Below, piece after piece: positions 1-64,000 of a DNA stretch of 64,000 nt. A model generated the notes under the pieces. That model had not been told where the DNA came from and ran no database searches. It saw only the letters and a program-made list of their open reading frames with translations. Source of the DNA: Hydrolagus affinis (lineage: Eukaryota); the NCBI GenBank assembly GCA_012026655.1, contig JAAILG010000030.1, positions 62,001 through 126,000 on the forward strand. The letters are read 5' to 3'. Both the position numbers and the translations under genes were made by a program. Position 1 is the stretch's first letter; each line of letters opens with the position of its first letter.

Positions 1-40
1 TTTTCATTTGTTTGGGTTTTTGCTCTCCTGCTCCCAGATG

Positions 41-316
41 TGTGATGGTTAGACAATGAGTGTTGACAGATAATTTAATCATGGACGGCATTACAGTTAA
101 GCCCGATCCTGTTCTTAGCCAATGTTCACGCATACGGAATTTCCATCAGGGGACACCGCAGATCGATTGGGAAATTCTGGCTGTTTCTTTTGTGTAGCCC
201 AGGGATGGCAGGCAGGGCTGAGGTTTTATTGCTCAGGCTGCCCTCAGCAAACTGGGAACGTGAACCTGAAACCCTTTGAATTTAGTGCTACGCAGACCAG
301 TTGGTGTCTTTACCCA
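41..316 (-). mobile_element. Ancient tRNA-derived SINE relic (AmnSINE2-like, name tentative)
   Basis: Reverse complement reads caggatcgggcttaactgtaatgcc...caacactcattgtcta, resembling a recalled old vertebrate SINE body; a weaker related piece lies near 27400-27460. Confidence 0.45.
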
Positions 317-438
317 GAAGACTCATCAGAGAACTGCTTTTAGGTTTAATATGCTATTTTGTTTCATAGCAAACAATTTCACATTTGGGGCAACAAGCAA
401 CAAACCACAGCCTTGTATATTCATAGAAGGTGCACTAT

Positions 439-744
439 GGAGTACGATGGAGCTCAGTGGTTAGAGCACTCCACTCACAAACGAGAGACCTGGGTTCAAA
501 TCCAGCCAGGGCTAACCCTTGTGCAAGTTTCCTTACTTCACACGCCTAATAATAATCCCTCACAACAATAATAAATTGGTCATTTCAATCCATGACTGTT
601 TGTGGGACACTGCTGTGCGCAACTGGCTGCTGCATTTCACCCACAAATATACAGTCAATTCACTTTACAGTATATTCTGTGAAGCGCTTTGAGACGTCTA
701 GAAGCCGTGAAATGCACTTCATCAAATGCAACAATTATTATTAT
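439..744 (+). mobile_element. Full-length tRNA-derived SINE, dominant family in the window (Deu/L2-type tail)
   Basis: A box agctcagtgg, B box ggttcaaatcc, body gctgtgcgcaactggctgc, tail aagcgctttgagacg...aaatgcaa(tta)n; about 10 related copies in window. Confidence 0.9.
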
Positions 745-876
745 CAGGGTTGAATGTTATAGGCAGCTGCACGTAATATAATTGTTTTAAAAACATTCTG
801 GAATATTAACCAAACAATATTTATCAGATATCCTTCAGTTAACTCTGGTACTTTTTAATAATCCAATACTTGACAT

Positions 877-962
877 CCCAATTTCGGTGCCCAGCCAATT
901 CTCTTACATGCTTTAGTGGATCCTCCTGACGTGAAAAGCGTTATATAAATGTAAATTTGTAC
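877..962 (+). mobile_element. L2-type 3' tail fragment
   Basis: tcctcctgacgtgaaaagcgttatataaatgtaa, shared with copies near 19770, 41545, 45180 and 49740. Confidence 0.65.
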
Positions 963-1502
963 TGTATAACACGCTTATTTCTAAACATCTTAACAAGTAT
1001 ATTTTGCTGATTGAGCAGTATAAATGTAATGACCTCAGTATCCCAAATGACCATATGGATAGTTTTGCATGCCTCTGAGCTATACAACCCCTTTAGCCTA
1101 ATGCTTGCCTGTTAATTTGTGTTGTATTGTATTGCTTTAATGCTATGAGAGATTGTTGCTCAGTGAGATTGATCAACGGATCATGTTCAGTTTTTTCAGC
1201 AGAGGTTTGTGGCTTCATTCATTTCTTTTGTCAAAATGAAGAGGCCATTGACTTGCTTGTTGTAGCCTTCTGCTCGATTTTTGTGGATTCAGTCAGGTTT
1301 TGCAATACTTAACAGTGATCAATAAAGGGCAGATGGTAATGAAGAGCTACCTCTCAATGCAGAGCTGGGGAAATGGGACCTTGTTTAGCTGTATGGCTGC
1401 AGCAGTGGGTTTTCTTAGCAGATCAATAGCTTGTCTTGTCTGCCTAATTGCTCATTGGTTGACATTCATGGATTCTTTCTTAAAATGTAAACTCTTTTGC
1501 AG

Positions 1503-1586
1503 CTCGAGCGACGTGATGGTACAATACTGCATCTCCGTAAAGAGGTCCTCCAGTTGCAGGAGAAGAGGGATAGGCTAACATGTGAG
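1503..1586 (+). CDS. PMFBP1: Coiled-coil gene exon 1 in window (28 aa, LERRDGTILHLRKEVLQLQEKRDRLTCE)
   Basis: Acceptor ctcttttgcag, donor GAG|gtattt; 84 nt, phase 0-0; heptad pattern. Confidence 0.9.
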
Positions 1587-1896
1587 GTATTTTAAATCTT
1601 TTCAATTTTATCTTTATTTCTTGGGGGAAAAAATGATTTACAAGAGAGAAATGTATTTGCGAGGGCTAAATGGATTAGGCTGATTTAAATCCAGAGTGTA
1701 AGGGACATCAATAGTATTGGCTTTGTTGCTCACTGCCACCATATTGGCTTCCTGAGGACTTGAGCACAGCCTCATAATATAAAGTATTTGTAATTCTGCC
1801 AATGTTTTCGTTTGCCTTTTTTAAAAATTTACTCGAGCATTGCGATAATAGAAGTAACATTTTGGTATCTAGAATTTTCAATGTAGTTGTTGGTAG

Positions 1897-2043
1897 TTGG
1901 ACATACAGGAGCAAAGGATTTACCAGCTGGAAGGAGAGCGAAAACAGGGAGTAACTGAACTGGAGAAAAAGCAGGGCTGTCTCCAGCAGCTGCAAAGGGA
2001 GCTGCTCGCAACCAGAAATCAGTATGAGGAGGCCCAAAAGCAG
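1897..2043 (+). CDS. PMFBP1: Exon 2 (49 aa, LDIQEQRIYQLEGE...RNQYEEAQKQ)
   Basis: Weak GU-rich acceptor ttgttggtag, strong donor CAG|gtaagg; 147 nt open frame. Confidence 0.88.
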
Positions 2044-2984
2044 GTAAGGAATTTACTTTAGCCTCAGGCTTTAAGGCCCTCCTCATCTGATAAAGCACAT
2101 TTTTGATTTGAGGTATAAAATGTATTTAGCTCTGTTTTTACTCGTGGAGTTGTTATTCTATAGTTAAATTAATTGATGATCATTGAGATTTTAAAAATGC
2201 ATTGTTTGGTCCTGAACTGTTCTGGCTAAAATATTAATCATTGAGCAATTTTTTTTCCAAAGAAAGTATCTAAATTTGCAGGGCGAAAAGAAGATAACTT
2301 GCCCATTTTTTTTAATCTTTCAGACACAGGCAAATTAATTTAATTTTTTTTTAAAAATCTCAATGACATCTATGTAAGATTCCTTTAATTTGAAGCCCAA
2401 AATAATTAGTTGCCTTAGCAGTCTCATCAATTACAACAGCAGAATTAGAAAATCTTCCATTGTGAGGGAAAAGAAACTGATGCCAATATATTGAGTAATG
2501 CTAGGCAATTAAACAAAGGACACCAATAGTTCACCAACTGGTGTGACATTTCAGTTAATGCACTGATCTGTTAAACCTTTGACTCAGCAGCTTACACAAT
2601 ATCATGCAGATTATAATGCAGAATTTTTGAAATAATTTTGTATAAAATTGTGGAACTGAAAAAGTCAAATGATTAAAATCTTATACAGTACTACTTCACA
2701 CTACTCTCTTTATAACAGTACCCTTTTTTTAAACAAATGTTGCCAGAATGTTTGGACAGTGAAGCCATTAATTCTCACTTGTAACTGATTGCTTGGATTA
2801 CCTGGGGTTTATTGGGGAAGCACTTTGCACCCTCATGGGTCAGAAAATTATCTATCTGTTGAAGGAAATCGTTAATTGTATTACCAAGGTATTGAGGTCA
2901 TCTGACACTACAGTTTCAATGGAACAAGATCCCAAAAAAAGGAAGATCCATAGCATGTCAATCAACATCTGAAGTAGAAAGGTG

Positions 2985-3062
2985 CATTGTTCTGATCCTC
3001 CCTGAAATTTTAACGTCTATTTCTCTTTTAGATGCCAATTGACTTGCTATGAATTTCCAACA
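2985..3062 (+). mobile_element. Possible Penelope-type terminal relic
   Basis: ctgaaattttaacgtctatttctc...gatgccaattgacttgctatgaatttccaaca resembles a recalled common shark repeat end; heavily diverged. Confidence 0.3.
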
Positions 3063-5150
3063 GTGGGATCTATTTTGTGGTATTTCTTAAATGGGATTCC
3101 TTTATTAATTAAGTTGAATAGTTGACCAACTTTATTGGCACCTTCGCCTTCAGTACATCTTTTATATTGATCTTAACTTTATCCCAGGATGAATCATTTA
3201 ACTGAAAAGAATTAGAATGCTTCACATTTTGTTTCAAGGTTTTGTAAGAGTCATAATGACTACCATACTTCCTACTCACAAAAGATATAAACGATTTGGG
3301 AAAAGAATCCTAAATTCTGTACAAGAAACTAATGCTGTTTTTCATCCACACAAAACACAATCAATGATCTCAACGACATGATAAGGCTCTATAGCAAATG
3401 AAAGGATTATTATTATTAATCTAGTGTTTGGATTCCAAAAATCTGAAGCAAAATCACAAAAGAAAGAAATAAGCTTTTTTAGGCTTGCAAAAGCAATAGG
3501 ATACTGGCATTTGAGACTTTGTGCTGGGCAAATCAAACGCCATGACACTGATGCATAGTTTCTAAGAATGTTCCACAATTATTACTTTTTGGGATACAAT
3601 ATCCTAGTTTTGATTGTACTACTGAATGTGATGGATTGTGTTATTTTTGATAGAAAGTGGCCCATTGCACATTTTGATGTTACTCTGAAGGTCTGTTAAT
3701 AATAATAATACAAAAAAATGCAGACATGGAAATATCAACAGGATATTGGTTGTTCAAAGGCGAGAGAGTGCCAGGAAATTGCAATATATGAAAACATTCT
3801 TACAGGCTTCAGGGCAGATTAAATGAGAATAGTCAAATCTGGATTGTAGCATAGGAACATTCATATCTGCTTTGTTCATTGAAGATTCTTGAGCTGCATA
3901 CTCCAAATTTAGAACCTTTCAAGATCTTTTAAACCAACAATGGCACAAGAACAAACTATTTTTTTTCTAGTGACGAGTGTTTATTTATTGTTCCAATTAT
4001 GCAGACACCTGTTATTTATAACTCAGTCCTGTGTAATGGTACACAAATGCCTTCTCTACAGTCAGGATAAAGATGGGAGCACATTTTGAAACATTGGCTT
4101 TTGGCCCATCCACCGTGCCCAAGTCAAGAATCTTTAGGAGTAAATTGAATAATGGTATGTTTTATAACAGATTTGGCAAACTTTTTGATTTGTTATGAAA
4201 TGGCACAGTTTTTGGCCGATGGAATTCAAACATGCTGTTACACTCCAAATCCTAACAGCAAATAAAACGTTTATAATATTATTAGCTCTTGGAATTTTAT
4301 GCTGCAATGGAACAAAAATCTTATTCAAACTCCATGACTCAGTCCCGGAATGCATTCTACATTGGGCCAAGATGGCTGTGTAAATCTTACTATTTATCCT
4401 ATCAGGTGGTATAACTACCACCACTTGGCTAAGATTTCCTCACACACTAAATAAAATCCACAAGTTATTCCTTAAAAATCTTATTGATTATCCACTATTC
4501 TCATTGTACATTGGATGTTGTTAAAAATTGCCTGGCGTTTGCCTAAAAAACATTTTGTTAAGCATTGCGAGATGTTTAAATGTGATAAATTCACGTATTA
4601 TCATTATAAATTCTGTTTTCCATTGTTCCCCCATTGCATTGGATCCATTTATAGCTCATGTGTAAAGAAATTTAATCTCAGCGAGAGGAAGTCTGTTTAT
4701 GGAATTCATTTTTTTTGTTATTAAAGTATTCCTTTTATTTACCGAATAAGTCTTATCTGTACATTGCAGGGAAATGATTGGGACTGCAGCAACTACCCAT
4801 CAATCCAGCAGTGTTACATTTTGAGGCAACGAGAATAATTTTTACTACATTTATTAACCATTCCAATTATGGTATTAAAATAATGCTTGTTCTAAATTTT
4901 GTTTGTCTTTCACTTCTGTAATATGATTTAAAAAATTAATTCTGGCAATTTTTATTGCCATAAATTCTATTCCATAATGAGTTTATTAATGTGAAACATT
5001 AAAGCCTCAATATATGAAACAGTGAAAAGATATTTGCTAACATGTTTTACAATTTCAAAATATAGAATGGTAGACAATCAAAAATTAATGCCTGTCTCAT
5101 TGAAGAGGGTAAGATTGTGGCTCATTGTAATTGTGTCAATTTAATCTTAG

Positions 5151-5234
5151 CTTGCAGAGAGTAATGGATTTCTATCCCAAGTTAAAGCTGAGAACCAGAC
5201 CCTGAAAGTCTATAAATTGGAACAAAATACAGAG
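5151..5234 (+). CDS. PMFBP1: Exon 3 (28 aa, LAESNGFLSQVKAENQTLKVYKLEQNTE)
   Basis: Acceptor ttaatcttag, donor GAG|gtaaga; 84 nt, phase 0-0. Confidence 0.85.
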
Positions 5235-6009
5235 GTAAGATATGAATTAGAAAACGTGTGCAGTTCTTCTTTTTTCTTTTATTCATCTTTTAAAATGCTC
5301 TCTATTCCTCTTAGTCCACTTCCCTTAGCCACACATTGTGGTTGCTAGTTCCTGCCTTTCCTTTCTATTTCATATTTATTTAAAGCAGAGCAGGTTTAGC
5401 TTGTTTTTCGTGTTGTAAAACTTGTCTTGGTAAGTGCTCAAAAACAAAGTTGAAAGAGAAGTAAAAGAAGGTACAATTTTAGAAGTTGTCTGCAGAGTGC
5501 AGACCCTATGCAATTTCAACATCAGTACAATATTACTACTGTATTACAGATTAAACGTGATGCCCCGTATGTGTGATAAAAGTGAGTCACTTCCAACTTG
5601 CTTTCAATCTATTCAAGTAAGAGAATAATCTAGGGTGTCTGGCAAGGATTCATCAGATTAATACTTGGAACAAAGGGCTTAGTTAAAATAAGAGTTTGGG
5701 TAAATTTGGGTTATATACCTAGACTCGTGAAGATTAAGATTAACAAGGAAAAATGACAAGATATTTTCTAGGTTATGGTGGCAGCCAATTTGCGCGCAGT
5801 AATACACCACAGTCTTGAAGTGAATGACCAATTTTAGCTGGGGCATTCCTAGGTAGGACACAAGAATAAACTCCATTCTAATATGGGATCTTAACAGGGT
5901 ATGCAACACTCCCCCAGCATTGGAGCTTGTTATGTATAGATTGTTAGCTTAGACTGTGAGTTCCAAGTGTTGAGGTGGGGCTTCAATACAGTACAAAAGC
6001 GTGCAGATG

Positions 6010-6215
6010 GGTTAATAAGGGGTTAGCTGGTAGGCAGTGGCAAAGCCGTAGAGGGCTTTGAAGGCGAGGACGAGAATTTTGAACTTGATCCTCTGAGGGA
6101 CAGGGAGTCACTGAGGATGATTGGCATGAGGTCATGGACCCTGGTACAGGAGAAGACATGAGCTGCAGAATTCTGAATGCTCTGCAGCTTGTGGAATGCA
6201 TTTCTTTGATCACAC
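6010..6215 (-). mobile_element. L2 LINE ORF2 C-terminal fragment
   Basis: Minus-strand translation HKLQSIQNSAAHVFSCTR, then (frameshifted) VPQRIKFKILVLAFKALYG, typical of L2. Confidence 0.8.
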
Positions 6216-6335
6216 ATTGGGTCATCTTTCCACTGCTCTCCACTTCCAACTTCAGCTTGGGTGCCCACCCAGCATTGCTAAGCACTTTGAGGTGTCCTCC
6301 CGCTATGAAAGGTGCTGTATAATTGTAAATTGTAT
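6216..6335 (+). mobile_element. L2 3' UTR/tail, opposite orientation to the adjoining ORF2 piece
   Basis: agcactttgaggtgtcctcccgctatgaaaggtgctgtataattgtaaattgt. Confidence 0.65.
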
Positions 6336-6642
6336 TCTGATTGAAAACATGAGTGCTTGCCACAGAACCTAACTGAACACTTAATGATGATTAACCACAG
6401 GGTTTATCTGTGCATTCTCCAGTATCTTATCCTTCCGTCTATTGCCTCCTATGGTTAAATCACAAATATTGGCAAGAGAAGCTATGTGGGAGTTTGTGTC
6501 CCGTTTCTTGCCTGAATGAAAAATTAGCATTTTGATATAAACAATTGAACACATTTGTCAAACTTAAACGAAATGTGAGCTTTTTTTCATCAGACTGAAT
6601 TTTGCGGTATGTATTTATCGGATCGTTTTTTTCTCTTAACAG

Positions 6643-6855
6643 ATTGAAGAACTCACAGGCACCATTCAGAGCCTTGAATTGTCTGCCACAAACGTGAATG
6701 CAGCATTTACTGCTGAAGCAGCAGAGAAGCACAAAGAGCTAGTATCTACAACAGAAGAGCTTGAGCAGAACCTTGCAGAAACACAGGCTGAACTCCGTCG
6801 AAAAGATGATACCACACAAAAACTAAAGACACAACTGCAGAACACCAGCCAATGG
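6643..6855 (+). CDS. PMFBP1: Exon 4 (71 aa, IEELTGTIQSL...KTQLQNTSQW)
   Basis: Acceptor tttttttctcttaacag, donor TGG|gtgaga; 213 nt; overlaps ORF 6679..6876. Confidence 0.92.
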
Positions 6856-9079
6856 GTGAGAGGCATAAAATATTAAGCTGATAAGACACTGCTACTCTAG
6901 ATGTATAGCAATTGCTTGAAGACACAGCACCTGCTTTTGTTTATCCCTATTAGAATGAAATTCAAAGGTGACCCAAGTATTCTTTTATTAAATTTTTTTT
7001 TTTAAAAACTACTCGCACGAACCTTTTATGAAATGCTATATCTGGCCGTGACTGATCTTAACTGTATTTCTGTATGTAGCTTATGTTTTAATTTAGTGTT
7101 TTATACCCAGTGGAGTCCCATTATAACAGTGATTGGAATCAATGAAAACAAGTATTATCATGAGTTACAAAAGCTGATTTCACTGCACCTGACCACTCAA
7201 TCCCCTCCAAAAAGATCAAGTTGCAGATCACTTCCTGTGTACTGCATTTTGCCAATTTGTTCTGCTATCTCTCAAACCATTCACAAAATATATGCATACA
7301 GTGATTGCTATAGTACTTTCTTGGCGTAAAATTTCTTATAACATTAAAAGTAACTGTAGAAGCGAAGATTATTTTTGTAACCATCTTTTCATATTGAACA
7401 TTTAGCTAGATTTGATTTATCACAGGGATCAAATTTCAAACAGGGAAGGTAGAAATCCCAGAACTCTGAAATATGGGACTACCTCTAATATACTCTATAT
7501 TATAAAAGTTTATAAAGGAAATCATTGATCTTACCAATCATAAATAGCACTGACTACACTGGCCTTGTGATAACTGGTCCTAATATCATTTTATGTAAAA
7601 CATTTGCAAAGCATGCATTACTCTCCCTAGTTTGTTAGTCAAAATGCAGTATTTTACAAAAAAGCGTAAAAACCATAATACTTCATAAGTTTAATTGTCT
7701 ATCGATGAGAATGGCCCGTTTAAACATTTAGATGTACCTGAAATATTAATACTCTGGATATACTGCATTTGAGAAATTGGAATGGTTCTAAAATCCAGTT
7801 CCAAAAACCCAATATAATCACTTTGGTTTCTTTCTCAACTGGCCAAGTTCAGAAAAAAATTACACTAACGCAATGTGCAGAAATCTGTCAGGTCGTAATC
7901 GTGAACACAGTATCTCGGAATGCTTTGTGTAATGAGAGAATGATGTGCCTTGTTCCATTCTTGAATTGTGCATTCTTGAACTGCATGATGTGTCCCTCAA
8001 GAAAGAAAATACGCATCCTTTTCCATACACGGGATTTTCCAAGTATCGGTCAATATTCGTGGAACTCTCAGTCTTTTGATTGCCTTCTCATAAATATAAT
8101 GATGGGTTTCCATGTGTGCCGGACACCCAGCTGACTCCAAAGAAAAGTCATTGGGTATTTTGACTCTTTGAATGTTGACCAATATAAGTGCAAATATATA
8201 TTTGGTTATATAGTAGCTTGGGTTGGGAGTAAAAATCTAAGAGAATTTGAGCCATGTTTGAATATACAGTAATTGGAACTGAGACAAATTGCAACGGTAA
8301 AATGTTTCACCTAACCTGATATTAATTCAAGGTATGGCATGTGATTTTTATTATTTAAAGTGACTAAAATATCATCTTCCATTCCTAACATCTTGGCATA
8401 CAAGTGGTAAAACTAATACTATAAAATGTAAAATGCCAACAGATCTATTGAGGGGAATAGAACCCATCTCTATAAACACTTCGAACAACAAAACTGAATT
8501 AGAATTGATAGAACTTAAATACTTAGAGAATACTGGATACCAGGAGAGGTTCCCACACAGTAATCTCATTGAAAGGTTTGGATAATGTCATAGACCACAA
8601 TCATGAAGTTGAAGTGCTTTATAACTGTCTTCTGGAGTCTGGGGTGAGATTACTGCCAGGGAATGTCTCCCTGGTGTCCATGTTTTTTTACTCTTGTGTT
8701 GTTTATAATGTTGGACCATAGATTGCATAGACTGTTGAAAGATTTTATGTATGATGACATACTCTAAAGTATTAATGATTGTGATTTAATCGCTTGCCAT
8801 CTTATCAAGTTCTGTAATAATATACAGTTGATTAGCAGATTGTAGTTGATTGTAGTGTCTGGAAAACTGCTGAGGATACAGAAAACCGGCTCCTAATATT
8901 GCCGAGCATTCTTGAAGTTGTATTAAAGGAGACGAGATTTGTTAATACAAAGCTCCTCAGAGCTGGGTTGGTGTTGGGGGTGGTTGGGGGGAGAGCGGTG
9001 GGGGTTCTGATGCTTTTTTGTTGCGGGTTATTGCTTGGTGAAGGCTTGGCTGATGCTATTTGTACAAAAGCATCTAATA

Positions 9080-9409
9080 CAGTAAAACCTTGACAGTCTG
9101 GCGCGGTTGGGCCCACTCACCCTCCCGCATGTTGGCGGGTATTTAGAAACCTACCTGGCAATGGCCGGGGAAGCCCTGCCCCGTACACCACGTGTGCTGT
9201 AATCACGGCACTGAAGCCAAACAACGCCCGAGCTCCACCCACAGTGCCGGATGACAGAGCGGCCACACCGGGAACTGCAAGCAGCTGATCTGAACTTTGG
9301 GAGATTTGTCGTACATCAGAAAAAAATCTAATACTGTGTGTATTTTGAAATCTTGTGGGTTTAGGGAGTTGCCTGCTTTTAGAATTGTCGGATTATCGAG
9401 GTTTTACTA
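9080..9409. mobile_element. Tc1/mariner pogo/Tigger-type MITE, about 330 bp
   Basis: TA+CAGTAAAACCTTGACAGTCTG at left, CGGATTATCGAGGTTTTACTA at right (imperfect TIRs); GC/CpG-rich interior. Confidence 0.7.
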
Positions 9410-9552
9410 TGGTATAAAACTGTTGCCGACACAAAAAAAGGTTGTCCTCAGTGTCCAGTTGAGTGGTGGTTTGCTTAGAGTGTACTGTGGACCCCACAAT
9501 TTACCAACAGTGTGCTTCTGCCGCTGATTTGGCTGTTTCCTGTGTTTTTAAA

Positions 9553-9584
9553 ATATATATATATACAGTATATATATATATATA
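9553..9584. repeat. (TA)n microsatellite interrupted by CAG
   Basis: atatatatatatacagtatatatatatatata. Confidence 0.9.
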
Positions 9585-9943
9585 AAAGAATGCACACTCT
9601 ATGGAGAAAGGGCAGATTGTAGCAACACTTCTGGCACAGATGAGTGCACAGAAAGTAGCATTAGAGACAATCCGATGGTCAGCCATTTTTAAGCACTTTG
9701 TTATAATGCATCCTCTGAGATATTGATCATCGAGGTATTGGTCATCCCAGGTGATCACGCTGTACAGTGGTTACCCTGTATTTGTAATGCGCCTAAGGCC
9801 TGCAACTGAAGTCTTGTGCAAATACCAATCAGCCATTTACCAATACAAATCACTGTTTGCTCAATGACAGTGGACACTGTTCCGTGGACGTTTTTTTTCT
9901 TGTAGTGAGCTTACTCTTCCATCATGGCATACTAAATAATAAA

Positions 9944-10038
9944 TGCCGTGTTTCGCCCCCAAATACCTACAGTCGATTCACTTTACTGTATATTCTGTGA
10001 AGCGCTTTAAGACGTCTGGAAGATGTGATCAGGCACAT
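9944..10038 (+). mobile_element. SINE 3' fragment (dominant family)
   Basis: cagtcgattcactttactgtatattctgtgaagcgctttaagacgtc matches copy at 439-744. Confidence 0.85.
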
Positions 10039-13000
10039 AATTACCTTGCTAGTTTCACTTTCCAGTACCTTGCTTACAATAACGATTTCTCTGAATCAGT
10101 GTAGTGTTTGTGCGACGGCTTCTACGCACCTTACGAGGAGTACCTTCACCTAAGTGAGAGAGCGTTGGCTCCGTCAAGGATGTATAGACACTGTAGTGAC
10201 ACATTGCCACCCCAGCAGCTTCTTTGCACGTTGGGTGGTTTTTCTTACCCCACTGATCATGTGTTCCCTTTAACCAGCACTTGCAGAGCCTCGTTGCTGA
10301 AGCCAGCTTTTCACAGTTGTTGATCGAAAATTTCCACCTCAATTCTGTCCTCCATCTTTGATCCTTAGACTTCTCAAAACATATCGAGTCAAGTGGCCTA
10401 TTAACCGCTGCACAAACATGAAAAGATCATTATTAGAAGTGCATTCAGATTGGCCAATATTTCACTCTGTTGCCTCTTACGAATGTGCACCTCTTTTGCT
10501 TGCCACAAAGGGATGGCATGTGCTCCAGTGGGTTTGTTAGCGAATCCTTCAAAAGTTTAAAATACCTGCTTTATGCCCGAGGAATGTCAGGCTGCATATG
10601 TTTGAAGCAAGCAGTCTTAGTACATATTAATGGATCTTTGATCAAAGAAAACACTAAGAACATCAGAGCAGTCTACTGGAGCCTTTGGCAACAAATGTAC
10701 CAGAAAAAACATTGTCCACAGAAATCTACTTATTGATGAGGAGGTACATAAACCTGAGAGGGGAGCCTAATGGAAAAATATGGACACGCAGAACATAATG
10801 ATCAGAACATGAAACAATTTTTTTAAAATCAGAATTTGCACTTTATGCCTGGTTAGATGTGCTTTTCTTTACATTTGGCGTGGTTTTGAAACAAGGTTTT
10901 TAAGAAAGCCACAATAATTGAAAGTGTTATGGCACAGTTGTAAGAGATTTCATATACACGGCTCCAGGTACAGTATATTGTTAGTTAACAGCTCATTATT
11001 TTACCAGTCTCTATACAGTCAGATGCATACTCTGTGAAATAAAGTTTTGCACGACTTTATTCGGTAAGTGTGCTTACCATCATATCTGCAGCATCAGCAC
11101 GCATGAGCAAGCGTAGACTACAGGGAAAAGCTTAGTAAATACACTGAAAGGTCAGTGTGTGGCATCTGTTTAAATAAAGCCTGTCTGCCAATGGAAACAG
11201 GCCCATTGTTTCTGGGGTTGTTTAAATGCTGAGGAAAATTGTGCTACAGCGTAGGAAGCACCGCATTTGAAGAATCTAAATTAAGAGGCAAATTATACTC
11301 ATCTGAATATTTGAGTTTTTGAAGAAAAAAAATGGGATATCTCTGGCATTTAGCAGATTTTTGTTTTGAAAAGATGTGTCCAGTGGCATCTTGATGGGAG
11401 AAATATTTCTAGGTTAATTTGCCTTTGATAAGCCTTCTGATTGCATTTTTCAGAATGCAGTTTTAACAGTTTATTTCAAAATACATTTGTTTTCTGTACA
11501 ACACTCCTATTTCATCTTTACAATAGTCAGCATTGCAAACATATAAATTATTTGAGTTGATGTGTATTATCTTTTAAACAATATGCTTTCTGCATTGACC
11601 TATTTTCTGCAGTATTGAAGAATTTGTGTTGCGTTCTGGATTTTGACCATTTCAGGCTAATAAATTTCAAAACCTTGCTGCGTTTTCCAAGAATCTCTAT
11701 AATTGCAGCAATGATGTGGTAGATGCTCAGATAACTACCCTCTCATGTCCAGATTAATGCTGGCTTTTATGCCACACAAATATTGCACAGTTTCTTTATT
11801 AATGCTTCAGATCTCTTCTCAGTTTAAATTAAAAATGAAGCCAACAGAAACAACTACAAGGAGCTTTTGTATTGTGTTTTGTATGTACAAGTGTGGCAAA
11901 TCATACCATACCTAAATTATAAACAAATTATAAACAAATTTGCTATTTTCTTCTGATTTAGAATATTCTAATGTAAGAATCTGATACAATCCAGTCTACA
12001 AAGGATAACTACTTACATGACTGAAAAATTAATTGTTCACAAGATATAAAATAATCAGATTCTGTTTCAGCTTAGAAAACATTATTAATAGTAGTGATGA
12101 AACATTCGCTGTATGAAGTGTGTCTTTTTGTTATTACCAATATTTCGAACCATTGAGAACCAAATTTGCATATTTTTAATTAAACTATCAAACCTTTTAA
12201 TGCATTCTAATATGCTGCTATAGACACCTAAGAAAATGAATCAGATTAGAGTGGATAGAGTGGATACTTAATCAAATGCTCTACTATGTAACAGAAATTT
12301 AGAAATGTGAAAATCCATCCTAATGTTTCTGGTTAAAATGAGTCTCTTATTTCATATATTGTACAAAGATTTTGTTTTCTGTAATCTACTGCAAAATATC
12401 TTTCATTGCTGCAGTAACAATATCATAAATAAGGTGAATACTCCCTCCTTTCAAATGTCACAATACATACTAATGAGACTTGGATTGCTCCAGCATAATT
12501 GTATCACAAAACAGTAGCTACAATTTCTAACTTTAAAAAGGGCAAGATATAGGCTGAATAAAATAATTACTATTCGAGGGACCATTCAAGTCTGTAATCC
12601 AGGGGTTCGTATAATATGAATTGCTCAAGCTTTATTTTATTAATATATTACTGTTTCTGAACCCCTTTATTACAGTTACAATCATGCTGTTTTTGAACAC
12701 ACACATATGACTGTATATAATTTTACTTGGTAGTAGAATATTTAGTGATGCAAACGCAATATTTTTTTGTCCTTGTTATAGTAATTTTATATAGATTGTT
12801 GAATAATATAATTGGTTTATTCATATCTGCAAAAAGTAAGGTTGGGTTTGCAATCATTTACATTATTTATGCAAAATCATTATGATTTAACACTGTAATA
12901 ATGCAGGGGTTGAATTTAGGTGCATGAACCTATGACACCAAGATTATTTTATCTGAATATTATTTTGACACTACAGACGACAAATGCCATGTAACACTGA

Positions 13001-13127
13001 ATTCAATTGAGGAAGGGTGTTTCCAGTTTCCAGTTTTGAGTGCTGCGTGAATCTACACAGTTGTGGAAACCTGGGAAGGAATGCAGTGTGAACATTTGAA
13101 ATTTAACTGAATGGGTCATAGGTTTCA

Positions 13128-13212
13128 TTTTGACATGTGTCAGCTGTCAAGGTGCAGTGTCAGTTTCATAACTGAAATTTCATGTCATCTGATTAATGGC
13201 CATAATTAAGAA
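13128..13212. promoter_or_regulatory. Candidate enhancer: PBX-HOX site with a cluster of MEIS/TALE sites
   Basis: TGATTAATGG at 13190-13199, CTGTCA at 13144-13149, five TGACA/TGTCA in about 60 bp, TAATTA downstream. Confidence 0.45.
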
Positions 13213-13325
13213 AAGAACCCAAGCATGTGAGGAGTGCAATGGCTGAAAGTTCTTGTTTTGCAGCCTCGCTTCTCCTACTGCACAGCTCATCCTTCTAAAT
13301 TTAAACTCAATTTTCATCTTTTCAG

Positions 13326-13409
13326 GCAGAAGAGACCAAGTTGCAGCTCAAAGGGGTGCAAGCTGAAATAGAAACCCTGAAAACCAAATGTACTTTTGCA
13401 GAGAACGAG
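13326..13409 (+). CDS. PMFBP1: Exon 5 (28 aa, AEETKLQLKGVQAEIETLKTKCTFAENE)
   Basis: Acceptor ttttcatcttttcag, donor GAG|gtatga; 84 nt. Confidence 0.9.
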
Positions 13410-14532
13410 GTATGAATAATAAAATGGCAATTGGAATAGCAGATTGCACGTAGCAAATGCAAAATCGTATATTATCATTTATAATCATTGTGGGTGGATT
13501 TAGCCTTTTCTTTTTATTGCAGTAGAACTGGAAATAATTGAGTATCCAATGGAACAAAGATTTTTCATGTATTCTGATAACTGTTAATGCTTTGCACTCG
13601 TCTTGTCTAGCTGTCTGGTCTGATCTCCGTGCCAGACAGTCATTGCACTGTGAGTCAGTTTTAATGTCTGGTAAGCACTGTAAATTTCTACAGCTGCCAT
13701 TTTGGAATTATGCACTATAATAGAATGAAGTAAATCTGGGACACATAGTCAAAGAGAGCCACCAACTGGATGCTTTGTGATACTGCAATTATGACGATGG
13801 ACGACAGGGGAAGAAAAACAGATATTTGTAGCTTTTACATTTACCGGTAAATGTGACATTTTGTGCCTGAGTCTCAATGCACACTTTAGATTTGTGATTA
13901 TAGAACAAAATTTATCAGTAAATATATCACGTTCGCGGTTTGCTGATTGTAGAGAAGTTGATCCCTTCCGCCTCGGGTGCTTTTACAGATGAGATTTGTC
14001 TCATAAATTGTATCTAACATTGGGAAATGCACATCCGAACATTTACTTTACAGGGCATCATTGGAGTCGAAGCTGTGGCTTAGTCTTTGTTTTGGTTATA
14101 CTGTCTATCTCAACTTTTAAAATATGCTTTGAAATACAACTGCTTCTTTATTGTAGTAATAATTATTACACTTTTCGAAATGCTTCCTCCACTTGTGCTT
14201 TATTCTGACACGGTTTGGGGACTGCTGCGGAATTCAGGTGTAAAGTCCATAAATATTATCTACAGTGTGGAATGCAAAAACAAATGTATTTCAAAGGGTA
14301 CCAGGAACCCAAACGTAATGTATTGTGGTGGTCTTATATGTATATATATATATATTTTTTAAAAAACAAGGGTACAAAAGAAAAGGAGTAACACAAAAGC
14401 AGATCTTTTGTAGCAATAAGTGGCCACCATTTTTTAAAATATTCAGCAGTAAATTGAGAGCTGCAAACTAAATGAGTCCATTATGGATTAGGTTAGGAAG
14501 ACATGACATGGCTGATATGTTAAGTAGATTTT

Positions 14533-14869
14533 TAATAATAATAATCCTTGCATTTGATCTAGCACTTTTCACATCTTATCGACGTCTCAAAGCGCTTCAC
14601 AGAATATACTGTAAAGTGAATCGACTGTATATATTTGTGGACGAATCGCAGCAGCCAATTGCGCACAGCAGCGTCCCCACAAACAGTCATGGATTGAAAT
14701 GACCAATTTTATTATTGTGTTTTTTTTTTGAGGGATTATTAGGCGCATGGAGTAAGGAAACTTGTCCAAGGTTTCGCCCTGACCTGCCTGGATTCGAACA
14801 CAGGTCTCCCCTGCTTGGTCTCCCCAGCTTGCAAGACAAGTGTTCTAACCACTGAGCCACAGGAGCTCC
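14533..14869 (-). mobile_element. Full-length SINE (dominant family) with a 14-bp internal duplication in the tRNA head
   Basis: Reverse complement of the 439-744 copy; A box tggctcagtgg; ggtctcccc(t/a)gctt twice at 14803-14830; (taa)n tail. Confidence 0.92.
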
Positions 14870-14989
14870 AACTTCCTTCTTTGCATAGAAAAATTGTAGT
14901 AAAATTCCTGACTCATTTGTTCCAACTCAGGAATAATTTACATTAGTGGGAATAAGTAATGTATCTCTGCGATATGAAAAAAGACAAAT

Positions 14990-15825
14990 TAATGAAATGT
15001 AACAAGGCCACCAGGTTTAGGCAAGTTGTTGCCTCGGTAAATTTTAGCTCCCAAAATGTTGAAGCTGTATGTAAGAAATGAAACATTTCATTTCAGAAAT
15101 GTTCAGAAATGTTCTCCTATTATTCAAAAAGGGATTGAGACATGATCTTGGAAACTGTATACCAGTTAATCTAACAACATCTGTAGGGGGAGAATACTTG
15201 AGTTGCCTTATTCAGGATCTTATTGATGTGCATCCAAACAGCATAGTGCCTATATGTTATTATCAGTGTGACTTCAGCAGTGGATTATGAGAGAAAATGT
15301 TAATGTAGCTATTAACATAGATAAATGTAAGTAATGCACATTGGAAAAGTAACCCATGAACATGTGTACATGCTGAAGATGTGTTCATTAGCTGAGGCAG
15401 CAAGGATTTGTGCGATTATTGATCATTCACTGAAGGTTTCCAGTCAATATGAAGCTGTTATCAGCAAAGCTAATCAAATACTTGAATGGATCTCAAAAGC
15501 AGTTTACTACAACTCAGAAGAACTTATTCTAACCTGGCATAGATCACTGTGAGTCTACGTTTAGAATATTGTGTGCTGTTTAAACATCCCACCATCTAGG
15601 GGCTATTACTGTATTAAAGATGGTTCAGAGAAGAGGAATAGGGATGATCTAAAAGTCGCTTTCACTGAGGAAGAGAAGATTGAGGGGGATATGTTCCAGG
15701 TCTTTAAAGTGATGATAGGCATAGATGATATAGATTTAAGCAGGCTGTTTCAGTTTGACAGCAAATGCAGCTCTAAGAGACATAGGATTAAAATGAGCAG
15801 CATCAAGTCTAGAGAAGACTTTCAC
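14990..15825 (+). mobile_element. Degenerate, internally deleted CR1 LINE ORF2
   Basis: LFKKGLRHDLGNCIPVNLT; MHIGK; IIDHSLKVSSQYEAVISKANQILEWISK; GDMFQVFKVMIGIDDID, all CR1 reverse-transcriptase region motifs, with stops and frameshifts. Confidence 0.88.
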
Positions 15826-17565
15826 TCAATGGTTCTTATTCCAATGATTCCAATATGGACTGTAAGGAAGGGACATTTTTGTCTTTGAATTGAAGCAGGC
15901 TTGGGGTTGAATAATGCACTATATCAAATACAAAAAATGTATACAACTCATCCTATAAGACACCATTTTGAGCCACCAAAGCTTCCCTCTCTATCCTGTG
16001 GTTGGTTCGGGCCCGTGGAGCAGTGGTCTATTGGAGGCCTGTGACAGGATAAGGCTGGAGGCCATGACGTGGTCTTCCAATAGATCAGAGGCCACTAAGT
16101 TGCATCAGAGCATCCATATCCTACTACAGTACCATCTCACTTATCTCACTGAACTCTTTTCCCTCAGAGTGACGCGTTATCTGGAGTTTACTGTATGTTT
16201 TCATACCACCATACCAGTTGTTTTTTACTCCTTTGAATGTACAGGTCAGGTTTTGGTCCTAAAGTTGCAACATAAACATGTGCAGAAGTGCCTTCTGTTA
16301 GTTTTTTTTTGTAATGTGTTCAAGGTACAGTATTTATTCACCTGTTTAGTTCTACTATCAATATCTTTATCTAAATTCTTTCAAGTTATGACGTTATTTC
16401 ATACACTTGAAAGGATAAATATTGCTGTTTTCAGACCCACTGATATGGTACTGTATAACATACTGGTATCATTCACCTTGAATGTAGCAGTAGTTCCGTT
16501 CCATGCTAGGTTTTGTTGATGCACTTCAATGTAATCAAAGTGAACAGATAAACTAAAACTTTGCTCTCCAGGAGCATAATTGGGAGATGCGAGTATTATT
16601 CTAGACTATGATTCTACCTTGTCATTACTTTGTTTTCAATTTAGAATTTTTTTTTAAAAATGGTTGATTGCTTGGCAATCAATTAAAAAAAAATCGTGTG
16701 AAAATAAACTTAGCTCACCAGAATAAGAGAATAGAAGACATGAGAGGACACAACTGAATGCATGAGATATTTAGCATTTTTGATGATGCTTCAGCCAGTA
16801 CCTTTGCTTGAATGGTGGTGTATTAAACTAATTTAGCTTTTGAATTTTAGTAACACAGGTTAGGTTTTTATTTGAAACCATTAATTTCTTTCCCACTATC
16901 TGTCTACAGCAATCAATTTTTAAGGTATCCATTTAATATTCCTAAAAATACACTAATGAGAGACTGGTGTTGTGAACAACTAACATTACTGATATAATCA
17001 CATGACTATCATGATTCATTCAGTCACCACAAAGTAAATATATTGCAGTTAATTATTGGAGCCTGGAATGAGCTTTGGATTGATTTATGAACTGAGTAGA
17101 TACATTCCGCAACACATTTTTCTTAATTTGTTTTTAATGAGTCTTTCAATTAATTTTCCTGGAAACATCTTAATGATGTTCACCACGGGTGTTGATGAGA
17201 ATTTGTGTGGTTATGACATTAAGCATATTTTCACAGAAGATGATCCACATTCAGGTTTTCAGGAACTGGATTCTATAAAAGTTAAGTTGAAAACATATTG
17301 CTAATACCGTGTCGGCAGCGGTAATACACATTTGATTGTTGATAGTAGAAAATGCTGGCCATTTAAGGTAACATTTAATTCATTGTAGGCCAGTAGTTTT
17401 TATGCTGTTACCAAAAAATAGTATCCTTCATTCTGAGAGAATAGTTGGATCACCAGTAAAGAATGCTGTGCAAGGAATTCAGTAATGATGTGGAACCTTT
17501 AATGGCGGGGGCGTAGTTTTTTTCCTTGTAGTTGGTTTAATGTTAGTTTTATTATCTTCTCGTTG

Positions 17566-17584
17566 ATGCCATTAGATGGCACAT
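17566..17584 (+). promoter_or_regulatory. CTCF-like motif
   Basis: ATGCCATTAGATGGCACAT versus core CCACTAGATGGCAC. Confidence 0.35.
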
Positions 17585-19539
17585 AGACAGGGAAGATTAG
17601 AGTCCATAGTGGCTCTTTGTCCTTAACTGAAGTGAAGTTAATAACATCTCACTGTCTGTGACAGAAGATTAGAGTTGATAGTGTGATGTCAGTATTGGTG
17701 CACTGGAAGATACTATCGTCTGGTCTGACTAGAATCAGATGTTCCTCTCTATAGTTTGATTTCTGTGTAACTCCAAGATCATTTTTATAGTTGGAAATTT
17801 GCTATAAATTCTGATTAATTGATATCACTGCTAAATTATACTCATGTGCTTTCACAATCTCCTTTTCTTTTTTGTTTATTGAATCCCAACCTTTTAATGT
17901 ATCCAATATTACAGCAGTGACTTGTGCAAAATGGTAATATTCTGGTGCAGTCGAGTATTCCTTGAGTGAAGCGAAACCATGAACTTCTGGACCACTATGA
18001 ATCCCAGTTCATACTATGTACAGTACTTTGCTTTGAATTGACATAAAATGGAGCTGATTTGATGACAAGAATTCAGTATAAATCTGGTTTCAGACATGTG
18101 ATCATGAAGCAATTGAGTTGGTCCCAACCTTCTGAATTCTCTTGTGGAAATAGTTTGCCAGAAAATTGATTTGCATCACTAGTATAAAAGCGAGCAGTGC
18201 GAATCAATTTGTTGCCCACTCTAAAATAGTTTCTGAAAAGAAGTTTTAACCGGCAGTCCTCAGTATATTAAAGACCTCGTCATGCGACTGTCTCTTTAAT
18301 AATATGAAATAAATGTTCTGTATTGGTGTCAAGAGTGTAGAAATCTCAGCCTTGTGTGGTTTGGGAGTAAGAAATATAAATCCAGTTTTCCACTCCTAAT
18401 CACTTTACTGCAGTATAAGTAGAGCATTGGTGTATGTACACCAACATCTAGGATAAGATATGCTGGGTGGAGAAAGGGGACTTTACCTTGCATCTAGCTA
18501 ATACTGTATATCACCAAGGTAATATTGACACTGAGTAAAATATGTGAAAAACATTCCATAGATGGACTCAGCACAAACGTTTGAACAATAGAGAAAAATC
18601 ACAATAAACCTACATAAACCTTTTGAACAGTATTCAATTCATGGATGTCTGTCTCTCTGTCTAAGAGACTAAAGACAACCTTTTTCAATTTTATCGGACC
18701 AACTGGTTGGACTACATTTTCACTGGAAAACACTCAGTGGAGTGAAATAGCGGACTTTCAAATCTTTAATATTCTCCATTGGGCTAAACAATGGCGTAAA
18801 ACACCTTAAACTGAAGCCGTTCCCGAAAATTGAAAATTCAAGAGTTGAAGCCTAAGTACCTATTCAGATCTCCTTTTAAAAGCCTGTAATTTTCCTAAAG
18901 ATATATTTTTCATGGGCATGAATAGAACCCCTGATGTAACACAAAATTCCGCTCTGGAAGAAAAGCCAAGGTTGTTCTGGGGGTCAAATAATTTAACAGA
19001 TCCGTTCTAAGAAATGAGAGGGTCTGTCTGAAAGCCTAAAAGCAATTTAAATGTAAAATCATTCAATTGAGGAGTAAGAATAAAATCATAAGATCTAAAA
19101 CTTAAAAACAGCCTTAAATAATGCTTCAAGAGGTCTCTACGCTGATTGTTAAACAGAAAAAATAATAATTGCCCTCTTCCTAAATCCTGAACCCTGTGCT
19201 AAAGTAGGCAAGCGTCTTCAAAAAAAAAAGAAATGTAACACAATTTTTTGAAAGAGGTGAATTTACAAAGACCATATCCAATCCAACACCCTCTTAAGAA
19301 ATCAAAAACTTGGCTTTTTAAATCTAGGAAGTTTTTGTCAGAATATTAACTTAAAAGTTAAATGACTATTTTTGCAAAAATCAAAAACCTTTACCAATCC
19401 AATGTTTGTTTTGTTGTGGTCAGCTGGATGCCTTAATACATGTGGTAACCAATCACCATGCTTGAAGAGTATCCAAACCAAACTGAGAGTTCCATGCATC
19501 CCACCTACATATGGAATTTCCTGTGTGGAAATGGAAGGA

Positions 19540-19690
19540 ATTTTTACAGCTCGAAACAAACACCAGCTTTTGATCCTATCATCTGATGTGAAGAAAGCAT
19601 TTGACCATGCAAAGTGGAAGCTCTTCATTATGTCTTGGGAAAATGATCTTTGGGCTTTCCACTTAGGTTCTTTGCAGCTAATCCCACATT
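19540..19690 (+). mobile_element. L1-clade reverse transcriptase fragment
   Basis: LILSSDVKKAFDHAKWKLF resembles the L1 motif lSlDAEKAFDrveW. Confidence 0.6.
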
Positions 19691-19725
19691 AGCCTCAAAT
19701 TAAATCACGATCACCCAGAAGCATG

Positions 19726-19824
19726 TGATTCGGCATCCCTTTGTGGAACTTACTGCAGCTCCTTGGGATGTCCTCCTGACATGAAAGGCGCTGTGTAAGT
19801 GCAAGTTGTTGCCGTTATTATTAT
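19726..19824 (+). mobile_element. L2-type 3' tail
   Basis: ccttgggatgtcctcctgacatgaaaggcgctgtgtaagtgcaagttgttg. Confidence 0.75.
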
Positions 19825-20340
19825 AATGCTGTAAGAGATGTTAGTAGGAACAGTAATAGGAACCTAGCAAGATAGGAAGCTGGCAGTGCAAATGAATGAA
19901 CACGTCTATGGTACTTGATGGGTTAATGTTTTTGGAGCATGCAGTGTGATGTAGTCTGGAAAATGATGTTTCTTTGATTTGTTTTCTACCAGTTTCTTTG
20001 CCAATCCATTTTTCAGAAATCATTTTGGTGCTGAGATGGAAGGGAATGAGGAGAGTTAATATACCATTTATTTATGAACTCACCATAGCAGTATCTGTAG
20101 ATATATATTCTTTATTTGTTCCCGACGATAATAATAAATAAATGCTACAATTCTATGAAATTGTATCGTATCCACTTCATTTTAATTAAAAATGTGAACT
20201 GTAAAGGGTGATTAAACAATCTTAATTAATTTGAGTCAATGGCCTAAGATTTTCCCCAGTGTTTTTGCTATATTTTAGGGTAATTACAATAGAAGGTTTG
20301 ACAAATGAAAAATCATAATTGTTTTGGGAATTCCAGGATT

Positions 20341-21490
20341 AAGCTAGCCTAACAAAAGCGTTTAATTAGTCTAAGCACAGCTTTAATTAAAGTTTGTTTT
20401 GGTTGAGGTCAGTTTGTTTTCGATGATGTTACAATCAATGTCAGGATGAAATGTGCAAGAGAAGGGCATTTTTACCAGCCAACAAATCCCAAGATAAAAT
20501 TGATCATGACTATTTGTAGGACATTGTTATGCCTAAATTGGGTGTCATATTCCCCTACAAATACAGTTTGTGAAATGTTTTAATATAATCTGCACCATAT
20601 CAAACTCAAGAGCTTAGAAAACACTTCAAATTACGCTACTTATGTTTCCTGTAGAAGAATATAACAAATCCTTAATTGAGGCCAGGAAAAGCATTAAAAA
20701 TAATGGATAATGTGAATGGACAACAACAAAAGGATTATAATTCATTCTATGCCAAACATCATTGAGTTCAAATAGTCAGAATTTTCTGAACCAAAGAATC
20801 AACAATGCATATATAAAATAAAAACACTAGGTTAAGTAAGGCACTCCAATCAGAATTCTGTAATCTATTAACTAAAACAATCCATATGTCTGCAACTGCA
20901 TAATAGAAAATACACTGAAATGTCAAACGTAAAGGTTGCAGTTAACTTAGTTGTTTAATCGGCTATAGCAATTATTACAAACAATGGTACACAAGTTCAA
21001 AATTAATAGAAATAGAAATGACCTACTTGCTATGTCAACAAGAACCAGAGGAAAACACATGAAAATAAAGGACACCCAATTGAGTAATCCTTAAGGAGTT
21101 ATTCCTGACTCCCAGAAATAATTTAATGAAAGATTGTTTCAGTTTTTTTTGTATCAACAATTTATCGTCATTTTCTATGGTGTAATGATGCTCGGGTTCA
21201 GTAGAGAGCTTATGTACTTTGGAGTGATGGGACGCAGGTTCAATTTCTCACTCTGTTTCCTGATCTTTGAATATATCACTGTGTTGTCCATAATGTTAAA
21301 ACATTTCAAATATTTTATTGCATCTTAATGTGCAGAAGTGAAAACTCTACAAGCTAGTCTAACACAAGTGTTTAATTAGTGTAAGCAACTTAAGTGTGAG
21401 TTGCTCTTATTGTTTCGGTGGAGGTCTGTCTGTTCCATATGATGTTAATATCAATGTCAGAATGAAGTCTGCAAGAGGAGCGCGTTTAAG
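20341..21490 (+). repeat. Diverged direct repeat pair of about 130 bp (20341-20470 and 21351-21490), 1010 bp apart
   Basis: Both copies read aagctagYctaacaMaagYgtttaattagt...gaggtc...atgatgtta...atcaatgtcagRatgaa...tgcaagag. Confidence 0.85.
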
Positions 21491-22664
21491 TCCACTTCTA
21501 AAGCCATGCCAGCCAAATGTTGTTATCCATAAAAGGTTTGGTAAGTGTATCAAAAAACTTAATTTTAAAAAGTTTTACAGATTGTTGCAAAGTTAATTAA
21601 TTATTAGCTGGTGTAAAACAGAATTCTTTCACCAATAACTGAATATTGGTAAAACTGTTATTCAATACAAGAACCGAAATAACAAACTTTATAAACTATA
21701 CCCGTACATTTTGTGCTGATGTTAAATGCTGATGAGATACTGGTTATTTGCTTGTTGATTTCAACTGAAGGGATTAAATTAACATTGAAGGTCAAACTGT
21801 TTTACACTCAAGAGTTGTACAGGTGAAATGCTACATTGATATAATTTTTTCAATAAAAATAAACGGTGAAATTATTGAGAGTGGAACAAAAAATAATATA
21901 ATATTTGGTTCATTTCAAATTTTTAAATCAGGAAAACAAATTTTCCATTTTACGTAGTGTTTATGAGAATGTGTCTTTTTGGGTTGCAAAACTATGGCTT
22001 TGCACTGTTTGCAGCTAAGGTAAAGTTTTGATTGGCTGCAGACCTATTTATGTGGTGGGTTGGCAAGGTCTGATGGCAGATGTTTGTCATACTTTGCAAA
22101 CCATACATCTTGCATTTTCATTAGTTTTTATTCCAAAATAAAGCAACTGAGACCACAAAGTGTACCCATTTTTTGATGTGGAAAGTTTTAATATTGGTTG
22201 TGTGATTTACTTCAGTATTAGGTAACCAAGGAAATAGTATTTTGACCTAGGGGATTGATTAAAAGACCGTATAGACGAGTCTATAGTGGTCTTAGGAATA
22301 TACAAGAGTATTTTGGCAGCTGTACACAACACAGATATTGAGGAATGGTCTCTGAGTCAAATTTGGCAGCTACCTGTTTGACAGTGTTCATTGCCCAAAT
22401 GTGTGTGCAAAGGACAGCACAGGCAATTTTTAAAAGATACCTTATGAACTTTATGGACAATTATGCTTTTTGTATATTTGCTTTAAACGGTTCAGTGAAT
22501 CTCTCCATTCATAAATATTGTGGCAGATAAGATTGAAGCACCATAGTTGCTGATGTCAAGAGAAAATGAAGTATATGGCAAGGAAAGGAAATATAGCAGA
22601 AAAGCATAGCATTCATTTGAAATTAATTTTATACAGCAACTTTTTTGAAACTTTTGAAATTTGT

Positions 22665-22824
22665 TATAATAATAATCCTTGCATTTGATATAACGCTTTT
22701 CACATCTGATTGACGTCTCAAGGCGGTTCACAGAATATACTGTAAAGTGAATTAAATGTATATTTGTGGGCGAAACGCAGCAGCCAATTTCACACAGCAG
22801 TGTCCCACAAACGGTCGTGGATTG
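22665..22824 (-). mobile_element. 5'-truncated SINE (dominant family)
   Basis: aataatccttgcatttgatataacgcttttcac...cagcagtgtcccacaaac. Confidence 0.9.
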
Positions 22825-24084
22825 TGTAACATCTCTTGACACACACAAGATGTATGGCTTAGGAGGCTATTCAGTATCTACATCAGTTAATCAAAATCTG
22901 AAATTCGAGTTCTATACGTTAACATTTTTTTTAAAGTCAGAGATTTCGGTAAAATGGCCCAATTATTGAAAATGCTGTAGAGTAGATTATTATTATATAT
23001 TTTTATTTAGTGGGAAACACAATGTCTGATAATCAGCGGTTTCATTTGGCATCCCAATTTTTCAGAAAAGCTTTCCCTTGCGCATTGTTTTATGAAATAG
23101 CGCAAAGTTGGCTCAGTATAAACCTTAACCAGTAACGGTGCAACTGAAATAGCCATTCTCATTGTACTGTCTGTTGTACTGTCTGCAGTATATAAACCAC
23201 GTGGCGACGGGTTTGATGATAATCTTTGGCTCATTCTCACTTCTTTCTGTATTTTTATACAATCTTTAAAAAGATTACACAATTAATAGCAGATTGAAAT
23301 AGGCATAATGGAAATGGGACAAGAGAATGGCTAGAATATTTATTGGAGCCACCTACGCAGCTTAAAATGGCCATCCGAGCAAATATACCCTCACTTTAGT
23401 TACCAAAATAATTCTGTGGATTCTTCAGACAGTGTAGGGGAGGCAAAAAGCAAATAAAGCCCCGACCAGTCTCAACTAGTTCAAATGTGTCATCACCAAG
23501 CAGAATGAGTTAGATGAATGCAATGTTTATCAAAACCATGCCACTAATCCCCCCCACCCCGAGTTGAACTTTGTAACTTGATCTATTTATAAATGTTAAC
23601 ATGATATACATTAGTGCAGCTAATGTGTGCCAAAACTTGAACACCTGTTGGAAAAATAGCTGCGGTAATGCTGGAAATGACTAGTGAAACAAACAGTATC
23701 CCCAAGGTAGACGTGCTCGGACACCCTGGCTTTGTTAAGCTAATAATTACTGGTGAATTGAAATGCTTAATTTTTAGTTTCTGGGCACTTCATCTCATTA
23801 AATTAACTTGTGGCGCCACCACAACTGTATCAGACAATTGCAAATTACAAATCTATTATTATCTTTGGCAGCGAAGTATCAACTCTTAACTTGTGTATGA
23901 ATATCTCTAAAGGAACCCTACTGTATACTGTGCATAGCACATACAAGAGCTTCATAGTCTGAAATCTGACCTCCCGACAATCTGTCTTCTCTTTATCAAG
24001 ATGTCTTTTGAATGGCTGCTGAGTTCAATTCATCAGTTGCATTTATATTCATTATGTTACCCAGCATTCTTCTCTGTGGCTATC

Positions 24085-24260
24085 ACGTCTTCAAGACGTC
24101 TCCACCATTGGTGAGTGGGTCCCTTCTGCTTTTCTGCCCCCATCCTCTGCAACTCCATCTCGAATCCTTCTGTCTAACCCCCCCTCTAGCCGCCTTCAAG
24201 GCGCATCTCAAGACATTACTCTTTGACCATGCCTTCAGCCACGCTCCCCCCTACCCTCCA
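24085..24260 (+). mobile_element. L2 ORF2 3' end fragment
   Basis: LAAFKAHLKTLLFDHAFSH, an L2 C-terminal motif. Confidence 0.75.
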
Positions 24261-24703
24261 ACCCTCTTGATTCCAATCCCCCATTCCCATACCATCAAGG
24301 TGTAAATATCCTTTATCCCAAATCCTGTAGGACTATCAAATTCCAACGATAGAAATTGACCTCTACAATTGTAGGAGAAAAAAGTTGAGATGGAAATTTG
24401 CTATATGGTATGTATTAAAAAATGATCATGGAAACCCTTAAGTAAATTTAGGACTATAATCCAATCTGCCAGATTGACGTCATCAGAAGCCTTTCATTGC
24501 ATTACTGCCTTGTAATTCACTTACAGATATCCATTCTCCTCTATTTTTTCACTTTGGTGAAATAAGAATGCAATGCAGCAAAAAATCTAATGTGCAGACC
24601 CAGAATGTACATCATTTGACCAATCTAGAGCTTTTATCTTAAAGGCAATAGTGAAATTAACACTTTACCTTTCCACACCGACCGCTGTCAAAGAAAAAAA
24701 AGC

Positions 24704-24898
24704 ATAACGACAACAACTTGGATTTATATAGTGCCCTCCACGCCAGGCGGCGTCTCAGAGCGCTTCACAATCACGGAGCCCGAGCCGTGGGGAGGGGGAA
24801 GGTGACCGTAGGAGCGGTTGAACAGTGAGGTCTTCAGGAGCGACCGGAAAATGGGAAAGGAGTGGTTGAGGCAGAGGGATTGGGGGAGGGAGCGGCGT
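24704..24898 (-). mobile_element. L2 3' end, CpG-rich (relatively young)
   Basis: (caa)n tail, ctcagagcgcttcaca; minus translation SLPQSLCLNHSFPIFRSLLKTSLFNRSYGH; same tail at 42490-42553. Confidence 0.8.
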
Positions 24899-26573
24899 AA
24901 TTTGTGCGCGGTGAAGAACTGTCCTGTAAACGACGGAAGGTTTTTTTATTGGGGGGAAAAAGGAAAAGAAGATATTGTACTTTTGATTTGTTTTAGATTT
25001 TTGTTGAAGCAAATATATTTATAAAGAAATGTGTAATTGGGGAAAAAAAATAACCACTGTCATAGAAAGAGTACGATTAGAATGGGATTGAAAGCTCAAT
25101 AGTATTCCATAAGGGAATACAGTAATACAGCAGTTACCAAATGCATGTCTTATTACTGGATACCTAATGGATGCTAAATGCCTTCAGCACAAGTGAGAAT
25201 ATGTTATAAATAAAAAGGTAAAGCTCCTGCCACATATGCTAAATGTATAGCTGTTGTTGCAACATTCTTCTCTTGAACTATCCGTAACCGCTTGGAACCT
25301 ATTTAAAATAACCTTCTTGGCTTTTGTGTGTGTTTGTTGGACACTTTAATTGTCAAAACATCTAATCACATTTTCTTTGGTACTAAGTTGTTCTATTAAA
25401 ACGATGGAAATTAATCTAGCACAATTCAAAGATCAGTTCAGCGGTACCTTGTCTAATTTAGAATGTTGATTAAAAAAAATACACATTGAACATATTTAGT
25501 ATTCACAAATTACTTGTGCATTTTCATCAAGAATGAAGAATATACACATTATTTAGAAGGCATATAATGTACTTTAGGATACTAATGCACCAGCTATAAA
25601 TCCTTGATAATTTGTGATATTTCAGTCACTTGTTGAATGAATAATTTATGAATTACGTGTACTGTATATATTTACAATGTTTGTTATATTTACATATATA
25701 TACTGTATAACAATATATAAATGTTATGTGCGTGAGTTTCTTTGTCAGCCCATAATTTACCATACCCACAGAATATTATATTACAACTACATTTGAGAGA
25801 CAATAATATCTTCCAGCTATTTAGGTTAACGGGCAGTGTTTTGTGGGTTTTTAATAATACGTTGTGTTCTAGGACATGTGACTACAGCAGTCTGTTTTTC
25901 TCATGAATCGCCATAGCAACAGCCATTTCTTTGAAGTATGTTTTACCCTAGATTTGCTTCAATAATTCAGTATTAATTTTTTTGAAAAATGTTTCTGAAT
26001 TGGATACAGCCTGGTTTTGAGAGATTTAAAGCATTTTAGAATAAATGGAATCAAAATTTGTTACCAATGTGGATGCTTCTTGTCTGGGTTAGAAAAGTGT
26101 TTAAAAATCATGTTTCCTCAGTAACCTTTTTCATTTTATTGACTCAGCATTTGGAGAAGATCCAGCTGCATATAGCCCAAATCAGGCTTCAGTTGACAAG
26201 ATTGTGAATCATGGCCAGTCATTTACTTTTATTTGGCCAAATGAGTAAAGTGAAATCCACAATTTGCACAAATTAATATGAACTCAACTGATATCTTTAG
26301 AGTGACTGTGTTCTTTGCTTCATTCAGTACCCGGGGACGTCCGCCAGACATGAAAGCCACTGTATCAATGCAATTTGTTGTTGTTTCAGGAATTGAACTT
26401 GCATTTTATTTGTTTTAGTCAATAAAACAGACTATCAAACTCGAAATCTTAGTCCTAATACTCAAAGGCTGTTTTGAGCATCAGGTGCTGCAATTTTCTT
26501 GTCTGTATACTTGTACATGCCATTTCCTTACCCAGGTATTGTTTTACTTATGTATAATTCATGAAAGTGTGAA

Positions 26574-26684
26574 GAAAACTGAACTTTCCCAATCAGGAAA
26601 GAGCTAAAGATAATGAGAACGAGAATGAAAACTGAACTTTCCCAATCAGGAAAGAGCTAAAGATAATGAGAACGAGAATGAAAA
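26574..26684. repeat. Perfect 53-bp tandem duplication (2.1 copies)
   Basis: gaaaactgaactttcccaatcaggaaagagctaaagataatgagaacgagaat at 26574 and 26627. Confidence 0.97.
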
Positions 26685-26909
26685 TTGTTCGACCCAGACA
26701 GGAGCTGAATTGCCTTCCCTATTCATAATGTAGCAAGGGTGAAATGCCTTTATTTTAAGAAAAAGCAAAATGTTTAAATGTTCCTCTTTGATGGTTTCAC
26801 TTCACCACACACTTGGGTGAAAGATTAAGCTTTTGATTCATTATCAGCCAGCACTACTGTGACACTCGATGTTAGGTAGCTCAAGGTAAATCCAGATCAT
26901 TACTTTAGG

Positions 26910-27011
26910 ATATATAGTCAATTCACTTCATACTATATTCTGTGAATCGTTTTGAGACATCTCAGGATGTGATGAGGCGCTATATCAAATGCAAGGATTG
27001 CTATTATTATT
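26910..27011 (+). mobile_element. SINE 3' fragment (dominant family)
   Basis: agtcaattcacttcatactatattctgtgaa...gcgctatatcaaatgcaaggattgctattattat. Confidence 0.85.
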
Positions 27012-27024
27012 AGGATGTAACATG

Positions 27025-27290
27025 ACAGTAGAAAGAGAAGGCATGGGTTTAAAGTTGTACGGACAACTTTAGGAGAGATAGCGGGAGCTTTTTCTTTTCA
27101 CAGAGGTTAATCAGTCCATCGGAAGGGATTGCCTGGAGAAGTGTGGTAGAGGCCAGCACATGATACTAATTTTAAAAAAGCCGCTTAGTTCAATAATGGA
27201 GGTGGCGGTGGAGGGGGACAGTGTGTTCTAGAGAGTTGAGACCGGACAGGACAAAGCGCCTACTTCACTCAGACCAATGTTGTGATCTTA
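27025..27290 (+). mobile_element. CR1 LINE 3' end
   Basis: ggcatgggtttaaagtt...ttttcacagaggtt...ttgcctggagaagtgtggtagaggcc (degenerate GH.FK, FSQRV, LP..VVEA) followed by 3' UTR. Confidence 0.75.
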
Positions 27291-27477
27291 AAAAGTGACT
27301 CTGATAGTTCACTAAGTAAACCCTCATAGTTTGGTGGGTGAAATCATTGAGTGAAGAGGTGCTGTCCCATACAGACCTGTAAGCTTCTACTTTTGAACTT
27401 GCTATCCAGTCACCTTCTGTTCAGTGTGTACATGTATGGCTGCTGATAAAGAACAGGATTGACCAATCTATAGACTT

Positions 27478-27768
27478 ATAATAAATCATAATCCTTGCAT
27501 TTGATACAGCGCTTTTCACGTCTTCTAGATGTCTCAAAGCGCTTCACAGCATATAGTGCAAAGTAAATTTACTGTATATTTGTGGGCGGAATGCGGCAGC
27601 CAGTTGCAAACACCAGTGTTCCCACAAAGCAGTCGTTCATTGAAGTGGCCAATTTATTTTTGCTTTTTTTCTTGAGGGATTATTATCAGGCTTGTGGAGT
27701 AAGGAAACTTGCGCAAGATTTTGCCCTGCCGGGAATCTAACCCAGGTTTCTTGCTTGCAAGACGAGTG
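27478..27768 (-). mobile_element. Near full-length SINE (dominant family)
   Basis: Colinear with the 14533-14869 copy, lacking the A box. Confidence 0.9.
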
Positions 27769-28645
27769 AGTAACAGGACTTCCCATGATCGAATATTCCA
27801 CCAGGACTCCCTCTCTAGACGAGTAGATCAAGAAAGGACAATTGTTTTAGGTCCAAGAGGGCCGCTGCTTATATGAAGTGCTTTTCAGCATGAGTTGTGT
27901 TTTTCACCTGGAGGCATGTGGGCGGGTGGGGGTGGTGGGGGGAAACAAACAGAGCAAACCAGAAAAATGCCTTACAAAATTTTTTCTTGTAGGCGACGAG
28001 TCAATTCCTGACTTTGTATTTTGTGAAATAAAATGCTGTAGCCAAAGGCAATGCTCTGCATTGACAGTTTCCCCCCAAAATGTCTGGCGCTTGTTCGAAG
28101 GCTACACAGCTGTTAATTGCGTAGTTTTTTTTGTTATGACCAGGGAATTGGGTAAATGAAACCCTGACACAAAGAGGGATGTAAATGAGAATGTTCAGTG
28201 GTTATACGAGAAAAAGTTCAAAGAGTAAAAAATACTCTGTTTCATCTTCATCTATTTTGTGTGGCATCACGGTCAAAAGCCTTGAATTATAATTGGAGTT
28301 TAATACTGAACAGAAAACTTGAGATTTTAATTAATGTTTGCTTACTGTTTGCATTTGACTTGGAATACAAATTTCAGTCTGTTATTCTCTTATGTATTGC
28401 TTTTGAACTTCCAGCCTAAAGCAATGATCTGTTCGCTTTTCGTGTAATCATTTTGCATCAGTCACCTTGCATGTAGATTATGTATGTAAGTCATGAATGT
28501 TTTATAAAGCTGTAGGCCATTCCAAGTTAGCTTTGGATCTGGTAAATGTACAAGTACACAGACGAACTTGAAAAGAGTCAAAAAGTTGCACGTACATTTA
28601 TTTCTTATTTTTGAGTTGATACAATTCTACTTTGAGACTTAAGAA

Positions 28646-28861
28646 CAGTGATGGGCAATTTTGGGGGGGCGACTAACTAAATAAATTTACACTGGTGCGA
28701 GAAGCAGTGACCCACCAAACAGCCATGACAGTCCAGGTAATTCCACTTCAAATCAATACCTTGTTTCCAGTAGCCACCGAGCTGCGATACCCATAAATTA
28801 AGAGAAATGCAATAAAGGAAAATGTGTTTGATTGGCCGACCAAATAGATTGGCCACCACTG
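28646..28861. mobile_element. hAT-type MITE, about 216 bp
   Basis: TIRs CAGTGATGGGCAAT / ATTGGCCACCACTG (12/14 complementary); 8-bp flanks cttaagaa / ctgaaaag match at only 5/8. Confidence 0.55.
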
Positions 28862-31800
28862 CTGAAAAGTAAGGATCAAAAGGTCGAGCTAAATTTTTTT
28901 TTGAATGAATCAAATTAAAATAGTTAGAAATGACAAACGTAAGGAATTGGCACTTCCCTGCTTTATTTACATTTCAAATTCTGAAGATAAGACAGACTTA
29001 CTGGCAGTGTGATCAGGCAGAACCATTTGTCTTAACATGCAACCATTCATCATCAACAACTGCGTTGCTAACCAATACCGAGGCCAATTTTGTGGTTTTT
29101 CTCCATGGGGATTTTTAATTACCAATCAACTGAAATTACAATGTTTTAAACAATTCAATAACGAAATACTGCCAAATTCATATACCACATGGGATTATAA
29201 AATTGACCCCATTATTCCCCATTATCATACTATTTGAATAGAAAGATTATCACATCGCCAAAGTACAATTTTTTTAAAAATCCTTGCCTTTGATGTAGCA
29301 TTATTAGCCTGTAACATAGTAGATAAGGTCATGTAAAATAAAATTTTGTTCTAACCATTATATAGGTTCTTTGACATTTTGGTAATTTGGTAGCTGGACA
29401 TAAAGAGCCCCACTTCAAGTGACTTGCTAAATTTTCATTCTATGAAAAGCTGAAAAGAACTTTTGAAGAACATTGGAGAATAGTATACTTCTGAAAGAAA
29501 ATGCTGTTAGTAAATAGCGGAAAAGTAGCTGAGAGCTAAAAATGGTATCCAGCACAGCACATCCATTTGATTGCATGATATTTTGAAGCATGAGAGCACT
29601 CCAAATGTCTGCTCGCAAACTAGGGAATATTGCATCCTTCCCAAAAACTCGAGAACACCACTGGATTATTAAAACATCGACTGACTAATAAAAGTTCCTG
29701 TCTTTTACATTACATTATCAGTGCATAATGGAAGGCTCATAAATGTTGAGTTTTTTTTTCCCCTTGGAGTATCTGTGCCTTTGTGGTGATTCTATTTGCA
29801 GTTTGGTGACTCTTTAGATTCTGAAGGTATTTCCATCAGCGGTGTCTTCTATTCAAGACAAGAGCGCAAATTCCATTACAAAAATGCATCAATGCTACAG
29901 TTCGTAAACCAGGATTACTCCTCCATAAGAATACCAATGCACGTAATAATATCATCCTGCCTAAGGCTAGAGACTTTTTTTTCTTACATCTTGCACTTTT
30001 GGTGTTAATGGAAAACTGAATTATATTTTTCAGGATGTATATTTTACCGAAACAACAACAACAAATTACATTTGTTATAGCGCCTTTCACGTCAAAGCTG
30101 TCTGTGGTAAAAAGTCACCCAATGACACTAATAAAACATGCAGGTTGTAGAAGAATGTTTTGGGTCCTGAAAACAGGGCGTTTTAATATCCTTTGCACAA
30201 TCGTAATTGATGACCTAAATATTCTCATAATGAACAATTAATTAAACTAAAGTGCTTTAAGTTCAATAAAATTTTGCTGATTTTTGTTGCATTTAAAGTC
30301 CAATTAGTGCTTTATCCTATTCTTCACCATCAGCCTTACGGTGCTAGAGATCAATATCAACACATTTTAGACCACTCCATTACTCTACTGCTCTCAATGT
30401 TTATTCATCTTGCATAGATTTTGGAGAAATAATTTCAGTTCAGCATACAGTACAACCAAACTAATTTACTGTTTAACAGATTGATTTACATCTGCACAAG
30501 CGAAGCTCATTTATTCAAGAACAACAGACGCCACATTAAAGATTCATAACCGTATCTTTATATTGCATTACCTTTTGATAATTTCTATTAAGGAAATGAC
30601 ATGAATGTAATAAAGAAATAGCCGAACTTAAAAACAAAATCTTGAAAAGTAATGGGTATCCACTAATAAGATTAATTACCCTGGTGCATAGTTTGGCTGT
30701 TAAAACTGCGATAAAAGCTATGTGTTCATTATTTAAACATATTTTATGAAGAGCTACCTTTCCAAATGGTATCTAAAAAGCCTACAACATTATTCAATTC
30801 ATGATTGTTTGTAGAAAATTTCTATGTGCAAATTGACTGCGAATTCACATGCAAATACACAGTCATTACACTTTACAGAGACATCCTTAGATGTTTTGGT
30901 GGTATAATGTTTGTGTGCCTGTAACAGATCTGCTAAGGCTTCTGTGGCTGTTCTCCTACATAGAAATTTGTGTTTATTGAATAGTTGCAATTCTATCAAG
31001 ATCACAGGAGGAAAGCTTGCATCTTTAATCAATAATGGTATAAAATTGTAATGTGTACAGGTGATAGGTAACTCCAAACATGTCATGGATAGTGGGAATC
31101 TGTAAAAAGACAATGTTTTTATTTACATTGTAGAGACTTTGAATGTAGAGGTTCACGGTCAATTATTTTGGCCTAAGGCCACTGATTTGTTCGGATTTGC
31201 TACAACACGTTTAGGAGTCTGGGAGTATTTTGGTATTGATCCAATGCTAAAAATCTACTTCTCTGTCTAAACTCTATCGATTACCTCCTTGGAGAAGTGT
31301 ATAAAGGATTGAATGAATTGAAATTTCATTTCCGACAAGTTGTTCCTGTTATTTTTACTCTTTAGATGGAAAACCATAAATGTGTGACTGAACTTGATTT
31401 GGTCAATAGGTTTACTGAGAAATTTTATATGATTTCCTGAATTTAACAATGTAAAATAATGTTTTATTTTTTGTGGATGGGGTTGTACCTACATTGTTTG
31501 TTCATACACAACTTGCTGGATCAGGCAAAGGATTTTATTGAATGGAAAATAAAGAACAATTTTGGTTTAGATTTCTTTAAATATATAATCAGTGATAAAT
31601 TAACTTGGAAGATTTTAAAGATGCAATGCAGAATTAAATCGTTTTAAAGACAATTAAATAATAAATGCACATATTCACAAAAGAAAAAAATAAAGTATAT
31701 ATCATCACCCAGATTTACCAATAGGAAATTACATGGGAAGAAAGAATAATGATGATTCAGACTAACAATTCACTATAGCTTGGATTATATGTTGCACAGT

Positions 31801-33254
31801 TGTGTGGATTCATGAAAAGGCACGCTACAAATATTAAGGATGGATTGGATTCAAGTCCATGTGAAATTATACAATTTTTGACTTCTCTATTCCCTAACTG
31901 TCCTTCCCTCACAAACACCATCTTCATGTCTCCTGCTCACAAGGGGGGTGAATATAGATCTATAATCATCTTCCAGAATCTCACAATTCTCGCATTGAGC
32001 ATACTCTGAGATTGTCAGAATGACTTTAGAGCCTCACAAATGGCCAGTTCTAATGCTTTTTCTGTAGACCAAGACATTCATGCAGAGCCAATTCAGGATC
32101 TTAACTTGGGATAAATTTGCGCCTATCCTGGATGAAGTGTCATGAACCATATCATGGAATATGCATCATTGTTCTGCTTTACATGTAATTCGGTATTTCC
32201 TTTGTAAAGATTTGCAATTATACAACAGTATGCCATATCTGGAATGAACAGAAAGTATTGGAATTCACATTGTGTTGGACATAGAACATTTTCTGTAAAC
32301 AGGATGGTGCTAGAGACAAAGTATGATGGAAGGAATTACTTTTTCTTAACAAACCCAAACCTCTAAGTGGGTTTTCCTTCAAAGCAATTGTGTTTAAAAA
32401 TGATCTGTAAATCCCGGGCCTGGATTGACAAGTTTTGAGTACCATGTACTGATCTACAATCCTACTGGAAGCAGTTCCTTTCATGTACCCGCTATAAATG
32501 CAATGATATACTTAATGTAACCCCACAGAGAGTATTCAAATTATTGTTAAATGTGGAATACACAAGTGCGACTACAAAAATGAGGGATGTTCTTAGATTA
32601 TAGCTTTGCCTTGGATTTTATGATCTCAGTTAGCTGTTGAAGGGGCTTTGTTTGGTAATTGGTCTTCCTTCCCATGTAGCTGACATTGCATATATAATAT
32701 GATGACTATTAATGTGTTCCTGCCATTTCCTTTCCAGTTTAGAACCTGACAAGAAAATTTGTAGCTTGTCATATTCCCCAATAATAGCATTTGCTAGTAA
32801 AACTTTCAAAATGACAATTGCGCACAATTTATGGTATACTGCTGCAAAAAACAATAAGCAGTGAGGTTTTTGTTAAAAAAAATTGCATTTGCTGTAACAA
32901 TTAATTATTTTAGGATGAAATATTGTCACTATGAATACCGTGTTTTATTTTGATGATTGCCCAATAGTTAACATGTCATTAGCCAAGCAGTAAAATGCTT
33001 TCTTTCCTCATTTGTCAAATTGCTAACTCAGGTGAACCAGGAAGCAATGTGGAGGTCAGTCAATGTCTGATGCTCAGGATGCTGATGTCTGAATAATTAC
33101 ATCCTGTAGAGTTTAACCTAACTGCTAAATCTTATTTATTAAAAAAAAACTCAAATTCTGTTTTGTAAACATATAACGCTGTATTGTAAAGGACAGTTTG
33201 TCGCTTTGATTTTGAAATTGGAATGTGACTGCTGCAATATGTCTCACATAGACT

Positions 33255-33460
33255 TAAATAGACTGCACAGCAAAAAGAAACAAGCCATTCGATCCGACTA
33301 CTCCGACTACTCCGGTGTTTATACTCCACACGAGTCTCCGCGCACTCCTTACTCCCTCCCATACGCATCTATTCCCTGACTCTGTACTGTCTGCTTCAGC
33401 TAACACTTCAGGCAAAAAGTTCCACATTCTCCCTACCCTCTGCTTTTTGATACCCTCATC
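33255..33460 (-). mobile_element. CR1-type 3' end relic
   Basis: gccattcgatcc...ccggtgtttatactccacacgag...caggcaaaaagttccacattctccctaccctctg. Confidence 0.6.
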
Positions 33461-34934
33461 TTATACTTGTGTCCCCTGTCAAAGTGAACAATGGCCAGTT
33501 TTGAAAGGCCAGATAATTTGAGAAAGCAGCCATCTTTGGGATTTCCATTATTCTTTGGTTACAACAATTTTCTTGGATACAGTGGTGTAAAGTTTATTGG
33601 TATTAACAGCTGCTACAAGACAAGTGGTTTGGCATTCCTATTGCACCTGCGCGCTATGCACAGAAAACCAGCTGGTCAACAGCAACTTCTCTTGGTCGTC
33701 TTGGTATTTTCGGTAGTCGCTTTAACCAACAGCACATGACTTTCAAGATTAAACTATAGGGAGTCCAACCCACTGAAATAACTCAATATGGAATGGTTAC
33801 TCCCTGGACAATTTTAAAAATCATTCAAAATTACATGGTGATTTGCGATTGTGGGGTAAAAAGTTAATGTTTTCTACTTAATTCGGTTTAGCCAAAAGTC
33901 TTTCTTCATTTCTAAAGATCCAACATGGAATCCAGAAATGAAAATGCTTATAGAGGTTATCTGGTTATCTCAGGTTATTTAGATTTATATACTAAATCCT
34001 AAAATTATGAGCCACATCAAAGTTGCATTTTATTTAATTGGAATTGTATAATTTCTTGTTGAAATCCTACGGAGATAGAAATGAGCAATTAGTAGACCGT
34101 TTTGTAGAAATCGTTACCATTTTGTTTGGTAATATTTTATCTAACTACATTACTAAGTAAGTGAAAGGAGGCCATAACAAAATGAACAGATAAAATTAGT
34201 TTTAGGTTTTAATTGAATTATTAACTTGACATTGATCACGTACAACTTGCATAGTGCTTGAATCTATTTTACATAATTTCATCTGCAGCATTAGAGTGAT
34301 AGAATTATGCTTAAATATTAAATCTTTATAGCATTGCTGCATTTGTAAAACTTGACATCTCATAATATAAATTTTTCAGAACATTAATAACAGTTTAGTT
34401 TCTTGTCAGATGTTTTCACTTTGATTGAAGGATTTATATTGCATTTTATTGAAATCATTCTTATTAAGAATGAATTTGTAATCTATCACACAAATCATTT
34501 GAATGTAGCCCAGTACAGTATTTTTTTTATGAAAATTGATAGAAAAGTGACCCTTTTTTTCCCCAGAAGTACACAATAAAAGCAGGCAACATTTACATAA
34601 TGTGAAATGTAGATGTACAAGATAACAATTTGTTAAAAAATGTGAGTTCCACATTGTTGCTTAGCCACAACAATATGAGCTTCATCTTGTATAGATTCAT
34701 TTTGGTTTTCTGTGTACTGTATTAATTCCTTTCTTCAATTTATTGTGCTAATTTAAAATTGTTATAAGGAAGAATGTTAGACCGGATGTGTCTGAAAGAG
34801 AAATGCACAAATTTTACCAAAAATATGTGAAAACAATATTTCCATTTAAAAAGAATAATATAATCTTTGCTTTCAGTGTAGCATGTTCCATGTTGTGAGC
34901 AGGTCTCAAAGTGCTCACTGGATTTTATAAACCT

Positions 34935-35072
34935 CTGTTTAAAGTCTCATCTGAAGGATGACATCGCCAACAATGAAAGGCACCCCCTGCACTGCCTTGG
35001 AGTTTCAGCGTAGACTCTACTAGTTCAAAATGCTTTCTGACTCAAGAGATAAGAGTGCTACCAACTGAGACA
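34935..35072 (-). mobile_element. Old DeuSINE (SacSINE1/AmnSINE1-like) relic
   Basis: tttaaagtctcatctgaaggatgacatc...ggagtttcagcgtagac...ttctgactcaagagataagagtgctaccaactgag: Deu domain plus tRNA head, reversed. Confidence 0.65.
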
Positions 35073-35443
35073 GTCTCAAACACGATTGTGTTTTCTATTT
35101 ATCATCCCAGATTATGTATTTACCAAAAGTCTAGTCAGACGAGAGAGAGGGGAGTTATTGTATCAACCCCAGGGATTTGAGGCCAGGAAGAATTCCTTTT
35201 GTTGGCATTCGGATTTAATTAATAACTCCTGGGAGATGAAATAAAGAGTCAAGAAGGAAAACTACAGATGTGTGGGACATCTCATGAGATCTCAAGCAGA
35301 TTGTAGAGAAACATGGACAGGATCACTTTTCTCATCACCTTCTTCCACATGGATCTTGACCAGGCTGGTGGTGAGGCAGGATTAAGCATTGCTTAATTAT
35401 TTATGCAACAATGAATGAGGGCAAGTCATCTCAAGCTGCTCCT

Positions 35444-35462
35444 ATGCACCTCCTGGTGGCAA
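35444..35462 (-). promoter_or_regulatory. CTCF-like motif
   Basis: Minus strand TTGCCACCAGGAGGTGCAT versus TGGCCACCAGGGGGCGC. Confidence 0.45.
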
Positions 35463-37064
35463 TTTCATAATGTTGGCACAGGTGTGGGACAGGTCACCCA
35501 TCAGCTCTCTTGACCAGAGATGATTAGTGACACCAAACAAAAAAAGGACAAAATCATATTTACGTTAAATATATTGAATTTTCAGTCTATTTGAAATTAA
35601 ATAGTGTAAAGGTGTGGATCAAGGAATAAACATTTTTGCCGTAAGACTGCTCTATTTTAAACTTTAGGTTGTACAAAATATTTTTCTTAAATTCAACTCT
35701 AATTTGGATGCCTTTTCAGGCACTGCAGGTACAGACTTCCAATTTAAGGTAACCTTTTAGAAACTTCCATACTTTTGCACGGTTTCATTGCAAGAGAAAA
35801 TGGTCTTGGTGGGGGTTAGGAATTGGTGGAGTTTTGAGCCTCCCACTTTTTGCTAAGTAATCGTGGTGAAGGTTATGTGTTGCTACTGAATGGAGGGTGA
35901 CGAGGAGCAGTCAGTGACGGGTGCTCCATTGAAATTTAAAAAAATGCATGGGGCGAGTCTGAGAGAGAATTTATTTTTGATTGATGCAAAATGGGTGATA
36001 ACTAAGATATGTGATTCAGTGCAATTGCTCTTGCATTTTAGCAGCAGGAAGTTCTTCCTAATGAAAATATTATCTATCAAGAATAAATCATTGTTTTTCT
36101 GTGGTCTATTGATATCCAGAAATGTTGTCTTCTCAGAACCGTACTCTAATATTGTTCAGTTAGTCTGATTCCTGACCCCAATAAACATTGTCACTACATT
36201 GCTATCTACTTTGTATTCTTTGTTCACTATTTTATATTATTATTGATGGAATATGATTCTTTGATGTCTGAAACTAGGGAATACACAGAAAATATGGACA
36301 CTGTGGGAAGCTTCCTCCAGCTTGAATTCTTTGAGGGAAGGGCAGCAACTTTATTTTTTTTTAATCTTTAGGGAGTCCATAGAGTAATATGACTTGCATA
36401 TGAGCCTGCAAATTCAGATGCAATAAATACAATTGAGAAATATTGCACTGTCATTTGACAGAAATTGTGATTTGGTATTCAAAAATACAGCTCTTACAGA
36501 AATTACAGATATTAAAATGTGAATCAGTGCCTCAATTTTCCTGTAGTTTTATGACTATTAGGTTATTCTGTTTGATTGCTGAGCAGATCTACAGAGGATT
36601 GACAGTTCGCTGGCAAGCTTTCACTGCAAATCATACAAGAAAAAAAATTCAGTCTCATTGGACAATCTTCTGCCTGCATTAAAAATGTGGTATTTGACCT
36701 ACCTTAGACTGTTTAGTTTGCTTTCTTGATTTTAAAGAAACATTAACCCTATGTGGACTTTCATACATATCATTTAAATTCATATTTTCCCAATTTTCTT
36801 TAAGTTTTTATATCAGATATCAACTTGCATATGACAACAGTCATCCACCATCCAAGAACAATGTAGAACATAATATCATTATGTTATTTATTCAATTGCT
36901 GATAAAAGGCATAATGCCAACTGGAACATATAATTTTTGGCAGAAGAATTATCATCTTTACTCAACACTCCTTGTAATCCAGCATTCTGTAATTGACAGC
37001 ATTAGCAACTACTGTACCTCATCCTCGGATCTTTCTCGCTCTTGAATCTGTCAGAGACGTCGAA

Positions 37065-37290
37065 GAATCCTAGAATTCTAAAGCACAGAACCATTAAGTC
37101 TTGGCTAGCTTTCTAAAAGAGCTATCCATCTTGTCTCACCACTATCCTGCCTTTTTCCCAAGTAATTGTGTATCTTTCTTTATTCAAGTTCCCTTTGGAA
37201 AAATTCAGTATTATGGATTCTACTTCAATCACAGTTTTTGGTGGAGCATTGCATGCTCGAACCTCTCATAGGTTTGAAAAAAATTACTTA
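37065..37290 (-). mobile_element. CR1-type 3' end relic
   Basis: tagaattctaaagcacagaa...gctagctttctaaaagagctatcc...tctacttcaatcacag...gcattgcatgctcgaacctctc. Confidence 0.55.
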
Positions 37291-38129
37291 CCACATCCAT
37301 TTACCAAATTAGACAAGCACAGCTTTTCCTCCAGTTTCCCTTCATATCAAATTTCAGCAGCTTCGCTGAAATTGGGAGCTCAAAATGTGAGGTCACTTAA
37401 GCATTGCTTTGTATTAATGCACCATAACTGTTCACCATCAGGCTCCTCTTTCTTTCCTCACTAACAAAGTTGTGTCTGACCATTACGCTGTGGACATGGC
37501 CAAATTTTGATGGGAATATTGCATTAAATCAGGAAGTCAAAATTATGAACAAGTAAACCTATCTATTCCTGTCCCTCTACTCCCCTAGGAGAGATTGTGT
37601 CTGGATAAGTCATCTCTGACACTTTAAGTGTTAACAACTTTCGTGATTAGGTTGATCTCTGCCGCAAGATGCTTGTTGCCTTTGCGCACGTCCTCATCTT
37701 TGGATGAAAACCTTTCAGAAGTAAAAAGAAAAATAATTGATGATAAATCGAGCACTTCACTTAGTGTGCCGAGATCTAAATATAAACACACTTCTATTTA
37801 TCCAAACCACTCAAGAGTGTACATAACTGGAAATTAGCAATCAACAGGTTAAATTGACGAGAAAGGAATATAAGTGCGACTCCAAAGAGCACACGTCAAA
37901 TAATCCCGATGCGCTGTATGTTACGGCACTGTAAAAGTCAACGTCGTCTGGAATGTTGGAGCATTTGTCACAAAACTAAATTACAACTTGGACAAATTGT
38001 TCTTTTAATTGATTTGCAACAATTTGGTGTCCAGTGTGAGGCAACAAAACTAGAAGAACAGAACAGTCATACTCAAACATACTCAATCTCCACTGATTTG
38101 GAACAAGTGACTGGCTTAATCTCTAGGGC

Positions 38130-38300
38130 CAGAGAAAAGCAACATGGGTGATCCCCCAATATTGGTGAGATAAACTATGAGAAATTACTTGGTAAGATAG
38201 GTGCCTTGAAAGCCATGAAAATAGATGTCTCAAAATGAGCTTTCCGGAGGTATTTAAGATGCTAAAGGGGATAGCAAATGTATTAAGGTAGGGTGGGTAT
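38130..38300 (+). mobile_element. CR1 ORF2 relic
   Basis: Degenerate QRKATWVIP...NYEKLL...EVFKMLKGI. Confidence 0.55.
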
Positions 38301-39306
38301 TCTGGAAGATCAAATGGGCCAAAGTGAACACAATTTTTGGTGATTGTCAATCTTTGATGCAGAAAATATTTTCTGCAAGCCCAACATTGCTCAGACTATG
38401 AAATCCATCTATAATGATGTTGCAAAGGATTAAAGTTGATTGCAATGTTTGAATTGCAGGCGAACAGAATTAAATAACAAATAGCATAATGCTGTATAAC
38501 TGCAGTTCGACTATCCAAATGTCCTCATTCACCTACTTGTATTTTATTTGATACATGTTATTGAACAATGGATATCTGGAGTGGGGGCTGGGCGGGGGGG
38601 TGGGTGGTGGAGTTATAACAACGCAATCAGGAGTTCACGTGAAGACATAAAACCACAAGAACAAAGTTCAAGTAATTTATTATCTTAGTTCAGATTCTGT
38701 TATTGCTTTCAATTCCATCAGTGTCTGTTGTTCTACTTCATGTACACAATGTCATTTTCATATATTGCAATTGACTTCAAGCGCATTTACTTAGTCTTGT
38801 CAGCACGCTGCTTTCAATGCTCCCTTGTGTGTACACTCACATCAGTCCAAAATATAAAACCCCTTTGTTCAATAGCAAGAAAAAAATTACATCATATGAC
38901 TGGTAGACATGTTTTGCAAGTTTTAATGTGCTGTATATTAATTAGGTTACAGTCTACTTATACAAATCTTCGAATGATAATTGCCCGTTGAGTGACTTCA
39001 ATATCAGCTGGCAATGTCCATAGAACATCAAAATTCTTGTCCTTCCAATGTCTGTTTTCCAATGGACTCCATAATCCATTGCTCAGAGGGAATGTTAACC
39101 AGTTATTGCATTTTATTTACTTGGGGTCACATTACAAAAAGCAAAGGCACCTAATCTAGCACACATGTTGATCAGTAATGGTTTTGATGTTTTAAAGCCA
39201 AGAGTATTTAAGTCAGTGCTTTTGTTCCTGTGATGTAAATCAAATGAAGGCTTTGTTTATTTATGTCAATTAGGAAGATTTATATTGTGTATCTTTATTT
39301 GTACAG

Positions 39307-39465
39307 ATGATAAAACTTGAGCAGACAATCAAACAGCTTAAGGAAGAAAGAGCCCGACTGCAGCAACACTGCCATGAATTGGTGGAAGAAAATGAACAGC
39401 TTCACGTACAACTGGAGGCTGAGAACGTAGCTATGGAAAGTGAGCAGAATGTTATGTCAATGGAG
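39307..39465 (+). CDS. PMFBP1: Exon 6 (53 aa, MIKLEQTIKQL...EQNVMSME)
   Basis: Acceptor tctttatttgtacag, donor GAG|gtcagt; 159 nt; ORF 39307..39498. Confidence 0.92.
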
Positions 39466-40783
39466 GTCAGTCCCCTTTTGTTCCAAACCTCCATGTAGAA
39501 TTACACATGTTATATAATCTGTGCATCATATCTAATTTACACTTCGCTGTAAACAATGTGTAAATTTATCTGAAAATGCCGCATAACCGCTGGAAAATCT
39601 TGTGGCGTGCAATCTGTTCATCATGTTCACAATAATGAACAGGTTAGTCCACAACACAGGAAAATCAATGAATAATTTCCCTTTAAAACATTGTAGTGCA
39701 TGATCTGTGTTACATGACCCATCTATGTACATTAGCTTTAGCTCTTTTTTCCATTCACAAATCACACGATTAGTTTGGATGAAAAACTTCTGAACTCTAT
39801 TTCAGAAGTCCTTGGCTTCCTGTGAAAAATTACTTTGCATTAAAATGATTTTTTGTTACAACTGTAACAAAATGTTAACAAGTTGGTTGATTTTTTACAA
39901 ATTGATTTCAAAAGTTCATTTTCAATTTTTTTGTCCTTTAGCATGAACTAGGATTGCTTATTAACCTTATATTCTACAAATGCAAAGAGATTTGATTTGT
40001 GTGCTTTTTTGGCATTGGCGTTGACAGTAATGACTTTGCTAACTAACTTTGTAATCCAATTTTGGTAACCCATCTTTGTGAATTGTGAGAAGTTTTTTAG
40101 ATTTGATATGAAGAATACTTTCAAATATGATAGAGCTTGGAGCAAAGGGACATGGCTCAAATTGAAGACTCATTTCTAATCGAATTGGAGTTCACAGAGA
40201 TATCTGATTTAATATGGAACTCCCAAGAGCAGTATAATTGTCAATTCAGAAGGAGATTCAAAAAGGTCATCCACACTCCAATTCTAACATAGGTTTCAAG
40301 GCACTAATTTTATTGTTATCAAGAGACAGATGGAAAAGGTGCATGGCAGTAGAAACTGAGAGTGAAAAATAGGAGAGAAAAAAAACTGTTTGCAAATAAA
40401 ATTCAATTAAATCCATGTACATATGCAGCCATGTTACAAATACTGTAACTTGATGGAAAATGTCAGATCGAATATAATTACCAAATCACAATTTGTCCCC
40501 TATAAACTCAGTGATTGTGTTTCTGACCCGTGATACCAAATAAGAGTAAAGATTTTGACATAAGCAAACAAGCCATTTCCTTTCTTGTGGATTTCCGTTC
40601 AGTCATTGATTTTGTAATTTTCAAACATGCAACTTGTTTGTATTGGAAAAGAATCAAAGGAAACGGAAAACCTTTGTTGTGATAAACCACCACATCATGA
40701 GAGAATCCTAGAAAAGGGTTATGTCACCATTTTTGCTAAATACAGTATATATAAAAAATGAATGAAGCCCTTTTTTTCTCCAG

Positions 40784-40867
40784 TTGAATATAAAGGAAAA
40801 TTTGATTCACAAGCTGAAAATGGAGAGCATCGCCCTGCAAGACAAAGCTAAGACATCTGAACAAAAG
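40784..40867 (+). CDS. PMFBP1: Exon 7 (28 aa, LNIKENLIHKLKMESIALQDKAKTSEQK)
   Basis: Acceptor ccctttttttctccag, donor AAG|gtaaag; 84 nt. Confidence 0.92.
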
Positions 40868-41539
40868 GTAAAGTGTTCTGCATGATTTGCAATTCTGGGT
40901 CTACATTTTGGTACATACACAAAAAGTATATACATTTAAAACCAGAAGAAGCATATTTCTACGCAATGAGTTGATTTCTGTTGGGTTTCCATGAAAATAC
41001 ATGTAATTCCACAATGTAAAGTAATAATAAATATTCACTTATTGGATTAAATTGTAGACATTTCACATCTCTGCTGGGATTGAGAGAGTTGCTTTACATT
41101 TCATGCAATTCCAAGGCGATGTGTTTGAAGATGATACTGATTTTCACATTGTCAAGTTATTCCAACTGGCCACCATCATGTAAATACCCAATTCCAATTA
41201 TGCAGCAAGTTGTCTAGTTCATTTGAGGGCTTAAGCTATAAAAGTATCTCCATTCTTCAACGAGAGAGAGATCACAGGCTCAAGCAAAATCTTTTGGGTG
41301 TTTATGTACAATGGCACAATTTTTCAAGTAAGCATTCTTTTGAAACAAAGAACCCAATTCTTAGTAACTCATTAACACAACTATGTCAATATGTCAATGG
41401 TAACAAAATTAAAAATAACATGACTAAAAACCAAAGGTTCTCTGAGATGATATAAATTGAGAATCTTTTTTATATGTAGCCAATTACAAACACCACATCA
41501 CTTTTAGAGCTGAAAACTTTTAAAGATCATGTTTTTTGT

Positions 41540-41582
41540 TGGGACATCCTCCTGACATGAAAGGCGCTGTTTAAATGTAATT
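41540..41582 (+). mobile_element. L2-type 3' tail
   Basis: gggacatcctcctgacatgaaaggcgctgtttaaatgtaa. Confidence 0.7.
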
Positions 41583-41682
41583 TTGATTGATTGGTTGGTT
41601 GATTGCTGGCTTGCTTGCTTGATTGGTTGGTTGGTTAATTGGTTGGTTGGTTGGTTAATTGGTTGGTTAATTCGTTGGTTGG
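41583..41682. repeat. Degenerate (TTGG/TTGA)n microsatellite at the end of the L2 tail
   Basis: ttgattgattggttggttgattg...ttggttggttgg. Confidence 0.9.
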
Positions 41683-42013
41683 TACAGCATACCTGTTTAA
41701 TTCCAGTGAATGTTAATGTTATGCATTGTAGAGAATCCATTCGGGAATGGAAAATATTTACAGATCACATGTGCAGTAATGCTTATATCGGTTGACAGAG
41801 CAATATATTGCAGAACTGCCTATTTTTATATTAAAAAAAGAAGCTGTAAAAGAACAGTATGTATTTTAGGCTTTATTGTTGATGCTCCTGCATTGCTAGC
41901 AGCTGAATCCATTAGGAGTACTGTGCCCTAATTTTTCAGGATGTGTTTTACCATTAGAGAGAGAGAAAAAATGATGATGCCTGTTACATTCTCTTCCTTT
42001 CCTTTCACAATAG

Positions 42014-42160
42014 ATTTTTCAACATGAGATGCAGATTGAACATCTAAATCAGCAGCTTAAATCAACAGAGGCAGTGAAAGTGACCAGTGATGAGACAATC
42101 CACAGCCTAGAGAGACAGCTTCGAGAGTACAGAACACGCCATCAGGAGATGGCAGAAGAG
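42014..42160 (+). CDS. PMFBP1: Exon 8 (49 aa, IFQHEMQIEHL...RHQEMAEE)
   Basis: Long pyrimidine tract ending cacaatag, weak donor GAG|gtcatt; 147 nt. Confidence 0.9.
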
Positions 42161-42630
42161 GTCATTGCTGTTACAAGCTAAACACATTTTTTTTAATCAT
42201 TTAGATTTGCTTGTTATTTTCTGCTCCTAGCATTGCAGTTTTAAACGTCCATCCTGCAACTGAGAGAAGAGCAAGTAAATAGGCTACAGATATCTCAGCA
42301 AATATTTTGCACCGATACTGGTTCGGAGTTTAGATAAATGGGGCACACATCATGGTCTTGGTCATTAGCTGGGAATCAATTGAAGTGATAATAAGTGGTA
42401 ATAAGCAGATTCCCTTCATCTGAATTTAGATGTAGTGTGATCACAAATTTTAATATTTGGGGCACTTTCTAGTTTAAAAGCAAATAGATACAACAACAAC
42501 TTTGATTTATATGGCGCCCTCCACAATGGACAGCGTCTCAGAGCGTTTCACAATAAAGGTTCCCGGGATAATGGAAAGACATTCAATAATTAAACCAGAG
42601 TTTCAAATACATTTTGATTTTGATTAGATC

Positions 42631-42743
42631 TATAATCTGTGCATTTTGATATAGTGCTTTTCACGCTTTCTAGACATCTCAAAGCGCTTCACAGAATATA
42701 TTGTAAAGTGAATTGACTGTTCGTGGTATATTTATGGGCGAAA
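42631..42743 (-). mobile_element. SINE 3' fragment (dominant family)
   Basis: tctagacatctcaaagcgcttcacagaatatattgtaaagtgaattgactg. Confidence 0.85.
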
Positions 42744-43264
42744 GACCTACATCAGTGAGCAGGAAGATTATCCTTCCCCAGATCAACACAATAATACAAT
42801 ATACTTGCCTACTCCCCAAAACATTATAGATTGGATTAAAAACAATCTAGATTAAATTTATAAGAAGCGATATATTTATTGAATGGCAATGATTACACAA
42901 AAATTATCTCCTTTGAGTGCTGTGGGTTGGGACTTAATCTGACTCAAAACTTTGATCTACAAAACCGCAAAGTGTCCCATCTGAAATGCAGTCCCGTATG
43001 CAACGACTTAAATTAACCTTTATGTTAATTCTGTTATGACGCAGCACTACAGTTGAGACTGGTAATGTTCTGCATTATGCAACTCTGGAATTTGGCGTCT
43101 ATTTGGTGTCCCTATGAATATCTTCAAACCCATCTGACCAAACCCTGCAAGGTGTACTTCAAAATAAAACATTATCTTGTGTTCCTCCATCAATGATATG
43201 CTCATAGCTGTATAGGTTCCTCTCAAATGCATCTTTCCGTTTGCAGTTGATGGTTTAATCTATG

Positions 43265-43520
43265 ACTCTTTTCCCATCAACTGTGGCTTTCCAAGGGTCT
43301 GTGTTCTATCCTCCCCTTTATCAATTACTCCCTACACTAATCCAACCCTATCCACTTTTGGCTGTTAATTCCACTCTATATTCATCACCTTCCTTCATAT
43401 TGCGTGCCCTCCGTGCCCTTAACCTTAACTCTTCCTGCAATGCAATGTTTCAATCACTGAATCTTGATCTTCATGCCCTTCAATGGACAAATGAAAATAT
43501 TTCTTTAAATTCTTCAGACA
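43265..43520 (+). mobile_element. L2 reverse transcriptase relic
   Basis: tgtggctttccaagggtctgtgttc (degenerate G.PQGSVL), then DLHALQW..N..LN; C/T-rich like L2 sense strand. Confidence 0.5.
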
Positions 43521-44244
43521 TAGTTGCTTTGTTTCTCTTTGCAAGTCAATCTACGGTTAGACTTCGCTGGAAAAAAATAATGTAAATGGCATTTGTCTCC
43601 CAAACCAAAGTGTCACTGGAGCAAAGCCAATGATGTTAAAGTAGGGAATACTACACAACATACTTTTCCTAGGTTGTTTTCAACTTTAGCTGTTTTATAG
43701 CATGAAGCATATTAAGTGCTGATTTATACTGATTTTGCGTCAGACGTTTACGCCGCTGGAGGCAACTTTTAGTGAAGAACGACTGATTTTCCTCCCACCA
43801 AACTTGGTTTGCCTCTGTATGGAGGGAACTGACTTTATGATACATGCTGCAGTGATTGGACTCAATGCAATGTCATTTCACTGCAAGTGTGCACCAAACT
43901 GAAGGAATTCACAAAATCAGCTGAAGAGTCAGATACACAGTGTGTTCAGTTTGGCCTCATATTTTGAGCCTTGAGAACCACAAAATAAGTGAAAAAGCAA
44001 AAAGACCACTGATCTCTTCACAGAACTTCTCTTTTTGCTTCGCTTTATTGGTGTTTTACACGGCAGCACAACCAACAAACAAGGAATTATTGTGCGCGTA
44101 AATATGATGAAGAATCCACTTGCCGTTTGCGTATTATGATTTGTTTAAACCAAAATAACTTTGTGTGTTTTGCACCCAAATTGATTCCCTCTATTCTCGG
44201 TGAAAGGAACTGATGATTGTATATTCCAACATTACTTATTCTAG

Positions 44245-44412
44245 GTGAAACGATGTGAAGAAACAATAAGCCAGTTGAATGAAGAGCTTTCATCTATTCA
44301 GATTGTTCAGGATTCAACTAAGAGGAGCACTGAGGTGAAGGAAGAAACAATCCAACAACTGACAACTGAGACTGAGCTCCTACAAAACAAACTCAAAGAA
44401 TCCCAATTTGGG
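44245..44412 (+). CDS. PMFBP1: Exon 9 (56 aa, VKRCEETISQL...KLKESQFG)
   Basis: Acceptor ttacttattctag, donor GGG|gtaatg; 168 nt; ORF 44245..44574. Confidence 0.9.
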
Positions 44413-44534
44413 GTAATGCCAATTTGCTTTGTTTGTGCTTTATACAGCAACACATTCAAAGAACAGATAAGGATAGTACATGTATATATATATATTCTGT
44501 TAATCAGACCTAACTCTGCTCACAGCTTTGTTGC

Positions 44535-44650
44535 ATTTCAACATACAAAACAGTTAGACCATTCAGTCCCTTGATTCTGTTCAACTAAATTTACCCCCCT
44601 CATCTCCCCATCCGTTGATATCCGTACCTAACAAATATCTGTTGATCCTA
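44535..44650 (-). mobile_element. CR1-type 3' UTR relic
   Basis: gaccattcagtcccttgattctgttc...ccccatccgttgatatccgtacctaacaaatatctgttgatc. Confidence 0.5.
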
Positions 44651-47600
44651 TTGACCCACGTTGTGTTCTAAAAGCATTGCATTCAACTATGAAAAGCTGT
44701 GTTGAAGCAGGAGTGAACAATAATTGAATTTCACAAAATTAATTTGACGTTGGTGAAATGCTTCAATGCTGACTGATTACTATCCTATTCAAAATATAAG
44801 TAACACAATTTAGTGATTTTGTTAATCAAATATTTGGGTGAGCTTTTGTGTTCCCACTTGACCACCTTTCATTCCACACAATTATTTTATACTTCTTTGG
44901 ATTTGATTATCCACCATAATGATGAGGCGGTGGGTGGGGTGGGGGTGGTAGCGGTGGGGAGCCTGGTGGATGATTGAAATTGACTGATAATTGAGGATGG
45001 AATCTTTCTTCATTTAACTGCACATTGTTTGAATAATTAACAACATTAATATACTTCAGAAAAATCATGCAACTGTACCTTCGGCTGTCATTTTATTACA
45101 GAAATATAAAAAGGTACCTACAGAACACAGGTATAAACTTCAGACTAGTTCAGCATCTAGTAAGCCCTCTTTAGGACATCCTTCTGACGTGAAAGGTGGT
45201 ATAAAAATGTAATTTATTGTTGTTTATTTTCATTACTATTTGCTGACTGAACATAAAACTGTCCAAAGAAAACATGCTTTTGATTTTCACATCTAAAATG
45301 ATTGATTTTCTGGGTAGGAATTCAAATTGCTGTTCTTTTCAGACGCAAGGTTATATTTACATTAGTGAAGCAAGCGCAGTTAGGTAGGTGACAGGAGGTT
45401 GGTGAATGATCAGGAAAACTGATAATTCAGTCATGGATAATCGAGGTTCCACTCTAGTTAACAATTACTGCAAACCACAAATTATTATGTTGCATGTTCC
45501 AAACTTCAGAAGTAATTGTGAAATAACAAAGCGAAATTTCTTGTGTCTCATCATAAACCAAATATAAAAGAACGAGATCTGCCTGAAATTTCGTCCTCGC
45601 GCCACACTGCGAGCACTTTGCTTTCAATTGTTTTGTCTGAGCCAAGACACTTGTAATTCAGATTGACTTGTATACTATTTCTTTGTTTTTGGAAATCAAT
45701 TTCCTGTTATCTTGAAACTCGCTCCGCAGTCTATTCCATGCAGCCTCCAGGTACTTGGGGTAATAAAATTCTGTCTGCATTCTGCACTGTGAGGTGTTTG
45801 ATGTTACTTTTTGTCGAATACAGATACAGTAACAGAATAATAATGTAAAACTCTCAGTAGGATGGCGGTGAAAGGAGTGAGGAGACTGATGATGCTTTCT
45901 GCATTGCTGATTAGCCAGCTTTTTTTTTCTAGTTACAATGAAGCTTTGTATGTCAGGCTTCGCTCAAATAAGCGATCGAGGGAATTATAGGTCATCTTAG
46001 CCATAAAGCAATATTCTCTTGATAAGAAGCACTTTCAAATCCATACCTTAAACACCAACTCTTAATGTTATTTGAAGTTTGTGATTCACTCTTATTCACA
46101 GTTGTGCGGGATCCTCAGTTATTGGTTCCTGGTGCGTATATTTCTCAGACAAGTGACTCCATACGGGGCAGTGTCATGCGAGACATCGCCCTGTATGAAT
46201 GCACAATATCAATGCAAGTTATTTTGGTTGTAATGTGTCAATTAAAAATGTTTTAACATCTCCTGAAATCGGAATGAATTTATGCTGCCTTTTTATCGGA
46301 TGTTCCCGCTCTTTTAATTCAATTGGGATTAGCAGGTTTATGAAAACAAGAGGATATGTTCCTTTGTATTGTATGTGACCTAAATATTTCACATTAATCT
46401 ATTATTATACTACATATATATATATGGCCGTGGAACTTCAGCCCTAGTTTCACAGAACAATAGGTGCAGGTGCTGCAGTAAGTCAGAAATGTGCTCTGCT
46501 GGGATGGAGAGAAATTTGGTTTGTAACTGTACATTTTTACACCACAGCAACATACTGTTTCCTTACTGGCCTCATTGTAATTCAATAAAATTGGCCCTAT
46601 GGACACCCACAATACTACCTCAGTGCAAAATACTGATCTAATTAATAGATCATTACACAGTTGTTTTTTTTGTAATCTACTATTTGGAATGGCATGTCCC
46701 ATCTGGTACTTTTTCACTGTGATAACTGGGTACAATGAAGTCAGGAAACAATTAATAATAATTATCTTTACATTTGATGTTGCACCTTTCATGTCAGGAA
46801 GACGGCTGAAAGTGCTTCACAAGATTTACCATCTAGCATAGTGACTGTTTATTCTGTAGGAAAATTAGGAAGAAATCAAAATGTTAACTGCTTATGTGGG
46901 AAAAATCGCAATATTACAAAGTAGAATTTCTACACAGTGCCGTATATGTTGTGTGTTCAATGTCCCTATAATCTATTAGACATTGTAGACCCTTAGATCT
47001 GCTGTAATTATGTCACGAGGGTACAGAAAACACTTCTGAGTGCCATTCACACTAAACTGAGATACTAGGTATAATTTTAGAAATACGAGACCCAAAACGG
47101 TCACAATTGGGAGTTGTAAAATTCCATGCACAGAATATAATATAACAAACAGGTGAGAGTAAATTTAAATCACTAACTTAATATGGGATTTAGAGTTTGT
47201 AAATCACTTGAGACTTTCAATACAGTTTGTCTCTATACGACTTGGCCTTCAATTAGATTATAGATTTTCAGTATTTCTATTCACCATTTAAAAAATGTGT
47301 ACAGCTTCCCTCTATCCAAAGAAAAATTCATGCTATACCTAAGGAAGACTGCAATTTGCCAGTTTTTCTAGTTGAACGTTTTAAGCGAAAAAATATTCTC
47401 AACTCAAAACTTCATATGATGATATTGCATTACACTATAAGGTATTATTTTCTGTGTTTTAATAGACTTAATATATGATCCTATACTATCATAATGGTTC
47501 TCAATTAATGAGATCATAACTCATTTGAACATTTGATTTCCTGGGGAGAAATTGAACTGGTTCTGAACATCCTCTATTAAAAATATGGTATGATTAAAAA

Positions 47601-48289
47601 TCAGCTGTATATGATTAATGTCCGTAAGGCAGAATGTAAGATTTGATCTACATTTTTCAGCTTCCAGGTGCAACAGCAAGAGAAGTGGGATGTTTGAAGC
47701 TATAAACAGTCGTTTACATTTCACTCCTATCACACATTTTCTGACCGTTTATCGCTTGCTGAATTTAGAAGTAGCTTAAACATTGACATTAACAGTAATT
47801 AACAGTTTAATGTTTCAGGGCTAGGATTGATCTTGACTGTGAACATTTAACGTCATTTAACATAAGGAAACCTTGCTGATCCCAGAATATAGAAATCATA
47901 GCTTGCCATGGATGATTTGTTCATTTGAGAACACATCTATCCTCATATCCTCCAAAACTGTTCTCAAAGCAGATGCATATCCAGTTCTCCTTTGAAGTTA
48001 ATTGAAGGAATATCTACTGCTTTTGTTGGGCAGACAGCATGCTCTATATGCACCACTCTCGTGCGGGATGGCGAACAGGGAGCAATTCTTCTCATCTCTG
48101 GTCTGGCTTGAGGCTTTTTAATCAAGATGTGCTTACACTTACAGACAGAAGTGCTGCAGATGGTGATAATAGAGTTGTAATCCCATTGGTAAATTAAGAC
48201 AGCCAACCATTCAAGAAACATTTATAATTCCACATCAAGAAAGAGGAAGGTATTTGGCCTATGCTGAAGTACGCTTGTTTTAAACTCCT

Positions 48290-48430
48290 GCTCAAAATGT
48301 GGATGTTATTGGCAGGGACAGCATTTATTGCCCATCCCGACTTGTCATGAGAAGATTGTGGTGGACTTCTCTTTGTACTGCTGCAGTTCACGAGGTTGTC
48401 CTTCCACAATGGAGTTGCAGAGAATTCCCC
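48290..48430 (-). mobile_element. HER1-like (elasmobranch CR1-clade) LINE 3' end relic
   Basis: gtggatgttattggcagggacagcatttattgcccatcc...tgagaag...ctgcagt matches the recalled HER1/HE1 tail. Confidence 0.6.
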
Positions 48431-49843
48431 CCTTCGTCCTTATTCAAAAGAACAAATAAACTAACATGCAAAATCAAATACAAGCATTATTTTATTGAAT
48501 GGAAAAACAGGCTTGGACCTATAACAACATACACAAAGTATCAAAAATAACTACTAATGTCATTGTAAGTGAATCAATCCATGTCCTAAACCGGTGGCAA
48601 TAACAAAAGTGAAGTGAAAAAGAAAATTCAAGATGAGAAGAGAAACCATCAAACCAAGAAGAAAACACTTGGCAGAATCAGTATGCAATAGCCAAACCTT
48701 AATATCTACTCAACAAGGAAAATGCTATGTCCTCAGAGTATGAACAGGATGGTAAGTGTTTCTTTAAACAATCTCCCCACAGTACTGTGAAACCATGTTA
48801 ATAACATTCACCTTAATTAGCTTGCTAATAGCAGTGTGTGAAGTCATTAATTCTTATGAATAAAAGACCTGTTTCCATATACCTCAGCTGCACTTGAACT
48901 GCATAAATTATCATATGTGTTTGATGTCTGCAGAAGTCCCTCTGCATTTCCACTACTTGTTTAATCCAAAATCATTAATAGAACAATGTTCTTCTTTTAT
49001 TCACAGATGAGTCATGTTCATTGCTGAATCCATCCCTAAGGCTAGAATCCCCATCAATGTGGTGTTAGAGAACCTCTAACTCTGGCGAGAGGAAGTCAAA
49101 ACCAGGCCCTGAAGATATGGTACCAAGGGACAATGATCTACAGTGTACCACTGAGTGAAAGGAAGTCTCTTAAACTGTCTTCTGCAGATCTATCTTTGTG
49201 GTGCACTATATAAACCAGAGAATCTACAGCAGTGGATTGCTGGATGTGTTGCCAAGCCACACAGCTGCGAACACTGACAATACCAGAGACCACTGAAGCC
49301 ATGCTTTCTAATACTGTTAACTCTATTGTAAATAGAATGGTTTTGAAGCATTAGTCATTTTGTCGCTGTCTCTTAGAGAAAGTATTGTATAGATACTTCT
49401 GAACCCCAAAGGTCATCACCTCATGTTTCTAATGAGAATAAGGAGCTTTGGCACCCCTCGAAGACGTGATAAGGTGTTATATCAAATGCAAGAAATATTA
49501 TAAAAAGGTTCATCTTGTGAGCCCTCTCGTACCTCACATCACAAAATCCTACAATCATCTTTTTGCTCTGCTCTGCTTCAAAAGATTGTGAAGACCAGTG
49601 ATATGACAAAGTTGTTGCAGCTGTAAGTGGAGCAGGACCTCATGGTTTGAACTATCTTTTCTAGTTCCTCATGCTTTCTTAAGTCATCAATTCCATTGAA
49701 ATTCTGAACCTGAGATTGAGCAGCAACAGATATTATGAGTCCTCCCGACGTGAAAGGCACTCTATCAATGTAACGTTGTTGTTGTTCTAAAGCTTTAAAT
49801 GCCATTCAGGAGATTAGCAAAAAAACAAAATTGTGTTTTGCAG

Positions 49844-50023
49844 ATGCTGGAAATGGAGGAACACCTGAATGCCACTGAATTTGAATCTGACACTTTAAGA
49901 TGCAAACTGCAGAATAAAGCAGAAGACTTTCAGCAGCTGATGGACCAGTTCAGGGAATGTCAAGAAGCCCTGCATCAGATGACCAACAAACTGAATGAAA
50001 CAGGGAGAAATGCAAACAATGAG
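49844..50023 (+). CDS. PMFBP1: Exon 10 (60 aa, MLEMEEHLNA...GRNANNE)
   Basis: Acceptor ttgtgttttgcag, donor GAG|gtacat; 180 nt; ORF 49799..50035. Confidence 0.92.
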
Positions 50024-51977
50024 GTACATGACTAGCTTTTGACCAGAAATGTTTTTTTTTAAATCGTTTAAAATGTTGACCATCCAGCATGATCAAAAAA
50101 AAGACAAGTGCGTCAAGTTTTTGGTGAAATCATTGACTATTTTGCAGAGATGAATGTTGCTTGTCTGCATATGTAATTGATTCAGAAATTTTAATCATTT
50201 AATGTTCTTTGGCTTGTCGAGATCAACCTCAGTCATGAGTGTGTAATACTGTACAATATAATACAATGTTTAATGAAAAAACTGCGGAAAAGAAACCTTA
50301 CCACGTAAATTAGTTGACCACGTTAGTAGGAAGACCTTAAAGTGAGCTTCTTCCACTGTACTATGACTCTTTATTGCTCTGCTCTGGACATTTTGTTTTA
50401 TATAAATCACCTGCATTCTTAGGTTTGTCTTGTGCAACACATATCTCATGTTTGATGCCGGTTTCATTGGCAAGTTTGCAATATTAACAGTTTGAGTTGT
50501 GCTGAAGTCAGCCCTGATTTTGAAATCTCCTGGAGGAGGTAATTTTAAGACCTGTGTGATTCACACACTCTGCGGTAAAAATATGGAATGTGAGATTAGC
50601 ACTCTTCCCCCATAAGACATAACATTTCCCAGAAACTTTCAAGGAACTTTACTTTTAAAGATATTTAGATTTCATGATCAACTATTTAATATCATTAAAA
50701 AGGAAACATCTCCTTTCTGTTTCTGAACATACAGCAATCTCTAAAATTGGGATTTCCTTTTTTCAATCCTGATTGAAAATGATGTGGAGCAGAAAGTCTA
50801 AATTGGGTTTCACTCCTGGAAGTGTAATCATGGTATAGCTGTCTAGTCAGTGCCTGAGTTGCGTGAAATGTTATTCAAATGATTGAAAATTATTAGCACC
50901 ATCATCTTTAAACTCTATTTTTACTTGAAAGCATACACATACCAAAGTCAACAAAGTAACACACATATAAAAAGATATTTTTGACCACTACGTTTTTTTC
51001 CTTTTTTTGTTCCTTTGTGACCTGTGGTGCAACATATTGTATTTTAAACACAAGAAAACTATGTGATGGAAATCCAATAGATAAGCCAAACAAAATAAAT
51101 TATTTCCTGATTAAAAATGGCTAAGGATTAGATATTTTGTATTATACCCATGTGAGTGTAATTGGTATCTTATGTACATTTGTTTGACAAATGTAGTGAT
51201 ATAAACATTACATGATTATATGATGTATAATCATGATTGGATCACTTGAGTATGATCTAGTCTAGTCAGTTGGTAGGTTCAATACAAGTGTTCACTTGTT
51301 AGTTAAATAAACTTTTTATAGCTTGTTACACCTCTAATTAAACTTTTGCTTTGTGTGACATACAGTAACAATGAAGAGATATTCTAATTTGTGAGGGTTG
51401 TAATTAAATTCTTGTGATAAATCTGAAATATGAAAGGGAATAATCCCTTGATTAAAAAAAATCAGGTGATTGTACAGCTTAAAAGGCGAAAATATTGAAT
51501 TCCTAGGATCTAGGAGATAATTAAATTGAATTAGATACCCAAAAATTGGATAAGGCACGTTTTTCAGTATCATGTGATTCTAACAGCAGAAGGATATATT
51601 AAACAAGTACCAGAGAAGAAGAAAAATGTGAAATCTCTGAGGAATTGTGGCTATTCAGTGGATTTTTTGAAGATATTTCAGCTCTAATTAGGCCCCATTA
51701 TAACCAAAGCTGCTGGATGCATATTCATTGAGTGGGGGGGGTGGAGAATGTTGGAGACTGTGAGCACTTCTCTTGATATATGTTCTTCCTCCAGATATAG
51801 TTCCATTAAAATAACTGCTTGTCCTTAGCATTTTGTCTACTTCATATAGAATTAAAAATTAGTGAAATGTGCTGCAAGTGTATTTTTTTGGTAAAATGTA
51901 GTGATTCGATGTTTTTGTCGGCAAACATATTTCGCATTTGTATTTGATGTAATCTTCATGTTTTGAAAAATCTGCAG

Positions 51978-52061
51978 ATTGCGAGAAGGGAAGAAAACAT
52001 TTGTACTTTACAGAAGCACATGGAAGACTTGCAGTATCAGTATACCGGCTGTTATTCTGAA
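51978..52061 (+). CDS. PMFBP1: Exon 11 (28 aa, IARREENICTLQKHMEDLQYQYTGCYSE)
   Basis: Acceptor tctgcag, donor GAA|gtgagt; 84 nt. Confidence 0.9.
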
Positions 52062-52502
52062 GTGAGTATATGTTGTGGTGTGTATGTGGTACATGTATAA
52101 GTGTAAATGTAGAAATCAGCTATTTTCATAATTGTAGATTTCCATGCTTTTCAATGCACAAGGGAGGCATTTTGGAGATTTGAGTATATGTCCACTTTTC
52201 CCATTATTCTTAAGTCAGGCAAAGAATATTCCACATGGAGAATCATGTTCAGTCTGTTTGCCTTAATGCACAGAAAGTATCTTTTGCTGTATCAGTGTTT
52301 CACCACCTGATTTTTCGTAACGTTATCCTCTTCATCTGCCTGAAAACAATTGCCTGTTTGTGTTAAATTCTGAGCACATTTAAGCAGCGGACTTGTGCAG
52401 TTGGAATGAGAATATCTAAATCCATTTCATAGGCCCTTCACGACCAACACAAACACTTTAAAAAGCATGCCCTTTAAATTTTTTCTATGCTTGTGTGTGC
52501 AG

Positions 52503-52670
52503 TTATTACACAGTGAGGATGTTGTGGCGGAACTGAAGAGCAAGTTAGCAGATGTTAATGAAGAGTCAGCCCAACAAGCAGTGACTCTCTCAAACGTTAC
52601 TTTGGAGAAGCAGAAGCTGGACACTGAACTCAGTGTCCTTACTGAAAAACACATAACAGCACAGAGTGAG
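52503..52670 (+). CDS. PMFBP1: Exon 12 (56 aa, LLHSEDVVAEL...KHITAQSE)
   Basis: Acceptor ttgtgtgtgcag, donor GAG|gtacgt; 168 nt; ORF 52467..52799. Confidence 0.92.
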
Positions 52671-53318
52671 GTACGTTTGTATTACGTATTTGGTAGCTCA
52701 ACAAGATTCATCTCCTGCATATGTTACATTCTTGAAATTGCATTAAATTTGGTTTGCATTAAGATAGGCTCAACCTCTAATTATGGATCTGACAAATGAA
52801 ATGATTTGAAAGACTGATCTGCATTTTATACGTTTGGCTTTGAAAGGAGACATTTATTCCGTTGGATTGTGCCATCATTTCTAAATACATTATAGTCGGA
52901 AACATCTGTATGCTTACTACTGTATTTTAGTCAATATTTGTTCATTTTATACCTCAGAGGCCACACATTTATGCTAGACATTTTATCTTAGCATTTAAGA
53001 TTGATAGAATTTAGGGAAATGCTTGAATTCGCTTTTAATTTGGAAGCCAATTCTTTTTAAGAGTTGTGAAAATCTGGCTTCTAAATTAAGGCTTATTTTA
53101 AGAATTCTCCATAATTTAGATGTGGTCTTAAATGTTAAGACAAAATATCTTACAGGCGTAAGGCAAGATAACATTCTGGGCCTCAGAATTCCAGGTTACC
53201 TGACTATTAAGCTCTGAAGCTATATTTTTTGACGCTCAGGGCAACATCTCACTAAATTTATTGTGAAATCAAGCTTCACGTTGATTGAATCTCAGAAAAG
53301 TTGTTTGCTTTATGGCAG

Positions 53319-53402
53319 GTTAACACCAGGGATCAAACCATTTTGAAACTGAAATCTGAATTAAAGACTGCTCAGGAAAACGTCAAGAGTGCATGGGAGG
53401 AG
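53319..53402 (+). CDS. PMFBP1: Exon 13 (28 aa, VNTRDQTILKLKSELKTAQENVKSAWEE)
   Basis: Acceptor tttgctttatggcag, donor GAG|gtaagt; 84 nt. Confidence 0.93.
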
Positions 53403-53646
53403 GTAAGTCCTGTAGGCTTACTGATGGATTTCTGCTTTTATCATAATGCCAGGTTTCCCTTTCCTTTTCTTAAGGACCAGTGACTTAATTGGGTTTTAAG
53501 ATGCCTGAAAACTCTATGTTCTTAATGTTAAAACCATTGACTTGAAATTTAACATTGTGCAGAATTTTGAAAAGTTTGGATGCCATTTTCTCATAGCAGA
53601 CACTGCAGATATTCTATATTCGAGCAAAAGACTGTCAACATGCCAT

Positions 53647-53701
53647 TAATAATAAATAATAATCCTTGCATTTGATATAGCGCTTTTCACGTCTTCTAGA
53701 C
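53647..53701 (-). mobile_element. SINE/LINE 3' tail fragment (dominant family)
   Basis: aataatccttgcatttgatatagcgcttttcacgtcttctagac. Confidence 0.88.
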
Positions 53702-53785
53702 TTCACCCTGCATTATGTACATTTACCTCAATGTGACTCACAGATATGTTCCTCTTGTTTTTTGTCATTAATTATCAATACAATA

Positions 53786-53988
53786 TCTTACGCCACACAC
53801 CGAATAATAATCCCTAAAAAAAATTGGTCATTATATTCCACGACTGTTTGTGAGACACTTCTGTGTGCAAATTGGCTGCCATGCTTCGCCCACAAATATA
53901 TAGTCAATTCATTTTACAGTATATTATGTGAAGCACTTTGAGACGTCTAGAAGATGTGAAACGCGCTATATCAAATGCAAGGATTATT
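53786..53988 (+). mobile_element. 5'-truncated SINE (dominant family) with 10-bp target-site duplication
   Basis: Body and tail match 439-744; ttgtcattaa at 53762-53771 and 53987-53996. Confidence 0.9.
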
Positions 53989-54229
53989 GTCATTAAATCT
54001 GCTCCATTATTACTCCAAAATTATGAAGACTAACAAACTGAATTAGTACCTGGTGCCTTAGTTGCTTGCCAAGTATGTATGATTCAAAGATAGTTTGTTG
54101 TTGGTAAGAACACTTATGCGCCAAGTGAACTGAAGATGAAGTTACTCAATTTGTTAGTTGACATTTGTGCTGGCACTCAACTAATCGCAAAGATTTGTCC
54201 ATAAAATTCCACATTGCCTGTGGATGAGA

Positions 54230-54900
54230 ACCCCTATTTCGTTTTGAGAATGATTAACACAGATGTCATTGATCTTGTCTACCTCCTTCATACACTTCCT
54301 GAAATAGTGGGGCAAACCAACTTGGTGCAATTTATAAAATTTATAAAGTGCTGGGAAGCTCCTCCAGGCAAGTTCCCAAGCAGGACATGTCTGTATTCCT
54401 TTCAGTTCAATGGTTCTGTCAAGATGTTCTCTGTCCAGGTCTGGCATTCTGCTAAGCGTAATGTCAGTAAAGAAGGCGTCAAGATCACTTTCCATTGATC
54501 CATACTCTGAGGAGTATAGATGTGAGCAGAATGCTTTCAACTCGGTAGTGATTCTCTCACAGGACGTGATTAGTTGGCCAGAGCTGTCCCTCAGGGCCAA
54601 AATTAGGGTAGAACTGTCCATCACCCTAATAAATCTTGCTTTGACTTCCTTGTCTTCTCCACATGCTTATTACAGTTGATTTTTGATCAAAATAATAACC
54701 ATTCTGTCTTCTCACTTGCTAACCTTTTAAATCTGTATTTCTTCACTATCAATGCCCTTGTAAGATTAGGGCATGTCTGCAATTGAGCTCTCTAACCTAA
54801 ATCATCCTTCCTTTTCTGCCTACTACGTGTGACGTGATCCATCCACTGAGGCAAACTTTAAAGTATTCCAGAAGACTATATGTCTCACTGTCATACAACT
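54230..54900 (-). mobile_element. L1-clade ORF2 linker-region fragment
   Basis: ILALRDSSGQLITSCERITTELKAFCSHLYSSE...DAFFTDITLSRM...LDRTIELKGI, typical of the L1 endonuclease-to-RT tether. Confidence 0.75.
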
Positions 54901-56561
54901 AGGCATTATTCTGAATGTATTCTGATTTCCTGAAATACATCAAGGTAGATAGTGTGGGACCTTGACATACTGCAGATAGTTATGGTAGCATATGTGTCCA
55001 TGAGGTGAGGTAACGCTAGTTTCTGGAGTAACTATTATGAACTAGAATAAGAAGCTATCCTTCCTTCTAATTGAGGTATACCATGGTATGTATATCATTT
55101 ATGCCAAGTATTGGGCTGTAGATGTTGGCAGAAGTACTTCAAATAATAATGCACAATTTGTTGACATTTTCTCCCCCACAAAACACAGGAAAGGTTTGTT
55201 ATGAGATTCAGAACTGGAAAAAAAAATAGGGCTTTGGCATTTGTGTGAGGGGACAGATATTATCTAGTTTTAAGATGGCACAGCTGCCCACTTCATAAGG
55301 TAAGTATCACTCTTGTCATTGCTCAGGTCACAGTGAAGGATGACAATGTAAGGATTATTATTATTATTTAACCTTTCCCAAACAAGAAGTTGGTGTCTAT
55401 GGCTGTATCCTTACACTTTTTTGTGAGCTCTTTATCTCTGAGGTGACATAAAGGAACAAGAGCGATCTCGTGTGTCTCAAACTTCAACTTGTTTTTATAC
55501 CAGTTCCCCCAACTTGTACATTTTTATCTCATTTGTGGTACCTGAGCCCATTTGCTATGGAATTTCTTGTCTTATTTGATTATTGGCAAGGTTTATTTAT
55601 GTGAGTTTTCCTCAAACTTCAAGAGAAATACAAAAAGCAAGTGTATAGTTTCCAGAATCCACTCTTTCAAGTTGATGTAGATCAGAGACCTCAACAACTC
55701 CTAAGATACCCACTGATTGCATTCCTGTAACACTGCTCTTCCAACTCTACCCTTCACATTCACGAAGGGTTTTTCTTTCCAGCCTTCAGATTAATGGCTC
55801 TCCACAATCCCTGTTTAATTTGGAATTTAATCCCGTGATCTCTGCTTTGTGAAGCTAATATCTGGAGCTCTACTGCAAGAAAGACAGAACCTGTTTTCTC
55901 CTAACTTGTGATGGCTCTTTTTGCTGTTTCAGTGGACTATTCTACACATCTTAAATCATTGAGAAATATTGTCTTTAAATTACCTTAGAAGCTGGTGTTG
56001 TCAAAGCAGCATTGCATCTCTCAAACTCTGTCAGATAGTAACTTTAAATTTCATAAGTAGTACAAATAATTGATATGAAATGACATCTTCCCCACCCTGT
56101 GGATTTGGCTGAAAATTTTTATGTAGGAATTTTTTTAGTTAAATGACAGGTTCTGAAAGCAGCAGCATATAATAGTATCGCCTTTTTCTTGTGCATTGTA
56201 CATTTGTGGCTTTATTTATTTATTTGTTTATTCAATTATTCATTCATTTCTTTTATTTATTCATAAGTGTACTGCGTTTGGGAAGCTCATTATAGTCCAA
56301 GGGCATGTTTCCAAAAAAATGCCTATGTGACTTGTTTGTAATTATTCTTTGATCAGACTAGAAAAGTTACTCATTGTAAAATTGAAGGTCTTCCAGAAAA
56401 AGTAAGGTTTCTGATTATAGCCGAGTTGCTATCAAGTTTGATCCTACCTATTAATGATGTTAAATATAACACATTTTCAGCCACCGCCTTGAGTCTTGCC
56501 CATCATATATCTCATACCTTTTATATTCTTCTTCTTTACTACATTATGTGAGTTGAATATA

Positions 56562-56657
56562 TTTTTCCCACAAAATACTCAGTCAATTCACTTTACAATC
56601 TCAAAGACGTGATAAAGTGCTATATCAAATGGAAGGATTATTACTATTATTAATAAT
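56562..56657 (+). mobile_element. Internally deleted SINE 3' fragment
   Basis: cagtcaattcactttaca joined to aagacgtgataaagtgctatatcaaatggaaggattatt. Confidence 0.75.
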
Positions 56658-57660
56658 ATCTAGTTTTTGATTAACGCTAAGAGTAATGGTAGGATTTTAA
56701 AAATTCCTTTCTTCATTTAAATTCTAAAATGTAAAACTTTATATGCGTTCTCCCTGCCACCCCCTTGTTTTCCAATCTGTTTGTTTTCTTCCTTATTCCC
56801 ACTTTGTCTTTTTTATTGTAACTTTTCTTTAAACAATTTCCTCCTTGCTTTTTCTCGCTGACTTGACTTGTCTTGTGAATGACTGAAAATCTATTTCGTT
56901 CCTCCTTGCCAAAACACATCTTTTGCTTGAGGATTGGCTGAATACCAATGGATTTCAAATCAAAGAGGTTTCTTTATCTCCTCGCCTCACAATGCGAAAC
57001 AAGTATTTTATCGCAATCCATGAGTTTTAAAAAACCTTAACCTATTTGAACCTATTCATTAAACATTATCAAACAAAAATGTTCAGGGAGGTTAACATAA
57101 ATGCTAATCTTTCTAATGTATGTATAGGCTGAGGGGCTGGGGGAGGTCATTACATGTTGTGTCAAAAGATAATAATGAAAAAAAGTTCGGCAATATGTAT
57201 ATGTAATTCTTATCTACCTTCAGGGCAACCAATCAGGCTCCTTTAATGACATTGTTATGCATCAGTGTTTCCCCTGTCAAAGTGCTTGTGTATATGAAAG
57301 TATTAGCAAATGTTATTGAAGAAGCATAATTGTGGATCAAGAGTTGACAAAAGCAAAGATGTTGCAATACAGCAAGAGACTAAATACAAGCCGTGGGTTG
57401 TTGAGTTTAGACCAGAGATTCATTTTATTGCTGTTATAAAGGACTTATTTACCACAAGAGTGAACCTGCTTATTCATTCAATTAGTACATGTACTTGCCA
57501 TTTTAATATATCATGTCCACATTTTTAAAGATAATATTAATTGAAGTCACTATGTATTGTTAGAGAATTCCAAATGGCTGGTAATATTGTAGGAATGGAA
57601 ACTTTTGACTTCACGCCTTCAGTTTCTCTTGGTGTTTTGGTCAAAAATCCCCCAGAACAA

Positions 57661-57837
57661 AATGGCCATTCACTTCATGGCTGTTTGTTGGACATTGCTG
57701 TGTGCAAATTGGCTACCACATTCACCTACAGATACAGACAGTACAATTTAGAGGAAAGTCCCATTAAGTACTTTGGGAAGTTTTGAACATGTCATAAGGC
57801 ACTATATCAAATGCAAGGATTATTATTTATTATTATT
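57661..57837 (+). mobile_element. Older Deu-type SINE 3' half
   Basis: ggctgtttgttggacattgctgtgtgcaaattggctacc...ggcactatatcaaatgcaaggattatt. Confidence 0.75.
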
Positions 57838-58418
57838 GTTAGTATTCACCTGCAATATTTGAATTATAAATATTTACAGAGATGTTTATATAAAGCACAT
57901 CTCAAAATGCTTCACAAATTTGTACTCAAATTTGTCTGTATACCAGGAAGTAGGAAAACATAATTGCGTATTAAAGAGAACGTTGAAAATTTGGTACCAA
58001 GGGGGTTAATTGGCACGATTACAACTGGAAACTGTCACTCGCTTCCTATCTTCTTCATCTGACCTTTTATCTTTCAAAATTATAACAATTAAAATTGGAA
58101 TAAAGTGTATTCATTTCTGTCAGTCTTATGTGGGAAAAATTACGTGATATTTCAAAATGATTTACATGAACTTTTCTCTCATATTGAAGCAACCGGCATG
58201 ACATTAATTTTTAATGATTTCTTTCTGCTTCATTTGGAAAGAGATTGTGGCAACGCATTTTACAGGTAATCAAGCGTATAGCCCTGTACAAAATAATAAG
58301 CAGTATGCCGACAATTTAAAAAAAAAGAGTAAAAAAGGTTGAGGTCAGTGACTAAAGGTGAAGCGGTAATGTATTCATTGCTGGCAAATTACTGGGACAT
58401 TTGCTTTCTTTCCTCTAG

Positions 58419-58430
58419 CTTAGAAAACAG
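58419..58430 (+). CDS. Candidate 12-nt microexon (LRKQ), phase 0-0
   Basis: tttgctttctttcctctag|CTTAGAAAACAG|gtatgt: strong acceptor and donor 12 nt apart, TGC about 15 nt upstream; no transcript evidence. Confidence 0.3.
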
Positions 58431-61400
58431 GTATGTTTAATCATCCAGGGATATTGGAATTCTGATTGACCAGCACTCTCCTAGAAAAGTGTTTCTTAAT
58501 TTTGATTGATGAAGCGGTTTATCTTAGACATTTTTTTCCACTCTGCATCATGAAAATGATATTAGAAACTAAATGAGATTCAGAATTTCCTGTTTGACAA
58601 GCTTGGTTGATGAAAGGGTTCCATGTCAAGGTCTGACACACAAAAATTATATGCAAATACTGTTTGAGCTCCATTCAAAATTAATCAAGGGGCAAAAAAG
58701 CAGACTATCATAGGAGCATGTTCATATTTCTGGCTCATTTTAAATTGCCAAAGGGTGTTTTCAGATTAGTTAGTTTGAGAAATTGGGGTTTGACAACGAT
58801 GCTAAAGCTCGGCTTAGCCGGATTTTTGATGACTAACGCTTTAATTTTCTTTTTCGTCGCAGATTTGCTGGCATTTATTTTTATCCTTGTGTTTTTTAGA
58901 ATTGTTAACATAGTTTTCATGCTCTCTTAATCGTCTCCAAATCAACATTCCACTTTAAATAAATGTATTCTCACTCAGACACCTTCTTTTCATCTTTTGA
59001 AGACTCATTGTATTGCTTTTTAAAATATTAATGGTAATATTCAATGCATATTATAACATAAAAAACAAAAAGATGAAGGGAAATGCAATTTCACTGTTAA
59101 ATATGCCTTAATTGTGCATCATTACAGTACCATCCATTCTATTGTAAGCATATTTTATGTGCTAATATATAAGTGTAATTCTAATTTGTCAAATAACCCA
59201 CGTTTTCCCAAATATGTAGCTCAAGTGGACAAAAAACAAAAGTACAGGTAATAAAATAAGTAGTAGGTACAAAATGGAATTGAATTAATTGGCAGAGATT
59301 TTGGATGAACAAAGGTTGGATAAACCAATTGTGGCAAGACATATAGAACGAATGAAAATAAAAGCAAAAAAAAAAACTGTGTATCCTCATGGGAGACAGA
59401 TCAGTTACTCAAAAACAGATGATGAAACGTAGCTGATACAGAACGTCAACTAAAAATATTGTGGCATTCAACTTTAAAATGTCAATGTAAATAAATTCTT
59501 CTGACTCTTCAAACGCTTGATTAATCTGTAACAAGTAGGGAATATGGAAGGGAAACATTTCACCGGTTACATAGCTTTAGGCTTTTTCTTTATTCTCACT
59601 TTGTTTGCATGTTGAATTGTAGCATGGAACATTCTCGTATGATGTAACTCGGAGTATTTTTAAAGCGCACAGTATAACAGGGTATGCTTTCATTAATGAA
59701 GAATAATGAGCAGCTAAACCGTATTGAAAAAGTAGGGCATCTTTATCTCTGAAGACACTTACCAGTTCTAAATAGCAGAATAAGCCTGTACGCTACATAT
59801 CAAATTACTTTAGCCATTTATCCTCCCAGATTTTTCATTTGCAATGTTGTAATGCAATGTCCATTTGCTGTGAACTACTAACAGAATCATGTGAAAGATG
59901 AATGCTTCAAATGTATTGAATTATGCGCTTGATAAATAACGCATAGTGAAGCTCAGTGAAATAAAACTAAATACAAGTAGAATCATTATATTTAGAATTA
60001 AGATAATCATCGTTTTGAAGACATCTTTGCTAATCAGAGTAAAAGAGTAAACTTTAATTTAAACTAATCTATTTTAAGATTCCTAAGCATGGTCTGTAAA
60101 CCCATGGCCCACTTTTTCCTACTTTAACTCTCCCCTCTTTTGCAGGACTGAGTCACTTTGGGTTACATATTAATCACGGGTTGCCACTCACTCAGCCCAG
60201 CCCAAGAATCAAGCCTAAAACCTCCTGATCCATGCACTACTTTTTTTATGCTGATCTAATATAATCTGTGAATAACACATAGGGCATACATTTTAATGCC
60301 TTCGTGCAAATTTTATTTTTAATTGTTATTCATGTTTTATTAGATCTCAACTGGCTTAAAATTTGTGTATATAATTAATGGGAGGGGATTTCAAACACAG
60401 CAGATCTTGTGAAGGGAAAGGGATCTTGACTCTATCAAGGATTTTTGTATACCTAGTCATCTATATCTTAGTTGCAGAAGGGTGATATTGAAGGAGGTAA
60501 CTACTGTTCTCTTCCTGATCATAGTCGTCTTTGATAAAACAAAGAGTGACCTAGGGAACTTTCTCTCACTCCTCTGGCAGCACTACTTTGCGCGGAGCCA
60601 CACACGAGTAGCTCAGGGTGACTCCATCTGTCTGTTACAATTCCACTCAGTGTCGAACTTTAATGGCACAGCCATTACTAGAAATTTACCTTCAACATTC
60701 CATCAGACAGTTTGCTGTTTAGAAAAGAGAGAATATACACTGAGGTGAATTGTGGGTGTGATCCCTCATGCTCCTCCTCCATATATAATTAATGAGGTGT
60801 GATTTGTGAGTGGGGTAGCACAATTTCCTCTTTCTCCACAGAGATTATCCTATTTCCCCTACTCCTGTGTTATTTGTTTGGGTTGTGGAGAATAGCACTA
60901 TAATTGGATTTACTCTCAAGGCACTTAATGATGAATAATCCACCGAAATGCACAAAATTTAATTATATTGTATTAAGTTTTTTTTTAAATGCTTTCCTCA
61001 TCAATACATAGTCAATGAATGGAAGCTTCAATTACCAGTGTCCTGAAGGCCGTGCTGTTTTGCTTAGTATATATGATTGACAGTCATTTGCAAGAATGCT
61101 TTGGTTGCCTACATGGAATTATTTAAAAATGCAAACTTTCAAACAGTGCTGAAGGGGGTTACTAACAGATGCCACTTGATCACTATCTGATATGAAGAGT
61201 GACAACGGAAAATGGGGCGTTGCACAAGTTGACTTTATGCCACAATATTGTCATCCTTCACTGTGACCCGAGCAACACATTAAATATTGGTAATAGTACC
61301 TGTCCTCTCTTGGATCTGAGAATGGGCACATGTCATTTACCTAATTAATTTTCAATACCCCTCCTTTTAAACACAGAGATCAAATATGTACTAAGATTGA

Positions 61401-62620
61401 ATTTTTTGTGAATTCCACAAATTAAATGCTATCTGAAAGATTTGCCATGTATTAAAAGTGCATTACAATAACATTTACATTAAAAGGCTAACAGGTTGTT
61501 GGGATTTAAAGACGTAGATAGATTTAATACTAGCTGATGCATCTACATTTTTGTGGTATAACCTACTCAATCAGCAGCAGTGATAGACAGGGCGATAATT
61601 ATCTCACTCTAAAGATGGCTGTTCCTGGAGGAATAAAACAAAACACATGTCCTGTTATTCTTCATGACTAGAATTTGTTTTAAACACTGACAACATTTAA
61701 TATTTAACAAGCTGATGTTAAGCTGGAATAATATATTCTTTACTGGTTAAAATACATTTTAAGTAGACACTGCTCCCCAAAAGATCCAAGTGTTTTATTT
61801 ATGAATTTCACATTACTCCACCATTTAATGTGTTCATCAACATAAATATGAAGAGTACTGATCATAGATGCACAAAAATCATACTTATGAATGTTGAATT
61901 CTATAGCCTCAAACCTTGTAAAATTGACCTATTCAAAGCAGTATAAACTAAAACGAAAGTGAAATCATGTTGACTGTTCCTCACTTTGTAAGATTCTCAC
62001 ATATTTATACGAAAGCGCCAACCTATATGCTCTCATTTTATAACAGAAACACATTCAGTATTCACAGACATACACATACACAAACACAGATTGACAAGGG
62101 CATTGTTTTTACAAAGTCCTCCTAGGCAACAAACATACACACCAAATCAGTACAGAGTGTTGCTTCTGGTTTTAACATTCATGGTTAACACTGGCATGTT
62201 TGTGTCTTATCCGTGTGAATTGTGCAGAATAAGGACTTAATTTTTATGCTTTGGACAATTACATCAGTGCTGCTGGTGGCTTTCATTTACAGAATTTACT
62301 TGTATTTACTTGACTGAACAACTGAATTATGTTTCTTCTCTTCCCCTCCCCTTTTACATGTGAGCTACAAGCTAAGATTTCTCCATTACGTTCATTCCAT
62401 ATTTGGTCCTTTCCAAATTTACAACACTTTATTTATTCAAAACTGATGGAACTGTTTTGAAAGGAAATTTTCCACAGTTACACCAAGAACATGTCCCAAA
62501 TGACTGCATATTTATTTGAAAGCTCCCCTTCACTGGTACAGATGGTATGTATACGTAGAGTAAGCTGCTGGAAACACAAGGTAATGTGAGACCTTCCAAA
62601 TTGTGCTTGTGCATCCTTAG

Positions 62621-62863
62621 AGTCAGAACCAGGAGAAATCCATGGATCAGCTGCAGAAAGAACTGGAAGCCAGCAAACGGGCACATGAATCGGAAATGGA
62701 CCGCTTCAGCCGTGAAAATGCTCAACTTCAGAAGGAGCTGGATTCTTGTACCAAGGAATTGCAGGAGAGAATGGCCAAAATGCAGCAGTACAAATGCACA
62801 GTGGACGTGCTAAATGCTGACCTGCAGCGCGGACATCGGCTTCATCAAGAGGTGGTAGATGAA
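62621..62863 (+). CDS. PMFBP1: Exon 14 (81 aa, SQNQEKSMDQLQKELEASK...LHQEVVDE)
   Basis: Acceptor gtgcatccttag, donor GAA|gtaagg; 243 nt; ORF 62642..62992; the exon with recognisable PMFBP1 similarity. Confidence 0.93.
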
Positions 62864-62904
62864 GTAAGGCTCACTTTTTTTTCCTGTGTCACGTGTGGCG
62901 CGAT

Positions 62905-62986
62905 CTCGTCACTGTGCTGTCCAGCGCCATCGGACGTCCTTCTGATGTCAAAGGCGTTATACAAGTGTAATTTTGCTGTCGTTGTC
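62905..62986 (+). mobile_element. L2-type 3' tail just downstream of the exon 14 donor
   Basis: cagcgccatcggacgtccttctgatgtcaaaggcgttatacaagtgtaa. Confidence 0.65.
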
Positions 62987-63950
62987 CTGTGATGCTCTAT
63001 GATATTTTCTTGGTCCTGTGTGACTATCTTGTTGATGGTCATTAAATGATCATATGATAAGAGCGCGTTTCCAAAATATTCCTTAACATCCAATGGTACC
63101 CATAGATTTGAAAGATTGCACACATGTCTACTGTATGAGACCATCATGGGAAACTACAATGATGATGATCACCTGAGGAAACAAGACATTTATTTAAGTG
63201 GTTCTTTTCCTAAACTACAGGTTGTTTCCCCGATGACCAAAAAAGGATTTTCCCGAGAAAACATTTTTATTTCTTGAGCAGGAATTCATAGTGTATTCTA
63301 TGAGGGGAAGTATTTCCACTGCAAAGTACCTCTTTTTAACGTCTCAGCCACACGATTCACAAAAAAAAATCCTACCTAACGTATTTAGAGAAATCATTAT
63401 TGACAGCACTGAGCTGCACCCTTGAAAAGACCTGACATCTCAGGTCAGATGCAGGTTTTGAGTCTTGCTCAGCTGACGTCAGCTGCAGGCTCCATCCGTC
63501 AGCACCTGGACTGTCTCAGTGCAAATCCAGATACTTTTCATTCTTAGATGCTGATTTTAGCTGCCAATAAATATCACGTGTTATTGCACACATTGCATAA
63601 ATATGGATAACAAACATCCAGTATTCTTGATGATAGACCATCAGATGTCAACATTTTAAGACGTCTTACTCCCATATATAGCCAAAGTGCCAAGACAAGT
63701 TATGTTTCCTTTTCCTTTTGTATAATGTGTGATGTGATAAGCAATCATTTACGACACATGCAATGTCACTCTATTCAGGCAAGTATGATTGTCTGGTGGA
63801 GTAATTGGAAATTTCAACATATGCAAGCAAAACAAAGTACCCTATTTTAGGCTTAGAGAAAACAACTAAGTCTTCTGTGTCCCAACAAGTTTTGATAATT
63901 TACCGCCATGGAAACACTGTATTTCTACTCTAAATTGATCACGAGTTCAG

Positions 63951-64000
63951 GTGTCAGCCTGGCTCAGTGGGTAGAACTCCTGCCTTTGGGTCAGAAGGTT
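63951..64000 (+). mobile_element. 5' tRNA-like head of an old DeuSINE, cut by the window edge
   Basis: gtgtcagcctggctcagtgggtagaactcctgcctttgggtcagaaggtt (A box tggctcagtgg). Confidence 0.65.

Follow-up and report, generated by a model that had tools for sequence, protein, structure and literature searches.

The principle of exons that have the length of a protein repeat is already known, e.g., from collagen and chicken BG. Chicken BG proteins carry a cytoplasmic coiled-coil tail encoded by 21-nt heptad exons (PMC5938342, PMC4046983), collagen genes go back to a 54-bp primordial exon that was duplicated and then underwent deletions and fusions with the intron phase kept (PMC3308698), and Tetrahymena LRR genes contain arrays of 90-bp phase-2 exons (PMC6564038). 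Coiled coils also act as spacers or rulers, e.g., in ROCK2, WbdD and synaptonemal proteins, at approximately 1 nm per heptad (PMC5082667, PMC8598163). PMFBP1 (polyamine-modulated factor 1-binding protein 1) is described in mouse as a testis-expressed protein located at the sperm head-tail junction, where it helps to hold the head to the tail (PMC8363609). Among the papers listed by our literature searches, we found no PMFBP1 paper with exon architecture as its title or opening subject and no description of the repeat-length-exon principle for this protein.

Here we report that 14 exons in a window of 64,000 nt from the Hydrolagus affinis contig JAAILG010000030.1 form the middle of pmfbp1 and encode a predicted coiled-coil rod with a 28-residue repeat; an 84-nt exon of phase 0-0, duplicated in tandem prior to the divergence of jawed vertebrates, is the likely source of this repeat. 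Two proteins that carry the NCBI name pmfbp1 (P0003/P0006) form collinear chains over the contig, and tblastn with shark and ray pmfbp1 yielded chains of at least 30 segments, mostly at 40-83% identity. In a tree of 16 rows with midpoint root only, the gene groups with the pmfbp1 clade of sharks, rays, turtles, echidna and teleosts, which is separated from a second clade by a branch with 100/100 support; both clades contain cartilaginous and bony vertebrates. Judged by NCBI names, collinear exons and the tree, the gene is a pmfbp1 orthologue. An unnamed paralogue in the same genome is approximately 37% identical to pmfbp1 and has counterparts of identical length for 11 of the 14 exons, 9 of the 11 called blind; as far as sequence comparison can tell, the split between the two is ancient and falls in early jawed vertebrates.

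In the gene model, 14/14 exons were located on the forward strand, all of them flanked by AG and GT, stop-free and in phase 0-0, with phase 0 at 15/15 of the junctions that bound them and orthologue profile scores of 22.7-97.5 bits. The first exon (1503..1586; 28 codons, one module; 47 bits in the orthologue profile) is skipped in Siphateles isoforms and has a paralogue counterpart of 84 nt. The following exon of 49 codons (1897..2043; 21+28) has a weak acceptor that is outscored by an in-frame alternative at 1909, and its start at 1897 is backed by a Siphateles isoform gap and a 147-nt paralogue exon. Isoforms of pink salmon and of Caretta skip an exon of 28 codons (5151..5234), which is in neither Chiloscyllium entry, and the 71-codon exon (6643..6855) contains a register shift in its Ala-rich middle; its counterpart is skipped in Caretta, and its final 7 residues are missing in one Caretta isoform and in Chiloscyllium. 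The counterpart (26 residues) of the next 28-codon exon (13326..13409) is skipped in one Mauremys isoform. Downstream of a 25.9-kb intron follow a 53-codon exon (39307..39465), which has a 159-nt paralogue exon with ends set by hand, a 28-codon exon (40784..40867), whose counterpart is skipped in one Scyliorhinus paralogue isoform, a 49-codon exon (42014..42160; 21+28), which is not in the Chiloscyllium, Narcine and Caretta entries, and a 56-codon exon (44245..44412; 28+28). The 60-codon exon (49844..50023; 56+4) is not in the Hemitrygon and Hypanus entries and corresponds to a 180-nt paralogue exon; the 28-codon exon after it (51978..52061) is not in the Chiloscyllium or turtle entries, and Caretta isoforms skip the adjacent 56-codon exon (52503..52670) along with the 60-codon one, a difference of 116 residues. 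The series closes with a 28-codon exon (53319..53402) and an 81-codon exon (62621..62863; 53+28), which has a paralogue exon of 243 nt, is not in the Narcine entry and switches register between residues 15 and 26.

Ten of the 14 codon counts are multiples of seven (binomial p 2e-6 against 1/7, with the reservation that the exons are non-independent if duplicated), while 53, 60 and 81 codons correspond to 7n+4 and 71 codons to 7n+1, so that the lengths, the phases and the share of multiples in the original prediction were borne out by this exon model. The description of the architecture as all-symmetric holds for the 14 exons but not for the whole gene: 11 of the 39 modelled pmfbp1 exons are not 0-0, five of the 11 lie inside the rod, and junctions of phase 1 and 2 occur within the rod in the C-terminal half.

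The unit behind these lengths is a module of four heptads and 28 residues rather than the single heptad that had been proposed. Autocorrelation of the protein gave top lags of 28, 84 and 56, and similarity at lag 28 exceeded 1000/1000 heptad shuffles in both pmfbp1 and the paralogue. Inside exons of 56 or 77 codons, the first 14 residues resemble those at offset 28 (score 0.54), compared with -0.33 to 0.26 at offsets 7, 14, 21, 35 and 42. Furthermore, a profile of exon starts has its maximum at offset 0 or 28, with offset 21 in the two 49-codon exons among the 14 and offset 53 in the 81-codon exon. Exon lengths are thus multiples or fusions of the protein repeat, whose mean column identity is approximately 35%, and the junctions lie at one position of the repeat.

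With the register assigned by a simple hydrophobicity fit of the a/d pattern, the first residue falls on heptad position a in 14/14 exons (13/14 if the first two residues are ignored, in this sequence only) and the last residue on g in 11 to 13 of 14, depending on the scale. The predicted a-start is retained in this fit; the expected hydrophobics at exon positions 1, 8 and 11 were likewise found, with fractions of 0.79, 0.93 and 0.82 in the 28 phase 0-0 exons of the gene. The hydrophobic a/d pattern of a canonical heptad coiled coil is present, with module positions d4, a22 and d25 mostly polar. The reading of the four-residue excess as a stutter fits the register switch in the 81-codon exon, but in the 60-codon exon the excess sits in a polar tail. 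Pfam returned generic coiled-coil matches for the 14 exons, all below every cut-off, and for four full-length relatives one ATG16 match and no PMFBP1 family. A complex prediction with two copies of Hemitrygon residues 507-806 gave no answer (score 0.04). Myosin-like charge alternation was considered and rejected, with no dominant harmonic in 51 modules.

The genomic surroundings were searched as well. Between the 14 exons, neither the blind scan nor the orthologue profile found extra exons in the introns; searches of the DNA stretch gave no Rfam or tRNA hit and no informative long ORF, and a word search with the 81-codon exon returned no match. Positions 43600-63500 were compared with four runs that carry the label of another organism, one of DNA and three of single-cell RNA. 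The matching reads came from repeats, exons received between 0 and ~2 reads, and none of the reads shown joined two exons; the comparison is uninformative on expression. Contigs of the DNA run cover 43600-52717 with approximately 2% differences; the intron 53403-62620 was not bridged.

Whole exons are also the scale on which relatives differ. For 8 of the 14 exons, the counterpart is left out of relatives' RefSeq isoforms, either alone or as one of a pair, and species differ by whole exons, although the single database entries behind the species differences could be isoforms or products of misannotation; the whole-exon losses for which the original prediction had looked among orthologues thus occur. 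The 25.9-kb intron (13410..39306, + strand) is without the 49-codon exon that is present here in sharks, rays and Caretta (best profile score -1.4 bits, against 22.7-97.5 for the 14 exons), and the 9.2-kb intron (53403..62620, + strand) is without a 56-codon exon of sharks, rays, turtles and the paralogue (best score -2.1 bits, against 37.1 on the paralogue's exon). Absence of the two exons from the contig could be assembly loss; a genome search with single shark and ray segments found neither, and this search was insensitive, the second query having missed the paralogue counterpart too. Aligned rod length is 1175-1452 residues in five cartilaginous fishes, a variation of approximately 280 residues, and 1070-1461 in those four teleost entries that extend to the first of the modules described here, where entries may in both cases be isoforms. 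The claim that any exon can be skipped without loss of frame or register stands in so far as frame and the g|a junction are kept and loss occurs, but only 12/27 internal isoform differences are 7n (own count; p 1.5e-4), and the claim does not extend to the C-terminal half of the rod with its phase 1 and 2 junctions.

Several explanations for this regularity have to be weighed. That boundaries were chosen so as to fit multiples of seven is hardly credible: a neighbouring site does outscore the chosen one at 4/14 exons (1503, 1897, 5151, 49844) in a rough splice matrix, yet a blind scanner without phase or mod-7 prior returned identical ends for 10/14 exons, 7 of the 10 being 7n (p 1e-4), and also recovered identical lengths in the paralogue. 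Moreover, whole-exon gaps in orthologue proteins open and close at the proposed boundaries, and the 39-exon model reads stop-free through 1828 codons; such an artefact is largely refuted. Improbable, in our view, is a general bias by which long coiled coils of every kind preferentially gain or retain phase-0 introns at g|a, with pmfbp1 at the extreme of the distribution and without exon duplication. As controls served myosins, ERC and one rootletin-family gene of the same genome, among them a locus first labelled 'MYO18-like', which we take to be a sarcomeric myosin heavy chain. Their phase-0 exons start at a in 25/46 cases (p 2e-10 against the 1/7 expected), so the a-start partly reflects a general tendency independent of pmfbp1 history; in addition, 24/28 exons of pmfbp1 end in E, Q or K, residues compatible with the donor consensus as well as with position g. 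Against this bias, the family exceeds the controls in starts at a (33/40 vs 25/46, p 0.006), its junctions keep to a single heptad of the four-heptad module, and unused AG sites are not enriched for g|a (10-16%). The comparison of exon lengths with other coiled-coil genes points the same way, with blind calls that are both 0-0 and 7n in 24/47 cases in the two family genes and 8/62 in the controls (Fisher p 2e-5). Proto-splice sites were rejected as an explanation of the trend, g|a making up 16% of phase-0 AG sites and 5% of AG|G; no description of such an a-start trend in unrelated coiled-coil genes was found in our literature searches.

A further possibility, which we regard as rather unlikely, is that selection keeps the exons register-true because the rod is a tunable spacer, with splicing or lineage-specific exon loss setting its length and the distance in the sperm neck. 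Exon lengths and phases were kept in both paralogues since early jawed vertebrates; however, intron positions are commonly conserved without selection for tunable length. Indels among five cartilaginous fishes (n=5) are nearly all whole exons or single heptads, and the isoform differences are 7n in 4/4 cases in Siphateles and in both Chiloscyllium cases, but 15/27 overall are not, and the rod varies by its ~280 residues among cartilaginous fishes. The mouse protein lies between SUN5 and SPATA6 (PMC8363609), as a spacer might. At a similarly low probability stands a broader speculation that PMFBP1 is a telescoping sperm-neck strut, which gains or loses 28-residue modules through splicing and lineage-specific exon loss and has its length set in steps of ~4 nm, and at the same time an extreme case of a wider phase-0 g|a intron rule, of which the myosin and ERC genes of this genome give a hint. 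We consider variation of rod length likely to be tolerated rather than tuned, and the exon modularity may be a by-product of the gene's origin.

Duplication therefore remains the preferred reading, and the shared a-start of the 14 exons is likely due to growth of the rod by copying one 84-base exon. Tandem duplication of this phase 0-0 exon would have built the 28-residue repeat; later intron loss would have fused modules (56 = 28+28, 77 = 28+28+21, 49 = 21+28, 81 = 53+28), and one-heptad losses together with insertions of 1 or 4 residues would yield the remaining lengths. Within each module, the core is predicted to be firm over positions 8-18 and weak at 22, 25 and 4, the introns lying in the weak stretch. 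Given the a-starts and nearly all g-ends, unequal crossing-over, exon loss or skipping would spare frame and core and would shorten the rod by approximately 4 to 11 nm per step, in a protein that, by analogy with mouse, is probably a scaffold in the sperm neck. We infer the duplication from the protein repeat, since the units share no nucleotide likeness (at E 1e-8, none of the 14 exons is covered by a self-hit), a loss expected for an ancient event; the duplications can be neither dated nor ordered, and the same picture would result from the alternative order, in which the protein first had a 28-residue repeat and introns were gained at the edges of the modules later.

A gene family linked to human infertility thereby gains a structural grammar, a 28-residue module laid out exon by exon and common to the unnamed paralogue, which predicts tolerable in-frame exon deletions and splice variants and marks exon ends as natural places at which to divide the rod for structural studies. 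The non-mammalian forms found (1200-1990 residues) have several hundred rod residues beyond the echidna entry, which comprises 847 residues and is without the N-terminal modules of the 14-exon part. In addition, the a-start in about half of the control phase-0 exons, unexplained by proto-splice sites, invites a cheap genome-wide test.

Among the known systems, chicken BG is alike in its heptad-quantised coiled-coil exons, in an exon number that varies by gene and allele and in splicing that alters tail length. It differs in its single-heptad exons with a split first codon, so that the true heptad spans two exons, whereas pmfbp1 exons have 28-81 codons, phase 0, an a-start and a four-heptad module; no homology is claimed. 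The Tetrahymena LRR arrays likewise combine a fixed exon length with a single intron phase, a pattern interpreted as clonal duplication of exons, but encode a solenoid, and their young copies retain nucleotide likeness, which pmfbp1 exons do not. With the coiled-coil rulers the rod shares great length and diverged sequence, but rulers are recognised from their conserved length or from experiments that alter it, a hallmark that the pmfbp1 rod, varying by whole exons, does not share. Collagen, finally, differs in its Gly-X-Y triple helix, its 18-residue unit and a far more regular repeat, yet its genes followed the same route that we infer for pmfbp1.

A scanner that was given no preferred phase or length, and that ranks AG...GT segments using approximate splice matrices together with coiled-coil composition, returned an exon series on the plus strand of the window, and no comparable series on its minus strand. 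The 14 pmfbp1 exons, all on the plus strand, comprise six of 28 codons (1503-1586, 5151-5234, 13326-13409, 40784-40867, 51978-52061 and 53319-53402), two of 49 (1897-2043 and 42014-42160), two of 56 (44245-44412 and 52503-52670) and one each of 71 (6643-6855), 53 (39307-39465), 60 (49844-50023) and 81 codons (62621-62863). As originally predicted, all 14 have these lengths, AG/GT ends and phase 0 at both ends (0-0), and ten are multiples of seven codons (7n; p 2e-6). The blind scan returned the exact ends of ten exons, seven of them 7n (p 1e-4); at the other four (starting at 1503, 1897, 5151 and 49844) an adjacent site outscores the claimed one under the rough splice matrix, three such sites being out of frame and one in frame (1909 vs 1897). 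The heptad-related exon architecture is real and well supported.

Besides these exons, the window holds dispersed repeats of up to ~300 nt, SINE-like in size, as twelve whole or fragmentary copies (467-748, 14525-14808, 27471-27768, 53787-53997, 57650-57838 and seven more), which lack an Rfam or tRNA match and are very deep in a DNA run and abundant in RNA runs, these runs carrying another organism label. An open frame of 161 codons on the minus strand (54181-54666), without a Pfam match at 0.01, is presumably a LINE ORF2 fragment, and a perfect 53-nt tandem duplication (26574-26684) lies inside the 25.9-kb intron.

The gene was identified from the next exon downstream, which as a phmmer query matched four proteins, including Chiloscyllium pmfbp1 isoforms and one Callorhinchus fragment that matches this gene's exons at 79-92%, which makes a chimaera the likely source; later protein searches gave 28 and 6 relatives, mostly named PMFBP1, in rays, turtles, amphibians, teleosts and echidna. 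With relatives as guide and the rest of the 197-kb contig added, we built a 39-exon model (window coordinates -59639 to 109962) of 1828 stop-free codons, incomplete by one exon at the 5' end and by one or two at the 3' end. Phase 0-0 applies to 28 of the 39, and 20 of these are also 7n; the predicted symmetry of all exons thus holds for the window but fails for the whole model, where 11 exons are not 0-0, five of them inside the rod downstream of the window. The exon ending at 109962 has GC rather than GT as its best donor, where a second, unnamed PMFBP1-family gene of the same genome (the paralogue) has GT. At 79226-80604, beyond the window, a phase-1 intron divides a 95-codon segment whose paralogue counterpart is one 88-codon 0-0 exon; the two genes differ there by an intron, gained or lost, and by one heptad. 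Clear family members (database proteins P0036, P0068, P0035 and others) are filed as 'early endosome antigen 1', 'CEP250' or 'myosin-1-like', so that long PMFBP1 forms are often misnamed. Mouse PMFBP1 is testis-specific and, within the apparatus that couples sperm head to tail, is flanked by SUN5 and SPATA6 (PMC8363609).

Orthologue-only profiles located all 14 window exons (22.7-97.5 bits), and gaps in aligned database proteins start and stop at the predicted junctions, including those of the four weak-site exons. The paralogue, ~37% identical in protein, was found on the minus strands of contigs C465 and C4277, and in part on the plus strand of C5258, where its longer C-terminal part has no Pfam match. 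Blind scanning gave exons of 84 and 147 nt on C4277 and of 84, 147, 168, 180, 84, 84, 168, 243 and 231 nt on C465. Eleven window exons have paralogue counterparts of identical length and phase, nine as blind calls and two (53 and 56 codons) placed by hand from homology; the other three would fall between these two contigs. A 16-row tree, midpoint-rooted and with two long branches, separates a pmfbp1 clade from a second clade (100/100) with this paralogue and Scyliorhinus, axolotl and Gastrophryne entries. From the clades of both genes and their common exon lengths we infer an architecture older than the divergence of cartilaginous from bony vertebrates. The axolotl entry in the second clade is named 'PMFBP1-like'.

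When the 21 residues at either end of an exon were fitted to the a/d hydrophobic pattern, the predicted start fell at heptad position a in all 14 window exons on both scales, as had been proposed, and in 13 when the first two residues were ignored; the last residue fits g in 11 to 13. Within exons, the fitted register shifts by one position in the Ala-rich middle of the 71-codon exon and late in the 53-codon exon. The reading of four-residue excesses as stutters would suit the 81-codon exon, with a stutter-like switch between residues 15 and 26, but not the 60-codon exon, whose 5' register is held to residue 53 and followed by a polar tail.

Although most of the exon lengths are 7n, the unit is a module of 28 residues rather than the proposed heptad: rod autocorrelation peaks at lags 28, 84 and 56, and lag 28 beats 1000/1000 heptad shuffles in both family genes (0.28 vs 0.04 and 0.50 vs 0.09). 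Over 51 modules of 28 residues, positions 1, 8, 11 and 15 have an aliphatic fraction of 0.84, position 18 has 0.65, and positions 4, 22 and 25 have 0.12, 0.25 and 0.25; in this pattern two heptads of the predicted module are firm and two weak, and the introns lie among the weak ones. For most exons a leave-one-out exon-start profile has its maximum at offset 0 or 28, and elsewhere at 21 (two window 49-codon exons), 50 or 33 (71) and 53 (81). The 56- and 77-codon exons, with no intervening intron, resemble their first 14 residues at offset 28 only. Peaks and position pattern together indicate that junctions use one of four heptad boundaries, a choice that exon duplication predicts and that register-keeping alone would not require.

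As controls from this genome, a non-muscle myosin, a sarcomeric myosin, ERC1/2 exons and one rootletin-family gene went through the same blind scan; the set is small and was chosen by hand, and paralogous exons within it are not independent. Here 8/62 calls were 0-0 and 7n, vs 24/47 over both family genes (p 2e-5) and 6/12 in the window (p 0.008). Phase-0 starts fell at a in 25/46 controls vs 33/40 family exons (p 0.006); as the controls are far above 1/7, a weaker a-start is general within this small set. Proto-splice bias explains neither a-start, because unused AG sites show no enrichment at the g|a boundary between heptads (10-16%; AG|G 5-8%). In ERC1, and likewise in ERC2, two exons of 168 nt are 0-0 and begin at a.

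RefSeq isoforms are computed models, usually RNA-guided. Among 27 distinct internal differences in eight species, counted without changed N-/C-termini and two Eretmochelys entries, 12 are 7n (p 1.5e-4); the others measure 1, 2, 4, 12, 22, 26, 34, 41, 46, 48, 68, 96 or 116 residues, several being whole exons. Skipping of whole exons, as predicted, is seen for counterparts of eight window exons (starting at 1503, 1897, 5151, 6643, 13326, 40784, 49844 and 52503), but most differences are not 7n. Between species, alignment shows Chiloscyllium without 28, 7, 49 and 28 residues, Hemitrygon and Hypanus entries without 60, and a Narcine entry without 200, 81 and 56. Profiles of relatives' 49- and 56-codon exons score <0 bits in the introns where these are expected here, and the 56-codon profile matches the paralogue's exon at 37 bits; either this species has lost both or the assembly omits them. 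Chiloscyllium lacks the final heptad of the 71-codon exon (6835-6855), and isoforms of Caretta differ in having it or not, suggesting that a second donor may lie precisely one heptad upstream.

The module, phases, a-start, conservation and whole-exon differences are documented here; behind them, an 84-nt phase-0 exon was probably duplicated and its modules then fused through intron loss, in a rod that would tolerate loss of whole exons. Among human exons, 41% are symmetric (PMC3632108). Our literature search, covering titles and openings and few subscription papers, found none on how PMFBP1 exons are organised, on exon modules of four heptads or on a bias of introns towards g|a. Coiled-coil rulers and spacers are recognised by conserved length or length-changing experiments (PMC5082667, PMC8598163), whereas the length of this aligned rod is not conserved, spanning 1175-1452 residues in five cartilaginous fishes. 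Repeat-length coiled-coil exons were known before: chicken BG genes (PMC5938342, PMC4046983) have heptad-quantised ones, variable in number and splicing. The duplication-fusion route envisaged for pmfbp1 would be that stated for the collagen 54-bp exon (PMC3308698) and the Tetrahymena 90-bp LRR exons (PMC6564038).
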